Shown piece after piece: positions 1 to 64,000 of a stretch of 64,000 nt of DNA. How positions within the stretch are numbered: the stretch's first letter is position 1; each line of letters opens with the position of its first letter. Both the position numbers and the translations under genes were made by a program. The notes below the pieces were generated by a model. It made no database searches. It was given only the letters and a program-made list of their open reading frames with translations, and had not been told where the DNA came from. The DNA is from Alkalispirochaeta sp. (GTDB lineage Bacteria > Spirochaetota > Spirochaetia > DSM-27196 > Alkalispirochaetaceae), in assembly GCA_965601925.1 (NCBI GenBank), contig OZ271854.1:1344001-1408000 (forward strand), given 5' to 3'.

Positions 1-3000
1 GCATCGCCGCGCGCTCCTCGGCGATGAGGTCCCCGTAGCGCTGGTCCCGACTCGCGTCGGTCACGCGCTCGGCGTGCTCTTCCACCAAACGCAGGACGGT
101 GCGCGCTCGTTCCAACTCCTCGCTCCGCCGCAGCACCACCGCCGCCGGGTCGATCTCGTCGGTCAGATACCCGGTGCGCGCGTAGTCCATGATCTCCTCG
201 GCCTCTTGTAGCTCGCGACGCGCCGCGGTATACGCGCCCCGCGCCGTATCCACTCCGCTCGCCGCCGCCTCATAGTCCGTCACCGCCTCGTCAAAGGCGC
301 GAATCGCCTCCTCGTACTCCCGTCGGGCGTCGTCCACCCTCCCGCGCTGCGTCTTGATATCTTCCTTCAGCGGGGCGATCGTGTCGCGAGCAAAGCGGTC
401 GGCATCCGCCTCAAAGTCCGCTTGCGTCGCCCGCGCCGCATCCAGGTCACCCAGCGTCCCCAGATAGGTCGACTCGGCACCCAGAAAGGTCGTCCGGGCG
501 CCGGATCGTGCGCTCCCCGCCGCCCCGTCGGTCACCAGCTCCACGATCTCGTCGCGGCTGCTCGTCGTCAACGCCGCGATCGCCGCGCCGATCAGCCCCT
601 TGATCGGCGCGCTCGCGATCCCCCCGGTTATCGTACCGCCGGTCAAGGTGTGATAGCTCGTGTCACCCGCCTCGTCCACCAGATGTCGCAACCACGCCGC
701 CCCGGCGTTGGCTTTCGTCAGATGCTCGTACTCACTCCGCAGGGCGCCGACACCCGCGTCGTCGGCACTCCCGCCGACCGCGGCCGCCGCCGCATCGCGA
801 TCCTCCGCACTCGCATCCGGGTCTTCCAACACCTCCAACGCCGCGGCCAACACCTCGGCGCGCTCCCGATTCTCCAGGGGACCCACGAACGACACCGACC
901 CACCCAGCTCCGCGATCCGCGCCCGCGTGTACACCGTCACCAGGTCCGCCACCGCCGTGGGAATGTCGTCCATCGCCACCAGCTCTTCGTAGATATCCCG
1001 CAACGTCGCAATGGAGGGGGGAGCGCCGTCCGCGGTGATCGGCGCCACGATCGCCGTTACCGTCGCCGCGTAGGCGGCCATTCGCGTCCCGATCGTGGTG
1101 ATCGAGACCTCCCGATACGCCTCCCACGCGTCCCGTAACGCCTCGGCGTCGGCGAGTGCCGTCACCTCGTCGCGGAGCAGATCGTCCACGAGTCCCGCGT
1201 AGTCGACGCCGAAGTCCGTATCCCGCTCTCCGGTCTCAAAGACGATCCGCGCCGCTCCCGCCGCATCGCTCCCGTCCAACAGTGCATCCATGTCGATCGT
1301 CACCAGAGCCGGGTCAAAGACCACATACGCCACCCCCGGCGGCGGCGTGCCCGCTCCCGTGTCGTCGGTCAGGATATAGACCGTGCCGATCGCCGGATTC
1401 GCGGGGATCTCGCTCGCATCGGCCACCGTCACCACCGTCGGCTCCGTCGGCGCACTCAGGCCCGCGTCCACGGCCGCCGTCACCGCCGCCGCGTAGGCGC
1501 TCGTCACCGCCGTATCTCGCGCCGCCTCGATCGCCACGGCCTCCGCCGCCACCAAGGTGTCGTAGTGTCCTTGGATCGCGTCGCGCGCCGCCTCTCGCGC
1601 CGCGTCCAGAGCCGTGTGGGCCGTCGTCACCGCCATGGCATGGCCGTCCCCGATCACCGCGATCTCATCCGTGCTCGCCCATCCCGCCTCGTCGGTCACC
1701 ACCGTGCCGCGCAATACGCGGATCGCGTACTCGCTCCGCGCCACATCCCGTGCCGCCGCCGCGGTCGCATCCGCCAGCAGCCGTTCCGCCGCCAGCTCGC
1801 GCAGCCGTCGCTCCGGTGTACCCGCACCCACCGCCGTCGCCGCATCGATCGCCGCCACCAGGTCCGCATATCGTCCCGTCTCGATATCGAGTCCCGCCGC
1901 CGCCAAGGTCAGCCCCAGCTCCTCGGCGTCCACCGTCGCCCAATCGATCGCGAGCCCCGCGAGTACATCTCGGTGCGCGATCAGCGTCGGAAGGTCGACG
2001 TACTCGTCGCTCTCCGCATCGTCGCTCCCGGCAAGGTCATGGGCGATCGAGAGCGCGTCCTCCCACGCCGTCGCCACATGCGCATCCGCGTCGGCTCTCG
2101 CATACGCCTCCGCATTCGCCGCACGCCCTTCGCCGGCGTGCGTCGTAACGTGATCGGAGAGGGTGCGAATCAACGTGTCGTAGACGCTCGCGTCGTTTAA
2201 CCGCTGCACCTCTTCCGCCGCCGCAAGCTCCGCGGTAATCCGTCGCAGCTCCGCCTCCTCGATCGAGAGCGCCGCCTGCCGGTCCGCCAACGCCGCCTGG
2301 GCGTCGGGTAACAGCGTCCGCGTCATCGTCTCCAAGGTCGCGATCGCCTCGGCAAACGCCGCCTCCGCCGCCTCGAACGCCGCCCGCTCCACAGCATAGC
2401 GCGCCTCGGTCTCGGCCAACGTCGCGCGGTCCGAGGAGGTATCCGCCGCGTATGCGGCCACCGCCTCGGCAATGGCGTGCTGATCCTCCAGCGCGGCGAC
2501 CATGCCCGCCAGTCGCGCCGCCTCCACCTCGCCGGAGCTCAACGCCGCCCCGTAGGTGTCCAGCTCGCCGAACATCCCGTACAGACTCGCCTGGGCGCCG
2601 TCGCGCATCGCCTCGAAGTCCGCCAACACTCCGCCGGTCCCGTCCGCGCCGTGCCAATAGACCAGCTCCTCGTTCACCTCCGCCAACGATGCGGCGATCG
2701 AGGACAGCTGGTTGTTCGCCAACGCGATTTCCATCGTGAGTCTCGCCATCGGCGACTCGTGATCGTGATGAGTGATACCTAAATGGTTCTGGAGCCACGG
2801 CACCCATCTGGCGGTGCGCTCATTGACGTATCCTTGCAACCGTCGATCACGGTCCGAACTTCTTTCCGTGATGGTGCGTGAGTCCTCGGCTCCTTCAACC
2901 TCTCTCGTCTGCCGTTCCAGGAGTTTCGGATCGAGTCCGTCGGCGGCCAGAAATGTCTGTACAAGATTCATATTCGATTCATGACCGCCATTCAAAAACG

Positions 3001-4297
3001 CCGCATATCTCGCAGGCGGCAATGCGGCTTGGTCGGCGTTTCGTTGCAAGAGGTACTCCGCTTGGTCCGCCTCCAGCGTCTCTTTCATTCCTTCCAGGGC
3101 GGCGATGTTCTCTTTCGCCATCGCCACCACGTCGGCCGCCTGGCGATACACCGCCAGATACGCCTCGCTCTCCGATCGGATCTTCGCCTGTTCTTCCGCC
3201 GCCGCACGGGCAAGCTCCGCCATCGTCTCGTCAAACGAGTCCCGAAACGCCGTCGTCGTCTCCTCCCACGCCGCCGCACCTACCGCCAGCACGTCCTGCA
3301 TCTCTCCGATCCACGCGCTCCGCGACGCCTCGAACGATCGTAACGCCTCGTCCCACGCCGCCTCCGCCTCGCGATACTGCTCCTGCGCCTCCGACTCCCA
3401 CGCCATCCGTTCGGCGATAAATCGCTCTTCCGCACCGTTCCACGCGCTCAATCCCCGCGCAAACTCCGCCTCAAAGCTCTCCTGCCACGCCTCCGCCTCT
3501 ATCCGCGCCTCGCCCACATCCGCGTCACCCTCCGGTACCAACGCCGCCAGATGCGCACTCACCTCGTCCAACCTCACCTGCGTGTCGCGAATCAACCGCC
3601 CCGCCGTCGACCGCGCCGTCTCCTCCTCCGCCTGCCGCCGCATGCTGTAGCTGTCCTGTAACCGCCCCTGCGCCAGCCGCCGGCTCGATCGTATCACCTG
3701 CGACCGAAACTCCCGCTCGATATGCGCCTTGTACTCGCCCACCGATACCGCCAGCTCGCTCGCCACCGTCTCCCGCACCGCGCCCTCAAACGTTCCCAAC
3801 ACCTCCGTCGCCGTCGCCTCCGCGCTCGCTTCCCACGCCGTGTACAACGCCGCAAACGCATCCTCGACCTCCGCCTCCCACGCCGCTTCGGCCGCCTCGT
3901 ATCCCTCCGCACCCTGCAGGATCACATCCCCCGCCTCGTCGAAGGTGTACTCACCCCCGCCGTCGGTCTCGTACAGATACCGCCGATTCGCCGCATCGAT
4001 CGCGCGCCGCAGCCCCGCCGCGTCGAACCGCGCCACCGACCGCTCCCATTCCGCCTCGACCACCCGGCCCAGACTCGCCGCCCACCGGTCGCCCAAGGCC
4101 GCCGTCTCCCACTCGTCCAGTCCCCCCAGGCCGATCCCCGTCACCGCCTCCCATTCCGCGATGCTCCCGCTGCGACTCGCCCGCTCGTACACACCCTCGC
4201 CGACGACGTGATCGCCCGTCTCAACGTCGTCCGGCATCTGCCCGACGACCGTTCCCGTGCATGCCGCGATCAGTACTGCGATTCCTATTCGTCTCAT
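1..4297 (-). CDS. Giant exported coiled-coil protein of unknown function, 3' end outside the window (at least 1432 aa)
   Basis: Not in the ORF track because it has no stop in the window. Manual translation: AGAGAGGA RBS, ATG 4297, MRRIGIAVLIAACTGTVVGQMPDD...WQESFEAEFARGLSAWNGAEERFIAERMAWESEAQEQYREAEAAWDEA...DLIAEERAAM at position 2. Frame read or spot-checked along its length with no stop found; strong GCG/GAG codon bias. Confidence 0.9.
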   Translation of the reverse strand, partial: MRRIGIAVLIAACTGTVVGQMPDDVETGDHVVGEGVYERASRSGSIAEWEAVTGIGLGGLDEWETAALGDRWAASLGRVVEAEWERSVARFDAAGLRRAIDAANRRYLYETDGGGEYTFDEAGDVILQGAEGYEAAEAAWEAEVEDAFAALYTAWEASAEATATEVLGTFEGAVRETVASELAVSVGEYKAHIEREFRSQVIRSSRRLAQGRLQDSYSMRRQAEEETARSTAGRLIRDTQVRLDEVSAHLAALVPEGDADVGEARIEAEAWQESFEAEFARGLSAWNGAEERFIAERMAWESEAQEQYREAEAAWDEALRSFEASRSAWIGEMQDVLAVGAAAWEETTTAFRDSFDETMAELARAAAEEQAKIRSESEAYLAVYRQAADVVAMAKENIAALEGMKETLEADQAEYLLQRNADQAALPPARYAAFLNGGHESNMNLVQTFLAADGLDPKLLERQTREVEGAEDSRTITERSSDRDRRLQGYVNERTARWVPWLQNHLGITHHDHESPMARLTMEIALANNQLSSIAASLAEVNEELVYWHGADGTGGVLADFEAMRDGAQASLYGMFGELDTYGAALSSGEVEAARLAGMVAALEDQHAIAEAVAAYAADTSSDRATLAETEARYAVERAAFEAAEAAFAEAIATLETMTRTLLPDAQAALADRQAALSIEEAELRRITAELAAAEEVQRLNDASVYDTLIRTLSDHVTTHAGEGRAANAEAYARADADAHVATAWEDALSIAHDLAGSDDAESDEYVDLPTLIAHRDVLAGLAIDWATVDAEELGLTLAAAGLDIETGRYADLVAAIDAATAVGAGTPERRLRELAAERLLADATAAAARDVARSEYAIRVLRGTVVTDEAGWASTDEIAVIGDGHAMAVTTAHTALDAAREAARDAIQGHYDTLVAAEAVAIEAARDTAVTSAYAAAVTAAVDAGLSAPTEPTVVTVADASEIPANPAIGTVYILTDDTGAGTPPPGVAYVVFDPALVTIDMDALLDGSDAAGAARIVFETGERDTDFGVDYAGLVDDLLRDEVTALADAEALRDAWEAYREVSITTIGTRMAAYAATVTAIVAPITADGAPPSIATLRDIYEELVAMDDIPTAVADLVTVYTRARIAELGGSVSFVGPLENRERAEVLAAALEVLEDPDASAEDRDAAAAAVGGSADDAGVGALRSEYEHLTKANAGAAWLRHLVDEAGDTSYHTLTGGTITGGIASAPIKGLIGAAIAALTTSSRDEIVELVTDGAAGSARSGARTTFLGAESTYLGTLGDLDAARATQADFEADADRFARDTIAPLKEDIKTQRGRVDDARREYEEAIRAFDEAVTDYEAAASGVDTARGAYTAARRELQEAEEIMDYARTGYLTDEIDPAAVVLRRSEELERARTVLRLVEEHAERVTDASRDQRYGDLIAEERAAM

Positions 4298-4519
4298 CTT
4301 CGTCCTCTCTCTATCGCTCGTCGTCGTCTCGGCCGACCCGCCGCCTCGCATGCGCCCGTTGTGCACCGCGATCGAACGCACCCTCCGCCCACGCCGCACC
4401 GGCGTCGCGCGAAGCATGCGTCCGTCGAAATCCTGGGATCACTCGAGATGGCCGTATCTCCCTCATGAACACACAACACGATACGGTCTCTCGGACCGCG
4501 GCGCTTCATATACGGAGAT

Positions 4520-4800
4520 ATCGCTGTGTTTGACTTGCTTTCACTATATCATAGTGCGCATGTGAATAAAAGGAATATCAACACAATACGTAATGATTCT
4601 TCAATGTTTATCAAATAATATTAATTATATTGGAATAAAGGTATTCTTTTGATCGAACCAAAGGCGGAATACACAGCGTCTTGAGATGGCAAACGGATTG
4701 AGACTCCATGTATTCACATTATGGGATATCATGCTATAAATATCACTGAAGTGACATTGATGCGAGAATACGGATGTCACTTTTTGGTTTATCCAATACT
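4520..4800. promoter_or_regulatory. AT-rich divergent promoter region between the giant gene and the TolC/RND operon
   Basis: Abrupt AT-rich tract (e.g. TTTATCAAATAATATTAATTATATTGGAATAAA) in a GC-rich context, between divergent starts; individual -35/-10 boxes not resolved. Confidence 0.6.
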
Positions 4801-4813
4801 GGTGACCGCGGAC

Positions 4814-5476
4814 GTGAAACACAATCGATACAAGATATACACCGTCGTGACGGCATTCCTTTTTCTCTTGGTAGCGTGTAACCGAGCATCGGATCGCCCC
4901 GAGGCGGTATTGACGACGTATTTGCAGGCCCGATCCGCCTACGTAGCGGGCAACCTCGACGAGGCGACGCGGCGCGTAACGTCGATACTGTCACAGAGTC
5001 CCGATCACGTGCCGTCTCTCGTACTTGCCGGGAGAATCGCTTTTTTTGCGGACGACGTGACCTCCGCCCGGGATTATCTCCAACAGGCTCTGGCCGCGGA
5101 TCCGTACCACGTCGACGCGGCGTGGTGGCTTTCGGAGATATATCTCTCCGAGGGGCGGTTCGAGGAGGCGCGCCCGGTGGTCGAGAATGCATTACTCTCC
5201 GCCTCGGAGGATCCCCGCCTCTTGATTCAACTCGCGCGAATCGACGAGGAGTCCGGCGAGCTGTCGCGAGCGATCGAGTTGTACGAGCGTGCACTATTAT
5301 TTTCCGACCAGCTGGGGTACGGAGCGTTACGTCTCGGTGATCTATACCGACGAGAGGGGTTCGGCGAACGCGCTGCACACTCGTACGAGCACGCAGCACG
5401 CTTACTGTCGGAGAATAGTTCGCTCGCGGCGCTGGCTCGCTCTCGCATACGGGCCACTGCGGGAGGTGATCAATAA
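4814..5476 (+). CDS. Tetratricopeptide-repeat lipoprotein
   Basis: Start reassigned to GTG 4814 (MKHNRYKIYTVVTAFLFLLVA-C lipobox); several TPR-like helix pairs (ARDYLQQALAADPYHVDAAWWLSEIY, AIELYERAL); stop overlaps next ATG (TAATG). Confidence 0.8.
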   Translation: MKHNRYKIYTVVTAFLFLLVACNRASDRPEAVLTTYLQARSAYVAGNLDEATRRVTSILSQSPDHVPSLVLAGRIAFFADDVTSARDYLQQALAADPYHVDAAWWLSEIYLSEGRFEEARPVVENALLSASEDPRLLIQLARIDEESGELSRAIELYERALLFSDQLGYGALRLGDLYRREGFGERAAHSYEHAARLLSENSSLAALARSRIRATAGGDQ

Positions 5477-5958
5477 TGCATACGAAGGCACGGTGCATAC
5501 TCGGCCTCGTAACGGTCTTGGTGTTAAGCGGTTGCCGCATACTACAACCGAACATCGTCGAGGCGGGATTTCGCGATCCGGTCATTGTCGAGCAATTGGA
5601 CGCAATCCGCGTCGAGCCTCGGCGCATCGATATTCACGGGTTCGTCGGCGACGAGACCATGCGGGACCATAGTCAGGTAATTATCGATCAACTCGTGCGC
5701 AACGCGAATGTGGAGGCACCGGAGAGCCCGGTCGCCATCGTCGACGCGGTGTTGCGCCAGGATCGTTACGTACGAGAATATCGCGAACGGTTTGCAGTGA
5801 CCGTGGAGTTATCGGTCTACTTAGACGAAGACTCGGCGACACCCGCTGCGACGATGATTCGCACCATCGATACCGATACGCCGGCACGATCCTATCGCTT
5901 TTTGTATCGGCAGTACGAGCATGCGTTTGGCGCACTGTTTGGCCGGCGAGTACGGTAA
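5476..5958 (+). CDS. Small lipoprotein of unknown function
   Basis: Signal peptide with lipobox LVLSG-C; overlaps both neighbours. Confidence 0.75.
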   Translation: MHTKARCILGLVTVLVLSGCRILQPNIVEAGFRDPVIVEQLDAIRVEPRRIDIHGFVGDETMRDHSQVIIDQLVRNANVEAPESPVAIVDAVLRQDRYVREYRERFAVTVELSVYLDEDSATPAATMIRTIDTDTPARSYRFLYRQYEHAFGALFGRRVR

Positions 5959-7357
5959 GTTAGCCGTCGTCGGCCTCTTTGTCGTGTGCGGCGTGGTTTC
6001 TCATTCCGTCGACGCACAATCGCAGCCGCTGCAAATTCTCACGGTAGACGATGCAATCGATCGCGCGCTCGCCGAGAGTAGCGATCTCCAACTCGCGCGT
6101 CTGACTACATCGCTCAGCGCCGATGCGGTTAGACGCGACGTACTGTCGATTCTTCCCACGATCGAGGTCTCGTATCTCGATTCACGATCGGTGACGGAGG
6201 CGGGGCCGGACACATATCAACGAACGCTTTCGGTCGGTGTCGATCAGATCATCTACGACAATCGTACCTACATCAACCAACGACGATTTTCGCGCGCCGA
6301 CCTTAGTCTGGCGACGCGTGCGTTGACCAACGACGAAAACGCACTCGCCATTCAAGTATTGGAACAGGTGATCGCCTCGGTGCGGCTTCGCCGGGAAATC
6401 GCGATCGAACGCGTCATCCTGGAGAACCTGTACGACCAACTACGAATCGCAACCGAGGAACGTCGTCTGGGAATCATCACCGAGCTGGACAGACTGGATG
6501 TGGCGATCCGCGTCGCCGAGTTCGAACAGAGCCTGACACTTCGCGAGCTTGAGCGCGACGAGACCCGCTTCGCCCTCAATCAACTCCTGGGGTATCCCCC
6601 GCGAACCGAGGTCGCGTTTACCGAAGATATCGACGAAGGATTCTCCGGCTTCCTCGACAATCTCGATCCTCAGTGGTATCTGGAACAGGCGACGGTAAAC
6701 AATCTCGATCTGGCGAGGAGCCGTTTGGCGTTGGAGCAGCAAGGCGCCGAGATAAGTGCGCTGCGTCGCCGCTGGATCCCGCTTATCTCGGCGGGTGCCG
6801 ACGTGAGTTTCAGCGGGGATGAGCTGCCGCTCACCGATCCCGGATACTCGGTCGACGTTACGTTGCGCTGGGACCTTCCGCTGGCGCCGAGCGACATCGA
6901 TCTCTCGGCCGGACGGCAGGCGCCCCGAACCCGAAATGCGAGTGCCGGCGTCACAACTACCGTGAACGGCACCGGCGACGACCTCGCGAGCGCCCGCGCG
7001 GTCAGAATCGAGGCTCTGCGTACGCGCACGCAAATCGACGCCTCCGAAGAGGCGCTCGACTTCCAGATAGAGCGTTCGATTCGCCAGATCGAGGGTAGTC
7101 GCGTCCTTCTGGAATCCTTGCGAGAGCGTCTCAATCTCGAGTCACAGCGTCTTGAGGTATCCGAGCTTCTATTGGACTTGGGGCGACTCACGCGGGTCGA
7201 CTACGTCGATGCGATCGTATCCCGGGCGGAGCTCGAGTTGAGCCTCGTCGACAGCCTCGTCGAACTATTTCTCCAGGAGACGGCGTTGCTGCAACTGGCC
7301 GGAGTAGCAATATCGCCGTCTCAATATCGCCGTCTGATTCGGAGTATCGAAGAATGA
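5921..7357 (+). CDS. TolC-family outer membrane channel
   Basis: Signal peptide; LTVDDAIDRALAESSDL start of mature protein; two OEP-like repeats (RRLGIITELDRLD and LDLGRLTRVDYVD); adjacent adaptor and RND genes. Confidence 0.85.
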   Translation: MRLAHCLAGEYGKLAVVGLFVVCGVVSHSVDAQSQPLQILTVDDAIDRALAESSDLQLARLTTSLSADAVRRDVLSILPTIEVSYLDSRSVTEAGPDTYQRTLSVGVDQIIYDNRTYINQRRFSRADLSLATRALTNDENALAIQVLEQVIASVRLRREIAIERVILENLYDQLRIATEERRLGIITELDRLDVAIRVAEFEQSLTLRELERDETRFALNQLLGYPPRTEVAFTEDIDEGFSGFLDNLDPQWYLEQATVNNLDLARSRLALEQQGAEISALRRRWIPLISAGADVSFSGDELPLTDPGYSVDVTLRWDLPLAPSDIDLSAGRQAPRTRNASAGVTTTVNGTGDDLASARAVRIEALRTRTQIDASEEALDFQIERSIRQIEGSRVLLESLRERLNLESQRLEVSELLLDLGRLTRVDYVDAIVSRAELELSLVDSLVELFLQETALLQLAGVAISPSQYRRLIRSIEE

Positions 7358-8724
7358 GTATCCCACGAGTCCGTCTATGGCGACTGCCGGTGGTCGCCGT
7401 CTGCGCTACTCTGCTTTCCTGCGCCCAAACTCAGGACGAGCCGGTAGCCGTCGAAGCGCGTGAGAACCTCCCTCGCGTACGAGTGATCACCGTCACCGAG
7501 CGTCGTTTCAGCAATGAGTTCCGCGGATTCGGTACCATAGCCCAGCGACGATCCACGGACATAACCGGTGAAGTCGAGGGGCAGATCCTCCGCATGTTCG
7601 TCGACGAAGGGAGCCGCGTAGCGATCGGTACGCCGATCGCCCGCATCGACGACTTCCAGCTGCGGGTGTCGCTGGATCAGGCGAATGCGGAGTTGGAGTC
7701 GGCGTCCGCACAACTGGCGCTTGCCGAGCAGCGCATCGCCGACGGACGACGCGCCGTCGAGGCGGAGCTCATCGCGATCGATAAGGCCCGCGAATCGATG
7801 CACGAGCAGGAAGCGCGCTTGGAGCGGTCTCGCGAACGGCTGGCCGACCAGGATCAGCTGCTGGTAGTCGGAGGAACGACCGAGGAGGCCTACACCGAGG
7901 CGCAGAGCTCGGTTCGCAGCGCCGAGGCGCAGCTCCGGCAGGCCGAGCTCGATGTGGCGCTTCAGCGAATCGGCTATCGCGATCGCGACATCCGAGCGGC
8001 GGGGCGAGTCGTCCCGAGCGACGAGGCGGAGCGAATCGAGGCGCTGATAGAGATCAACACCGCGTCGTTGGTGGCCGAGCGGTTGGTTGCCGAGGCGCGA
8101 ACATCGGTGAACGAGGCCGAAATACGGCGCATAGAGGCGTTTTTGGATCGGACGATCGTGCGTTCTCCGGTTGCGGGTCTGGTCGCGGTGCGCCACGTGG
8201 AGGAGGGCGAGCAAGTCGACTCGCGCACGCCGCTGGTGACGATCTTCAATATCGAGGATGTGTACGTAATGGTGGATCTACCGGAGCGCGATATCGGGAC
8301 GGTCTCAATCGGACAGTCGGCGGTCGTGCGCCATTCCGATCGCGATCTCGAGCGAGCCGGTGTGGTCTCTCTCATCACCCCCTTCGTTGCACCCGATACG
8401 CGCACCGTCACCGTTCGCCTTCTGATGGAAAACGCAGACGGCGCGTTTGTCCCCGGAATGTTCGTCGAGACGGTCATCGAACGCGGAGGCACCTTTTCGA
8501 CGACCGCCGTCCCCTCGGGCGCGGTAGTCGACGAAGGCGCGGAGGGCCCGCGTGTGTTCGTCGTGCGGTCCGTAGCGGTATTCGCCCAGCCGGTAGAGGT
8601 CGGTGCGGTCGAGGACGGATGGCGTGCGGTCCTCGACGGCTTGGAACCGGGCGATCGCGTCGTCGAGGACGCGGGTACCGGATTCCGCGACGGCACGAGG
8701 ATTACCCCGATCGAAGAGCGATGA
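7354..8724 (+). CDS. RND periplasmic adaptor (membrane fusion protein) with an extended coiled coil
   Basis: Lipobox LLS-C; split lipoyl motifs GEVEGQILRMFVDEGSRV and IVRSPVAGLVAVRHVEEGEQV; DTRTVTVR, PGMFV and GLEPGDRVV motifs. Confidence 0.9.
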   Translation: MSIPRVRLWRLPVVAVCATLLSCAQTQDEPVAVEARENLPRVRVITVTERRFSNEFRGFGTIAQRRSTDITGEVEGQILRMFVDEGSRVAIGTPIARIDDFQLRVSLDQANAELESASAQLALAEQRIADGRRAVEAELIAIDKARESMHEQEARLERSRERLADQDQLLVVGGTTEEAYTEAQSSVRSAEAQLRQAELDVALQRIGYRDRDIRAAGRVVPSDEAERIEALIEINTASLVAERLVAEARTSVNEAEIRRIEAFLDRTIVRSPVAGLVAVRHVEEGEQVDSRTPLVTIFNIEDVYVMVDLPERDIGTVSIGQSAVVRHSDRDLERAGVVSLITPFVAPDTRTVTVRLLMENADGAFVPGMFVETVIERGGTFSTTAVPSGAVVDEGAEGPRVFVVRSVAVFAQPVEVGAVEDGWRAVLDGLEPGDRVVEDAGTGFRDGTRITPIEER

Positions 8725-10211
8725 CGGCCGAAAGGAGATACCGTTTGTCGAAAAGGAAATACATACGTATAGCACTTTCGATACTCGTCGTCGTAGTTGC
8801 GAGCTGCAATGTATTGGATCTCGGGTCGGGCGTGGGATACGTCGTATACCCGTCGACCTACGAGGCGATATTGGGGGCCGCCGAGCAGCCCGCGATCTCG
8901 TTCGACGCCGGAGTCGATCGCACGAGCGTCGAGGCGATCTTCCAGGTGGAGGACGGCACGGGTCCGTTGAGTGGTGTGTACGACTGGGACGGAAACACCG
9001 TCGCGTTTCGCGCCGAACCGGCGCTGGAATCGGGTGAACGGTATACGCTCACCTTCTCAGGCGTGTTTCGTTCGTCGTCGGGTCGCGAGCACGACGTCGC
9101 CAACGTCGTGCCGTTTTACATGGAGACATCCGATAGCGATGCGCTGGAGGTGATACGCGTCGAACCCGCCTCGGGATCGACAATCGGACGCGACGATACG
9201 ATCCGCATCGTGTTTTCCGTACTTCCCGAGCAGACGGCGCTTGAAGAGCGCATCAGCTTCAGCCCGTTGAGTAGCCCGATACTGGAGCGTGACGAGGCGA
9301 CAAGCTCGGTCGTGCTCCGATCGGATGATCCGTGGGAGAACGGTACGACCTATCAGTTGCGCATCGGAGCCGAGTTGGCGGCGGCGGACTCTCGCCCTCT
9401 GACCGAAGCGTACGAGGCGACATATCTTTCCCAAGACGACGAGCAACGTCCTGCGATCGAATCGATCGTCGCGGTGACGAACGAATTGGCGGGCGGCTAT
9501 CCGGCCCTTGCCGGATCGCTGAGCGTCGTACTCGGCCCCGAAGACGGTATCGCGATTACCTTCTCCGAGGACATGGACCGCACCGAGACCCAGGATGCGG
9601 TATCCGTCTTTCCCCTCTCGTCGATAACGACGACGTGGTTCACCGAGCGGCGACTGATCGTGTTTCCGCCGGAGCCGTGGGATCCCGAAGTCGACTACGT
9701 CCTCTCGATCGCCGATACCGCCGTCGATATTCGCAACAACGCCCTCGCCGCCGGTACGACCGTTCCGTTCCGGACGGCTCCGCGTCCCGATGTCGAAATC
9801 ACCGCCGAGATCATCGATGTCGACGCTCCGCCGTCGCAGATCGTGAACGACGCGGCGTTCAGTAACAACACGCCGATACTAATCGACGCCGGCCTGGTTC
9901 CCGGCTCCATTCAGGTACGCATCACCTTCACGAACGGAGAGTTCGATACCGACGAAGACCGCTCCGAGATTTCCGACTCGATCAATATTCAAGCCGCCTT
10001 CCCACCCGATATCGGGAGTCCCATACGAACCGGTTTGACATGGGAGTCCTCAACCTCCGTTCTTCTGCAGTACGAGGGGTTCGAGGCGACGACGGACGCG
10101 AGCGAGCCGAATTACTTCTGGCTCATCGTGGGAAGCGGTGCACCGATCAGAGCCTCCAACGGCGCAATTCTTCGCGAAGAGCGCCGGCAACTCATGGAGG
10201 AGGAGCCGTGA
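8721..10211 (+). CDS. Lipoprotein with tandem Ig-like (SbsA/Big_5-type) domains
   Basis: ATG 8721 overlaps upstream TGA; lipobox VVAS-C; about three Big_5-like units (ISFDAGVDR..LESGERYTLTF; IRIVFS..WENGTTYQLRI; ITFSEDMDR..YVLSIADTAVDIRNN). Confidence 0.8.
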   Translation: MTAERRYRLSKRKYIRIALSILVVVVASCNVLDLGSGVGYVVYPSTYEAILGAAEQPAISFDAGVDRTSVEAIFQVEDGTGPLSGVYDWDGNTVAFRAEPALESGERYTLTFSGVFRSSSGREHDVANVVPFYMETSDSDALEVIRVEPASGSTIGRDDTIRIVFSVLPEQTALEERISFSPLSSPILERDEATSSVVLRSDDPWENGTTYQLRIGAELAAADSRPLTEAYEATYLSQDDEQRPAIESIVAVTNELAGGYPALAGSLSVVLGPEDGIAITFSEDMDRTETQDAVSVFPLSSITTTWFTERRLIVFPPEPWDPEVDYVLSIADTAVDIRNNALAAGTTVPFRTAPRPDVEITAEIIDVDAPPSQIVNDAAFSNNTPILIDAGLVPGSIQVRITFTNGEFDTDEDRSEISDSINIQAAFPPDIGSPIRTGLTWESSTSVLLQYEGFEATTDASEPNYFWLIVGSGAPIRASNGAILREERRQLMEEEP

Positions 10212-11650
10212 CGCGCGGTACGAGATCGGCGGCGATCGTTTTGCTCGTACTGATATCTCTATCGGGGTGTCAAATCTACAACGAATGGGAAGATATGAAT
10301 CCGGTAACGGTGGACGCCGCGTTGAATGAAGAGGACGGAGTGATCGCCCTCTCATTTTCCGCCGCGATGGATCGCGCCCGGACGGAGGATGCGATCGAGG
10401 TGCGCCGAGACGGTTCGGTTGTGTTATCGCAGAACGCGTGGACGCAGGGTGCACGGACTTTGACGCTGTCACCCGACGGCGGCATCGAGACCAACGACGT
10501 CATCGTCCTCTCGGTGGAGACCTCGGCGGAGGATCAATACGGAAACTCCCTGGCGGAACGATACGAGCGTACATTTGATTTGCGAGCGGAGACCGATCGC
10601 CCCTTCGTCGTCTCGGTGTCCCCCGACAGCCGGCTCCTCGTCACCGATCTGACGACCGAGATCGTGATAACCGCGTCGGAGTCGCTGGACAGAGAGACGG
10701 TGTTCAACGGTATCTCCATCAGCCCGGACCCCGGATACCTCCTTCTTTTCGATAGCGACGACGCGATCGTTCGCATCCGGCCGAATACACGGCTCGAGCG
10801 GGATACGCGCTACACGATCACCGTCGACACGTCGGTCCGCGATACGGCGGGAAACACGTTTGCCGAGCGTTGGGAGTCGAGCTTTCGGACGGCGGCGGAG
10901 ATCGAACAAGCGGTCGAGTCGGTGCAACTCATACGAACCGGCGAGTTTTTGAGCGACGATACGACGCAATTCATCAACAACACCGCCGGGCTCTCCTTTG
11001 AAAAGGACGACTCGTTTCAGGTTCGCTTTGTCGGGCCTGTTGACGAGTCCGAGCGCGCGTCGGCAATTAGCGTCACGCCCTCGGCCGGAGCCGAGTTCAG
11101 CTGGAACGCCGCGCTGGATACGGCGGTAGTCTCGTTCTCCGAGTCCTTGACGTGGAATACGGAGTACACACTCAACGCCGCCGATACGCGATATCGGTTT
11201 GTTATCGACGGCGCCGCATCGCAGCCGCCCTCGATCGCGCACGTGGTGTTCATTCCGGATATCGACGCGGTGCCGCCCTCATACCCAGTGGCGGAGTTCG
11301 GGAGCGCACTCACGTTCTCTCCGAATCCGGTGGTTCAAAGCGCCTTCGACGTATACGTCGATCGAGCCGCCGGCGCATCGCTGGTGTTCGGGTCGGTGCT
11401 GTCGGCGTTCTCGCTGAGTGCGAGCAATGCCGCGGTCGCCATCGACCTCGATCGAGTCGAAATCGACCCGACCGCCCCGCCCTCGGATCCGGTTCCGGAT
11501 GCCCAGCAAACGGTGGTACGTTTCGTCGGTAACTTCACGAAGGCCGGCGGCACCGACGGCATCGTCACCCTGGAGCTCTCCACCGATCTGGAAGATGATC
11601 TCGGCAACTTCCTCGCGGAACTCTATCGGTTATCCGTAAATGCAGAATAA
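10208..11650 (+). CDS. Second lipoprotein with tandem Ig-like (SbsA/Big_5-type) domains
   Basis: GTG 10208 overlaps upstream TGA; lipobox LSG-C; LSFSAAMDR..SAEDQYGNSL, PFVVSVSP..TRYTITVDTSVRDTAGN and C-terminal LEDDLGNFL motifs. Confidence 0.8.
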   Translation: MTRGTRSAAIVLLVLISLSGCQIYNEWEDMNPVTVDAALNEEDGVIALSFSAAMDRARTEDAIEVRRDGSVVLSQNAWTQGARTLTLSPDGGIETNDVIVLSVETSAEDQYGNSLAERYERTFDLRAETDRPFVVSVSPDSRLLVTDLTTEIVITASESLDRETVFNGISISPDPGYLLLFDSDDAIVRIRPNTRLERDTRYTITVDTSVRDTAGNTFAERWESSFRTAAEIEQAVESVQLIRTGEFLSDDTTQFINNTAGLSFEKDDSFQVRFVGPVDESERASAISVTPSAGAEFSWNAALDTAVVSFSESLTWNTEYTLNAADTRYRFVIDGAASQPPSIAHVVFIPDIDAVPPSYPVAEFGSALTFSPNPVVQSAFDVYVDRAAGASLVFGSVLSAFSLSASNAAVAIDLDRVEIDPTAPPSDPVPDAQQTVVRFVGNFTKAGGTDGIVTLELSTDLEDDLGNFLAELYRLSVNAE

Positions 11651-14642
11651 ATCTACCGCCACGTCCGTTCTCGAACGGCTCTTCGCCCATCCCCTTTCGA
11701 TCGTGATGGTGGCGCTCGCGGTCGTCCTGATGGGTGGTGCCGCGGCAACTCAGATTGAGATCGCGCCGCTTCCCGACGTCGAGCTGCCGAACATCCTGAT
11801 TATCACCGCCCTCGAAGGCCTGCCCGCCGAGGAGATAGAACGGCTCGTGACGGTGCCGATGGAGTCGGCGCTCTCGGGTATTCAAGGGGTCGAGCACGTT
11901 CGATCGATGAGCATTCGAGGGGTGTCGCGCATCGAGTTGGAGCTGGCGTGGGGCTCCGATCCGCAGTCGATCGCGCTCGATGTCCGTCGTGCGGCGGGGC
12001 TCGGATTTGCGTCCCTTCCCGACCGCGCGGAGCTTCCGTTGGTGATTACGCGATCCATCGCGGAGACTCCCGATTTCGTCATTGCACTCATCCCGAGAAC
12101 CGATGAGTCGCCGGACCGCCTCTATCGCGCCGTCGAGACGCAGGTGCTTCCCGCATTCAGAACTCATACCACCGTGGGTAGACTGCGCTCGGCGGGGGCG
12201 TGGCGTCCCGAGGTGCACGTCGAAATCGATCCCGATGCGGCGGCGGCGCTCGATATCGGTACGACGACGATCGCCTCGTTGATCTCGTCGTCGGTCTTCG
12301 ATTTACCGGTAGGGACACTCCGCGAACGCGACCGGGAGATAACACTCACGGCGTCCACGGGCGTCAATACGGTAGCCGATATCGCGGCCCTTCCGATCCC
12401 GAGCGATTCGCCCAGTATTCAACGCCGTCTCGGCGACATTGCTCGTATACGTCTCAACGCGGAACCGGCCACGGGAGCCGTCGTCGTGGACGGAGCGCCG
12501 GCCGTGGTGGTCGAGGTGTATCGATCCGATCGAGCGAGTGTCTTGGCCCTCACGCGCGACGCCTACGCCGCCGTCGGTGAGATTCGACGCAGATTGGGTG
12601 AGCGCGTGGAAATCGCGGTACTTCGCGACGCCGGAAGCGCACTCGGTAGCTTGGTCCGCGGAACGGCGACGGCGTTGGCGATCGGAATAGCGGTAGTGAC
12701 ACTGTTGGTTTCCGCCGGAACGCGCAGTGCGTCACTCGCGACGGCCGTGCTGGCGATACTGCCGGTATCGATTTTCGGTACCATATTCGTGCTGTTTCTC
12801 GGCGAGTTCACCCTCAACACGGTATCGATAACCGGATTCGCCGTCGGATTGGGATTGGTCGTGGACGGCGGAATCATCGTCGTCAACGCCATTCGCCGCG
12901 ACGCTCCGCTGCGCGGCGCCGCCGAGGTCGCCGCGGCGGTGGGAGGTGTGCTTCCGTCGCTCTTCGGATCGATGGTCACGACGATACTCGTGTTCATACC
13001 GGCGATTCTCGTGCCGGGCCGTTTCGGTGCCCTCGTCGCCGAGTTCGTGGTAGTAATCGCCTCGCTTCTCGCGTGGGCGTTTGTGTGCGCAGCCGTACTC
13101 ACTCCGGCGGTCGCTATGTTATCGGGCGTCGATGCGCGCGGTGGGACGCGTGAACGTCGCCGACGGACGCCGGGATCGCGGTTCCAACCTGCGATCAAGA
13201 CGATCTCCTCCGCGGCGAGAGTCCATTGGAAGGCGACACTGTCGGTGATGACGCTCGTCACGGCAGTCGGCGCGGCGCTCATTACCGTCGTCCCGCGCGA
13301 GTTGACGCCGTTTGTGCTGCAAGATCGTGTATCCGGCGAATTGTGGCTTGAGCCGCGCACGACGATCGAGGACGCGAGAGCCGTCGCCGCCTCGATTACC
13401 GAGGAGCTGTCGTCGCTTCCATGGGTCGACCACGCACGCGCCGACATCGGGGTAGTGGCGGATACCCTCGAGGAACGTTCGCGAAGTTTGAACGATCGTA
13501 GTATCGTCCACCTACATATCACCCGCGCTTCTGCCGAACGAGTAACCGAGAGCAGAGTCCGCTCGGACGTCATGCGCATATTCAGCCGATTCGATCCTCT
13601 GTACTCGATCGTGTATCTGCCGCCCGATAGCGTTCAATCCGCGTTGGGCGACACCCCGGTAACGTCGGCGTTGCTTTCGGCGGACTCGAGGTCCGAACTG
13701 GACGGATCGATCACAACGGTGTTGACGGATCTCGGTTCGGTATGGACGCCTCTCACGGAGCGAATGGAGGCGCAAACGGTACTCAACTTCGATACCGATC
13801 GTGTCGCGTTATTGAATCTGGCTCCCGCAACCGTGTTGGAGGAGGTGAACACCGCAGTCGACGGACGGGTGGTCGCCTCGATCGGTGAGGCGACGGATCT
13901 CCTCCCGATTCGGGTACTGCTGGACCCGGACGCGCTCGCCGGGACCGACTCGGTTGCCGAGATTCAGGTACCTGCGGGACAATCGGGCCGGACGGTCGAA
14001 GTGTCGTCGGTAGTCGACTTCGGAAATCGGCTCGCGTTACGGGAACTGAGACGAGTCGACGGCCGTCCGGCGACGATATTTCGCGCCGCCGGCCGCGTCA
14101 CGCCGCGGAGCTCTGCGCCGGTGACGGTCGAGGGTGATATCGATGAGCAAATGCGCTCCTTGGCCGCCATTTCAGCGATTGCACTCATATTGGTGTACTT
14201 GGTGTTGGGCGCCCAGTTCGCCTCCGTACGCCTCCCGCTCTTTTGCCTGGTCGCCATTCCACTCTCGCTTCCCGGCTCGGTGGGCCTCATGCTCGCGGCG
14301 GGCATTTCCATCAACCTCTACTCCATGATCGGGCTACTGGTGGTGATAGGTACGACGATAAACGCCGCCATTCTCTTGATCGCGGAGTTTCGTTCGGCAT
14401 CCAGGCCGCCGGAGGAGATCGTCGCCGAGCGCGCACGAACCGTCGCGATGACCGTGACGACGTCGATCGCCACCGTTCTCCCGATCGTCCTCTCCCGCTC
14501 TCCGGAGACCATTCTTCAAAGACACACCGCTATGCCGATCGTGGGCGGATTGTTATTCGGAACGGTGTGCGTGGTAGCGACCTTTGCGGTGTTTGCACGC
14601 TGGATATCACGTCCCGGTTATTCGGAGCCGGAGGGCCGGTGA
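11640..14642 (+). CDS. AcrB/AcrD/AcrF-family RND permease subunit 1 (divergent)
   Basis: 1000 aa; GLPAEEIERLVTVPMESALSGIQGV, GLVVDGGIIVVN, LVYLVLGAQFAS..P and two TM clusters give the RND topology. Confidence 0.85.
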   Translation: MQNKSTATSVLERLFAHPLSIVMVALAVVLMGGAAATQIEIAPLPDVELPNILIITALEGLPAEEIERLVTVPMESALSGIQGVEHVRSMSIRGVSRIELELAWGSDPQSIALDVRRAAGLGFASLPDRAELPLVITRSIAETPDFVIALIPRTDESPDRLYRAVETQVLPAFRTHTTVGRLRSAGAWRPEVHVEIDPDAAAALDIGTTTIASLISSSVFDLPVGTLRERDREITLTASTGVNTVADIAALPIPSDSPSIQRRLGDIARIRLNAEPATGAVVVDGAPAVVVEVYRSDRASVLALTRDAYAAVGEIRRRLGERVEIAVLRDAGSALGSLVRGTATALAIGIAVVTLLVSAGTRSASLATAVLAILPVSIFGTIFVLFLGEFTLNTVSITGFAVGLGLVVDGGIIVVNAIRRDAPLRGAAEVAAAVGGVLPSLFGSMVTTILVFIPAILVPGRFGALVAEFVVVIASLLAWAFVCAAVLTPAVAMLSGVDARGGTRERRRRTPGSRFQPAIKTISSAARVHWKATLSVMTLVTAVGAALITVVPRELTPFVLQDRVSGELWLEPRTTIEDARAVAASITEELSSLPWVDHARADIGVVADTLEERSRSLNDRSIVHLHITRASAERVTESRVRSDVMRIFSRFDPLYSIVYLPPDSVQSALGDTPVTSALLSADSRSELDGSITTVLTDLGSVWTPLTERMEAQTVLNFDTDRVALLNLAPATVLEEVNTAVDGRVVASIGEATDLLPIRVLLDPDALAGTDSVAEIQVPAGQSGRTVEVSSVVDFGNRLALRELRRVDGRPATIFRAAGRVTPRSSAPVTVEGDIDEQMRSLAAISAIALILVYLVLGAQFASVRLPLFCLVAIPLSLPGSVGLMLAAGISINLYSMIGLLVVIGTTINAAILLIAEFRSASRPPEEIVAERARTVAMTVTTSIATVLPIVLSRSPETILQRHTAMPIVGGLLFGTVCVVATFAVFARWISRPGYSEPEGR

Positions 14643-17428
14643 AACGCTCCGTATTTCTCATCGGGATTATCGTTCTGTTCGGTGTCCTGGCGATACGCAC
14701 GATCAGTGTAGGATATTTGCCGGACCGACAAGATCCGCGGGTCAGTGTGCTCGTTCGCTACGACGGAGCGTTCGCCAACGAGGTAGAGCGCACCCTTACG
14801 ATTCCGATCGAGGACGCCATCGCGTCCGTGGACGGTGTGCGCTCCATATCCTCGATATCTCGCGACGGCCAAACGCGCGTAGGAGTTCGTCTGCGACGCG
14901 GTGCACATCTCGATCACGCGGTAGTGCGCGTATTGGATGCGCTCGATCGCGTACTGAGCGACGCACCGACGACCGTCGGGCGCCCCATCGTTACGAGAAA
15001 CGCGGCGGACACGAGGCCCACGTTCATTGCATCGCTTCCGAAGGACCGATTTCGTACACGAGAGGAGATCGAACGCTACTTTGGTCGGGTGGAAGGTGTC
15101 GGCCGCGTTGATGTCGCGGGGTTCCCGCAACAACAGGTCGTTGTGCGACTCCGGGAAGCGTACGACACCAACGTTGCAACCGATATATTTGCCGTTGCGG
15201 AGACGATTCGCGAGGCAAACAGCGTCGTCGGATTGGGCGGCAATAGAGCCTTGCCGATTGTCGCCGACACGCGATTTCGTACGATTGAGGACTTTCGCAA
15301 TCAACGACTCGATGAGGTCAACTCGGTCGGCAGGTTGGCTTCGGTGGAGCGGGACGAACGCGAGCCGGAGTCCACCAGCGTCGTGAACGGTACACCGGCG
15401 GTCGTCGTGTATGTGAGCCCCGCCTCGGGAGCCAACGTCGTGCGCGTTAATCGAGCGCTCCGCGCGTCCATCGGCGCGATTGAACGATCCGAAGTGTTGT
15501 TCGACCAGGGGTCGATCATTGAGGACGCACTCGGCGACGCGCTGCGAGGCTTCGCCGTCGGAAGCGTACTGGTAACCGTTGCACTGCTACTCATTACGCG
15601 CAACGGAAGGCGGAGCATTGCGGCTGCGGCGGCGTTACCCGCAGCGGCATTTGCAGCATTCGCCGCTCTCGGCGCATTCGGGTTGCCCGCCGATGTTCTC
15701 GCCGTATCGGCCCTTGCGGCATCAATGGGCTTCGTCGCCGACGGGGCGGTGGTCCTGGCCATCGAAGGGTCCGCACCGGGTGTCCGACGAGGCCTGCTCG
15801 TCTCGACGATTTCCACCGTTGTCGTCTTCGTGCCGCTGATTCTCGATCCGTCGGGTACCGGCTCATTTTATATAGGATTTGCACTCGTCGTTATAAGCGC
15901 GCTGGTTACCGGTCTCGTATGGGGTCTCTTCTTCATTCCGGCGAAGTCCGCCGGCCGCGCTCCGGAGCGGGAAGACCGAACGACTCCGTCGCCGTTCGCA
16001 CCATCGTGGTTTGGGCGGATGACTCGCGCGGTTCATCGTATGCGGTTCGTCGTGTGGATCGGTATTCTCGCGGTAGTGGGAGTCGCCGTGTGGAGCATCC
16101 ACGATACGCCGATCGGGTTTTGGCCTGAGCTCGACGAGCGTCGTACCGGGATTGTCGTCGAGTATGACGCCGGCACACCGCGGTCGAGGCTCGAAACTGA
16201 AATGTCGAACGCGTACTCGGTGCTTGCGTTGTACGACGAGTATGAAACGATCATCTCCCGAACCGATCGCAGCAGAATCAGCTTCGAGATAACGCACCGC
16301 GCTCAACCGAATCAAAATACCGTCGATACCCTTGTCACGCGCGTTCAAGAGTCGGTGCAGGGTAGTGTATTCCTCATCAATCAGGCTGAGGGGGCGACTC
16401 GAGTGCCGATCCACGTCATCGGAAATGATCCGATAACGACGCAACGAGTCGCATCAGAGCTCGCCGACTACCTGCAAACCGCCGTCCCCGACAGCACAGC
16501 CGTACTGAACTTCAAAAGGCCGCCACGGCAAGCCGAGATGGTGGTCGATACGGAAGCGGTCGTCTCTACGGGGGGACGGCCGAACGAAATACACCGGCAC
16601 GCGTATTGGCTTCTATCGAATCCCGTCGGATTCAAATGGCTCACGGATCGCGAAACCGACGTGCGATTCGGGCGCACCACGCCGATCGAGACGGCGGACG
16701 ACCTTCTTCGAACGACGATCACACCGACCACCGGACGGCCCCTACGGTTAGAATCGGTCGCTACCGTCAGGGAAATCGACCGCCCGGATACGATCTTCAG
16801 AATCGATCGTTCCCGAGCATCGACCATTAGCGTCGAGTTCCCGCGCTCCGCCCAAATACTCTTCGAGCGGACGGTCGACGGGGCGGCTCCCGAATACGAA
16901 GCGCATGCAGACGTTCGTATCGCAATCGATCCGACATTTTTTGAGACGCGGGAAACGGGACGTCGCGCCATAGGGGGCGTCGTCTTGGCGATACTATTCG
17001 TCACGGTATCGATCATCGCCGGCCTTGAACACGTTCGCGACGGCCTCTTGGCAGCCCTGGTCGCGGTACCGTCGGTAGTCATACCGGCGACGGTCGCCCG
17101 CTTTGCGTACGACGGAATCTCCGAGCCGGTTCTATTGGCGCTTCTCTTGTGTGGCGGAGTAGGCGTCAACAACGCGGTTGTCGTCCTTTCCGCCGCCGGA
17201 AAAGATGGGGCGAAATCCTTGGTTGAGGTGCTATGGCGTAAGATACCGTCGCTTCTCGCCGCAGGGGCAACAACGATTCTCGGCGTTCTGCCGCTCGTCG
17301 TCGTGGGAGGCCGCGCTCGCGGCGTCGTAGCGCCGGTCTCCATTACCCTGGCGATCGGTACCGTCGTCGCCCTCGCGGCGACGATCGTAGTGCTGCCGAT
17401 CGGTCGGCGCGGAAAACCTGCGCCTTAG
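14639..17428 (+). CDS. AcrB/AcrD/AcrF-family RND permease subunit 2 (divergent)
   Basis: GTG 14639 overlaps upstream TGA (929 aa); GAFANEVERTLTIPIEDAIASVDGV, SGANVV, GFVADGAVV and GVNNAVVV motifs. Confidence 0.85.
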   Translation: MKRSVFLIGIIVLFGVLAIRTISVGYLPDRQDPRVSVLVRYDGAFANEVERTLTIPIEDAIASVDGVRSISSISRDGQTRVGVRLRRGAHLDHAVVRVLDALDRVLSDAPTTVGRPIVTRNAADTRPTFIASLPKDRFRTREEIERYFGRVEGVGRVDVAGFPQQQVVVRLREAYDTNVATDIFAVAETIREANSVVGLGGNRALPIVADTRFRTIEDFRNQRLDEVNSVGRLASVERDEREPESTSVVNGTPAVVVYVSPASGANVVRVNRALRASIGAIERSEVLFDQGSIIEDALGDALRGFAVGSVLVTVALLLITRNGRRSIAAAAALPAAAFAAFAALGAFGLPADVLAVSALAASMGFVADGAVVLAIEGSAPGVRRGLLVSTISTVVVFVPLILDPSGTGSFYIGFALVVISALVTGLVWGLFFIPAKSAGRAPEREDRTTPSPFAPSWFGRMTRAVHRMRFVVWIGILAVVGVAVWSIHDTPIGFWPELDERRTGIVVEYDAGTPRSRLETEMSNAYSVLALYDEYETIISRTDRSRISFEITHRAQPNQNTVDTLVTRVQESVQGSVFLINQAEGATRVPIHVIGNDPITTQRVASELADYLQTAVPDSTAVLNFKRPPRQAEMVVDTEAVVSTGGRPNEIHRHAYWLLSNPVGFKWLTDRETDVRFGRTTPIETADDLLRTTITPTTGRPLRLESVATVREIDRPDTIFRIDRSRASTISVEFPRSAQILFERTVDGAAPEYEAHADVRIAIDPTFFETRETGRRAIGGVVLAILFVTVSIIAGLEHVRDGLLAALVAVPSVVIPATVARFAYDGISEPVLLALLLCGGVGVNNAVVVLSAAGKDGAKSLVEVLWRKIPSLLAAGATTILGVLPLVVVGGRARGVVAPVSITLAIGTVVALAATIVVLPIGRRGKPAP

Positions 17429-18858
17429 CGCAATATTCCCCGAAGTCGCTCCGCTTGACGCCCGGTAGCGGTAATAAGCGCCTGTTCGAGGCGCGCGTTG
17501 AAAACCGGTAACGCGGCGATTTGAGTGAGAACCAACTGTGCGTGTAACACATATGGATTATCCGGGAGCGCGAGCATGGCGATCACCGGATCGACGGCGA
17601 ACGACTCACCGCTTGTCAAAGCCGTCTCGACGCGTTCGTTAACCTCCGCAGGCAGCAGAAGCGGCGCGTCGTCAAAGCCGTCGATGTTCAAGAGTCGTCT
17701 CACCTCTTCGCGAGTGAGCGCTGCGTGCTGTGTCGTCGGATTCAGCAGTATCGCCTTCTCCAAAAGAGGCTGGGCGGTCGTGAAGGAGTACTGCTCCGAC
17801 TGAGCGGCGGCCGACTGCCACAATCGCACATAGTACGTCTGCGAGAGACGGGAAAATATCTCAAGGTCGACGGCGCTGCCGATGGCGCTCGTCTCCGGTT
17901 CGCTTGTCCATAGAGCATTGAGTATCTGAATCTCGGGAAAGGCATCGGTCGTCTCGACGAGCTCGGCCGGAATAGCGGTAACCCCCGAGCCGGCAAACCG
18001 CGTCGTCGACTCTCGCGCCCAGCTATCGGCCGACAGAGACGATAGGATCGCATTCAACTCGATCTGTTCGCGCTCCATCCGATAGTCCGAAAAAAGAGCG
18101 ATACGCGCGATGCGCACCAACGCCGATAACTCAACTTGTCCCAGTTGAGAAAGCACGTTCGATCGAACGGCCAAATCCTGCGGGCGAAATCCGTACCGCG
18201 CCGCGCGTATGCCGCTCACCGCCAAAACGTCCTCCAAGCGTTCCGAGGAGAGAAGCGCGACGATGTAGGAGTCGAAGGCCTGCGCCGAAAATGATGCGGG
18301 ATCCTCGGCCCATGCCGCATCGAAGTCATCGAGTGCCGCGTCGATGTCTTCGGACGCCAAGCGACTCATCCCGCGCAATACGCGAAATGTGGCGTTCGCA
18401 CTTCTCTCGAGAGCTCTACTGGTGGCGTCGATCGATAGCTCGAAATCACCGGTCTCGAGCGCAACGACCGCAAGACCGCCGTCGATACGATCGAGCAACG
18501 GTTCGGGGGTGCGGTTATCGATTCGCTCCACGGCGTGGAGAAGCGCGACCTTCGCGGCTTCGCGCTGACCGCGACCGTACAACACCTCACCCAGTTCGAC
18601 CAGATCGGCTGATGTATTCCGGTCCGCGAGCGCAGCCTCCAACGCGCGCGCCAACTCCAAATCGGCACTCACGACACCACCATCGACTTGCGTCTGTTCG
18701 GACGCCGATATCTCTTCGGTGGATGAGTCCGACGCGGCGGTGCAGGAAACCAGCCCGACTACCAAGACGATGGTATATACCAAGAACCGCATCAACGGTC
18801 CGACGGTACGCTCTTGAGAGACGGTACTCTTTGCCGATATCGGTATGTGAAGGGCCAT
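17425..18858 (-). CDS. TPR-like alpha-helical lipoprotein
   Basis: AGGAG RBS before ATG 18858 (alternative ATG 18792); lipobox LVS-C; TPR-like segments (VLRGMSRLASEDIDAALDDFDAA, LLEKAILLNP); stop overlaps the RND2 stop convergently. Confidence 0.75.
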   Translation of the reverse strand: MALHIPISAKSTVSQERTVGPLMRFLVYTIVLVVGLVSCTAASDSSTEEISASEQTQVDGGVVSADLELARALEAALADRNTSADLVELGEVLYGRGQREAAKVALLHAVERIDNRTPEPLLDRIDGGLAVVALETGDFELSIDATSRALERSANATFRVLRGMSRLASEDIDAALDDFDAAWAEDPASFSAQAFDSYIVALLSSERLEDVLAVSGIRAARYGFRPQDLAVRSNVLSQLGQVELSALVRIARIALFSDYRMEREQIELNAILSSLSADSWARESTTRFAGSGVTAIPAELVETTDAFPEIQILNALWTSEPETSAIGSAVDLEIFSRLSQTYYVRLWQSAAAQSEQYSFTTAQPLLEKAILLNPTTQHAALTREEVRRLLNIDGFDDAPLLLPAEVNERVETALTSGESFAVDPVIAMLALPDNPYVLHAQLVLTQIAALPVFNARLEQALITATGRQAERLRGILR

Positions 18859-18916
18859 ATTCGATCTCCTCTACATCACGAACAACAATGCTCGCAGACT
18901 ATCCGGTGTGCTGCGC

Positions 18917-18946
18917 AGTGTAGTATCACAGGTCAAACGTTGTCAA
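18917..18946 (-). promoter_or_regulatory. Putative sigma70 promoter for the TPR lipoprotein
   Basis: Minus strand TTGACA (18946-18941), 18 nt spacer, TACACT (18922-18917), with an AT-rich tract upstream. Confidence 0.5.
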
Positions 18947-19211
18947 TTTTATCAATACATTATAAATACGTGTATGCGTGATGAAACCGGCTAAAAATGA
19001 AACACTGCCGCGCCGTGGGATGGCGAGAAGACGGCATCACGATGTACCTGCCGGATATATCGTCGATAGACCGCGCCCGATGCACGAACGACACGCCACC
19101 CCTCCTGCGTCCGAGTATAGGATCGATCAGCCGGGTCCTCCGCCGACAACCACCGTCACTCGACGAAGTTTTTGTCGTGTCAGTCGCACGATCCTATAGT
19201 ATTATCTTCGC

Positions 19212-19940
19212 GTGGGTGACTTGAGAGTCCTCCTTGTCGACGACGAACCTCCGATTCTGCACGGCCTCCGACACCACGTACCGTGGAGAGAGCTCGGGTT
19301 CGAGGTCGTGGCGACGTGCACCGACGGTAACGCGGCGTTATCGATCCTTCGAGACCGCCCGGTAGACGTGGTCCTGTCGGATATACGGATGCCGAATCTG
19401 GACGGACTCGAGTTGTGTCGAATCGCTCGGGGCGAATTTCCCGATCTGGTAGTCATTCTTCTCACGGCGTTCAAGGACTTCGAGTACGCACGGCGCGCGG
19501 TTGAGATCGGAGCGTGGCGCTATCTTCTCAAACCGACGAACTTCCCGGCACTGTACGCCGCTCTGGAAGAACTCCATTGTGCATCGCGGGAGAACGCATC
19601 GAGTGATCGCTTTGCCGGCGGCCTCGCGGAACGGGTAACGGCGTGGGTGGAGAGCCACTTTCAGGAGGCAACCTTGGAACGAGCGGCGGCGGCGGTAGGA
19701 CTCAATCCACAGTATGTAAGCCGGCGTTTCTCTGAGTTGACCGGTGACCACTTCTCGGAGCTTGTACAAAGAACGCGTATGAAACACGCTGCGCGCCTCC
19801 TACGCGGGAGTCGTTACCGCACCTATGAGATCAGTCGCATCGTCGGGTACTCCAGTCCCAAGAACTTCACTCGCCGTTTTCGGGAGTTCTACGGAACTTC
19901 GCCGTCGGCATTCCGTCGCTCTGAGGCTTCGGACGAGTAA
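19212..19940 (+). CDS. YesN-type response regulator (receiver + AraC HTH)
   Basis: VLLVDDE, SDIRMPNLDGLE, YLLKP receiver motifs; C-terminal EISRIVGYSSPKNFTRRFREFYGTSP AraC motif. Confidence 0.92.
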   Translation: MGDLRVLLVDDEPPILHGLRHHVPWRELGFEVVATCTDGNAALSILRDRPVDVVLSDIRMPNLDGLELCRIARGEFPDLVVILLTAFKDFEYARRAVEIGAWRYLLKPTNFPALYAALEELHCASRENASSDRFAGGLAERVTAWVESHFQEATLERAAAAVGLNPQYVSRRFSELTGDHFSELVQRTRMKHAARLLRGSRYRTYEISRIVGYSSPKNFTRRFREFYGTSPSAFRRSEASDE

Positions 19941-21640
19941 CGACGGTACGGTAGACGTATCTCGACGACGAAACCGGCATCGTGCTCGGAGTGAATCGCG
20001 AGCGACGAGTGTTCCGGGAAGGCGAGCTTGAGCCGACGATACGAGTTGAGGAGTCCAACGTGCTCGGTGAAAACGCCGTCGTGTGCATCCAGACGCTCGC
20101 AGAGTTCCGCAAGCTGCAGCGCGTCTACCCCCCTCCCCGAATCGGCGATCCGCAGCACAATCACGCCGCCGTCGCGTCGCACCGAGATATCGACCGTCCC
20201 GCCCTCCGGTAGTCCGCGGATGCCGTGACAGATCGCGTTTTCCAACAACGGCTGAATGAGCATCGGAATCACCGCAGCGTCGAGGGTCGCCGAGTCGATC
20301 TCCCACGAGTCGCGGAGCATCTCTCCGTAGCGATGCTTCTGAAGCACCATGTAGGTGCGGCTATTCTCAATCTCCTCTCCGAGGGAGACGAAACGGCTGG
20401 GAGTGCGTAGGGCGAACTTAAGAATTGCAGAGAGGTTGGAGATCATATCATTGATCTCCGTGGGCCGACCGCCGGTGTGATCCAGGCACTTCCAGTTGAT
20501 CACTTCCAGGGTGTTGAACAGAAAGTGGGGATTCATCTGGGACCGTAAAAAGAGGAGCTCGAGGGCGCGTTCGCGAAGCGCCTTTTCCGAGAGCTGGACC
20601 TCCAGATACTTCTTCCTCATAACGGTGCGCAGCAAATGATAGGTGATGTAGCTAAATCCTTTCTGAGAATATGCGGTGATATCGGGGAGCTCTTGCCCAT
20701 GATCCTCGCGATCGATGATGGAAAGCGCCTCCCGGACGTATGCGAAGTGCTTGAGGGTTAAGATGAGTGCGATCACCACACCGAACACGCATGCGGCGAC
20801 GGCGATGGCGACGGATATGCGAAACATCGTCTCCGCCGGAGCGAGAAAGACCGAGCGCGGCGTATAGAGCTCGTAGCGCCATTCACTACGGGATACGCGG
20901 GACGATATCTGGTAGTCGATCACACGATCGGGCAGCGTCCCGAAGAGGTGTCGTCCATCGGGACCGTAAATGAGAAGCTCCTGTCCGGGATGCGTCCGCC
21001 GTCGCCCGACAAACGACTCCAACGCGTGGACCGAAATATTCAACACGATCGCGCCGCCCATCGACGGGCGTATCAAAGGAAAGATCCGACGGTAGATTGT
21101 AATGACGTCCTCGTCGGCTACTGCGAGACCGGAGAGGCCGCGAAATACGCGCCGCTCCACGGTGGTATCGACGGTCGGGTCCATCGCGTTATACGAATCG
21201 AGCCACACCGTATCGGGCATGGCGTCAGCTGAGACGACGCCGAACTCGCTCGTAAACACGGCTTGTGGATAGTCGTCGAAAAAAACGTACACGCTATGGA
21301 GCGGATCGCGGGCGTACACCGACGGATTCAAGAGCCCCTGAATCATGACCACTGTGCGATGACTCCGATAGTCTTCACTGCGCTGCTCGAGCCCTTCGCG
21401 GAATTCGACCAACAGATCCGAGGACGAACTGAGGGCGATGCCGGTCGCGTCCAACTCGGTGATGAACGCCTCCACCGACTGCTCCATCTGGAAGAGAATC
21501 CCCTCGTGCAGGCGCGAAAGCTCTCGCTCGGCGGTATGGCGGGTATAAAAGACGGATACCAGACCGACGATGAGAAGAATCGCCACCGGGATGAGGGTCA
21601 TGACGAGATACCGCAGGAAGAGGTTTATCTTAAGCTTCAC
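19889..21640 (-). CDS. YesM-type sensor histidine kinase
   Basis: Two TM helices around a periplasmic sensor; LRSQMNPHFLFNTL, QPLLENAICHG, DSGRG and GLLN motifs; start placed at GTG 21640 (uncertain). Confidence 0.9.
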   Translation of the reverse strand: MKLKINLFLRYLVMTLIPVAILLIVGLVSVFYTRHTAERELSRLHEGILFQMEQSVEAFITELDATGIALSSSSDLLVEFREGLEQRSEDYRSHRTVVMIQGLLNPSVYARDPLHSVYVFFDDYPQAVFTSEFGVVSADAMPDTVWLDSYNAMDPTVDTTVERRVFRGLSGLAVADEDVITIYRRIFPLIRPSMGGAIVLNISVHALESFVGRRRTHPGQELLIYGPDGRHLFGTLPDRVIDYQISSRVSRSEWRYELYTPRSVFLAPAETMFRISVAIAVAACVFGVVIALILTLKHFAYVREALSIIDREDHGQELPDITAYSQKGFSYITYHLLRTVMRKKYLEVQLSEKALRERALELLFLRSQMNPHFLFNTLEVINWKCLDHTGGRPTEINDMISNLSAILKFALRTPSRFVSLGEEIENSRTYMVLQKHRYGEMLRDSWEIDSATLDAAVIPMLIQPLLENAICHGIRGLPEGGTVDISVRRDGGVIVLRIADSGRGVDALQLAELCERLDAHDGVFTEHVGLLNSYRRLKLAFPEHSSLAIHSEHDAGFVVEIRLPYRRYSSEASERRNADGEVP

Positions 21641-21727
21641 GACGGTATGGTACCATGGGTGATGCCGCTTCTCGTGTGTGGACTCCCGGGCGAACCTCTG
21701 CAATAGTGGTCGCGAGGAGACTGGACG

Positions 21728-23983
21728 ATGAGCGACGGCCCGAACGGCGTATTCCCCTTTCGTAACACCGCATTATCCATCGACGCGCGGCTGGACGATC
21801 TGATGGCGCGCTTGACCACGGAGCAAAAACTGGCGCAGATGAGCCATCGTGCGCCGGCGATCGACGAGCTCGGAGTGCCGGCGTACAACTGGTGGAACGA
21901 GGCGCTCCACGGTATCGCGCGCGCCGGGTCGGCGACCGTGTTTCCCCAAGCGATCGCCATGGCCGCGACCTTCGACCCGGACCTGGTGGGCCGTGTCGCG
22001 GCTGCGGTCAGCGTGGAGGGTCGCGCAAAGTTCAACGCCGTGTACCGCCTTCGAGGCGAGACCGAACAGTACCAGGGACTCACCTACTGGACTCCCAACG
22101 TCAACATCGTTCGCGATCCGCGCTGGGGTCGCGGCCAGGAGACGTGGGGCGAGGATCCGTACCTTACGGCGACACTCGCCTCCCGCTACGCGATGGGCCT
22201 TCAGTACGGGGCAACGGGTACCGAGAGAGAGGAACCCGACTATCTCATGGGCGCCGCGTGCGCCAAACATTTTGCCGTCCACAGCGGGCCGGAGGCGTTA
22301 CGACACGAGTTCGACGCTCGGGTCTCTCCACGCGATCTATGGGAGACGTATCTACCGGCCTTTGAGGCGCTCGTCGATGCGGGAGTCGAGGCGGTCATGG
22401 GCGCATACAATCGCGTCAACGGCGAACCCGCCTGCGGCAGTCGCACGTTGCTGCAGGACGTCTTGCGCGACCGGTGGCGTTTCGCGGGCCACGTCGTATC
22501 CGACTGTTGGGCGGTGCGCGATTTTCATACCAAGCACGGTGTCACCGCCACACCCGCGGAATCGGCGGCGCGCGCGATCGGAAGCGGGTGCGATCTCAAC
22601 TGTGGAGACACGTATCCGCACGCCGCTGCGGCCCTGGAGGCCGCGCTCCTCTCGGAGGAGGAGATCGATCGCGCCGCGCGTCGAGTGCTCCGCACGCGCC
22701 TCCGCCTGGGACTCCTGAATCGCGACGAAGAAATTCCATATCGCGAAATCACCCCTGAAACGATCGCGTGGGACCGACATCACGAGCTCGCCCGACTCAC
22801 CGCCGAACGGGCGTGCGTCCTCTTGAAGAATGACGGAGGAGCGCTCCCCTTTGACGAGTCGGTGCGGAGCATCTATGTCACCGGACCGTATGCGACGGAT
22901 GTCGACGCGTTAATGGGCAACTACTACGGTACGGGCACGCGATACGTAACGGTCCTCGAGGCTACGGCCCGACGCGCCGGCCACGCGATCAAAGTGGAGT
23001 ATCGGCCGGGCTGCCTCCCAGACCGCGCAAACGCAAACCGGTCGATGTGGGGCGCCTCCGAGGCCGCCGATGCCGACGTCGCGGTAGTCGTCATGGGTCA
23101 ACATCCCTTGAGCGAAGGAGAGGAGGGCGACGCGATCGCCTCGCCTACCCGCGGAGACAGGGAGCGCATCGAGCTACCGGAACACCACGTCGAGTATCTC
23201 CGGGAGTTGCGACGCCGAGGCGCCCGTATCGTTCTCGTCCTCATGGGCGGAAGCGCTGCGGCACTTGCCGAAGTCGAGCGCCTTGTCGATGCGATTCTCG
23301 TGGCGTGGTACCCCGGACAAGCCGGGGGCGAGGCGATCGCGCGAATCCTCTTCGGAGACGCGGCGCCGTCGGGCAGACTCCCGGTGAGTTTTCCCCGTGC
23401 GACCGAAGACCTCCCGCCGTTCGAAGACTATCGAATGGGGAATCGCACCTATCGCTTCGATGATCGCGCTTTGTATCCCTTCGGGTTCGGACTGTCGTAC
23501 GGGACGGTGGAATACGTCGGAGCCTCGCTGGTGGGCCGCATCCCGAGCGAGTATACCGACGGCTCGGTTGCCGTTCCCGGTGCGTGTTTCGACTACGTCG
23601 GAGGTTCGGGACGATGCGGCACACCGTTCCCGGACGTCTCGATCACCATACGCGTTCAACTCAAGAATGCGACGACGTGGGATGTAACCGAGCCGATCCA
23701 ATGCTACCGCTCGTACGGGAGCGACGGCCGGGGCCCGTGGGCACTATGCGGTATTCATTCGGTGACGGTATCGGCACAAACGGAGTGCGCCGTCGAGTTC
23801 TCGGTGCACCTCAGGTGGCTGGCGCGTGTCGACGAGGCCGGCGTGCTGAAGCTCCCCGAAGGAGATCCGATCGAGCTCGCGGTGGGAGGCGTGTCCCCGG
23901 CATACGAAGATCGGGTCGACGCGATCGCACCGACACGACGAATGCGCATCGCCTTTCACCGTGCCGAGGAGCCGCGCCGGTAA
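21728..23983 (+). CDS. Glycoside hydrolase family 3 (beta-xylosidase/beta-glucosidase-like)
   Basis: WWNEALHG, RDPRWGRGQETWGEDP, KHFAVH, VVSDCWA (nucleophile Asp), YPFGFGLSY; GAGGAG RBS; no signal peptide. Confidence 0.93.
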   Translation: MSDGPNGVFPFRNTALSIDARLDDLMARLTTEQKLAQMSHRAPAIDELGVPAYNWWNEALHGIARAGSATVFPQAIAMAATFDPDLVGRVAAAVSVEGRAKFNAVYRLRGETEQYQGLTYWTPNVNIVRDPRWGRGQETWGEDPYLTATLASRYAMGLQYGATGTEREEPDYLMGAACAKHFAVHSGPEALRHEFDARVSPRDLWETYLPAFEALVDAGVEAVMGAYNRVNGEPACGSRTLLQDVLRDRWRFAGHVVSDCWAVRDFHTKHGVTATPAESAARAIGSGCDLNCGDTYPHAAAALEAALLSEEEIDRAARRVLRTRLRLGLLNRDEEIPYREITPETIAWDRHHELARLTAERACVLLKNDGGALPFDESVRSIYVTGPYATDVDALMGNYYGTGTRYVTVLEATARRAGHAIKVEYRPGCLPDRANANRSMWGASEAADADVAVVVMGQHPLSEGEEGDAIASPTRGDRERIELPEHHVEYLRELRRRGARIVLVLMGGSAAALAEVERLVDAILVAWYPGQAGGEAIARILFGDAAPSGRLPVSFPRATEDLPPFEDYRMGNRTYRFDDRALYPFGFGLSYGTVEYVGASLVGRIPSEYTDGSVAVPGACFDYVGGSGRCGTPFPDVSITIRVQLKNATTWDVTEPIQCYRSYGSDGRGPWALCGIHSVTVSAQTECAVEFSVHLRWLARVDEAGVLKLPEGDPIELAVGGVSPAYEDRVDAIAPTRRMRIAFHRAEEPRR

Positions 23984-23995
23984 CGGTAGCCCCAC

Positions 23996-25255
23996 CTATG
24001 AGAGCGAGGCGTATCGTACCGGACCTTCGACGCGATGGATGCGCGAGGCCCACGGCACCCCCAGCTCGGACGGAAGGCGTTGCGATACAAACGCTCGACG
24101 GGCGTCCTCCTCCAGCCCCACGATTGCTCGTTGCGAGTCGTCGGGAAGGGAAATCTCGCGCCAATGCGCCGGGTCCAATCCGGCAATCGGAAAACCGGGA
24201 GCACCCTCCCCGCCGAATGCGGCGACGACGACGGCGGTGTGCCGAGCCGCGCTCTCGATTCCCGTCCCCACCGTTCCATGCGACTCCAAGGCACGACGTA
24301 TGGGCAACCCGTTAAACCGGACGTCCATCGTCTCATCGTGGATGATCGTCCACTGCCCGCCGCCGCGCCGCATCTCAAGCCGAGCAGGGAAGGACCAGCG
24401 AAAGGCTCCGTCGCTCCCATCGACGACGATCTCCGGGTTGAATCGCTCGGCACAACTGTGGGCGGCAAGATAATAAAGCGACGGTGCCGGCGACCGATTC
24501 GGCGTGCCGCCCCCGTCGTCAACGGATCGGTTGACGACTCTGAGCACCTGTAGGTCGGCGGTTTCGATGTCGTAGACGCGGGCGTGCTCGGCTACGAGAC
24601 GATCGGGAAGGTAGCCCGCCCGATGAACGATCTCGATTCCCGCGTGCAGAAAATGGGCCGTTGCATTCTGAATCGGGCTGTCGAGTACTGTGCGGCCTTC
24701 GACCGAAAGTCGTCCGGCCCACCCGTTTCGTCCGTAATAGGATCGTCGCCGCGGCCACAGAACCCACGCTCGAATCGCCGATACGGTGCCGATCTCTCCG
24801 GCGACGACGCGCTCGATCATTCCGCCGAGTGAGGCGCTCAAGGGATGTTGATACCCGAAGAGCAGGCGGCCCGGAGAGGCGGCCTCCGCAGCCGCCATGG
24901 ATACGATTTCTCGAAGCGACCCGGCGGCCGGCTTCTCACACATAACATCGAACCCCGCCCGGAGCCCACGGACCACCATCGGCTCGTGGAGTGCGATCGG
25001 CACCGGAAGTACCAACAGATCGCGCGAACCCGGTTCCGGATCGTCCCGCTCTATGAGTTCGTCGAAGGTCTCCCGCACGGTCCAACCGGCACGGCGACGG
25101 GTCGCTGCGAGCATCTCCCATTCACCCTCGCGCGCGAACCGTCGATCGACTACCACCGAACCCAAGCGACATAAGCGGTCGGCCGCCAACGCCTCCACCT
25201 CCGCCGATAGTGTCTGGGCGTAACCACCGCCGCCGACCATATGTACACGTGTCAT
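23996..25255 (-). CDS. Gfo/Idh/MocA family oxidoreductase
   Basis: N-terminal Gly-rich Rossmann loop (VGGGGYA), VMCEKP, YYGRNGWAG and DSPIQNATAH motifs. Confidence 0.8.
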   Translation of the reverse strand: MTRVHMVGGGGYAQTLSAEVEALAADRLCRLGSVVVDRRFAREGEWEMLAATRRRAGWTVRETFDELIERDDPEPGSRDLLVLPVPIALHEPMVVRGLRAGFDVMCEKPAAGSLREIVSMAAAEAASPGRLLFGYQHPLSASLGGMIERVVAGEIGTVSAIRAWVLWPRRRSYYGRNGWAGRLSVEGRTVLDSPIQNATAHFLHAGIEIVHRAGYLPDRLVAEHARVYDIETADLQVLRVVNRSVDDGGGTPNRSPAPSLYYLAAHSCAERFNPEIVVDGSDGAFRWSFPARLEMRRGGGQWTIIHDETMDVRFNGLPIRRALESHGTVGTGIESAARHTAVVVAAFGGEGAPGFPIAGLDPAHWREISLPDDSQRAIVGLEEDARRAFVSQRLPSELGVPWASRIHRVEGPVRYASLS

Positions 25256-25304
25256 AGGCTGTGAGAGTATCCCGCGCGCCCCGGACGGTACAACGAGTAA
25301 TGAC

Positions 25305-26825
25305 TCATGATTGGCCGCCGGTCCGCCTCCGGCTCGTCGCCCATATGCGACGGACGACGGCGACGATCGTGGGACCGACGAGAATCGATACGGAGATCAG
25401 GATAAACGCAAGGCTGATGGGCCGCGTTACAAACGTAGACCATTGTCCGCGCGAGAGCATGAGGGATCGTCGCAGATTACTCTCGAACATCGGTCCGAGA
25501 ATGAGTCCCAAAATTACCGGCGCGACCGGATATCCCAGCTTGCGCAGGGCGAATCCGATGACGCCGCTGACGACGAGGACGCCGATATCGAACATCGAGT
25601 TGTTGATGGCATACGAGCCGATTAGACAGAACAACAGGATCGCCGGTATGAGGAAGCGCTTGGGAGTCGTTATGAGGCGCGAAAAATACCGCGCCCCGAT
25701 AAGTCCCAGCGCAGTCATGAAGACGACCGACAAGAGCAGGCTGATAAATATCGAGGAGACGAAGGGCATCTGTTGCTGAAACAATACGGGACCGGGCCTG
25801 AGCCCCTGAATGATGAGTCCGCCCATGAGCACAGCCGTCATCGGATCGCCGGGTATGCCGAGCGTCATCATCGGTATGAGTGCGCCGCCGGTGCTCGCGT
25901 TGTTGGCCGCCTCGGGAGCGGCGATACCGTCGGAGATGCCCGTCCCCAACAGCTCTCCGCGTTTCGAAAATCGCTTCTCCTGGCCGTACGCCACCAACGA
26001 GGCGATCGAACCGCCCGCGGCGGGTACCGCTCCGATGGCGACGCCGATGATCGAAGAGCGAACGATCGTCGGAGTCAGGCGCACAATCTCCCTGAAGGAG
26101 GGCAGTACGTTCTTCAGCTTTTGCGTAATCACGTTGACGTGCTGTCGCTCTGAGATCTGCACCAACATCTCCGACAGGCCGTATACACCGATCATGACCG
26201 GAATCTCGGATACGCCGTCGAACAACTCGGGACGCGAGAAGACGAAACGCGGATAGCTTCCGATCGGATCGAGCCCGACGGTACCGATTATCAGGCCCAG
26301 GGTGCCGGCGATCAGTCCCTTGACGGTCGACCCGGGGGAGATGATGGCGATAATACTCAGCCCGATGAGGGTGATGCCGACGTACTCCTCGGCGCTGAAC
26401 TGTAGGGCGATACCGGCGATGAGCGGCGCGGCGATCACGAGGATGAACACGCTGAACAGACCGCCCAGCCCGGAAGAGACGGTGGAAATCCCGATCGCCT
26501 CTCCCGCGCGGCCTTGGCGACACATCGGATAGCCGTCAAACCCGGTCGCGATCGCCGAAGGCGTACCGGGAATATTGATGAGAATCGCCGAGATCGAGCC
26601 GCCGTAGACGGCCCCCGAGTAGAGACCGAGCAAAAACGCAAAGGACTGTACCGCCGGCACGCCGAAGGTGAACGGGATGAATACCGCGATCGTCATCGTC
26701 GCGGTGAGGCCGGGAAGAGCCCCGAATACGATGCCGATCAACACGCCGAACAGCGAGTACACGAACATCATGGGATCTGCAAAATAGCTCAGCCCGGCGA
26801 TATAGAGATCGAACGACAACTCCAC
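25305..26825 (-). CDS. tctA: Tripartite tricarboxylate transporter large permease TctA
   Basis: GALPGL, YGGSISAILINIPGTP, APEAANNA, LGIPGD, GLRPGP and ILGPMFESNLRR motifs. Confidence 0.93.
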   Translation of the reverse strand: MELSFDLYIAGLSYFADPMMFVYSLFGVLIGIVFGALPGLTATMTIAVFIPFTFGVPAVQSFAFLLGLYSGAVYGGSISAILINIPGTPSAIATGFDGYPMCRQGRAGEAIGISTVSSGLGGLFSVFILVIAAPLIAGIALQFSAEEYVGITLIGLSIIAIISPGSTVKGLIAGTLGLIIGTVGLDPIGSYPRFVFSRPELFDGVSEIPVMIGVYGLSEMLVQISERQHVNVITQKLKNVLPSFREIVRLTPTIVRSSIIGVAIGAVPAAGGSIASLVAYGQEKRFSKRGELLGTGISDGIAAPEAANNASTGGALIPMMTLGIPGDPMTAVLMGGLIIQGLRPGPVLFQQQMPFVSSIFISLLLSVVFMTALGLIGARYFSRLITTPKRFLIPAILLFCLIGSYAINNSMFDIGVLVVSGVIGFALRKLGYPVAPVILGLILGPMFESNLRRSLMLSRGQWSTFVTRPISLAFILISVSILVGPTIVAVVRRIWATSRRRTGGQS

Positions 26826-26840
26826 AGTACCCTCTGCTTT

Positions 26841-27341
26841 CTATCGAAAGATGATCCCCGCAGGAAAGGGAATACGGAGAACGAGTCGGAACACGACGTA
26901 CGTTACGATAGTGATGGCGAATGTGACGACCGCTATCAGGACCAGCCGCCGACCGCGACGCGCCTCGGCGGACAATGCGTAGATGAGAGATCCGACAAAG
27001 AGAAATCCCGACGGTGCAAAACCGATAAGGCGAATGAGAAACGGATAGAGGACCAACAGTCCGAGGGTGACGCAAAACAGGAAGAACGCGTGTCGGTCCT
27101 TCCACACCCGCGCGCCGGTATCGCGTACTTCACCGTTCGCGGCGGTCACCGACAGAGCCCCGGCCATTTGAGCGGCCGAAAAGACGCCGAGCATCAGAGC
27201 CAGGAGTTTCGGATAAAACCCCGGACTGATCGCCGCCGCCTGATCGGGGCGCGTCGGAAAACGATGTGCATGAATGTAGAGCGCCGACGCGCCCAACGCC
27301 AAGAGCGCTCCGGAGACGAGATCCTTCTTATTGATCTTCAC
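26841..27341 (-). CDS. tctB: Tripartite tricarboxylate transporter small subunit TctB
   Basis: Four to five TM helices, SPGFYP and VFRLVLRIPFPAG motifs; GTG 27341 with GGAGGGG RBS; lies between tctC and tctA. Confidence 0.85.
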   Translation of the reverse strand: MKINKKDLVSGALLALGASALYIHAHRFPTRPDQAAAISPGFYPKLLALMLGVFSAAQMAGALSVTAANGEVRDTGARVWKDRHAFFLFCVTLGLLVLYPFLIRLIGFAPSGFLFVGSLIYALSAEARRGRRLVLIAVVTFAITIVTYVVFRLVLRIPFPAGIIFR

Positions 27342-27393
27342 GCGATCCCCTCCATGGGCCGCTGGGCTTGAGCACTCAAACGCCGAGTAGCGC

Positions 27394-27424
27394 AAAAAGC
27401 GCCCCGGGCCGATGACCCGGGGCG
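27394..27424 (-). terminator. Intrinsic terminator / mRNA-stabilising hairpin after tctC
   Basis: 9-bp stem CGCCCCGGG (27400-27408) / CCCGGGGCG (27416-27424) followed on the minus strand by a T5 run. Confidence 0.7.
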
Positions 27425-27461
27425 TTTCCGCATTGCGATTGCGGCCTTATCCAAGAACCGA

Positions 27462-28439
27462 TCAATCGTCGACAAACTCAATACCGAGATCGTTGACCAG
27501 GTACTCGAGCTGCTCTTCGGCGTCGCGCACGATCGCCGCAAAAGCCTCTCGGTCGGCAAATACGGGCTGAAAGCCGGCACCGAGGAGAAATTCGTTGATC
27601 TCCGGATCGATAACGGCAGCCTCGATCGCATCTTCGAGAACGGCGATGTACTCCTCGGGCGTGCCCGCAGGAGCGACGAATCCCGAGTAGTTGCCCATAA
27701 CCGCATCGATACCCAACTCTCGTAGCGTCGGGACGTCGGGATAGTTGGGGTGTCGTTCGGCGGCGGCGATCGCCAACATGCGCAACTCGCCCGTATCGAC
27801 GTACTGCGCCACATCGGGAAGTGGGATGTTGGTCATATCTACGTTGCCGGCCAAGAGTGCCGTAACCGCCTCGGCATATCCGGGGTAGGGAATGTGGTTC
27901 ATCTCGACGTCCGCCCGTGCCCCGAAGGTGAGGGCGTAGATGTGCGCGCTCGCGCCGTTACCCGAGTTCGAGTTGGTGAGCTCCCCGGGGTTGGCCCGAG
28001 CGTACTCCACAAGCTCTTCCAGAGTCGTCCACGGACTGTCGGCGTTGACCGTCACCGTCGCCGGAATGGAGATCACCTGAGCGATGAGTTCGACGTTGTT
28101 GATGTCCGGCGCCACCGGTGCCACATACCGAGCCGAGACGGTCGACATTGAAGTGGTACCGATGATGTATCCGTCGCCGTCGGAGTTCTCGATCTCGAGG
28201 GAGCCGACTACCCCGCCGCCGCCGGGTCTGTTCTCAACGACAAAGGGCACACCGAAGTTCTCTTCCAAATGCTCCGCGATCGGGCGCGTAAGTACGTCCG
28301 TCATCCCGCCTACGGACCACGGAATGATCACCCGCACGGTGCGATTCGGATATTGATCTCCCTCTTCCGCCTCTCCGGCAGCAAAGACGGCGGAACCAAC
28401 ACACACAACCATGATAAAAGCAACCAGTCTCTTTCTCAT
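27462..28439 (-). CDS. tctC: Tripartite tricarboxylate transporter substrate-binding protein TctC (Bug family)
   Basis: AAGGAGG RBS, signal peptide, YPNRTVRVIIPWSVGGMTD, VENRPGGGG, PDVPTLRELG motifs. Confidence 0.93.
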   Translation of the reverse strand: MRKRLVAFIMVVCVGSAVFAAGEAEEGDQYPNRTVRVIIPWSVGGMTDVLTRPIAEHLEENFGVPFVVENRPGGGGVVGSLEIENSDGDGYIIGTTSMSTVSARYVAPVAPDINNVELIAQVISIPATVTVNADSPWTTLEELVEYARANPGELTNSNSGNGASAHIYALTFGARADVEMNHIPYPGYAEAVTALLAGNVDMTNIPLPDVAQYVDTGELRMLAIAAAERHPNYPDVPTLRELGIDAVMGNYSGFVAPAGTPEEYIAVLEDAIEAAVIDPEINEFLLGAGFQPVFADREAFAAIVRDAEEQLEYLVNDLGIEFVDD

Positions 28440-28451
28440 GCGCCCTCCTTT

Positions 28452-28461
28452 TTGCATGCAA
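28452..28461. promoter_or_regulatory. Palindromic putative operator upstream of tctC
   Basis: TTGCATGCAA perfect palindrome just upstream of the tctC RBS; the same core recurs at 29573-29582. Confidence 0.55.
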
Positions 28462-28510
28462 TTTCTGATGGAAATTGTCACTCTCTTTGTCCGAGCTGTC
28501 AACGAATTTT

Positions 28511-29545
28511 TTACATTTCGTAAGCTTTTGACGGTATGAGCGTCTCCCCCGGTATCAGATCGCCCGGTATGAGCGTCTGCAAGGGTTCATTATCGCGTTC
28601 GATAATGTGTCGGCGAAGCCACCCCCCGGCCACCGATCCCAACCGATAGGGTGAGAGCGAAACGGTATCTACCTTTTGGGGTGTCAGACACCGCACGGGA
28701 GAGTCGTCGTACCCGGCAAGGCTCAACTGCTCCGGTATGGATATGCCGGCAACGAGCGCGACCTGATACAGATAGACCGCAACGAAATCGTTAAAGCAAA
28801 ACACGGTATTGCACCGCTCCATCGTGCTCCGTAGAAGATCGACGGTAATCTCCTCTATCGTGTCGGTCCGGAGGATGCGTACATCGTCCGGCGCGATTCC
28901 GGCCCGATCACAGGCGTGACGGAACGCCTCCTCCCGCTCGTCCGCGATGGGCTGCGCGGGGTTGAAGTTAACGTAGGCGGGGCGCAACCGATCGCCGCGA
29001 TACTTCGTAACGCGTTCGAGCAAGAGTCGCATACCGGAGCGGTGGTCGGTGGCGACATAGTTCGATCGCTCGTCCGTTCGATTGAGGAGCACCCACGGAA
29101 TACCGCGCTCCTCCAACAGGGCGCGTACATCGTCGGTGGGCCTGGTGAATCCGAAGACGCATGCATCGATATTGCCGCTTTTTTTCGAACTGAACAGCTC
29201 GGGCTTCGGCCGGTTGACGCTGACGACGATGTGGACGCGCACACTCCCAAACCCGTCGGTGAGCCCGGCCAGAAGGTCGGCCGGATCGTAGAAGAGGCGA
29301 TGATATACGTGAGACGAACGGGGCAGAAAGAGCGCAACGACTAAGATGGAGCGCGGTGCGTGCCGCCGGATCGTCCGCTTCTCGTATCCCAACTCTGCGG
29401 CGGCCGCCTCAATCCGCATCCGGGTTGCATCTCTGACGAGTTGAGAGCCGTTGAGGACGCGCGAGACGGTGCTGGGAGAGAGGTTTAGGTGGTGTGCAAT
29501 ATCCGAAACGGTGGGCTTGCGCATACGATTATTCTGAAACTGCAC
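28511..29545 (-). CDS. LacI-family transcriptional regulator
   Basis: PTVSDIAHHLNLSPSTVSRVLN HTH; FCFNDFVA and IPEQLSLAGYDD sensor-domain motifs. Confidence 0.9.
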   Translation of the reverse strand: MQFQNNRMRKPTVSDIAHHLNLSPSTVSRVLNGSQLVRDATRMRIEAAAAELGYEKRTIRRHAPRSILVVALFLPRSSHVYHRLFYDPADLLAGLTDGFGSVRVHIVVSVNRPKPELFSSKKSGNIDACVFGFTRPTDDVRALLEERGIPWVLLNRTDERSNYVATDHRSGMRLLLERVTKYRGDRLRPAYVNFNPAQPIADEREEAFRHACDRAGIAPDDVRILRTDTIEEITVDLLRSTMERCNTVFCFNDFVAVYLYQVALVAGISIPEQLSLAGYDDSPVRCLTPQKVDTVSLSPYRLGSVAGGWLRRHIIERDNEPLQTLIPGDLIPGETLIPSKAYEM

Positions 29546-29570
29546 CGACTTCTCTCAATCGTCAAGATAT

Positions 29571-29584
29571 ATTTGCATGCAAAT
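29571..29584. promoter_or_regulatory. Palindromic putative operator in the lacI/MFS divergent region
   Basis: 14-bp perfect palindrome ATTTGCATGCAAAT. Confidence 0.6.
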
Positions 29585-29654
29585 CACAGAATAACCCGCT
29601 GTTCATGCCGATCGATCGCTATTCCATCGGTGAGGAATGTGATAGACCAGCAAT

Positions 29655-30911
29655 ATGGATATCCAGGCTTCGAACCACGCCGAGACGAGACGATTTGCCG
29701 CACTTCAAATGCTTTTTTGGGCGTCCATCGCGTGCTTCGAGGCCTTTGTCGTTCCGTGGCTCACCGAGCGGGGGTATGGTCCCGCGCAGTCGGGTCTCGT
29801 CATGGCGGTGGCATTCGGATTCGCGACGGTGGGCCAACCGCTTCTCGGGTCGATCACCGATCGCCTGAAGGCGCCGGGACGATTGGTTGCAACGATTCTA
29901 TTCATCGGCTCGGTAGCCATAGCGACGTTTCCTCTCGCCGCACAGCGGTTCGGGCTGCTGTTGATCCTTTCGCTCGTATTCTCTCTGAGCACGATCTCCC
30001 TTCCGGCGGTGCTCGATGCGTGGATCATGGCTCGGCGCGTGCACAACGGCCGCGTGAACTACGGCGTGGCTCGGGCCGCCGGCTCCTTCGGCTTTGCGGT
30101 GGGAGGAATCCTCATCGGTGTTCTCGCGAATCGATTCGGACTGGGAATCGTCTTTCCATCGTCTCTGTTTTTAGCGGTCGGTGCGGCACTGATGTCGCTC
30201 TCTATATCCCGCACCACCGCGGACCGAGCGAGGCCGCGCGAATCGTCGGCTCATCGAGACTCGGAGTCGCGCCCCCTCGCCGCCGACAAGAACACGGCGA
30301 GCGCCTCGAAACATCTGGCGGAGGCGATACGAGCGGCTCTATCCAATAGAGCCTATCTCACACTCCTCGTGTCGTCCTTTTTGGCGATTACCGGTCTGCG
30401 CGCGGCCCTGACCTTTCTGCCGCTTCTCATCGGGTCGTTGGGCGGATCGGTGGCGACGGTCGGGACGGCTCACTCCATAGCCGCGCTTTCGGAAGTACCG
30501 TTTTTTGTAGGTGCCGCCTACCTCCATCGGCACATGCGCGGACATCGGCTCGTCTCGGTCATACTGGCGGTAATGGCGTTGCGCATCTTTCTCTATACAC
30601 TTGTCGGCTCCTACCACGCCGTGTTGCTGCTGCAGTTGAGCCACGGCGCGACGTTCGGTCTATTTCTGGCGACGTCCGTCGACTACGTGCACGAGATCGC
30701 GCCGGAGCGGCACCGCGGCTTCTTTCAAACTCTGGGCCCCTCAATCTATTTCGGTCTGGGCAGTATCGTCGGGAGTTGGATGGGCGGCCTCGTCATCGAG
30801 GCGCTGTCGGTGATATGGCTCTACCGCATTGCGGCGCTCGTCACCATTGCCGGTGCGCTTCTCCCTACCGTCCTCGCCAATGTGCGCGTTGCAACGCGAG
30901 GGAAGAGATAG
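29655..30911 (+). CDS. MFS transporter (LacY/nucleoside-symporter-like)
   Basis: About 12 hydrophobic segments; GSITDR, YGVARAAGSFGF, SEVPFF and LQLSHGATFG motifs. Confidence 0.88.
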   Translation: MDIQASNHAETRRFAALQMLFWASIACFEAFVVPWLTERGYGPAQSGLVMAVAFGFATVGQPLLGSITDRLKAPGRLVATILFIGSVAIATFPLAAQRFGLLLILSLVFSLSTISLPAVLDAWIMARRVHNGRVNYGVARAAGSFGFAVGGILIGVLANRFGLGIVFPSSLFLAVGAALMSLSISRTTADRARPRESSAHRDSESRPLAADKNTASASKHLAEAIRAALSNRAYLTLLVSSFLAITGLRAALTFLPLLIGSLGGSVATVGTAHSIAALSEVPFFVGAAYLHRHMRGHRLVSVILAVMALRIFLYTLVGSYHAVLLLQLSHGATFGLFLATSVDYVHEIAPERHRGFFQTLGPSIYFGLGSIVGSWMGGLVIEALSVIWLYRIAALVTIAGALLPTVLANVRVATRGKR

Positions 30912-30919
30912 ATCGCGCG

Positions 30920-32269
30920 TTACTCGATGAGTAATATCTGGATATCGCAGACGTTGGTATTCGTGGGGCCGGTGATATAAAGCCCTCCGCACGATTCGAA
31001 GAAGGTGTATGCGTCGTTACGATCCAACGCATCACTAATACGCGCCGCGCTGTCGTCGCCCGCTAAGAGAGTAGTCGCGGCGAAGGCGCCCGCGGCATCG
31101 GTGGGGCCGTCGTTACCGTCGGTCCCGACCGATACGAAGGAGACTCCGTCGTATGAGTCCGGTGCGGCCGCCATCTCATCGAGTACGGCAAGGGCCATCT
31201 CTTGATTTCTGCCGCCCTTACCGTCACCCCGGAGCGTTACCGTCGTCTCCCCGCCGGTAAGGATACAGGCCGGAGCCGCAACGGGGCCCGCACCGCGTTT
31301 GATATCTCTTGAGAGGGCGGTAAAGAGGTGCGCCATCTCGCGCGCCTCACCGGTCAACTGCGAGGTGAGCTCGAGAGTATTGTACCCCAAATCCTCGGCA
31401 CGCCGCCGCGCCGCACCCAAGGCGAGGGCGTTTGAGCCGATGACGACGGCGTCGACGCGATCAAAGATGGGATCGTGCGGCTTGGGCGTCTCCGGAACCT
31501 CACCGCGCACGCCCGCCTCGATGAGTGACCGTACCGGCGCCGACAACGACGCGAGTATTCCATATCGACGACAGATATCCGCGGTATCGCCGAACGAACT
31601 CGGATCGGGAGCGGCGAGCCCCGAGGCGATGCTCGATAGATCGTCCCCGACGACATCGGAGAGGGCGAGGGCGACGAGGCGCCCCGGATGTACCATACGA
31701 CAGAATCGCCCGCCGGATATGCCGGAAAGGTGCTTACGTACCGTATTGATCTCCTGAATGGGCGCACCGGCTCCCAAAAGCAGACTCGTTGTCCCTTGGA
31801 TATCCTCGAGACCGAGAGGAGTCGGCCCGTCCTGGGACGGAAGGGTAAGGAGCGCCGAGCCTCCGCCGGAAATCAGGGCGATGCAGAGCGTGTCCTCGCC
31901 GGCCTCCTCGGCGTAGCGCGCGATCCGCTTCGCCGCCTCGACGCTCCGCTCGTCGGGCACCGGATGTCCCGCCTCGATGAGATCGATATACTCGAGCTCG
32001 GCGGTATGGCCGTATTTCACCGCGATCAGTCCGCCGTCGATGCGATCGCCGAGGACCGCTTCGAGCCCCTTCGCCATGGCCGCGCTCGCCTTACCGGCGC
32101 CGAGAGCGACGATGCGCCGATACGCGGAGAGGTCGATGGATATCTCACCCCCTCCGACGGTCACAAGAAGACGATTCCCCTCGATCGCTACCGAATCGCG
32201 CACCATCGATACAGGGTCGACACGCGCAATTGCCGAGCGGGCAATGGCGTCGAGTGCGGTTTTGTTCAT
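30920..32269 (-). CDS. Glycerate 2-kinase (MOFRL/TtuD type)
   Basis: GAGKAS, AGHPVPD, ISGGGSAL, SDVVGD, GGETTV, GGRNQE, GTDGNDG and TGPTNTNVCD motifs. Confidence 0.92.
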   Translation of the reverse strand: MNKTALDAIARSAIARVDPVSMVRDSVAIEGNRLLVTVGGGEISIDLSAYRRIVALGAGKASAAMAKGLEAVLGDRIDGGLIAVKYGHTAELEYIDLIEAGHPVPDERSVEAAKRIARYAEEAGEDTLCIALISGGGSALLTLPSQDGPTPLGLEDIQGTTSLLLGAGAPIQEINTVRKHLSGISGGRFCRMVHPGRLVALALSDVVGDDLSSIASGLAAPDPSSFGDTADICRRYGILASLSAPVRSLIEAGVRGEVPETPKPHDPIFDRVDAVVIGSNALALGAARRRAEDLGYNTLELTSQLTGEAREMAHLFTALSRDIKRGAGPVAAPACILTGGETTVTLRGDGKGGRNQEMALAVLDEMAAAPDSYDGVSFVSVGTDGNDGPTDAAGAFAATTLLAGDDSAARISDALDRNDAYTFFESCGGLYITGPTNTNVCDIQILLIE

Positions 32270-32430
32270 GCTATAGCCTCCGATAGTCTTCGAGTCACGC
32301 TACGCCGCCTGCGGCCGGCAAGGAGCGCTGGTCGGAGCCGATCGCTGGTGAGAGCGTAAAGGACGACCCTGAACATCCGCAAGGATACCATAGAAGACGT
32401 CATAATCGGGTCGATATCGTACATGCATCG

Positions 32431-33180
32431 TCACAAGCGCCCGGAATAGACTCTGACGGCGTACCTGAACGAGACGAGCCCGTCTCGGTTGTGGCGTCGA
32501 AACGACTCCTCGATTCCGCGAACCAATTCGTCGTAGCCGGGATCACTCCGATTCGGCGTGTATGAAGAGGAAAAGAGACGGCCCTTGAGTCCCGTTAGGT
32601 CGAATCGCTGCACATTATCGAATACGCGCATTCGGTAATCGCGGGCGAAAAGCGGCCCGAGATCGCCGTCGGTGGTATTCCGATGATTTACGGCACGGTA
32701 GTCGGTTCCGTAGGTAGTGAGAAGACGTTCGTAGTCCGCGAGAAACGGAGTATCCCGTAGGCGGTCGTTCCACATCAGGACCGCGAGGCGCGGTCCCTTG
32801 AGTATTCGCCGGAACTCGATCAACGCCGCTTCGCGGTCGAACCAATGAAACGCCTGCGCGACCACGACCGCATCGACCGACAAGTCGGGTAGCGTCGTCG
32901 CCTCGGCGGTCGCTTTGACCGAGATGAATCGGGTGTTACCGCCCAGCCGTCTTTCGGCGGCCGCGCGCATCGCGTCATTAGGCTCGATCCCGTAAAGACG
33001 GCGCACTCGGCCGAGCAACATTTCGCTCAGAATGCCCGTACCCGATCCGATATCCGCGACGACCGCCGAGGCGTCTATCCCTAACTGAACGATGTATCGT
33101 ATCGTCTCGGGCGGATAGCTCGGTCGGTACTTTGCGTAGTTCTCTACCCTATCGGAAAATCGCCCCGTTCCGTCGCGCAT
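32431..33180 (-). CDS. Class I SAM-dependent methyltransferase
   Basis: RFSDRVENYAKYRPSYP, ADIGSGTG, IEPN, AQAFHWFD motifs. Confidence 0.9.
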   Translation of the reverse strand: MRDGTGRFSDRVENYAKYRPSYPPETIRYIVQLGIDASAVVADIGSGTGILSEMLLGRVRRLYGIEPNDAMRAAAERRLGGNTRFISVKATAEATTLPDLSVDAVVVAQAFHWFDREAALIEFRRILKGPRLAVLMWNDRLRDTPFLADYERLLTTYGTDYRAVNHRNTTDGDLGPLFARDYRMRVFDNVQRFDLTGLKGRLFSSSYTPNRSDPGYDELVRGIEESFRRHNRDGLVSFRYAVRVYSGRL

Positions 33181-33192
33181 GCACCAAGCGTA

Positions 33193-35724
33193 TCACGGCT
33201 TTCGTATGCGGCTTAGTCGTTCCTTCACCTCACGGGCGTCGTGCGCGGTATCGACGATACTCTCGACCTCGTCGCGCACATGGGCGGCGTCGACGCGGCT
33301 GAGGGCGTCCTTGATTGCCGGTATGCTCGACGGCGAAGCGCTAATCTTGCCGATACCGAGACCGACGAGCAACGGAATGGCGGCGATATCCGCGCCGAAC
33401 TCGCCGCATACACTCACAGGCACCGAACGGCGCCGCCCGATATCGGCAATCGTACGCACGGCCCTGAGAACCGACGGTTCGAAGGTGTCGAGAAAGTCTT
33501 CGAGTCGCGCCGATCCGCGTTCGGCGGCGAGTACGTACTGCGTCAAGTCGTTGGTACCGATACTGAAAAAGCGCGCCAACTGGGCCAACTCGTCTGCCAG
33601 GAGCACCGAGGCGGGCGTCTCTATCATGACACCGAAATCGACGGGCCATTTGTGGGAACGACCGCTCGCCAGAAGCGCCTCGTGGATGCGTTCAGCGGCT
33701 ACGACGGCCGAGCGAAACTCTCCGACCTTGGTAACCATAGGAAACATGATGCGCACGTCGTGGCCCGCGGCGCTTATAAGAATCGCTTCGAGATGCTGCT
33801 CGAACAGGCGTGGGTTATGCTCGTACAATCGAATACCGCGTACACCGAGAAACGGATTCTCTTCGTCTTCCAACTCCATATAAGGAATACGCTTATCGCC
33901 GCCGATATCGAACGTTCTGACCGTAATGGGACGACCCGCCAAGCCATCGAACACGGCGGAGAAATAGTCGCACTGCTCCTCGACGCTCGGCGGCGCCTCA
34001 CGATTTAGATAGAGAAACTCGGTTCGGAGAAGGCCGATACCTTGTGCGCCGCTCGCGCGCACGACCTCCATTTCGGAGGCGCTGGAGACGTTCGCCTCTA
34101 CGGGGATGGGGACTCCGTCGCTCGTACTCCCGTCGCGAGCCGCAGCAATACGGAGACGCTCGCGCTCCTCCAACCACGTGCGACGACGGCTGCGTATGCT
34201 ATCGGCCGCCTCGTCGTCGGGATTAACGGTTACGACACCTTCAAACCCGTCGACGGCGACGATCGCACCCTCATCGATGGCGTCTATGGCCGGATATCCG
34301 CCGACGGCGGCAATACCCAATGAACGGGCGAGGATAGCCGTATGAGAGGTCGTACCGCCTCCTTTGGTAACGATACCGACCACTCGATTCAAGTCGAGAG
34401 AGACCGTCTGGGACGGGGTCAACTCCTCGGCGACGATGATAGTATCGCTTTCGAGTGCATCGATCCGCTTGTGTGCGCCCCGCTCGACGCCCAGCTTCTG
34501 GAGTACCTGTCGTCCGATATCGCGCACGTCGGCGGCGCGCACCTGTAGATACGCATCATCCAAACGGACGTAAGTATCGACGACCGCCCGAACGCGCGTA
34601 CTGAAGGCGTGAGAGGCGGTGACGCCCTGGGCGCGAATCAAATCGATCGTCGCGCCGATGAGATCGGGGTCATCCAGGAGTACGTCGTGGGCTTCAAATA
34701 TCTCGCGCTCGGCATTGCCGGCCGCCGACAGCGCGGCCAGGCGTTCGGCGATGTCGGAACGTACATACTGTACCGCCTCGCGGAACGTGGCAATTTCACC
34801 GTCGATATCGTCGGTAGACGCATACTCCACGTCGAGGGAGATAGCGTCGATGCGGACGACTTCTCCGATACCGAACCCCGGCGAGAGCGCGACGGTGCCG
34901 TCCGGATGTTTTCGAGAGGTGTTGGCTCGCTCTTGAGCAACGTCGGTCAACGACTCGCCGAAGTTGTCGGCGACCAGCGCGGCTACCGCGTCGAGCACGT
35001 TCCGAGCGTCCGCGCCCGTGGCCGAAACCAATACCTCGTCGTCCCTGGTTATCTCGAGGCTCGACAGACGATTGAGGCTGCGCGCCGCTACCGGCCCGCG
35101 CGCATTCGAGAGATTCGACACCGTAACGTCGGCGTCAAAACCGGAGACCGTCTTGACGAGTCTCGCGGCGGGACGTGCATGGAGACCGTGGGTGTTGCGA
35201 ATGACGAACACCTTCCGCACTTGGTCCTCGGAGGTCGACGACTCGACGGACACCGCCGTCGGTGCGGAATCACGGTCGCCGGCGGCACCCTCGTCGGCCG
35301 GAGTCGACTCCGGAGACTCGCCCAGTTGCAGTTGCTTGGGTCCCAGGGCGGTACGCGCCTCTTCGACCACGGCGTCGAGATCGGCGCCCGCGCCCGACTG
35401 CGTGGCGGCCACGATCGCTCCCTCGACGAGCGGCGCGGCAATGAGCCTGACGTCCGCGCCCTCGGCGGAGGAGAGCTCAAGCGCCATCTCCGCGCTCAAC
35501 AACGCGCTTCCCATGTCCATGAGAACGACGACGCCGTCGTCGGAGATTACCGATTCGATCGCCGCCAGGATATCGGTCGCGTCGGTACCGAACCCCTCGT
35601 CACCGCCGCTGACGCCGCCGGCGTAGGCAATCGGGATCGACGTTTCGCCCGACACGGTTGAGGCCAACTCCGCGACACTCCGCGCGAGGGGACGAGAATG
35701 GGAAACAATGACAATACCGACCAT
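33193..35724 (-). CDS. dhaM: Dihydroxyacetone kinase phosphoryl donor DhaM fused to HPr and complete Enzyme I
   Basis: EIIA-like GIVIVSHS..DMGSA; HPr GLHARPAA; EI TSHTAILAR, GLLRTEF, RTFDIGGDK, NPFLGVRG, MIETP, SIGTNDLTQY, CGE. Confidence 0.92.
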   Translation of the reverse strand: MVGIVIVSHSRPLARSVAELASTVSGETSIPIAYAGGVSGGDEGFGTDATDILAAIESVISDDGVVVLMDMGSALLSAEMALELSSAEGADVRLIAAPLVEGAIVAATQSGAGADLDAVVEEARTALGPKQLQLGESPESTPADEGAAGDRDSAPTAVSVESSTSEDQVRKVFVIRNTHGLHARPAARLVKTVSGFDADVTVSNLSNARGPVAARSLNRLSSLEITRDDEVLVSATGADARNVLDAVAALVADNFGESLTDVAQERANTSRKHPDGTVALSPGFGIGEVVRIDAISLDVEYASTDDIDGEIATFREAVQYVRSDIAERLAALSAAGNAEREIFEAHDVLLDDPDLIGATIDLIRAQGVTASHAFSTRVRAVVDTYVRLDDAYLQVRAADVRDIGRQVLQKLGVERGAHKRIDALESDTIIVAEELTPSQTVSLDLNRVVGIVTKGGGTTSHTAILARSLGIAAVGGYPAIDAIDEGAIVAVDGFEGVVTVNPDDEAADSIRSRRRTWLEERERLRIAAARDGSTSDGVPIPVEANVSSASEMEVVRASGAQGIGLLRTEFLYLNREAPPSVEEQCDYFSAVFDGLAGRPITVRTFDIGGDKRIPYMELEDEENPFLGVRGIRLYEHNPRLFEQHLEAILISAAGHDVRIMFPMVTKVGEFRSAVVAAERIHEALLASGRSHKWPVDFGVMIETPASVLLADELAQLARFFSIGTNDLTQYVLAAERGSARLEDFLDTFEPSVLRAVRTIADIGRRRSVPVSVCGEFGADIAAIPLLVGLGIGKISASPSSIPAIKDALSRVDAAHVRDEVESIVDTAHDAREVKERLSRIRKP

Positions 35725-35727
35725 TGT

Positions 35728-36360
35728 TTACGCCGGCAACGTCTTGCGCGCCGCCTCCAACATGAGAAGACTCGAGGTCGCCCCGGGGTCCTGGTGTCCC
35801 CGACTCCGTTCGCCCAAGAAGCTCGCTCGACCTTTGACGGCGACCATGTCGATGGTGGTCTGTACTCCGGTCTTCGCCGCCGCTATCCCGGCATCGAGGA
35901 CGGCGACGAGGTCGCCCCCATCGTCAAGCGAAGAGCGCATCGCATCCAACGCAGGGACCCATACGTCTACCATCGTTTTGTGACCGACTTCGGCTTTACC
36001 TCTGGCCATCACTCCCGCAACACCGTCGCCGACCATGGCGACGAAGGCGGCGGCATCGAGCTCGTCAAGATTCTGCGTGCCGGTCGATGCCTTGAGAAAC
36101 CACGTGCCGTATAGGGGGCCCGAGGCGCCGCCGACGGTCTTAATCAACGTCATCGCAACGCTCTTGAGCGCTTCCGAAATCGTTGAGGGAGGGGCCGACT
36201 CAATGGCGGCCTTGACCGCGGTAAACCCGCGATCAAGGTTGATGCCGTGATCGGCATCTCCGATCGCCGAATCGAGCTCCGTGAGGTACTCCTTTTTGTC
36301 GGCGTAAACCGCTTGGAGCTCGTCGAACCAGGCGATGAGCGATTGGAGCGTTGCTACCAT
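35728..36360 (-). CDS. dhaL: Dihydroxyacetone kinase ADP-binding subunit DhaL
   Basis: LDSAIGDADHG, GGASGPLYG, KTMVD, KGRASFLGERS, DPGATS. Confidence 0.95.
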   Translation of the reverse strand: MVATLQSLIAWFDELQAVYADKKEYLTELDSAIGDADHGINLDRGFTAVKAAIESAPPSTISEALKSVAMTLIKTVGGASGPLYGTWFLKASTGTQNLDELDAAAFVAMVGDGVAGVMARGKAEVGHKTMVDVWVPALDAMRSSLDDGGDLVAVLDAGIAAAKTGVQTTIDMVAVKGRASFLGERSRGHQDPGATSSLLMLEAARKTLPA

Positions 36361-37362
36361 CTACACACCCCAGCGCAACGCAGCGGTATGAACCGGGTCG
36401 TCGTAGAGCGCGGTCAGTTCATCGTCGAGCTTGACCATGGTGATCGAGAATCCCTGCATCTCAAGAGATGTGATGTAATTACCGACGAGATTCCGCGCAA
36501 TGGTAACACCTTTACCGGTGAGAAACTTCACGACGTCGTTATAGATGAGGTAGAGCTCCATGAGGGGAGTTCCGCCCATTCCGTTTACCATAACGAAGAC
36601 GTTGTCGCCGGACTTGAACGGTAGATCCTCCACGATCGCGCCGGCCATGATGTCCACCAGTTCCTTGGAACTCTTGTGCCCGGCGCGTTCTCGTCCCGGC
36701 TCGCCGTGGATACCGATCCCGATCTCGATCTCGTCGTCGCCGAGTTCGAAGGTGGGTTTACCGGCGGCGGGAACGGTGCAACTGGTGAGCGCCATACCCA
36801 TCGATCGCCCGTTGGCGTTGACGCGTTCTACGAGTGATTTCACCTTCGCGAGATCGTATCCGCGCTCCGCGGCGGCGCCCGCTATTTTTTCGGCAAAGAC
36901 GGTCGCACCGACGCCTCTGCGTCCCTGCGTGTACAGACTATCTTTGACCGCCACATCGTCGTCGATGACGACCGCTTCAACCTCGATACCTTCGGCTTGC
37001 AGGAGGTCGGCCGCCATTTCAAAGTTCATGACGTCGCCGGAGTAGTTCTTGACGATGTGTAGGACGCCCGCTCCGCCGCTAACGGCTTTACCGGCGGCTT
37101 CCATTTGGTCGGGCGTGGGAGACGTAAAAACTTCGCCGGGGCACGCGGCGTGCAACATTCCGTGACCGACAAATCCGCCGTGCAACGGTTCGTGACCGCT
37201 TCCGCCGCCCGATACGACGGCTACCTTGCCCGATACGGGACCACCGGCGCGTGTTATGAGCTTCGGCTCGTAATGCGCCTTTACCAGATTCGGATGAGCC
37301 GCCTCAAGACCGGCCATCGACTCCGTTACCACCTCAGCTACATCGTTTATTAGCTTTTTCAC
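36361..37362 (-). CDS. dhaK: Dihydroxyacetone kinase substrate-binding subunit DhaK
   Basis: [56 protein letters not shown]. Confidence 0.95.
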
Positions 37363-37409
37363 GTTCCAGAATCTCCTTTCGACGGTAGATGTTTACCACC
37401 CGATACTTC

Positions 37410-37438
37410 ACGATATGCCGGTTTTGAGAATCCGTCAA
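37410..37438 (-). promoter_or_regulatory. Putative sigma70 promoter for dhaKLM
   Basis: Minus strand TTGACG (37438-37433), 17 nt spacer, TATCGT (37415-37410). Confidence 0.45.
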
Positions 37439-37566
37439 ATATATTCTGAGAAAAATTTCACCCGTTACATCGCCCGAAAAAGAGGCGTGACGCGCCGTCG
37501 CACGGAGGTGAAAATATGGAGTTTCTCGTCGCAGTTGCAAAAGAGCGCCTTCGTGCGTAGCCTAAT

Positions 37567-38553
37567 GTGATGGCTTCTCGCGACGATCAATACAGCGCAG
37601 CGCTCAAAGTCGCTCAACTGTACTACTACCACGCGATGAACACGGAAGAAATTGCACGTACGCTGGGATTCTCGCGCGCCAAGGTATCGCGCCTGCTGAA
37701 CTATGCGCGCGACGACGGAATCGTTCGCATAAAGGTCGTCGATCATCGCCGCACGCAGGATCCACTCTCGGAGGCGATCAACGACCGCTTTCGCGGCCTC
37801 CACGCGCTTCACGTCGTTTCGGTACCTGCGGAAAGCAGTCCGCCGGAGCGAATCGCGTACGTTGCACAGTACGCTGCGGCGCATCTCGGCAACGAAGTGC
37901 TCTCCGACGATCAGATCGTGGCCGTAGCGGCCGGTGAGTCTACCGCGCTCACCGCGCGATTTCTCTCCCACCGATCGCTTAAAGGGGTGCGTATCGTCCA
38001 AATGCACGGATCGAGTCCGATCGGGATCGCCGGCGTCGGATACGTCCACCGCGTCCTGATGCCCTTTGCCGCCGCACTGGATGCAGAGCTCATTCTCTTT
38101 CCGGTTCCGATCGCATTCGACAGCGCCGAAGCGCGAGAGGTCCTCTTTCGAGACCCCACGGTGCGCTCAATTCGAGACTATCAATCTCGCGCCGACGTTT
38201 TCATATTCGGTCTGGACGATCTCGTCTTGGAAGGACGGCGGCGACGGCGCGGGAGTATCGAGCCGGACGTCGTCGGCGAGTTGGCGACCGTGGCGTTTCG
38301 CAGCGACGGAAGCTACGAGGACGTGGCGATCAATCGTCTGACGACCGGTCCGGCGCTGGACACGTATCGCCGCGTGGCACGGGCGGTGTGTATCGCATCG
38401 AGCTCATCGTCGGTCCCTGCACTTCACGCCGCGCTGGACGCGGGGTACATCAGCGATCTCATCGTAGACGACGTGACGGCGACCGAGTTGCGGGATTTTG
38501 ATACGTCGTCGGTTGAAGCACCTCGCGGGGAGAACCGACACACATCGACGTAG
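37567..38553 (+). CDS. SorC/DeoR-type sugar-binding transcriptional regulator
   Basis: KVAQLYYYHAMNTEEIARTLGFSRAKVSRLLNYARDDGIVRI N-terminal HTH plus sugar-binding domain; divergent from dhaK. Confidence 0.85.
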   Translation: MMASRDDQYSAALKVAQLYYYHAMNTEEIARTLGFSRAKVSRLLNYARDDGIVRIKVVDHRRTQDPLSEAINDRFRGLHALHVVSVPAESSPPERIAYVAQYAAAHLGNEVLSDDQIVAVAAGESTALTARFLSHRSLKGVRIVQMHGSSPIGIAGVGYVHRVLMPFAAALDAELILFPVPIAFDSAEAREVLFRDPTVRSIRDYQSRADVFIFGLDDLVLEGRRRRRGSIEPDVVGELATVAFRSDGSYEDVAINRLTTGPALDTYRRVARAVCIASSSSSVPALHAALDAGYISDLIVDDVTATELRDFDTSSVEAPRGENRHTST

Positions 38554-38621
38554 GACCTCCGCCGGCCGACGTCACCCACACTATGCAACGGCGAAATTCG
38601 GTATTACCGGGAGGCGAGAGA

Positions 38622-39890
38622 ATGACGCGAACGGAGTTTTATGCCCGCTACGCCGACATCGTAGCGCATATCGGGCTCAACATTCAGCGCGAACAGGAGG
38701 TATTCGTTAATGCTCCGATCGAAGCGACGGAGTTTCTGCCTTACTTCGCGCGCGCGGCGTACCGACGCGGTGCGAAGTACGTGCACGTAGAGTACCGCCA
38801 GCAAGCAGTGACGAGAACCCGCCTCGAGGAGGCGTATGCCGAGTCGCTCTCCTACGTCCCTCCCGGGCGCTTTGCCGAGCGTTTGCGCGTCGCCCGATCG
38901 GGCGGCGCGTACTTGGGAATTTCGGGCGAGGATCCGATGGGGTTGGGCGGCGTCGAGGCAAGCCGTCGAAAACCGTGGGCCAAGGCAATCGCCGAGGCGC
39001 GCGAAGAGATTCGTACACTCACTATGGAGAATCGTTTTCCGTGGTGCGTCGTAAGCATGCCGAACCCGGCATGGGCCGGGGTCGTCTTTCCCGATTTAGA
39101 CCGGGAGTCGGCACTCGATGCACTATTCGACGCGGTGTCTCACGTGTGTCGCCTCGATACCGATGATCCGCTCTCCGCGTGGCGCGCACACTCGCGCGAG
39201 CTCTCGAGTATCGCCGCGTGGTTGACCGATCAGGCGTTCGATCGCTTTCATTACCGCGCGCCCGGGACGGACCTCACGATCGGCATGCCGCCCCGCCAGC
39301 AGTGGATCGGTACCGGCAGCCGATCGGACGGCGGCGTTGAGTTTATCGCCAACCTTCCCACCGACGAAGTGTTCTCGGCTCCGGACTGGCGGCGCGTGGA
39401 CGGGCGCGTGCGTTCGACGCGGCCGATCGTCGTCTCGGGAAACAATCTCGGAATCGCCGAGTTCGTCGTGCGCGACGGACGTATCGTCGAGGCTCATTGC
39501 GGGGGTGATGAGGCCGTTCTTCTACAGGAGCTCGACCTGGACGATCGAGCCCGCTACTTCGGCGAGATCGCGCTGGTCTCTCAGGACGCGCCGATCGCCC
39601 GGCTCGGAACGACATTTTTCGACATGCTGTACGACGAGAATGCGGGATGCCATCTCGCGTTCGGGGCCGCGTATCCGGGATGCGTCGCCGGCGGTGAGGC
39701 GATGGACGCCGCGGCCAAGAAAGAGGCGGGTCTCAACGTCAGTGGACAACACCTCGATTTTACCGTCGGCTCCGACAAGCTCACGATTACCGCGACGCGC
39801 CTCGACGGTCGTACGTTTCCGCTCATGCGCGAGGGACGGTGGAGCGACGAGCTCGTCGATGCCGCGTCTCTCGCCGGCCGGAACGGATAG
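38622..39890 (+). CDS. M29 family aminopeptidase (AmpS/aminopeptidase T-like)
   Basis: GLNIQ, AYRRGAKYV, ANLPTDEVF, GEIALV, YDENAGCHLAFG, HLDF motifs; start placed at ATG 38622. Confidence 0.9.
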   Translation: MTRTEFYARYADIVAHIGLNIQREQEVFVNAPIEATEFLPYFARAAYRRGAKYVHVEYRQQAVTRTRLEEAYAESLSYVPPGRFAERLRVARSGGAYLGISGEDPMGLGGVEASRRKPWAKAIAEAREEIRTLTMENRFPWCVVSMPNPAWAGVVFPDLDRESALDALFDAVSHVCRLDTDDPLSAWRAHSRELSSIAAWLTDQAFDRFHYRAPGTDLTIGMPPRQQWIGTGSRSDGGVEFIANLPTDEVFSAPDWRRVDGRVRSTRPIVVSGNNLGIAEFVVRDGRIVEAHCGGDEAVLLQELDLDDRARYFGEIALVSQDAPIARLGTTFFDMLYDENAGCHLAFGAAYPGCVAGGEAMDAAAKKEAGLNVSGQHLDFTVGSDKLTITATRLDGRTFPLMREGRWSDELVDAASLAGRNG

Positions 39891-40052
39891 CGCCCGCCAC
39901 GGGCGACGAGTACGAAGAGCGCGGCCTCTTCCGCGAACGTGGTACGACCGGCGGATTCACAGCCGAAGATCTCGTAACGATGCCGTCGTCGTCGTACACC
40001 ATGATCTCGTAGCGGGCGACTCTCGGATCGGCGTTACATCCTCGATGCGACG

Positions 40053-41720
40053 TTACCGGTCGATCGCTTCGTCGCGTCGCCGTTGATCGAGAAACGCATG
40101 TACCGCCGAGATGACGACGGATCCCTCGCCCACCGCGGAGGCGACGCGCTTGACCGAGCCGGATCGAACGTCACCGACGGCAAAAACGCCGGGACACGAG
40201 GTGGCGTAGCCGTCGAGATCCGCTCCGGCGTCGCGGCCGGTCAGGACAAATCCCTTGTCGTCAAGGGCGACCCGGCCGCCGAGCCACTCGGTTTTGGGCG
40301 CCGCGCCGATCATGATAAAGAGTGCTCGCGTACCGATCGTCGTCTCCTCACCGGTGTCGCGGTTGCGAATCGTCGCCGATGTGAGAGCGTCGTCGCCCCC
40401 AAGGTAGGAGATCTCCGAGTGGGTCCACAGCCGTATTCTGTCGTCGCTCTCGATTCGGTCGGAGAGGTACGACGACATGGTGGCGGCGAGCCCGTCGCCC
40501 CGAACGACGACGTGCGTGCACGTTGCGTAACGCGAGAGAAACATCGCCGCCTGTCCCGCGGAGTTTCCGCCGCCGATAATGACTACCTCGGTGTCGCGGC
40601 AAAAACGCGCCTCTAAGTCGGTCGCCGCGTAATAGACGCCGCGCCCCTCGAACTCTTCCAACCGGTCGAGAGGCAATCGGCGATATTGCACTCCGTTGGC
40701 AAGTACGACCGAGCGTCCGCTCACGCACCGGCCGTCGTCCAGCTCGAGGGTATAACAGTCCGGCCCCGACAGGAGTTTGACGGCGCGACGCGGCACGGTA
40801 AGACGGGCGCCGAACTTCACCGCCTGGACCTCGCCCAGATAGGCGAGCTCGGAGCCGGCGATGCCCATCGGAAATCCGAGATAGTTTTCAATCCGCGACG
40901 AGGTGCCCGCCTGACCGCCGATCGCGGTATCCTCGATCGCAAGCACGCTCAAGCCCTCGGACGCAGCGTATACCGATGCCGCGAGTCCCGCCGGGCCGGC
41001 GCCGACCACCACCACGTCGAACGGCTCGGTCACGTCGGCGCCGAGATCGAGTCCTAACGCGACGGCGAGCTCCCGCGGCGACGGCGAAACGAGCACGCGG
41101 GAACGCCCGATGACCGCCGCGGCGCCGGACTCGGGGAGCTCACAATACTCGGTCAGCTCGGCGAGCGCCTCCGTATCTCGACGATCGATCCACCGATGAG
41201 GTATCCGACTTCGCCCCGCAAACTCGCGCAGGCGCAACGCCGACGCATCGTCTTCGGTACCGACGATCACCAGTCCACCCTCGCCCCACTGCATAAGCAG
41301 CCGACGACGCGCAGCAAAGGCGGTGACCACGATGTCGGCTACTTCGGGAACGGTTGCGATAAGATCCAACAGCTTCCGCAGCGCAACGACGATTACCCGC
41401 GATTCCGCGCCCGCGACGCCGGCGAAAAACGTCTTCTGTCCCATCAACATGCCGAGCTCGCCGACGAAATGGCCGGCCTCGATGTGAACGATCACGCGAT
41501 TCTCCGCCCGGTCGACGATGTCGACGGAGCCTTCCACGACATAGATAAAGTCGTAAGACGGCTCAGCTACCTCGAATAGTACGTCGCCGGCCCGCACGGT
41601 GCGCTCTTCGCCGGCGCGACGAAACGTATCGATCGTATCCTCGTCCAATCGGGGCCACGCCGTCTCTTCCAACGCGGTTTTTGGTGTGGATGTTCTGGGA
41701 ATGCGGTTCGTGAGTGCCAT
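40053..41720 (-). CDS. Cyclic-nucleotide-binding-domain thioredoxin-reductase-like flavoprotein
   Basis: N-terminal cNMP domain (AGDVLF..VVEGSV..FVGELGML); GAGPAGL, GGQAGTSSRIENYLGF, GGGNSAGQ, FAVGDVRSGSVKRVASAVGEG. Confidence 0.88.
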   Translation of the reverse strand: MALTNRIPRTSTPKTALEETAWPRLDEDTIDTFRRAGEERTVRAGDVLFEVAEPSYDFIYVVEGSVDIVDRAENRVIVHIEAGHFVGELGMLMGQKTFFAGVAGAESRVIVVALRKLLDLIATVPEVADIVVTAFAARRRLLMQWGEGGLVIVGTEDDASALRLREFAGRSRIPHRWIDRRDTEALAELTEYCELPESGAAAVIGRSRVLVSPSPRELAVALGLDLGADVTEPFDVVVVGAGPAGLAASVYAASEGLSVLAIEDTAIGGQAGTSSRIENYLGFPMGIAGSELAYLGEVQAVKFGARLTVPRRAVKLLSGPDCYTLELDDGRCVSGRSVVLANGVQYRRLPLDRLEEFEGRGVYYAATDLEARFCRDTEVVIIGGGNSAGQAAMFLSRYATCTHVVVRGDGLAATMSSYLSDRIESDDRIRLWTHSEISYLGGDDALTSATIRNRDTGEETTIGTRALFIMIGAAPKTEWLGGRVALDDKGFVLTGRDAGADLDGYATSCPGVFAVGDVRSGSVKRVASAVGEGSVVISAVHAFLDQRRRDEAIDR

Positions 41721-41761
41721 GTCCGGAGAATATACGCACACCGCACTACACTCGTCCCCGA

Positions 41762-42967
41762 CTACACGGGCGTGTACCGAACCGGGCCATCGAGGGCCCC
41801 AACGAGGTGTCGATACGGATCCCAGGGATACTCCGCCGCAAACGGACGCCACAGCGCGGAGAACGCCTCGTTTTCGGCGGTCGGGTCGGGCCACGAATCA
41901 ACGGCGTGGGGATTCTCGCCGATGAGATTATCGTCGACGGCGAAGGTCTCGAGAACGGCTTCTCCGGTCAGGCGGGCGTGAGTCACCGCCGGCAGGGTAC
42001 GCCGGAGATCCTCCGCCAACAGGCGGAAGGCCGCCAGACCGGGCAGCCCGCTTGCCCCACTCTCTTTTTCCGCCCAGGTGTGGGGGGCGTGGTCGCTCTC
42101 GATCCAGTCGAGGTCGCAGGCTGTGAGGCGGTCGTACAGCGCGGTGCGGAGGGCGGGCTCGCGGAGCGGCGGATTCACGTTGAACTCGGCAGGCGGCTTG
42201 CGAGATGAGTCGGAACGCACTCCATCTCGATCGCCGCGCCGAGCCGCCGAACGGACGATATCGGTGTCGAGCAAGGCGTGGTGCGGTGTAGTAGCGCCGG
42301 TTAATCGAAAGGGAAGACCGCCGCGCTCCCGGACAATGATCTCTACCGTATCGGGGACGCTGATATGACAGATGTGCAGCGTACCGCGAAAGCCCGCCGC
42401 CTCGGCTAAGTCGATTTGCGTCTGGACCGATGCGATCTCGGCGACCGTCGGCCGCGCGTCGCTGTGGCTCTCCGGGCGCGCCGGGTCCCACAGATCGGGC
42501 CGGAGGAGCTCTTCCCGTTCCGCGTGGACGGCAACCACACCGCGATACTCGCACTCCGCCAAGGTGCGCCACACGGCGAACTGTTGCGATGCCGCGGTGA
42601 CGCCCATGCGTCCGGTACTGTGCCCGGCGTAGAGCTTGAAACCCACCACGCGCGGAAAGCGATCACGGTGTACGGCGACGGCCTCGCGCACCTGATCGAG
42701 ATCGTCGGTGAGCCCCATGTACATGCCGTGAAAGAGGCCGGCCGAGGCGGCCTCGCCGGTCGTATCCGGAAGCCTCAAGCGCGCCGCGTCACCGTCGGCG
42801 ATGCGCTTTTCCACCGCTTTGCGATCGGTAATCGCCGGCGCGGTGTTGGGCATCTCGAACAGAGCGCTTACGCCGGCGCGCCAGGCGACGGCAAATCCGT
42901 GGGCGATCGTCTCTTTGGCGGCTTGATTCCAGTCGCGCAAATGAACATGGGGATCGATGAGTTTCAT
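41762..42967 (-). CDS. pyrC: Dihydroorotase
   Basis: AAAGGAG RBS; IDPHVHLR, EMPNT, HAE, HICHIS, TPHH, NPPLR, SDHAPH; pyr context. Confidence 0.88.
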   Translation of the reverse strand: MKLIDPHVHLRDWNQAAKETIAHGFAVAWRAGVSALFEMPNTAPAITDRKAVEKRIADGDAARLRLPDTTGEAASAGLFHGMYMGLTDDLDQVREAVAVHRDRFPRVVGFKLYAGHSTGRMGVTAASQQFAVWRTLAECEYRGVVAVHAEREELLRPDLWDPARPESHSDARPTVAEIASVQTQIDLAEAAGFRGTLHICHISVPDTVEIIVRERGGLPFRLTGATTPHHALLDTDIVRSAARRGDRDGVRSDSSRKPPAEFNVNPPLREPALRTALYDRLTACDLDWIESDHAPHTWAEKESGASGLPGLAAFRLLAEDLRRTLPAVTHARLTGEAVLETFAVDDNLIGENPHAVDSWPDPTAENEAFSALWRPFAAEYPWDPYRHLVGALDGPVRYTPV

Positions 42968-43203
42968 GAACGCTCCTTTGGAGATGGGTGGCGCAGTTGT
43001 GAGGAAACCTCCGTCGGTGTACCGATTACCCGCGCCATCGTCGTCAAATATATACCGACGACCGCAGGTGTGTGGAGAGTCGGGAGTGTCGTGCACCGGT
43101 ACTCCGTATCTTCACGGTGCTCGCCGTGCAGTGCCGGCCCCTTCGTACGACGAACGCTCTTGTACGATCCATCTCCTATTGATTGATAACGCGAGAAGCG
43201 TTA

Positions 43204-43235
43204 TGTTACTAATTAATCTTGGTACATTGGTAACA
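43204..43235. promoter_or_regulatory. Inverted repeat, putative operator
   Basis: TGTTACTAAT (43204-43213), 12 nt, ATTGGTAACA (43226-43235): 9/10 complementary, in an AT-rich tract just upstream of the RBS. Confidence 0.45.
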
Positions 43236-43250
43236 CAAAGGAGCAGGAGA

Positions 43251-43517
43251 ATGGACGTCGCGAATCGAGATACGTCACACGGACCGATTGAACGAGTGCA
43301 AACCGGCGTACGAGTCGAAAAGAGACTCCTGAAGGTTCTCAAAGCTCTTGCGGAATACTTAGATATCTCGCTCGGAGATCTCATTGAGGGAATCACACTT
43401 CATTCCTTTGAGGGTCGAAGCCCGTTCGACGAAGCGATGCAGCGACGGATCGCGGCCCTCAAAGAGATCTATGAAATGGACTACGATGCAACGGCGAGTC
43501 ATCGTCTCGTCGAGTAG
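43251..43517 (+). CDS. Small protein, possible ribbon-helix-helix DNA-binding protein
   Basis: AGGAG RBS; RVQTGVRVEKRLLKVLKALAEYLDISLGDLIEGI shows a strand-helix-helix pattern. Confidence 0.7.
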   Translation: MDVANRDTSHGPIERVQTGVRVEKRLLKVLKALAEYLDISLGDLIEGITLHSFEGRSPFDEAMQRRIAALKEIYEMDYDATASHRLVE

Positions 43518-43532
43518 TGATCGGAGGATGCG

Positions 43533-44030
43533 ATGGGAGGCGGACACTTTGTATCAAAGCGGGTATCACGGACGAGCACGATTGCGATCGATGCGTCTCC
43601 GGACGAGGCGTTTGTGTTATTTGGACCGATTGTGGAGCAAAGGTGGGCGGCGGAATGGCGGCCGACCGTGCTCTATGGGGAGGGCGACCCGATCGAGGAG
43701 CGTATGGTGTTCCTTACCGCGTCGCACCACGACGATGGTAGGGCCGTTTGGATCGTGTCGCGATACGAGCCGGAACACCACCTCATCGAGTACACCGTCT
43801 ATACGCCGGATAGAGTGTGGTGGATAACGATACGGTGTCGTCTCGCGGGGAGCGGCGGAGCGACAACGGCCGAGATCACCTATACGTACAACGGCCTCAC
43901 CGAGAGAGGCAACGCATTGATCGGCGCGGAGCTCGACGCGATGTACTCCGAGAACCTCCGCAACTGGCAGAGAGCAATCAATCGCTACGTGGAGACCGGC
44001 GAGGCGAGCTCCCTCCACGACGGCGCGTAA
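43533..44030 (+). CDS. SRPBCC/polyketide-cyclase-like protein
   Basis: GGAGG RBS; TIAIDASPDEAFVLF..W N-terminus, beta-rich core and C-terminal helix (WQRAINRYVETG). Confidence 0.65.
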   Translation: MGGGHFVSKRVSRTSTIAIDASPDEAFVLFGPIVEQRWAAEWRPTVLYGEGDPIEERMVFLTASHHDDGRAVWIVSRYEPEHHLIEYTVYTPDRVWWITIRCRLAGSGGATTAEITYTYNGLTERGNALIGAELDAMYSENLRNWQRAINRYVETGEASSLHDGA

Positions 44031-44082
44031 CGGATTATGCACGGCGAGCTACGTCGTGATCACACGTCGGGAGGCGTTATCG

Positions 44083-44427
44083 ATGAGATGTACCGCACGA
44101 CGCGCCTTTTTCTGGGCACCTCGGACTCTGTGTATTCTATTTATTGCGTTCGTGAGTGCGTTCGCCCTCGACGTATTCCACGAAGGGTACAGCATCGGCG
44201 AAGCGATTATCGCATTCCTCATGCACCTCGTTCCGACATATCTCCTCATAGTCGCGCTCCTCATTGCGTGGCGGTGGGAGGGCATCGGGGCGGTTCTATT
44301 TGCGGCCCTGGGGTTCGCCTATTTGATTACGAGCGGATGGGACGCGTGGGTGATATCGGGACCGATGTTCCTCGTAGCGGCACTCTTCCTCCTCGGTCGA
44401 TTCTTCGGTCGAAGGCCCGATCGCTGA
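44083..44427 (+). CDS. Small integral membrane protein
   Basis: GGGAGG RBS; about four TM helices (WAPRTLCILFIAFVSAFALDVF, FLMHLVP). Confidence 0.7.
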   Translation: MRCTARRAFFWAPRTLCILFIAFVSAFALDVFHEGYSIGEAIIAFLMHLVPTYLLIVALLIAWRWEGIGAVLFAALGFAYLITSGWDAWVISGPMFLVAALFLLGRFFGRRPDR

Positions 44428-44447
44428 GTATCGCCGATAGCACGCGT

Positions 44448-46355
44448 TCAGTCTCCAGTGTCTTGTGCGAGGGACGCGCTTCCGGCATCGGGAATGCGCT
44501 GGGGCGCCGACGGCGTGTCGTCGGGCCACCGCTCGGCGGTGACGAATGTGCCGTGCTGACACGTAAGAACTCCTTCGTGGTGGCATAGGCCGCACAGGCC
44601 GACGCCGCACATCATTCGCTGCTCCAACGAGACGTGAACGCCGGACGGCGGGATACCGGAGCGCAGCGCGATCCGCACGGCGCGACGCATGAACGGCTCC
44701 GGTCCGATCGCAAAAAAGAGTCGCTCCGGGCGCCGGCGAGGCTCGGTAGGCGGACGCTCGGCGCGCGTGCCGCCGCTATACTTCGACGATTCGCCGAGCG
44801 CCCGTTCAACGATGGTAATCACGCGACCGAGCTCCCCATCGTCGTTCACGCGGTGCAGTTCTCCGTAGCGCCGAATCGCCGACTCCAGCGGTGTTCCCGT
44901 TTCCGCCGATCGCATGCCGATCCACGTCTCCACCGCTATGCGGGACGCGGCAAGGGACGCGGCGAGTGCAGGAACAAGGGCCGTCCCGCTCCCGGCGGCG
45001 ACGATCGTCGCGTGCGTCACGTGCGCTCCGGCGGAGCGATACGGATGCGTGACGACGCCGCTCCCGTCGCCGTAGGGACCGCGAACATATACGGTGTCTC
45101 CGGGACGCAGCGCACACAACGCCGCCGATACCGGACCGCGCCGCCGCACGAGGAAGGTGGCCGGAGATGCCAAGGCCGGCGAATACGGCTTCTCTCCCAC
45201 CCCGGGAATCCACAAAAAACACGCGGCTCCCGCCGAAAAGGGGAGCTCGCCTTCCAGCTCTATTTCGTAGAGGTCGGCGTCCAAACCGCGCACCTCCCGA
45301 ACGACGCGGGATCGGAACGCCATCTCGGCCGATGTACGGTAATGGAACGCGTGCGACGACCGGAAGGGCTCATCTTCGGTCGATACGGGTGACGAATCGG
45401 TGTGTCCCAAGCTCACGGCCGAAAAGAAATGCGGCCACTCCCGCTGATGTACCAACGCCAGGGCGCTTCCCACCCCTACGATGTCGGCACCGGCCTCACG
45501 CATGCGCAGAGCGTCCTCCGGTCGCTCCACTCCTCCCATTCCGATGATCGGTATCGCAGGTCCTACGGCATGACGAATCGCGGCGACGCACTCTACGGCT
45601 CGGTCGCGAATCCATCGGCCGCTCCGCCCGCCCCTTCCGCGGAGCGTCTCACGTTCATCCGCGGTACTCGCCCAGACGGGGGCTCGGTTGGTCAGGATAA
45701 CTGCGCCGCTTTCCGGCTCACGGTACTGCTCGGGACCCACGGTGTTGATCGCGGTAATGCCGGCGGCGCCCGCTTCGACGGCTCGACGTGCGATCGCGCC
45801 GATATCGCCGACATTCGGGGTAAGCTTGGCAAAGACCGGGATGCGCTCGCCGTCGACAATCGCCGCTCCTGCGGCCGCGGCGGTGCACTCGGCTACGGCG
45901 CGTGGATCACATCCGATCGCCGAACCGTAGCCGCCGTGGGCGTGTGGGCAGCTCAGATTGAGTTCGATCAGGTCGGCGAAGGGCGCCAACGCTCGCACAA
46001 GCTCGGCGAACTCGGCAGCATCGTGCGCCGCTACCGAGATACCGAGGAGCACGTCGCGACGCCACTCCGCTCTTTTTCGTGTCAACGCGTGCAGTTCCGC
46101 AATCGTCGCCTCGAGGCCCGAGTTGCGGAGCCCTACGGCGTTGCCGAAGCTCCCGGGCTGCGGTTCGGTGATGATCGGCTCACGGTTGCCGGCGTTGGGG
46201 TGACGCTGAATGCTCTTGGTCGTAACGACTCGCACCGAGGTGTTGCGGGCAAACCAATCGATCATCGCCGCGTTGGTTGAGGCTACCCCGCTCACCGTGG
46301 CCAGTCCGATCGGCCCGCCACGTCGGTGTAAGCCGGCAAACGAGACTCGATCCAT
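44448..46355 (-). CDS. pyrD: Fused dihydroorotate dehydrogenase (PyrD) and electron-transfer subunit (PyrK)
   Basis: PyrD motifs TTKS, NAVGLRN, ELNLSCPH, KLTPN, INT, IIGMGGV; PyrK-like EKPYS, RGPYG, AAGSG and 2Fe-2S motif CGVGLCGLC..C; TGATG coupling to pyrF. Confidence 0.85.
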   Translation of the reverse strand: MDRVSFAGLHRRGGPIGLATVSGVASTNAAMIDWFARNTSVRVVTTKSIQRHPNAGNREPIITEPQPGSFGNAVGLRNSGLEATIAELHALTRKRAEWRRDVLLGISVAAHDAAEFAELVRALAPFADLIELNLSCPHAHGGYGSAIGCDPRAVAECTAAAAGAAIVDGERIPVFAKLTPNVGDIGAIARRAVEAGAAGITAINTVGPEQYREPESGAVILTNRAPVWASTADERETLRGRGGRSGRWIRDRAVECVAAIRHAVGPAIPIIGMGGVERPEDALRMREAGADIVGVGSALALVHQREWPHFFSAVSLGHTDSSPVSTEDEPFRSSHAFHYRTSAEMAFRSRVVREVRGLDADLYEIELEGELPFSAGAACFLWIPGVGEKPYSPALASPATFLVRRRGPVSAALCALRPGDTVYVRGPYGDGSGVVTHPYRSAGAHVTHATIVAAGSGTALVPALAASLAASRIAVETWIGMRSAETGTPLESAIRRYGELHRVNDDGELGRVITIVERALGESSKYSGGTRAERPPTEPRRRPERLFFAIGPEPFMRRAVRIALRSGIPPSGVHVSLEQRMMCGVGLCGLCHHEGVLTCQHGTFVTAERWPDDTPSAPQRIPDAGSASLAQDTGD

Positions 46356-47263
46356 CACGGGTCCCACCGCAGCGCCGTGTGCAGTGAGGTGACCGCTGCG
46401 GCGACGGCGTTACGCCAGTCGGTCGGGACCGCGGCTTTCCTCGCCGCCCAGGGAAAGAGCGCACCGCTTGACGCATTGATGCGGACCATGTGAGGCGGGT
46501 AGCCGGTGTCCCGGATGATGCGAAGCACCTCGGGTGCCGAACCGCCCTGACGGCCGACACCGGGAATGAGCACCGGAATCGGTCGAGCGCGAAGGGCGCG
46601 TAAGCTCGCCTCCAGCTCTTCGGGAGCCGTTGCACCCAGAACGACTCCGGCCGACGGATGGTGATTCGCCCACTCCGTCACGGCGTCCGCGACGATGCGA
46701 TAGAGAGGAGAGCCGTCGATGAGGAGATTCTGAAACCGTGCGGAGCCGGGATTACTCGTCCGGGCAAGAAGGTATACACCCCGCGAGGCCGTCTCAGCGG
46801 CACGGAGGAACGGCTCGACCGAGTCGTCGCCCATCCACGGCGAGACGGTGACCGCATCGGCCCGCCACGCGCGAAAAGCCTCCTCGGCGTAGTTGGCGCT
46901 GGAGCGCGCAATGTCACCGCGCTTGGCGTCGAGAATCACCGGCACGTCGGGCATCCGCCGCCGCAGGAGTCGCAGGGTCGCCGCAAGCGCCTCGGACCCG
47001 GCGAATCGCGCCGCCCCGTCGTCGAGGGGACGATCGTTGGCGGTGAAGTACCCGATGTTCGGTTTGAACGCAGCGGGTCGAATCCGCGCCTCGTCGAACG
47101 CATCGAGCGCGACCTCCACAAGCGTTAGGACGGCGTCGACGTCGGCAGGTCCGCCGTAGCGACGTAGTTCGACGGGAAGCCACTCCACCACCGGATCGAT
47201 ACCGAGGCAGAGGAGGGAACCCGCCTCCCGGGCGCTGTACTCCAAACGGTCGCGATAGCTCAC
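46355..47263 (-). CDS. pyrF: Orotidine-5'-phosphate decarboxylase
   Basis: LCLGIDP, FKPN, ILDAKRGDI, RTSNPG, GAT, LIPGVGRQGG; GTG 47263 overlaps pyrE stop. Confidence 0.92.
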   Translation of the reverse strand: MSYRDRLEYSAREAGSLLCLGIDPVVEWLPVELRRYGGPADVDAVLTLVEVALDAFDEARIRPAAFKPNIGYFTANDRPLDDGAARFAGSEALAATLRLLRRRMPDVPVILDAKRGDIARSSANYAEEAFRAWRADAVTVSPWMGDDSVEPFLRAAETASRGVYLLARTSNPGSARFQNLLIDGSPLYRIVADAVTEWANHHPSAGVVLGATAPEELEASLRALRARPIPVLIPGVGRQGGSAPEVLRIIRDTGYPPHMVRINASSGALFPWAARKAAVPTDWRNAVAAAVTSLHTALRWDP

Positions 47264-47982
47264 GGGTGTCGCTCCTGCCAGTCGAAGGGGTCGGCCAGCC
47301 ACTCATCCATGCTCAGGCGGTCCGCTCCCGCGATATCGCCGCGCTCGATCGCGACCGCGAGTAAGTCGTCCATGGAGAAGATCGTCCTCGTCTCGCATCG
47401 CCCGGGCAGCGCTGAAAAACGCGTCTCTACCGCGGCGAACCCGTAGGAAAAGATGGCCAGACACAGCGGTACGTCCGCCCCGGCCTCCATGAGCGCCTCT
47501 GCGGCCGCCGCCGCACTTCCCCCCGTAGAGAGCAGATCCTCCACCAGGAGGATTCGCGCACGCGTCTCGCGGCCGACGGATTGAAACGGAGGGACGGAAG
47601 CGAGCTCCGCGGGACTCAGTCCTTCGATCCGCCGTTTGAGACCGTGTCCCTTAGCGGCGCCGCGAACGTAGAAGAAGTCGAGCCCCGTCGCTTCGGCCAC
47701 GAGGAGCGCCGGCGCGATTCCCGCGCTTGCCGTCCCGGCGACACCGTCCCACGAGTCGACGCCACCGGCGGACTTCAACAGCGCAAGGAGCCCGTCGCGG
47801 ACCAGCTCTCGCCCCCGCGGATACCGCAATAAGAGACGGTTGTCGTTGTACACCGGCATGCGATACCCCGAGGCCCATGTAACCGGATCGCGAGGCACAA
47901 TGCGAAAGGCACCGACCTCCAACGCAAATCCCGCCAACTCCGCCCCCACCACTTTTCGGGAGGGGCTCACGCCTTCGCTCAT
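47260..47982 (-). CDS. pyrE: Orotate phosphoribosyltransferase
   Basis: WASG..PVYNDNR, YVRGAAKGHG, VEDLLSTGGS; ATG 47982 overlaps pyrBI stop, GGAGG RBS. Confidence 0.92.
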   Translation of the reverse strand: MSEGVSPSRKVVGAELAGFALEVGAFRIVPRDPVTWASGYRMPVYNDNRLLLRYPRGRELVRDGLLALLKSAGGVDSWDGVAGTASAGIAPALLVAEATGLDFFYVRGAAKGHGLKRRIEGLSPAELASVPPFQSVGRETRARILLVEDLLSTGGSAAAAAEALMEAGADVPLCLAIFSYGFAAVETRFSALPGRCETRTIFSMDDLLAVAIERGDIAGADRLSMDEWLADPFDWQERHP

Positions 47983-49625
47983 TTCCATACCTCCGTGAAC
48001 GCGTGCTTGTGACTGCAGTACTCGCAGACGTAGTGACCGTCGATACTCCGCCGAAAGCTCGGGAGCGTCTGCTCCCCGTTTGTCGGATGGGTGATGCACG
48101 CCTCGTTGCGGCATATCAACTCCGGAAGGCCGTAAATCCGCATCGGATGGCCCAGGCGCACCTTACGCCGTACTTCGCCGTCGGCGATGACGTTGACCGT
48201 TGCGCCGGGTACGACCGCGGCGAGCTTGCGGATCTCCCGGTCGCTCAGGCCGGGGTGTTCCGGACGAAAGAGCAGCCCCTTTGCGCGACCGTCGCCGCCG
48301 GTGCTGATCCACTCTCCGCCGCGACCGTGAAGCTTCATCACCGAGATGAGGGTGGCGAGGTGGCTGCGAATCTCTTCGGAATCGGCACCGACAAAGATAT
48401 GGTCGATCACCACCCCATCGCGGATCGGACGTATCCCCTCGGAGTAGTGCCGCGTCGCTGCCGACGCCTCGACTTCCACCGTCGATCGCTGGGGAACTTC
48501 GTGGATGAAATCGGACTCCGGTGCCGGGGTGGGCCCGATCGGTCCCGCGTAGTCGTCCCCGATGCGCCCGGAGACCATCGCCAACAGGGCGATACGCACG
48601 ATCCAGCCGTTCGAGCTTTGTCGCTCCCACCCGTTGAGGGATGAGTCGTCCAAGGAGACCGGAATGGTCGGATGTTCTCTATGCCGCGGCAGAGGGTGAT
48701 AGAAGACGGTTCGGTCGGGCAGCCGTTCGCCGTCGAGCGGGTCGAAGGTGATCGCCGAACGCAACTCCGCCGCGCGGCGCAGGACGCGCTCCCCCATGCG
48801 TTCGATCTGCGGGCGGGTGAAGTACCATTGCCGCGCTACGCCGAGCGGAGGGCTCGTGTTTTCCCCGGCCGTAGCCGTCTCGCGGCCGGCACAGGACAGA
48901 TACTCGTCGATCGAGGCAAACTCGCGCACTGCAAACCCTTGATCGCGCATCTGTTCAACATACGGCCTCGGCATGCTGAGCTCCGACGGTGCAACCAAGT
49001 CCACGGCGACCTCATCGAACAGTTCCAGGCCGTGAACCTTGGAATGGACGGTGCGTCCGTGATACAGATCGCCCACCAGTGCCAAATGGATCCGTCGGCT
49101 GTCCCAATCGAGATCTTCCAAAAAAGTGAACTCGTCGAGAAGCTCCTGGGTCGGATGCTCGTGGCGCCCGTCGCCGGCATTTATGAACGAGACCGGCGCC
49201 GCTACGTCGTGGCGAGCGCGGTAGCGTTCGGTCTTCTCGGCAAGATACCGGCACACCCCTTCAAGGCGACTGCGAATCACGAACACGCGGTTGTCGTAGC
49301 CGATGAGATTGGCAAAGGTGTCCGCGTAGCTCTCCGACTTGTTGAAACTACTCGATGCGGCGTTGAGCTCGGAGAACTTGAGGCGATGAAAGTGCGCCGC
49401 GTTCTTGAACGACTCCCGCGTGCGCGTACTGTCTTCCAAAAAGACCTCATACATCCCGAAGTCGGGATCGTTGATGCGAAATGCGTCGAGGACCGCACGA
49501 TCGCCGCGACGGTGCGCCTCCTTCAACTCTCTCGCGCGGCGATAGAGGTACAATCGCTCTTCGCGGTTAAGATCCTTGATGACCGCTAAGCTGCGACCGA
49601 TAAACGGGTGGGATCGTTGCGTCAT
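47979..49625 (-). CDS. pyrB: Fused aspartate carbamoyltransferase catalytic/regulatory protein PyrB-PyrI
   Basis: FLEDSTRT, HEHPTQ, GDLYHGRTVHS, HPLP catalytic motifs, then PyrI IRDGVVIDHI and Zn motif CRNEACIT..CEYC. Confidence 0.93.
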   Translation of the reverse strand: MTQRSHPFIGRSLAVIKDLNREERLYLYRRARELKEAHRRGDRAVLDAFRINDPDFGMYEVFLEDSTRTRESFKNAAHFHRLKFSELNAASSSFNKSESYADTFANLIGYDNRVFVIRSRLEGVCRYLAEKTERYRARHDVAAPVSFINAGDGRHEHPTQELLDEFTFLEDLDWDSRRIHLALVGDLYHGRTVHSKVHGLELFDEVAVDLVAPSELSMPRPYVEQMRDQGFAVREFASIDEYLSCAGRETATAGENTSPPLGVARQWYFTRPQIERMGERVLRRAAELRSAITFDPLDGERLPDRTVFYHPLPRHREHPTIPVSLDDSSLNGWERQSSNGWIVRIALLAMVSGRIGDDYAGPIGPTPAPESDFIHEVPQRSTVEVEASAATRHYSEGIRPIRDGVVIDHIFVGADSEEIRSHLATLISVMKLHGRGGEWISTGGDGRAKGLLFRPEHPGLSDREIRKLAAVVPGATVNVIADGEVRRKVRLGHPMRIYGLPELICRNEACITHPTNGEQTLPSFRRSIDGHYVCEYCSHKHAFTEVWK

Positions 49626-49677
49626 GCGTTCCTCCCGACGCGGTGTATCGCTGCGGACTCGCGAAAGTCCCGGGGAC

Positions 49678-49704
49678 AAAAAAAAGCACCGGAAAAACCG
49701 GTGC
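49678..49704 (-). terminator. Leader terminator (attenuator) upstream of pyrBI
   Basis: Minus strand GCACCGG-TTTTT-CCGGTGC followed by T8, about 50 nt upstream of the pyrBI ATG. Confidence 0.8.
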
Positions 49705-49761
49705 CTCTCACATCGTGCTCATATACCGTAAACAGTCGCGGAAACGGACGCCCCGACGGCC

Positions 49762-49803
49762 TCAACCGAAGACGGCCGTTGCAATCGCTCGGTTCATACA
49801 CAT
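49762..49803 (-). other. Candidate 13-aa leader peptide (MCMNRAIATAVFG) of the pyr operon
   Basis: GGAG upstream, ATG 49803, TGA 49764-49762 inside a hairpin arm, upstream of the leader terminator. Confidence 0.35.
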
Positions 49804-49864
49804 CGTGTCGTGTCTCCGCTATTCGCATAAATTGTCGGGAGCATATGGGACCTCCGATGTTCTG

Positions 49865-50770
49865 TCAAGAGCCTTGCTCGGGTACGAGAATCCGTACCGC
49901 ACGCGGACGCACTCTGATGGTTAGCGGTGCCGATGCTATGACATCTCCGTCGCCCTGCACCGGGAGCGCCTCGTGGCACTCGATAATCACCGTATCCTCC
50001 ACCGAGAGATGCGTGATATGCGAATTCTCGCGCTCCCTCGAAAAGAGAATGCTACCGGCTATTCTCAGATAATCGGTAAGTCTCTTCGGTCGAAACACGA
50101 ATACGTCGATACGCCCGTCGTCCACGCGGATCCCGTCACCGATACGTACGTGCGGTACGCCGAGGGCGGGGCAGTTCACGACAAACACTTCCACCGCCGA
50201 AAAAACATGGCTATTTCCGTCGGCAATGATGCGAAAACGACGCCGACGAGCGTTCCGTAGCGTCCCCAGGCCCGCTAAGACATACGCAAAGAACCCCAAC
50301 TGAGACTTTGCGTCCCGGTCTGCTCTCCGCATCATGCGCGCGGTAAGGCCGACTCCGACATTGAGCAAGAAGCTCGTTTGGCCGCGCTGCATCACATCGA
50401 CGGCGCGAAGCCGCGGCTCGTCGTCGAGAAGGGCGGCAGCCGCGGAGAGATCGGAGGGAATACGTAGGTCACGTGCAAAAACATTCGCCGTGCCCGCGGG
50501 AAGTATCGCCATTGGTATGTCGGTTCCGATGAGCGCGGCGGCGACACTCGACACGGTACCGTCTCCCCCCGAGGCGACGACCACATCGAATCCCTCGGCA
50601 AGCCTTCTCCGTACGATTTCGGTCACGTCGTCCGCCTCGGCGGTCTCATAGAGAGAATAGGATGTCGATGACCGATGCGCGAACATCCTCTCCACCACGC
50701 CACGCACATCGCGAGGATCGGTGGTTCCCGCGACCGGGTTCAAAACTACCAGGATTCTGTTCCACGTCAC
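49865..50770 (-). CDS. Diacylglycerol/lipid kinase family protein (YegS/DagK-like)
   Basis: VLNPVAG, SGGDGT, LPAGTANVFA, QGDGD motifs; start placed at GTG 50770. Confidence 0.9.
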   Translation of the reverse strand: MTWNRILVVLNPVAGTTDPRDVRGVVERMFAHRSSTSYSLYETAEADDVTEIVRRRLAEGFDVVVASGGDGTVSSVAAALIGTDIPMAILPAGTANVFARDLRIPSDLSAAAALLDDEPRLRAVDVMQRGQTSFLLNVGVGLTARMMRRADRDAKSQLGFFAYVLAGLGTLRNARRRRFRIIADGNSHVFSAVEVFVVNCPALGVPHVRIGDGIRVDDGRIDVFVFRPKRLTDYLRIAGSILFSRERENSHITHLSVEDTVIIECHEALPVQGDGDVIASAPLTIRVRPRAVRILVPEQGS

Positions 50771-50849
50771 ACGCCGAGCTCCCGATTGTCGACCGAAGGC
50801 TAATGTCTCGACGAATCGCGTAGCCCCAAAAAGCCGCGATTCAAGCCGG

Positions 50850-51944
50850 TCACCGCTCCACGCGCGCCGAACCGCCACCTACCAGCTTCTCGACCTCGGC
50901 GAGCTGCGCCATCGATGTGTCGCCCGGCGTGGTCATTGCGAGAGCCCCATGGGCGGCGCCGTACTCCACCGCGAGGGCCGGTCCTTTCCCGGCGAGAAAT
51001 CCGTAAATAAGCCCGGAGGCGAAGCTGTCCCCGCCCCCGACGCGGTCGAGAATCTCCAGCCCCGGGCGGTGCGTTGCGCGATGGAACGCGCCCTCGTGAT
51101 ACAAGATCGCTCCCCAATCGTTGATCGTCGCCGTTCGCACGTCCCTGAGAGTCGTAGCCACAGCTTGGAAGTTGGGAAACTCGGCGACCACGGTACGGAT
51201 CATCTTCTCAAAGTTCGAGACGTCCAGCCCGGTAACGTCCTCGTCGACCCCTTCTACCTCAAAACCGAGGGAGGCGGTGAAATCCTCTTCATTTCCGATC
51301 ATGACGTCCACGTACTGCGCGATCTCGCGGTTGACCTCTTGAGCGCGCTCTTTGCCGCCGATCGCTTTCCACAGGGAGGGGCGATAGTTCAGATCGTAGC
51401 TGATAATCGTCCCGTGTTTTCGTGCCGCCTTCATCGCCTGGATGATCACCGCCGGGGTCGTCTCTGAGAGCGCCGCGTAGATACCGCCCGTATGAAACCA
51501 ACGCGCCCCCTCGACGCCGAAAATGTGCTCCCAGTCGATATCGCTCGCTTTGAGGGCGCTTGCCGCGGAGCGGGCGCGATCGGATACCCCCTTTGCGGCG
51601 CGCGCGCCGAATCCGCGCTCGGTGAAGTTGAGTCCGATGCGGACGTCGCGACCGATTCCGTCGTAATCGAACCACTTGCTGTGGCGGTAGTCGACGCCCC
51701 CTTGGAGCAGGAGATCCTCCAAAAGGTAGCCGACCTCGTTGCGGACAAGCCCCGTGACGACCGCCGCTCGCAGCCCGAAGCACCGTCTGAGCCCTCGCGT
51801 CACGTTGTACTCGCCGCCCCCTTCCCATACGCGAAATGCACGCGTCGTCCGCACACGCCCTTCACCGGGGTCGAGCCGAAGCATGATTTCGCCGAGGGAG
51901 ACTGCATCCCACATCACCTCGTTGGAGTCTCGTACCGTAAGCAT
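50850..51944 (-). CDS. kdgK: 2-keto-3-deoxygluconate kinase (PfkB family)
   Basis: GEIMLRL, GGGEYNV, SYDLNYRPSLW, GNEEDF, DRVGGGDSF, TTPGD motifs. Confidence 0.88.
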   Translation of the reverse strand: MLTVRDSNEVMWDAVSLGEIMLRLDPGEGRVRTTRAFRVWEGGGEYNVTRGLRRCFGLRAAVVTGLVRNEVGYLLEDLLLQGGVDYRHSKWFDYDGIGRDVRIGLNFTERGFGARAAKGVSDRARSAASALKASDIDWEHIFGVEGARWFHTGGIYAALSETTPAVIIQAMKAARKHGTIISYDLNYRPSLWKAIGGKERAQEVNREIAQYVDVMIGNEEDFTASLGFEVEGVDEDVTGLDVSNFEKMIRTVVAEFPNFQAVATTLRDVRTATINDWGAILYHEGAFHRATHRPGLEILDRVGGGDSFASGLIYGFLAGKGPALAVEYGAAHGALAMTTPGDTSMAQLAEVEKLVGGGSARVER

Positions 51945-52148
51945 GGTGGTATCATACCCGAGGTTCCCGGCGGGCGGTAGTATCCGTGCTCCCCCGGTCG
52001 GCACATTCGTGGAGTCTGACGGAGAGGTTATAATCGACCTCGCGGGCTATACGCGAGGGTGGCGGAACGGATAGGCGGCACCGTCACCCGTCCGGCGACG
52101 GCGTAAGCACGCCGTTCGACGTCGCACCCGAACTGCGCTACGATCGAC

Positions 52149-52901
52149 CTACGCGACCTTTCCTACCGGAGCGAGATACACGGTGAACTCATCTCTCCCA
52201 TCAACACCGAGAAGCTGATCGATTTTGGCGTGGTCGTATGCTCCGATGCCGCACGTTCCCGCGCCGATCGACGTGCACGCCAGATAGAGATTTTGGCATA
52301 AGTGGCCGGCGTCCACGGCGATCATCTTGTGTGAGATGATGTCGTAACGCCACTCCGTTCGATACGGGAGGGCGGTCCACGCGAAGAGCACGGCACACTC
52401 GGCGCAGAACTGCTGGCCCCGGCACGCATCGGTTACCCTGTCGGTGGGGTTTGCGCCGCCGCGCACGAGTACGAGCTTATGCTCCAGAGGAAGATACCGG
52501 TACAATCCCACCTCGATACCTTCTACGGCGTTCACCATCAGATACGTTTCGAAGGGGTGTCGCGCCCCGGCCGACGGAACGGTACGCAACCGTTCGGCGC
52601 GTCCCCGTAACCCTTGAGTCGACCACAATAGGAAGGAGAGCTCTTCCAAGCTGAGGTGGTCGGGGAGAAACTTCCGCGCGCTCTTTCTTGCTGCGATGAC
52701 GTCGATGAGAGGCGTGTTACCGACGGTGAACCGCTCCGGCGTCACCAGATTTATCAACTGCGCGCCTTCGGGGTACGATTTTTGCACCTCAGGCGCCGGA
52801 ACACCCCTTCTTTGATCCGATTCAAACGCGTCGAATCGCTCCCACAAATCACCCTTCAAAAAGTCGCGATAATCTTCATTCGGCTTCATATCGTGCTCCA
52901 T
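52149..52901 (-). CDS. SagB/ThcOx-like nitroreductase-family FMN oxidoreductase
   Basis: RKSARKF, LSLEELSFLLW, RTVPSAGARHP, DAGHLCQNLYL motifs; start 52901 or 52889. Confidence 0.88.
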   Translation of the reverse strand: MEHDMKPNEDYRDFLKGDLWERFDAFESDQRRGVPAPEVQKSYPEGAQLINLVTPERFTVGNTPLIDVIAARKSARKFLPDHLSLEELSFLLWSTQGLRGRAERLRTVPSAGARHPFETYLMVNAVEGIEVGLYRYLPLEHKLVLVRGGANPTDRVTDACRGQQFCAECAVLFAWTALPYRTEWRYDIISHKMIAVDAGHLCQNLYLACTSIGAGTCGIGAYDHAKIDQLLGVDGRDEFTVYLAPVGKVA

Positions 52902-53220
52902 AACGTTACGTCTCTCGATAGGCCCTACCGACGACGCGGTCGCATCGAGAATGAAGGGGCCTTCGATCGACCGAAGGCGGTGGGTCGCCCTTCGCTCAAC
53001 GCCGCCGCGTACGCTCCGCTTCGCGGTTGCCGTGCATCTTACACGGCAAGGTCGCGCTCGACATAGTACCCGCACCGTGTCCCGTATGATACTTCGCGGC
53101 TTTTGCGTGGGGAGCTGCGGACGGGGAGTCCGCCGTCGAGAAAAGACACGCCGTCTTCGAGGCTGGACCGACGACTCGACGTGTACGCCGTGTGGTATGG
53201 TAGACGGCGGAGAATACACG

Positions 53221-54027
53221 ATGCGGAATGAAGTACGGACATACTACGATGCGGGCGTCATTACCGAGTGGACGCGGTTGGATCGGCATCCGGTTGAGTT
53301 TGAGATGACGAAACGGCATCTGGCGCCATTCATTGCGCCCGCCTCCCACATAGCCGATATCGGCGGCGGGCCGGGACGATACGCTTTTTACTTCGCCGAG
53401 CGGGGTCACGCGGTGAGCCTCATCGACCTGTCGCCCGAGAACATCGCATTTGCCCGAGCTCACGCTCGCACGAACGGTGTTGCGCTCGATGAGGCGTGTG
53501 TCGGGGACGCGACGGACCTCTCCGCTATCGATTCCGAGATGTTTGACGTGACGCTCTGTCTGGGACCGTTGTATCATCTACCCAATGAGCGAGATCGCGC
53601 CGATGCGATCAATGAGTGCATACGCATCACACGGCCCGAGGGAGCGATTGCGTACGCGTTCATCTCACCGGTTGCCCACGCGATCTCCGTGCTTGTGCGC
53701 AACCCCGCCGGCTTAGGTGATGCGGCGACGGCACTTCATGATGTGTTCACACATGGAGAGAACCGCACGGATTACGATCTCGGCTTTACCCACGCCCACT
53801 ACATGCGCGCTCACGACGTGCGACCCTATTTGGAAACGTTCGGTTTACACGTGCGCGTCGTCGCCGGTGTAGAGACGCTCGTATGGGCGATAGAAGAGCG
53901 GATCGACGAACTCGACTCCAAGACGCGGGCGAAATGGCTCGACTACTGCTTTGATATCTCTACCGATGCGTCGATCATGGGTGCGTCGCAGCACATCCTC
54001 GCGGTATGCACGAAGGCGGACGACTGA
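53221..54027 (+). CDS. Class I SAM-dependent methyltransferase
   Basis: EWTRL, ADIGGGPGRYA, LIDLS, LGPLYHL motifs; GGAG RBS. Confidence 0.88.
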   Translation: MRNEVRTYYDAGVITEWTRLDRHPVEFEMTKRHLAPFIAPASHIADIGGGPGRYAFYFAERGHAVSLIDLSPENIAFARAHARTNGVALDEACVGDATDLSAIDSEMFDVTLCLGPLYHLPNERDRADAINECIRITRPEGAIAYAFISPVAHAISVLVRNPAGLGDAATALHDVFTHGENRTDYDLGFTHAHYMRAHDVRPYLETFGLHVRVVAGVETLVWAIEERIDELDSKTRAKWLDYCFDISTDASIMGASQHILAVCTKADD

Positions 54028-54138
54028 GCACAACATCGGCACGGCCGACGCAAAAACGGGGCCCGGGCACCCCCTACGACGCCGCGGCCGGTTTGAGGCT
54101 GCGCTCTGAGATAAGCCAAGCAAGCGGGTCTATGCAGA

Positions 54139-54471
54139 TTACTTAGCCTTGTAGCGGTCGGGCTGATCGAAGAACGTGATGTCGGCATAGCCAGCGTGAA
54201 TCTTTGCCGAATGCGGAACACCGGGCGGGATGTAGTAGTTATCACCCCTGGTATACGAGACTGTTTCGCCGTTCATAGTCAGGTCGATCTGACCATTGAG
54301 AACATAGCCGATCTGCGCCTCATGGGAATGCTCGGGAAGGTCTACATCCTCGGCGAACTCCATGAAGATAATCTGATGGCTCTCAGCTTGTGACAGATAC
54401 GCGGTGATCCCGGATAGCGGAATGTCTGCCTCGGGCAGTTTGCGTACCGGCTCAGCGAAGTTCGATGACAT
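54139..54471 (-). CDS. Cupin domain protein
   Basis: PEHSHEAQIGYVLNG and GDNYYIPPGVPHS cupin motifs; AGGAG RBS. Confidence 0.88.
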   Translation of the reverse strand: MSSNFAEPVRKLPEADIPLSGITAYLSQAESHQIIFMEFAEDVDLPEHSHEAQIGYVLNGQIDLTMNGETVSYTRGDNYYIPPGVPHSAKIHAGYADITFFDQPDRYKAK

Positions 54472-54512
54472 TCGTGTTCTCCCTTCTCCTGTGTAGGCAG
54501 GAAACAGACCCG

Positions 54513-54854
54513 CTACTTCAGTTCGACGAAGATGTTTATGCCGCTCCCGGAACCATCCGCCCATTCAAACTCTTCGGTGATGCGGACAAGCGAGCCTGTC
54601 CAGTCGACAGTCGCATTGGAGTGGCCCGTCTTGAACTCGTTGTTGTCGTGCACCTGACAGTACGAGAACTCAAGCCTGGTGCCGTTCAGCAATCCGACAA
54701 GAAAGCCACGCTGAACGCGTCCTCCCGAATAGGATGCGGAGACAAGACTCTCTTGCTGCTGAAACTCAAAGAGAGTGTCGCTATTGACGACACCATCGGC
54801 GGCGGTTGTTTCAACGGTGAACCTTCTGCCATGCAGTTGTAAGCGCTCAGCCAT
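54513..54854 (-). CDS. Small beta-rich hypothetical protein
   Basis: ATG 54854 with GAGG RBS; alternating beta-strand pattern (TLFEFQQ, SASYSGG, LEFSYCQ, EEFEW); tightly spaced with neighbours. Confidence 0.7.
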   Translation of the reverse strand: MAERLQLHGRRFTVETTAADGVVNSDTLFEFQQQESLVSASYSGGRVQRGFLVGLLNGTRLEFSYCQVHDNNEFKTGHSNATVDWTGSLVRITEEFEWADGSGSGINIFVELK

Positions 54855-54861
54855 TGTCGCC

Positions 54862-55299
54862 TCACTCTGCGTCCGCGTTCGACTTGAGCCGACCAAGCAG
54901 ATCCCGTACGTCGGCAGCCGCCGACGCGGGGACGGCATAATAGTCAAACAGGTCGCCAATCGCTGAGTCATAGCCGCACACAACACCGACACCCGAACCG
55001 CATTCCCGTTTGATGACATTCGCTAGCCACCCGACAAAGCCGCTGTTGTCTTCGCGTACGGGGAATCGCACGCGAAAGAGCGCGCACAATTCATCGGCCT
55101 GCTCAGTTTTGCGCAACACTGACCACGCATCGTCAAGCTTGATTAGTGCCAGAATCTCCCCTGATAGGGTTAATGAGTCAATGTCAGCATCTACGGGTTC
55201 GAACGCGTAATGCCCCTCATACCAGACGATCTCGGCTCGGGCAAACACCATGCTGAGCCGCCGATTCGTTTCGTCCGGTTGTTCTTTAGATACATCCAT
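54862..55299 (-). CDS. Hypothetical protein, DUF6196-like / ACT-like
   Basis: GAGG RBS; DNSGFVGWLA..GVGVVCG..FDY motif recalled from DUF6196 proteins (not verified). Confidence 0.65.
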   Translation of the reverse strand: MDVSKEQPDETNRRLSMVFARAEIVWYEGHYAFEPVDADIDSLTLSGEILALIKLDDAWSVLRKTEQADELCALFRVRFPVREDNSGFVGWLANVIKRECGSGVGVVCGYDSAIGDLFDYYAVPASAAADVRDLLGRLKSNADAE

Positions 55300-55401
55300 A
55301 TCGTCCTCGTACGTATCATATGTTGAGGAAATGACACTGCAATACAATATAGACAGAGCCATCTCTTGCATAGCGGTAGGCGTACTACACGTATGCACCT
55401 A

Positions 55402-55572
55402 CTAATGTCCTGTCCCGGAGATTCGCTCGCATAAGCGAGCGAGCTTCGCGAGTATTGAATCTGTAGTTGCATGCCACGCGAGGGGCACTGAGTTCTTGTT
55501 CCATGCAACGACGAAAAACTCGATCTTCGCAACCAGCTCTTTGACGCTGGAGAACGACCCGCGGTGGATCGC
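55402..55572 (-). mobile_element. IS630-family transposase 3' remnant
   Basis: Manual translation AIHRGSFSSVKELVAKIEFFVVAWNKNSVPLAWHATTDSILAKLARLCERISGTGH*, typical of IS630 transposase C-termini; ends GGACATTAG with the TA-containing stop at the element end. Confidence 0.8.
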
Positions 55573-55843
55573 GCAGCTCCGTCGCCATAGCGTCGATGAC
55601 GGCGTAGAGGCCGTCGGTTACGGACTTCCCCTTCAATGCTTCGCCGTACCTCCGCAGGTGCGATCGCCCGCCATGGATGGCCGCCTCTCGTATCAGCTCA
55701 TCTTTGCCGGCCGGGAAGTGGTGATAGAGGCTGCCTTTCGGTACTCCGACGGCGGCGAGCACTTCGTTGACGCAGGTGCCGAAGTATCCCTTCCGTCGTA
55801 TTAGCTCGGAAGCGACGGCGATGAGACGTTCTCGTGTCTTCAT
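55573..55843 (-). pseudogene. Truncated TetR/AcrR-family regulator
   Basis: MKTRERLIAVASELIRRKGYFGTCVNEVLAAVGVPKGSLYHHFPAGKDEL HTH; TetR-like sequence stops after about 90 codons at the IS630 junction, and the frame runs on through IS DNA to 55385. Confidence 0.75.
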
Positions 55844-55895
55844 GATTCGAGTATACACGGTGACCGATGATGGGTATCCGGTAAACGCCGAGCCC

Positions 55896-56762
55896 TCAGC
55901 CGCCGTGATCGATCTGCCGACGAGCCGTCCACGGCACGGCGGTCGCGACCGCCTCCACAACCCTGGAGACCCGCCTCCTATCGGACTCGGCGCTCTCGAC
56001 GACGGAGATCCCCGCGACGGGAGCGTTATCGGCGACGGCTGCGAGAAGCGACGCGAGACGTTCGAAATCGATGCCGACCGGGATATCGCACTTGGGATTG
56101 GCGTAGATGTCGGGATGTAGTACATCGAGATCGAGATGCACGTATACCGGGTCCGGACGGGCGGCGCAATATGCCGCCAACGAGCCCGCGTCCTCGGCGG
56201 TGAAACGGCGAATACCGTGGCGCTCGATCGCCGCCGACTCGGGTGGGTCGAGCAGCTTCTGGCCGACCAGCGCCACCCGATCGCGCGGCAACGCCGACTC
56301 ATCCGGAAAAAAGTGTCGATGCGCCGCGGCGTCGGTGATGATACCGAGCGCCATGCCGTGAATGTATCCGGACGGTGAGGATGCAGGAGTATGCAGGTCG
56401 CCGTGCGCGTCGATCCAGATTACGTGAAGTCGCCGGTAGCGACGCTTCATATATGAGACCGTCGCAATCGAGGCCGCGCATCCGCCGCCGAGAAGCACAG
56501 CGTGATCGGGAGCCCGCTCGTCGAGGATCGTGCGGATACCGCGAAGCGCTTTGCGATACACCTCGAAGTCCCGCACGCCGTGTCGCCGTTCCGAATGCGC
56601 ATCGGTATCGACGAAAAACTCGTAGCCCGACGCCGCGCCGGGAACCATATCCTGCAGGAGGCGTGCGCCGGCGGTCAGACTCGCCGCCAACGCGCTTCCG
56701 TACCAGAGATTGGAGGTGACGACGATCGCCTCGGGTCGTGTGTCACGTAACGGTGACGACAA
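55896..56762 (-). CDS. Arginase/ureohydrolase family protein
   Basis: WIDAHGDLHTP..SPSG..HGM and YVHLDLDVL metal motifs; start uncertain (TTG 56762 with GGGAG). Confidence 0.8.
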   Translation of the reverse strand: MSSPLRDTRPEAIVVTSNLWYGSALAASLTAGARLLQDMVPGAASGYEFFVDTDAHSERRHGVRDFEVYRKALRGIRTILDERAPDHAVLLGGGCAASIATVSYMKRRYRRLHVIWIDAHGDLHTPASSPSGYIHGMALGIITDAAAHRHFFPDESALPRDRVALVGQKLLDPPESAAIERHGIRRFTAEDAGSLAAYCAARPDPVYVHLDLDVLHPDIYANPKCDIPVGIDFERLASLLAAVADNAPVAGISVVESAESDRRRVSRVVEAVATAVPWTARRQIDHGG

Positions 56763-57246
56763 ACACGATCTCCCATAGGGTCGGCGGCCCGGCACGGTGT
56801 CGGACGGGGACGGAAACGGGGACGGCGATGCGTCGCGGATATCCTCGGTCGAGGGTCGTCACATCGACGGTAAAGGACGTGGACCCGAGATCGTACTCGA
56901 TCATGGGCGGTCTCCACTCGATCGCGTGCTCGGCGTTGTCCGGAGGACCCGTGTACAACTGTTCGTACAAATCGGCCCTGAACACGTGAGTGACGCACTC
57001 CAAGAGCCGTGCGGGATTGACCGCGGTCCGGAGTGTTTGACCCGGCGACATGAGTGCCCGCTCACCGTCGACCGTCCCGACGACGACCGATACGCGAACG
57101 TCCCAGTCGCCTTCGACCACCTCACCGGTCACCGGTTGCGCGGACTGAAACCGAAGTTCGACCGTTTCGGTCCACAACCACCGCTCGGCACCGATCTGCG
57201 ACACGAGCGCGAACGTCAAAAGAAGTGCGGCGACAAATCGTTTCAT
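56743..57246 (-). CDS. Secreted hypothetical protein
   Basis: GGGAGG RBS; signal peptide MKRFVAALLLTFALVSQIGA; beta-rich mature part. Confidence 0.7.
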   Translation of the reverse strand: MKRFVAALLLTFALVSQIGAERWLWTETVELRFQSAQPVTGEVVEGDWDVRVSVVVGTVDGERALMSPGQTLRTAVNPARLLECVTHVFRADLYEQLYTGPPDNAEHAIEWRPPMIEYDLGSTSFTVDVTTLDRGYPRRIAVPVSVPVRHRAGPPTLWEIVFVVTVT

Positions 57247-57431
57247 CGGAGCGTTCCTCCCGTCGATACAACTCTTCGATAGCATACCATACGACCGAGA
57301 TATCCCAATGGATAAGCACGCCACTACTCATACCGGGGACGATACCGGGTTCGTGAGGCGTTTTACGACGACAATACGCGGGATGCAGCCCGTAACATAT
57401 CGACCGAAATGGTCGGACTTGCATAGCGTTG

Positions 57432-57451
57432 CCATGTGATATATCATGTGG
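57432..57451. promoter_or_regulatory. Putative GntR-family operator
   Basis: CCATGTGATATATCATGTGG with perfect core TGATATATCA (57437-57446) upstream of the GntR gene. Confidence 0.55.
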
Positions 57452-57479
57452 TTCGTTCAATCAAGGACAGGAGGCATCG

Positions 57480-58133
57480 GTGTCGCGCCGCGGCAGCAAC
57501 GATCAGAGTAAACAAACACTATCGCGCACTGCGTACGACGCACTGTTGGAGCGCTTACTCAACAATAAGCTAGTTCCCGGCGAGATTCTCAATCGTCGCG
57601 ATTTGGCGGCCGAGCTCGGCATGAGCGTCGCTCCGGTACTGGAGGCGGTCGTACAGTTGGAGATGGAAGGATTTCTGGAGAGCATCGCCAGAAAGGGTAC
57701 GCAGGTACGGCCGATTCGGACCGAGGACGTCTTCGGTATGCTGGTGATCCGCGAGGCGTTGGAGTGTCAGGCGGCGCGTATGTACTGCGGCGAGCCGGTC
57801 AGGAATCGTCTGGACGAACTGCGACCGCTGGCAAAGGAGCTCGAGCAATCGAACCCGGAGCAACCGGAGTACTGGAAGAACGAAATCGTCTTTCATCGCG
57901 CTTTGGTGGACCTGGCGAACTGCTCCCGTCTGTCCGAAGAGTTCCAGCGCTGCATGCATCTAAATGTCTTTTACGCGATTCATAAACTAACGATGACCAG
58001 TGTCGGTCTCAACCATCGTCGGCACGACAGGTTGCTCGATGAGTTGCTCGTTCCCGATCCGGACCACGCCGAGCGCGTCGTACGCGAACACGTCCGCTCC
58101 GGAAAGGGCTCCCTTGTTGCGAGGCTGGCGTAA
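57480..58133 (+). CDS. GntR-family (FadR/FCD) transcriptional regulator
   Basis: AYDALLERLL..LVPGEIL..LAAELGMSVAPVLEA..LEMEG wHTH; IREALE, FHRAL FCD motifs; GTG 57480 with AGGAGG. Confidence 0.88.
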   Translation: MSRRGSNDQSKQTLSRTAYDALLERLLNNKLVPGEILNRRDLAAELGMSVAPVLEAVVQLEMEGFLESIARKGTQVRPIRTEDVFGMLVIREALECQAARMYCGEPVRNRLDELRPLAKELEQSNPEQPEYWKNEIVFHRALVDLANCSRLSEEFQRCMHLNVFYAIHKLTMTSVGLNHRRHDRLLDELLVPDPDHAERVVREHVRSGKGSLVARLA

Positions 58134-58191
58134 TGCGCACAGTCGCGGTCGTCCCGACTAAACGCCGGACCGCGTGCAGGAGCGGTGAGGC

Positions 58192-59073
58192 ATGAAAGCG
58201 ATATCCGGCCTCTTACCGGCGCTCATTACTCCGTTTGACGGCAACGGTGCCGTACTCGAGTCGTCGTTGCGCGCCCTTGTCGAACGCCTCATCGATCAGG
58301 GTGTGAACGGCTTCTATGTCGGAGGAAGCACCGGCGAGGCATTTCTCCTCACCCGGGAAGAGCGCAAGCATATCCTCACCGTCGTCGTGGAGCAAACTGC
58401 GGGGCGCATTCCGGTGGTCTACCACGTCGGCAGTATCAGCACCGCCGAGGCGATCGATCTCAGCCGCCACGCCGAAACCGTAGGCGCCAATGCGGTCTCG
58501 GCGATTCCGCCCTTCTACTACGGGTTCAATCGCGCTGAGATCGTGCGCTATTACTTGGATATCGCGGAAAGCACGGGACTACCGTTCATATTGTACAACT
58601 TCCCTCAGTTCTCCGGTGTGACGTTGGATCGCGATATGACTTCAACGCTTTTTCGTCACGAAAGCGTAATAGGCATCAAGCACACATCGGTCGATCTTCC
58701 GCAGTTGGAACGGATGAAGCGCGCACATCCCGGTATGGTGATCTTGAGCGGCCACGACGATACGCTCTTGGGTGCGCTCGCGATGGGCGCCGACGGCGCA
58801 GTCGGCAGTACCTACAACCTCATGGCGCCTCAGTTTTTGGAGATGATGCGTCTCGTTCACGGCGGCGATACGGCGGGCGCCAGACATATCCAATCGATCG
58901 TCAACGAGATGATCGATGTCCTCGTGGATGCCGGCATCTTCAATGCGATCAAGCACCTGTTAACGGTCGAAGGCATTCCATGCGGCCGGTGCCGCGCCCC
59001 CTTTGCGCCCCTCGATGGAGACCAACTCGCGCGCCTCGAGAAATCATGGGAGAGATTCAAGCTCGACATCTGA
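58192..59073 (+). CDS. N-acetylneuraminate lyase-like aldolase (DHDPS/NanA family)
   Basis: ALITPF, GSTGE, PPFYY, YNFPQFSG, GIKHTS (Schiff-base Lys), GHDD, GSTYN. Confidence 0.85.
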   Translation: MKAISGLLPALITPFDGNGAVLESSLRALVERLIDQGVNGFYVGGSTGEAFLLTREERKHILTVVVEQTAGRIPVVYHVGSISTAEAIDLSRHAETVGANAVSAIPPFYYGFNRAEIVRYYLDIAESTGLPFILYNFPQFSGVTLDRDMTSTLFRHESVIGIKHTSVDLPQLERMKRAHPGMVILSGHDDTLLGALAMGADGAVGSTYNLMAPQFLEMMRLVHGGDTAGARHIQSIVNEMIDVLVDAGIFNAIKHLLTVEGIPCGRCRAPFAPLDGDQLARLEKSWERFKLDI

Positions 59074-59313
59074 CGCTCATAGCCGGTGGACGGTAGTGAG
59101 CGACTGGCGGCGTTCCGAAAGTCCCTTCCCTACATTGATATCTCACGCAGAGCTCGCACAGAGACGGCGGGAGGGATCGGTTCCCTTTCTCCGCGGACTC
59201 CGTGAGCTTTTCTTTCACGGGATGCTTGCGAACTTGACGGCCGAGACGCTATCTCCACCGACCGTGTCGCCACGGCGCCCTCGGACACCCCACGCGGTCG
59301 GCGATAGCGCACC

Positions 59314-60522
59314 TCATGGATGTCCGGCAGCTCGGTCGGCGTGTCGTCTCCATACTTCATGCTCCACGTCAAACGTCCACTCGCTGCTATCTACCGCCAG
59401 CTCCCGGCGCCGCCAGCCGCCGCGAACCCGCGCCATCGTCTCGTCCCAGGAGCGCAAGCCCTCCAGCGCATCGATCGCCTCGACGTTGCACGCACCCACT
59501 GCAACCGCAGCCTCCAGCGCGCCCTCAGGAGCAAGACCGCGGAGCAACGCCGCCAAGAACCCCGCGATCGTGGCGTCGCCGGCGCCGGTAGTACCGACGA
59601 CGGCGGTACGAAAGCACGGTGCCCACAGCTCCCTGTCGGTCCAATCGTTGGAGTGCGCCGGTCGCGCCGCCCCGAGAGCGGCGATTCGCTGTGCGGCAGC
59701 GGTGCGTAGGTAGAGCCCCCGTTCTCCCAGCTTGATAGCGACGATCGCCGCTCCCATGGCAAGCAGCTCGGCGCCGAGCTCGGAGAGCAGCTGCGGGGGA
59801 ACAAGGGGTGCGATACTTCCCCCACCGGCGGAGTCGAACAGTTCGTCGAAAAGAGGTCGACGCACCATGTAGAGGAGCTCATCCAGGCTCGGCAAAAAAA
59901 GATCGACGTGCGGCAACGTTGAGTTCAGGATCGCCTTCCAGTCCGCTTGCCCCGCCTCGGACAGCGGGTTGGGGAGCGACATGTCCAGCGATGTAGTCAC
60001 GCCGGTGGACCGCACGTGCTCGAACATCCGTGACAATTGTCGTCCTCCGTCGCGATACATCTCTTTGAGCAGTGGGGGATACCCAAAATGGAACAGTCGC
60101 GCCCGGGCTACACGTTCATAGTCGATATCGTCGGCGCAGAAGCGCTCGTTGGCGCCGGGATAGTGCAAAAAGAGGCGATCAATCTCCGGCGGGCTGATGA
60201 CGATCGTGTACGAGGTGTGGAGCGTCTCGTCTACGACCAGACCGTCCGCCATATGGTCGCCGTAGCGGTTCACGATCGAAGCCACGATCCGGCCCAACTC
60301 GTCGTTGCCGACCTTTGCCATGAGGTACGTTGAAATGCCGAGGATGGTGAGCGCCAGACCGGTGTTGGAAACCGGACCGCCGGTGCAGTGTGTGATCGGC
60401 CCGACGGAGAGCGTGCCGCCCGGTACGAAGGTCGTTGCAAACTGATCGCCGAAGCGCTCCGATAGGGTCGGGATCATGTCGAGACACAGATGCCCGGCGA
60501 CGATCGCATCCGACGTGTTCAT
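59314..60522 (-). CDS. PfkB-family carbohydrate kinase
   Basis: GGPVSNTG, KVGNDELG, IKLGERG, GTTGAGD motifs. Confidence 0.88.
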   Translation of the reverse strand: MNTSDAIVAGHLCLDMIPTLSERFGDQFATTFVPGGTLSVGPITHCTGGPVSNTGLALTILGISTYLMAKVGNDELGRIVASIVNRYGDHMADGLVVDETLHTSYTIVISPPEIDRLFLHYPGANERFCADDIDYERVARARLFHFGYPPLLKEMYRDGGRQLSRMFEHVRSTGVTTSLDMSLPNPLSEAGQADWKAILNSTLPHVDLFLPSLDELLYMVRRPLFDELFDSAGGGSIAPLVPPQLLSELGAELLAMGAAIVAIKLGERGLYLRTAAAQRIAALGAARPAHSNDWTDRELWAPCFRTAVVGTTGAGDATIAGFLAALLRGLAPEGALEAAVAVGACNVEAIDALEGLRSWDETMARVRGGWRRRELAVDSSEWTFDVEHEVWRRHADRAAGHP

Positions 60523-60610
60523 CGGTGGACATTACCGCCGTGATGCCCACGTACCGCGGCCGGCGGTGTTGAGCGAGAACGATAGAGTGCCGACGTATCC
60601 GAGGTTTTCA

Positions 60611-60639
60611 TTGACAAAGATCACCTGGTATATCATACT
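60611..60639 (+). promoter_or_regulatory. Sigma70 promoter with overlapping GntR-like site
   Basis: TTGACA (60611-60616), 17 nt, CATACT (60634-60639); TGGTATATCA at 60626-60635. Confidence 0.65.
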
Positions 60640-60755
60640 CGAACCTGCGGCGGGACACAAGGTTTTTCGCACCACACACCTTTGGCAACCGAGGAATAGG
60701 AGCTGGTTCCGATGCAAAATGGGCGCGTCTGTCGGCATTGCAGGGAGGGACGGAG

Positions 60756-61805
60756 GTGAAAGCGGCGGTCTATTACGGACCCGGTGATATTCGCGTCGAG
60801 GAGCGCCCGGAGCCGGCCCCTACCGACGACAATCTGCTCGTCGAGATTCTATGTTGCGCAATCTGCGGCACCGATCTCAAGCTGGCGACGATCGGCAATC
60901 CGCGTTGTAAGCCGCCGCGAATCATCGGCCACGAGTTGGTCGGACGCGTCACCCACGTCGGCGCGCGTGTCGCCGGATATGCGGTGGGAGATCGTGTGAC
61001 CCTTGCCACGACCGTCGCGTGCGGCCGCTGTGCGTATTGCGAACGCGGCCTCGGCAACCTCTGCCTCAACGCCAAACCGATCAGCTACGACTTCGACGGC
61101 GGATTCGCCGAGTGCCTTGCGATCCCGCCGGAGGCGCTGGCCGGCGGCAACGTGATCAAAGTCCCCGACGAGCTCTCCAACGAGGCCGCCTCTCTCTCGG
61201 AACCGTTGAGCTGCGTCATTAACGCGCAGCGTCTGGCGGGCGTGAGACGCGGCGATCGCGTGGTGGTCCTCGGCGGTGGGCCTTTGGGAGCGCTCAACGT
61301 CGAGTTTGCCAAGGCCTCCGGTGCGAGTGAGGTAATGGTTGTGCAACGGTCCGAGCCTCGCCTGTCGCTACTGCGCAAGCTCGCCGACGTCACCGTGATC
61401 GACGGGAAACACGAGGATGTCAAAGACGTCGTCGATCGCCGTAGCGGGGGATTGGGTGCCGATGTGGTGGTAGTGAGCGCTCCGACGCGCAACGCCCACG
61501 AGATCGCCCCGTCTCTACTACGCAAGGGGGGCACGGTAAGCCTCTTTGCCAGCCTTCCGCGCGGCGACTCGACGATCGAGCTGGACAGCCGCCCACTCCA
61601 TTACGGTGAGCTCGCCGTAGTGGGTGCTTCCGACTCGCGGCCGGAGCACGTAACCGAGGCGGTACGCGTGATGGCCGACGGCGCGATCGACACCGAGACG
61701 ATCATCACGCACCGTGTGGCGCTCGACGCCTTTCACGACGGTATCGAGCTGATGAAGCGCAAAGAGTCCCTCAAAGTAATCGTCTATCCGCGGGGTATAC
61801 CGTGA
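60756..61805 (+). CDS. Zinc-dependent alcohol/polyol dehydrogenase
   Basis: ICGTD, GHELVG, CGRCAYC..NLC, EPLSC, GGGPLG motifs; GTG 60756 with GGAGG. Confidence 0.92.
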   Translation: MKAAVYYGPGDIRVEERPEPAPTDDNLLVEILCCAICGTDLKLATIGNPRCKPPRIIGHELVGRVTHVGARVAGYAVGDRVTLATTVACGRCAYCERGLGNLCLNAKPISYDFDGGFAECLAIPPEALAGGNVIKVPDELSNEAASLSEPLSCVINAQRLAGVRRGDRVVVLGGGPLGALNVEFAKASGASEVMVVQRSEPRLSLLRKLADVTVIDGKHEDVKDVVDRRSGGLGADVVVVSAPTRNAHEIAPSLLRKGGTVSLFASLPRGDSTIELDSRPLHYGELAVVGASDSRPEHVTEAVRVMADGAIDTETIITHRVALDAFHDGIELMKRKESLKVIVYPRGIP

Positions 61806-62305
61806 TTCTGGCGACGCGCCACATCGGCATCGTGGTGGCCGACATGGACCGGAGCGTGCGCTTCTGGCGCGACGTGATGGGTCTCGAGGTGGCTATCGAT
61901 TTTCGCCAGACGGGAGCGTACATCGAACGGGTGCAGGCGCTCAAAGGCGTGGATCTGCGCATGGTGAAGCTGACCGCCCCGGACGGCTCCATGATCGAGC
62001 TCTTGGCCGACGACGCCCACCCGTCGGCGAGTCACGGTAGCGACCGACTCTGTGACCACGGTATTCGCCATATCGCCTTCAACGTCACCGACATCGCCGT
62101 GGCATGGCGCACCCTGAGCGACCACGGTTGCCGGCCTTTGAGCGAACCGACCGACTCGCCGGACGGAAATGTCAAACTCTTTTTTACCCGCGACCCCGAG
62201 GGCAATCTATTGGAGATCGTGCAGGAGCTTAAGCCGTCGGTGCACAGCTCCGGCGGGGGTACCCGGGCACGAGATGAAGCCACGACCGCGGGACGGCCTC
62301 GATGA
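61802..62305 (+). CDS. VOC/glyoxalase-family protein
   Basis: HIGIVVADMDRS..FW, IELL, HIAFNV, RDPEGNLLE motifs. Confidence 0.88.
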   Translation: MILATRHIGIVVADMDRSVRFWRDVMGLEVAIDFRQTGAYIERVQALKGVDLRMVKLTAPDGSMIELLADDAHPSASHGSDRLCDHGIRHIAFNVTDIAVAWRTLSDHGCRPLSEPTDSPDGNVKLFFTRDPEGNLLEIVQELKPSVHSSGGGTRARDEATTAGRPR

Positions 62306-63066
62306 GCGTCGCTCTTTCGGGACACCTGGCGCTCGTCACCGGCGGCGCCACCGGCATCGGCGCCGCAACAGTCGAGCGGCTGACGCACGACGGCGCGGCG
62401 GTGGTGTGTTGCTACAATCGGAGCCGCGATAATGCCGAGGCGTTGGCGAAACGACTGGGACGCGACGGCGCCGCCGTCTTTACCACCCGGATGGACGTAT
62501 CGGATCCCGAGAGCGTGGAGGGGGCGGTGCGGGCGGCAACGAACCGGTTCGGTCGCGCGATCGACGTGTTGATCAACAACGCCGGTGACGTCTTCAAAAC
62601 CGCGCCGCTCGAGAAAATGACACCGGCGCTGTGGGACACGGTGCTGGGAGTCAATCTGCGAGGCGCCTTTCTGTGCGCCAAAGCGTGCATTCCCGGCATG
62701 AAAGCGGAGAAGTGGGGACGCATCATCAACGTCACTTCAATCTCGGCGCGCACCGGCGGCGGCCCCGGCTCGGCTCATTACGCGGCGAGTAAAGGCGGCC
62801 TGGACGCGCTAACGCGCTCAATGGCGATCGAGTTGGCGCCGGCGGGCATCACCGTCAACGGTGTGGCGCCGGGCGTGATCGACACGCCGATTCACCAGCG
62901 CATCAACACACCCGAGTCGCTGGAACGTATCCGCCGTGCGATTCCCCTGGCGCGCCTCGGCGACCCGCAGGAGATCGCCGCGGCGATCTCCTTTCTCGCG
63001 TCCGACGACGCGGCGTACATCACCGGCGAGATCATCGCGGTCAACGGCGGCAAGCGGCTCGATTGA
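62302..63066 (+). CDS. Short-chain dehydrogenase/reductase (FabG-like)
   Basis: TGGATGIG, NNAG, YAASK, VAPGVIDT motifs. Confidence 0.92.
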   Translation: MSVALSGHLALVTGGATGIGAATVERLTHDGAAVVCCYNRSRDNAEALAKRLGRDGAAVFTTRMDVSDPESVEGAVRAATNRFGRAIDVLINNAGDVFKTAPLEKMTPALWDTVLGVNLRGAFLCAKACIPGMKAEKWGRIINVTSISARTGGGPGSAHYAASKGGLDALTRSMAIELAPAGITVNGVAPGVIDTPIHQRINTPESLERIRRAIPLARLGDPQEIAAAISFLASDDAAYITGEIIAVNGGKRLD

Positions 63067-63098
63067 GCTCACGCGGGCCGAGCAAGGAGCGAGCGATC

Positions 63099-64000
63099 AT
63101 GACGGCACGATCGAGGACAACCGAACCGACAAAGGAGTCACCGGCGGCGAACCATACGCCTCAGGACGCACTGCGACTCTTTACCTTGGCCGGCAAGAGC
63201 GCCCTCGTTACCGGCGCGGCGCGCGGCATCGGGCGCGCGGTCGCCGAGGGGCTCGCCTCGATCGGCGTCCAGGTGGTCGTCACCGACGTCAACGCCGGCG
63301 AGCTGCGGCGAACCGAGGCACGCATCGTCGAGGCGCACGCCTCCGGGAGCGGTTGCCTGGCCCTGCCTGCGGAGCTCACCGACGACGGGGAACGCGCGCG
63401 GCTGGTGGAGCAGAGCGTAGAGCATTTCGGTGGCATCGATATTCTCGTAAACTGCGCCGCCATCACGCGCTCGACGCCGTCGGAACGCTATCCACGCGAA
63501 GACTGGGACTCCACGCTGGCGGTCAACCTCTCGGCAGTCTTTCATCTCTGCCGGGAGGTGGCGACGCGTACGATGCTTCCGCGGCGACGCGGAAGCATCA
63601 TCAACGTATGCAGCATCAACAGTGTGGTCGCCTTTCCTAACAACCCCGCCTACCAAGCGGCCAAGGGGGGCCTCCTGCAACTGACCCGGGCGTTGGCCAC
63701 CGACTGGGCCAAATACAACATCCGGGTCAACAACATCTGCCCCGGCTACTTCAACACGCCGCTGTCGCGCAAGAGCTACGAAGATCCGCGTGCCCACGCG
63801 GTACGCGCGCGGCGCACGATGCTTAACCGCTGGGGCGAGCCCGGGGAGATGGTAGGCCCAGTGATCTTTCTTGCGTCCGATGCATCGAGCTACGTCACCG
63901 GTAACGATCTCTTTGTGGACGGCGGCTGGGCTGCGTCGGGACTCACGGAAGCACAAGACGCTCCGGAGAGCGGATCGGTCGAAAGCGAGTCGAGCGGGAG
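63099..64000 (+). CDS. Short-chain dehydrogenase/reductase (KduD/gluconate-5-dehydrogenase-like), stop outside window
   Basis: Not in ORF track. AAGGAG RBS, ATG 63099; LFTLAGKSALVTGAARGIG, YQAAKGG, CPGYFNT, VDGGW. Confidence 0.88.
   Translation, partial: MTARSRTTEPTKESPAANHTPQDALRLFTLAGKSALVTGAARGIGRAVAEGLASIGVQVVVTDVNAGELRRTEARIVEAHASGSGCLALPAELTDDGERARLVEQSVEHFGGIDILVNCAAITRSTPSERYPREDWDSTLAVNLSAVFHLCREVATRTMLPRRRGSIINVCSINSVVAFPNNPAYQAAKGGLLQLTRALATDWAKYNIRVNNICPGYFNTPLSRKSYEDPRAHAVRARRTMLNRWGEPGEMVGPVIFLASDASSYVTGNDLFVDGGWAASGLTEAQDAPESGSVESESSG

Follow-up and report, generated by a model that had tools for sequence, protein, structure and literature searches.

A conserved RND-TolC-lipoprotein operon as a candidate export or display machine for probable giant polymorphic toxins of spirochaetes

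In a 64,000-nucleotide stretch of an Alkalispirochaeta genome (the window), eight overlapping genes for pump components and lipoproteins lie back to back with the gene of a giant exported protein. What does the operon do, and does it act on its neighbor? We put it at slightly better than an even chance that the operon encodes a dedicated machine that exports or displays giant, contact-type antibacterial toxins in two steps. The features of the locus are as follows:

1..4297, minus strand (genome G000:C1:1338965-1348297): giant exported protein, first 1,432 of 3,110 aa, with a Sec-type signal; the reading frame runs off the window
4298..4813, no strand: divergent AT-rich intergenic region, from GC content
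4814..5476, plus strand: TPR lipoprotein, 220 aa (Pfam TPR_19, E 8e-20; syntenic orthologues in most loci)
5476..5958, plus strand: small lipoprotein, 160 aa (positional orthologue between the TPR and TolC genes in most loci)
5921..7357, plus strand: TolC-family outer-membrane channel, 478 aa (Pfam OEP, E 2e-27)
7354..8724, plus strand: RND-type periplasmic adaptor (MFP) lipoprotein, 456 aa (TIGR01730, 184.6 bits versus a cut-off of 94.9)
8721..10211, plus strand: Ig-like lipoprotein 1 (Ig1), 496 aa (three Big_5 stretches and a family-specific C-terminal part)
10208..11650, plus strand: Ig-like lipoprotein 2 (Ig2), 480 aa (Pfam Big_5, three stretches)
11640..14642, plus strand: RND subunit 1 (RND1), 1,000 aa (Pfam ACR_tran)
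14639..17428, plus strand: RND subunit 2 (RND2), 929 aa (Pfam ACR_tran; system-specific clade)
17425..18858, minus strand: convergent TPR lipoprotein, 477 aa (Pfam; overlaps the RND2 stop)

All eight open reading frames of the operon were found where the initial annotation had placed them, from 4814 to 17428, each overlapping its neighbor. The successive overlaps are 1, 38, 4, 4, 4, 11 and 4 nt (TAATG, ATGA and GTGA junctions, plus two longer overlaps). Pfam assigns the genes, in order, to TPR, none, OEP, HlyD_D23, Big_5 (three stretches), Big_5 (three stretches), ACR_tran and ACR_tran. The unassigned 160-aa lipoprotein has no match in NCBIfam either, and its Atlas lead is DUF4410-like (score 0.91, 15% of cluster members). 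Five of the eight proteins carry a lipobox-like Cys after a hydrophobic stretch, the number claimed earlier; the motifs, called by eye without a SignalP-type tool, are LVAC in the TPR protein, LSGC in the 160-aa protein, LLSC in the adaptor, VASC in Ig1 and LSGC in Ig2. In some Leptospiraceae operons the equivalents of Ig1 and Ig2 are fused as one protein of 1,100-1,230 aa.

The AT-rich gap that the operon has in common with the giant is likewise present, with 24% GC at 4560-4660 and 37% at 4500-4813, versus 62% for the window. About 320 bp adjoining the giant's start recurs, at 82-83% identity, upstream of both other giant paralogues in the genome, and a sigma-70 scan of the region returned one site versus 1.1 expected, which is chance level. 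At the other end of the operon, homologues of the 477-aa TPR lipoprotein flank the operon in several class-Spirochaetia loci, and thus this protein is probably an accessory component.

The giant, with its signal peptide, is transcribed divergently from the operon as described; 1,432 aa fall in the window and the full protein in the genome has 3,110. It begins with a Trp-rich helical domain conserved across Spirochaetota, for which Pfam and NCBIfam gave no match to a trafficking or repeat family, and continues as a long helical body. AlphaFold models residues 21-470 as helical nearly throughout (pLDDT 79), and an N-terminal hydrophobic peak recurs in 18 of 23 long giant ORFs. Beyond the window, there is a hydrophobic Gly/Ala segment near aa 2350, an HExxH motif at 2702 and a tip with HxxxD at 2963 and HxH at 3043, which is M23-like by motif and Atlas lead only (0.94, 149-156 of 256 features). 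The model of the pre-toxin region is weak (mean pLDDT 58, tip under 40). Foldseek returned nothing at E<=0.001 for the N-terminal and pre-toxin models, and in a fold search of both, the weak pre-toxin model included, the best Z scores (11.2 and 8.4) were to generic helical bundles. Word-index protein searches, which are insensitive, gave 7 and 4 matches.

The genome holds three giant paralogues alongside one operon, and identity among the three falls from 98-99% over aa 1-200 to 16-25% over the last ~300 aa. Orphan cassettes lie 3' of the window's giant (1,046, 827 and 546 aa) and of paralogue 2 (864 and 680 aa), each followed by a small exported-looking gene. A repeat of 170-290 bp marks cassette boundaries; four unrelated sites that were checked elsewhere in the genome carry it too, without additional cassettes. 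In the closed genome G210, orphan cassettes occur alone, with neither the N-terminal domain nor an Ig match. Across the survey, 114 giant C-termini sort into 49 groups, of which some (e.g. the P0138 group) probably consist of truncated proteins and not of genuine tips, and an HExx[HR] motif lies within the last 700 aa of 71 of the 114. Pfam recognized M23 in three and PT-HINT in two of a first set of 23 tips, the other 18 having no Pfam toxin or HINT match; M23, NlpC/P60 and M15 were each found once in a second set of 13. A hydrophobic segment starts 21 of 23 genes downstream of giants. None of 28 partner genes matched known immunity families, and binding folds (glycan-binding, LRR, SH3, RCC1) are frequent among them. 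The initial annotation had left the giant as an adhesin or a polymorphic toxin. Swapped tips, orphan cassettes, partners with signal peptides and the M23, NlpC/P60, M15 and PT-HINT domains speak for the second, and the giant is in all likelihood a polymorphic toxin.

Is the operon tied to it? In a sample of 300 Spirochaetota genomes, searched with profiles for the giant's N-terminus and the operon's Ig gene, 59 had both, 11 the Ig gene only, 2 the giant only and 228 neither. Thus, the Ig gene is present in 59 of 61 giant-positive genomes, and the neighborhood association suggested earlier was borne out, with a giant in 59 of 70 Ig-positive genomes and the two within 20 kb in 32 of these 59. 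A 2x2 table of these counts overstates significance, as related genomes do not count as independent observations. For the Ig gene, the cut-off of 1e-50 was chosen after the list was seen; at 1e-25, 98 other genomes match, and the 28 that are dropped comprise 20 Leptospiraceae, several of them with second-type operons (see below), and 8 others. When the 26 profile-seeding genomes are left out, the Ig gene is found in 34 of 35 giant-positive genomes, 20 of them linked (hand count). Operon and giant may be divergent, co-oriented with the giant upstream, or arranged with the giant inside the cluster; since gene order varies, the link survives rearrangement. The distance between the giant and the first operon type is 90 kb in G061 and 360 kb in G275. 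About a fifth of the sampled genomes carry the system, including Treponema-like and Leptospira lineages, and because the pairing recurs across the phylum, it exceeds chance. From these distributions, the operon is very probably a functional partner of the giant.

Leptospiraceae provide a further instance. Here, a second operon type tracks a second, TIGR04388-like giant family: the RND2 clade is found in 21 of 24 genomes with this family, within 22 kb in 14, and three Leptospiraceae genomes with weak second-family matches have no RND match at 1e-60. This linkage is an independent replicate of the operon-giant pairing. The second family matches the giant N-terminal profile at E 4e-12, a distant relationship. 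The TIGR04388 model itself matches in three of five Leptospiraceae genomes and, at its 45-bit cut-off, nowhere in the Alkalispirochaeta genome or in the scanned full-length giants.

How the partners might work together can be pictured in five steps. Sec would take the giant into the periplasm, where the TPR, small and Ig-like lipoproteins may keep hold of it and stabilize the channel. Driven by protons, a heteromer of RND1 and RND2 would then, together with the adaptor, open TolC and feed the helical rod outward, exposing the tip while the N-terminal domain is retained or released. At contact, the hydrophobic pre-toxin segment could engage the target envelope, and the HExxH or HINT domain could free the tip. 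From the target's periplasm the tip would kill, in many cases as a peptidoglycan hydrolase (M23, NlpC/P60, M15), and the exported partner protein would protect kin. That the operon is the outward conduit for the giant, the central element of this scheme, is a view towards which we lean modestly.

An alternative that we consider unlikely, though it fares best of the four weighed here, makes the operon an anchor or assembly scaffold: the giant would exit through type II secretion or by translocating itself, and the RND-adaptor-TolC assembly and lipoproteins would tether, load, energize or trigger it but would not be the conduit. The same linkage and co-occurrence would result, four extra lipoproteins suit a scaffold, and a type II secretin that could perform the outer-membrane step is present in Leptospira according to the available text of PMC9586249. 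RND2 is also degenerate in class Spirochaetia (K971). In the window, RND1 keeps the equivalents of AcrB D407, R971 and T978, with N at K940, and RND2 keeps that of D407, with K971 and A978; R or K occupies 971 in 18 of 21 RND2 sequences. What weighs against a scaffold is that the complete channel (TolC, adaptor and two RNDs) is kept everywhere, with the D407 equivalent, the TM4 Asp, in 43 of 43 RNDs (RND1 22 of 22, RND2 21 of 21), and that a second secretion gene was not seen in the fetched loci. On these counts, an energetically dead second RND is not supported for the family as a whole.

Some genomes have the operon and no detected giant, which counts against the favored reading. A second giant profile still found none in seven of ten tested Ig-positive, giant-negative genomes (G004, G006, G020, G164, G273, G062 and G105), all of them drafts of 30-770 contigs; the G062 operon is broken, and the first five named have all eight operon genes. 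Intact operons of this kind would also suit a complex that is instead the entry route in the target, such that toxins reach only operon-carrying relatives (kin recognition or policing), with the surface Ig-like proteins as possible receptors. TolC serves some colicins as an entry route. CdiA-EC93 needs AcrB in the target cell, as stated in the available text of PMC7690452. Hijacked receptors are housekeeping proteins, however, not toxin-linked genes; a toxin-less cell would gain by dropping the entry route, and the giant's own exit is left unexplained, so import seems less probable again than a scaffold.

The same giant-less operons might also point to a small-molecule pump, only loosely tied to the giant, that exports a metabolite, lipid or glycan for it or guards against envelope damage. 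The components do belong to standard RND-pump families, and the paired RNDs resemble MdtBC. Yet in both trees (FastTree with 71 rows; IQ-TREE quick with 31 rows), neither RND nests with E. coli AcrB, MdtB/C or CusA, as the phylogeny proposed in the initial annotation might have shown; the trees include only three E. coli HAE-1 references and gave long-branch warnings. RND2 forms a system-specific clade, and RND1 is one group in FastTree and two in IQ-TREE, so that its monophyly is not secure. None of the 43 RNDs has AcrB D408 or K940, the Phe-pocket residues F136 and F178, or a CusA metal-site Met at any of positions 573, 623 and 672 (M573, M623, M672); the D-x/N pattern is also found in many ordinary spirochaete RNDs. 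In the fetched loci, the giant is a recurrent neighbor of the operon and no biosynthetic or regulatory gene is. The range outside Spirochaetota was covered by one pattern scan (26 loci), and genes for Ig or small lipoproteins are absent from the 20 more distant RND loci of non-spirochaetes. A pump of this kind is thus a quite improbable explanation. Least probable of all is a giant that acts as a variable adhesin, or as a surface or structural protein (compare the TIGR04388 name), with tips varied for antigenic or binding diversity, as the long helical body, the many tips without a Pfam toxin match and the binding folds of partner genes might suggest, given that catalytic peptidoglycan-hydrolase and PT-HINT domains occur among the tips, tips have their own adjacent, exported-looking partners and the system is common in environmental lineages without a host.

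The earlier interpretation is therefore supported in part: giant co-occurrence, RNDs outside the AcrB, MdtB/C and CusA groups and the toxin reading have support, the adhesin reading does not, and passage through the RND-MFP-TolC channel and chaperone or scaffold roles of the lipoproteins stay proposals. In its fullest form, the export reading would be an undescribed secretion type, spirochaete-restricted in these searches, in which a heteromeric proton-driven RND repurposed from efflux threads Sec-exported helical toxins of 200-450 kDa through TolC, assisted by lipoproteins of the Ig-like, TPR and small types. Such a system would be the principal weapon that the phylum uses on contact, and in Leptospiraceae two pairs of operon and substrate would have diverged together. 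We regard this as about as probable as not. If true, it would widen the cargo range of RND pumps, so far drugs and metals, to include giant proteins and add a secretion route, give spirochaetes an interbacterial weapon, assign a function to several leptospiral genes that have long lacked one (TIGR04388 giants; TolC and Ig-like proteins chosen as vaccine candidates) and make available 49 or more tip groups with many candidate new peptidoglycan hydrolases. Even as a scaffold or entry route, the operon would be a conserved machine of eight genes whose partner is defined and which lends itself to simple genetics.

No description of a system that joins an RND operon to a giant came up in literature searches, in agreement with the earlier statement that no characterized system has this layout. 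MdtABC-TolC and other paired-RND pumps also have two RND genes, adaptor and TolC in one unit. Compared with MdtABC-TolC, AcrAB-TolC and CusCFBA, the operon's RNDs form separate clades without D408/K940, the Phe pocket or the CusA methionines, and genes for Ig, TPR and small lipoproteins belong to the unit. No RND pump is known to move a large protein. Type I secretion of the LapBCE type displays giant proteins, and HlyBD-TolC resembles the operon in having a giant substrate beside adaptor and TolC genes. The operon differs in that it contains no ABC transporter gene in any locus read, both inner-membrane genes being ACR_tran, and the giant, unlike type I substrates, has an N-terminal Sec-type signal and, by Pfam, no RTX repeats. 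Unlike CDI/two-partner secretion, the operon has no TpsB/CdiB gene, and the giant is helical in its model, without FHA beta-helical repeats; Pfam and NCBIfam scans of giants found none of the CDI/two-partner repeat families.

On the substrate side, TIGR04388 'Lepto_longest' (putative large structural protein) resembles the window's giant family by N-terminal profile and lies near a paralogous operon; the window's giant differs in not matching the model. LA_3725 of L. interrogans (LIC10502) is described in the available part of PMC4751964 as a large protein bearing PT-HINT and a TM segment at its N-terminus, and TolC LA3733/LIC10496, in that of PMC2387172, has a locus tag eight away; the likeness to giants is by description and tag position, not by sequence, and the available parts of the two papers do not connect these genes to an operon. 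PT8, as given in the available text of Nachmias et al. (10.1101/2021.10.19.465003), is a Leptospiraceae-specific toxin that they validated.

Export by Sec and then TolC is described in the available text of PMC8277102 for small proteins, by MacAB-TolC (enterotoxin STII) and AatPABCD (dispersin), with two-step cargoes reaching about 10 kDa only. The operon is similar in combining a Sec-signal cargo, adaptor and TolC, here from gene content alone. Those systems use MacB-type ABC ATPases, whereas the operon has paired RNDs and no MacB-type permease or ATPase, together with four extra lipoproteins and putative cargoes of about 2,000-4,500 aa. For the giant itself, there is a close parallel with polymorphic toxin systems (CdiA, Rhs, MafB, LXG; Zhang et al. 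2012, PMC3482391). 'RND', 'TolC' and 'Leptospira' have 0 occurrences in the first 300,000 of the 357,715 characters of that paper, supplements excluded. These systems share with the giants a conserved N-terminal trafficking region and variable tip, a pre-toxin peptidase (HExxH or HINT), an adjacent partner gene and orphan cassettes; what sets the present system apart from those described there is its linked apparatus, an RND-adaptor-TolC operon.

The eight genes at 4814-17428 share one orientation and overlap their neighbours by 1, 38, 4, 4, 4, 11 and 4 nt in order, confirming the overlapping layout of the initial annotation. In Pfam and NCBIfam scans the 160-aa product stays unassigned; the others are a TPR protein, a channel of the TolC family, an adaptor of the RND type, two Big_5 proteins (Ig1 and Ig2) and two AcrB-family transporters (RND1 and RND2). 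Lipobox-like cysteines can be seen by eye in five products, the number first reported. The gap between the operon and the divergent giant gene, described as AT-rich, falls to 24% GC against a window average of 62%, and the giant, put at 1432 aa or more, is a 3,110-aa ORF when read in the full, closed 5.05-Mb genome, which holds one operon versus three giants. Window positions 19212-23983 encode an AraC-type response regulator and a histidine kinase, then a glycosidase-like gene; the region resembles an ordinary sugar-utilisation locus, and nothing in it points to a link with the operon and giant. The longest ORF in the genome (G000:C1:282842-295312; 4,156 aa, apparent signal peptide) is an unrelated one.

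The two further giants have 3,070 and 3,117 aa. All three share 98-99% identity over the first 200 aa, have a mosaic middle and retain only 16-25% identity over the last 300 aa. When paralogues 1 (window 1-4297) and 2 (G000:C1:4152466-4161678) are compared in 200-aa blocks, identities of ~99% and ~53% alternate, and aa 401-600 are swapped; thus an internal segment has also been shuffled by recombination, and is perhaps a specificity region. The ~320 bp 5' of each giant (window 4298-4620 and its two counterparts) are 82-94% identical, which suggests a common promoter/leader copied along with the gene.

Orphan ORFs of 1,046, 827 and 546 aa lie 3' of the window's giant, repeating its pre-tip region with new variable C-terminal ends (tips), and each is followed by a small exported-looking partner gene. 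Another two orphan cassettes of this kind accompany paralogue 2. A repeat of 170-290 bp stands at the 5' boundary of every cassette and at several unrelated genome sites; four other repeat sites inspected held no cassette. The repeat may be a small mobile element or one used in recombination.

Copies of the 170-290 bp repeat in the window's own genome, all outside the window
G000:C1:1337615-1337905, repeat
G000:C1:1333085-1333370, repeat
G000:C1:1329689-1329762, repeat
G000:C1:1324172-1324353, repeat
G000:C1:4151420-4151582, repeat
G000:C1:4146883-4147057, repeat
G000:C1:4142589-4142755, repeat

At G000:C1:1325842-1326941 (L002:11842-12941), a two-ORF transposase-like element, presumably IS3-type by motif, breaks up a duplicated tip/partner cassette.

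In a representative library, the giants' N-terminal-domain profile matched 375 clusters at 50% identity. The last 250 aa of 114 long members (91 from the profile search and 23 from loci) form 49 groups, some probably truncations. Pfam found M23 in three and PT-HINT in two of 23 tips; in another 13 proteins it found M23, NlpC/P60 and M15 once each, and most tips scanned were left unassigned. An HExx[HR] motif occurs within the final 700 aa of 71 of the 114, and releasing peptidases occupy a comparable site in known polymorphic toxin systems, according to the available part of PMC3482391. A hydrophobic segment recurs ~600-1,000 aa before the C-terminus. The window's tip contains HxxxD at 2963 and HxH at 3043, and Atlas puts it close to M23 clusters (score 0.94, a lead only). 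AlphaFold models of giant regions contain long helices and three-helix bundles, and a fold search with them returned no specific structural relative. The gene directly after a giant has a hydrophobic start in 21 of 23 cases (one of the two misses is a wrong ORF pick). Some partner genes encode a glycan-binding domain of the NADase type, others LRR, SH3 or RCC1 domains or none recognised, and a scan for immunity families matched no known one; exported partners would fit toxins active in the periplasm. Judged from these sequences, the giants have a polymorphic-toxin architecture. In G139 and G186, repeated copies of a ~100-aa DUF3467 gene separate orphan cassettes (L080:9427-9729 and L081:8963-9271).

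Of 300 other Spirochaetota genomes, 36 yielded relatives in a single-sequence search, and many of these relatives are adjoined by the operon. The same genomes were then searched with Ig2 and N-terminal-domain profiles. At an Ig2 cut-off of E<=1e-50, set after viewing results (98 genomes match at 1e-25), 59 hold both Ig gene and giant, 11 the Ig gene only, 2 (both fragmented drafts) the giant only, and 228 neither; the sample includes kin, not independent genomes, and counts are given without a p-value. Homologous operons co-occur with giants: 59 of 70 Ig-positive and 59 of 61 giant-positive genomes hold both. In these 59 the two genes are within 20 kb in 32, distant on one contig in 2 and on separate contigs in 25. 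With the 26 profile-seeding genomes removed, the Ig gene is present in 34/35 giant-positive genomes, 20 of them linked (hand count). A deeper profile recovered the same 61 plus four weak matches, and within class Spirochaetia the family tallies for the two profiles are identical (e.g. 6/28 in family f3). Gene order varies by lineage (divergent, co-oriented, or with the giant between TPR and the remaining genes), and, contigs permitting, the Ig pair is accompanied by TPR, TolC, adaptor and the two RNDs, and in most cases by the small lipoprotein too.

Ten of the 11 Ig-only genomes were re-searched with a mid-region profile, which found giant fragments in three and no giant in seven, all drafts. 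Five of these seven have all eight operon genes; such genomes would count against strict operon-giant dependence. G061 has a giant split into ORFs of 1,734 and 2,821 aa, 90 kb from the operon (L025/L076), and G062 a fragmentary operon with a broken Ig gene (L053/L054); both look like decay. G150 and G288 have two operon copies each, one beside a giant (L134, L135, L136, L010), and the closed genome G210 has orphan cassettes only, with neither an N-terminal-domain nor an Ig match. Comparative genomics largely bears out the earlier interpretation; in spirochaetes, the operon is the conserved partner of a giant polymorphic-toxin-like protein family.

Leptospiraceae contain a second pair. In G114, a paralogue of the operon, in which the Ig protein is a single fused chain of 1,227 aa, lies ~13 kb from a giant positive for TIGR04388 ('Lepto_longest') and an M23 orphan. 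This giant matches the N-terminal profile built from the window's family (E 4e-12), which makes TIGR04388 a remote branch within one superfamily; the window's giant has no score on that model. Among 61 Leptospiraceae genomes, the second giant family occurs in 24, the RND2 clade in 31 and both in 21, within 22 kb in 14 of the 21; three have weak second-family giant matches and no RND2 clade. Several loci were read directly and show this layout, and the second-type loci L180, L183 and L184 have unannotated ORFs of ~930-970 and ~180-210 aa between operon and giant. First-type Leptospira giants (L024, L025, L027, L132) have a ~265-aa gene before them. In L. interrogans, eight tags separate the TolC LA3733/LIC10496 from LA3725/LIC10502 (excerpt of PMC2387172). 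LA3725 is a large protein that has PT-HINT and a TM segment at its N-terminus (excerpt of PMC4751964), and it may be a counterpart of the giants.

Export of the giants by the operon is the best explanation, held with moderate confidence. Sec would bring the giant into the periplasm, where it would be held by the lipoproteins, which would also support the channel. TolC would be opened by the RND pair with the adaptor, and the helical rod passed outward. A peptidase or HINT domain would then free the tip, which would attack the neighbour's cell wall, with kin shielded by the exported partner. This two-step model appears the most economical; architecture, linkage and pump residues are its observed part and the other steps are proposed. 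Both RND subunits may still couple protons, since the D407 equivalent is kept in 43/43 RNDs and 40/43 have R or K at position 971; the D-x/N pattern is also found in ordinary spirochaete RNDs. A scaffold role, with the giant exported elsewhere, would also accommodate the linkage and is unlikely. An entry route in target cells is less probable again, with a possible parallel in AcrB, which serves CdiA-EC93 in this way in the available text of PMC7690452.

That the operon is a small-molecule pump is quite improbable. Both transporters score far under every cut-off for named RND families, and D408, K940, F136, F178 and the CusA methionines occur in 0/43 RNDs. In FastTree and IQ-TREE trees alike, the RND2 proteins cluster together with good support; the RND1 proteins stay together in FastTree and split into two groups in IQ-TREE. 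Whether the RNDs fall in known efflux clades had been raised at the outset; neither tree places any of them with E. coli AcrB, MdtB, MdtC or CusA (long-branch warnings; few references). An RND2 pattern scan of the genome collection gave six closest loci with operon genes (five spirochaete-labelled, one unclassified), and the remaining 20 (other phyla, 23-32% identity) are plain adaptor-RND. The giant as an adhesin is the least probable reading, set beside its toxin-like tips.

Full-text searches over mostly open papers gave none whose title or opening abstract lines describe the operon or tie it to the giants; new in this analysis are the giants' toxin architecture, the phylum-wide counts and the second operon-giant pair. 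The toxin logic belongs to a known kind, and the delivery apparatus corresponds to none of the known secretion types tested. The main weakness of the two-step model is missing precedent: we know of no Sec-then-TolC export via RND, nor for a protein of this size. The operon RNDs differ from MdtABC, AcrB and CusA pumps in forming separate groups and in lacking their substrate residues. Sec-then-TolC export is known from MacAB/STII and AatPABCD/dispersin, as described in the accessible part of PMC8277102; those systems move small cargoes with ABC motors, whereas the window's operon has paired RNDs and, as proposed, a giant cargo.
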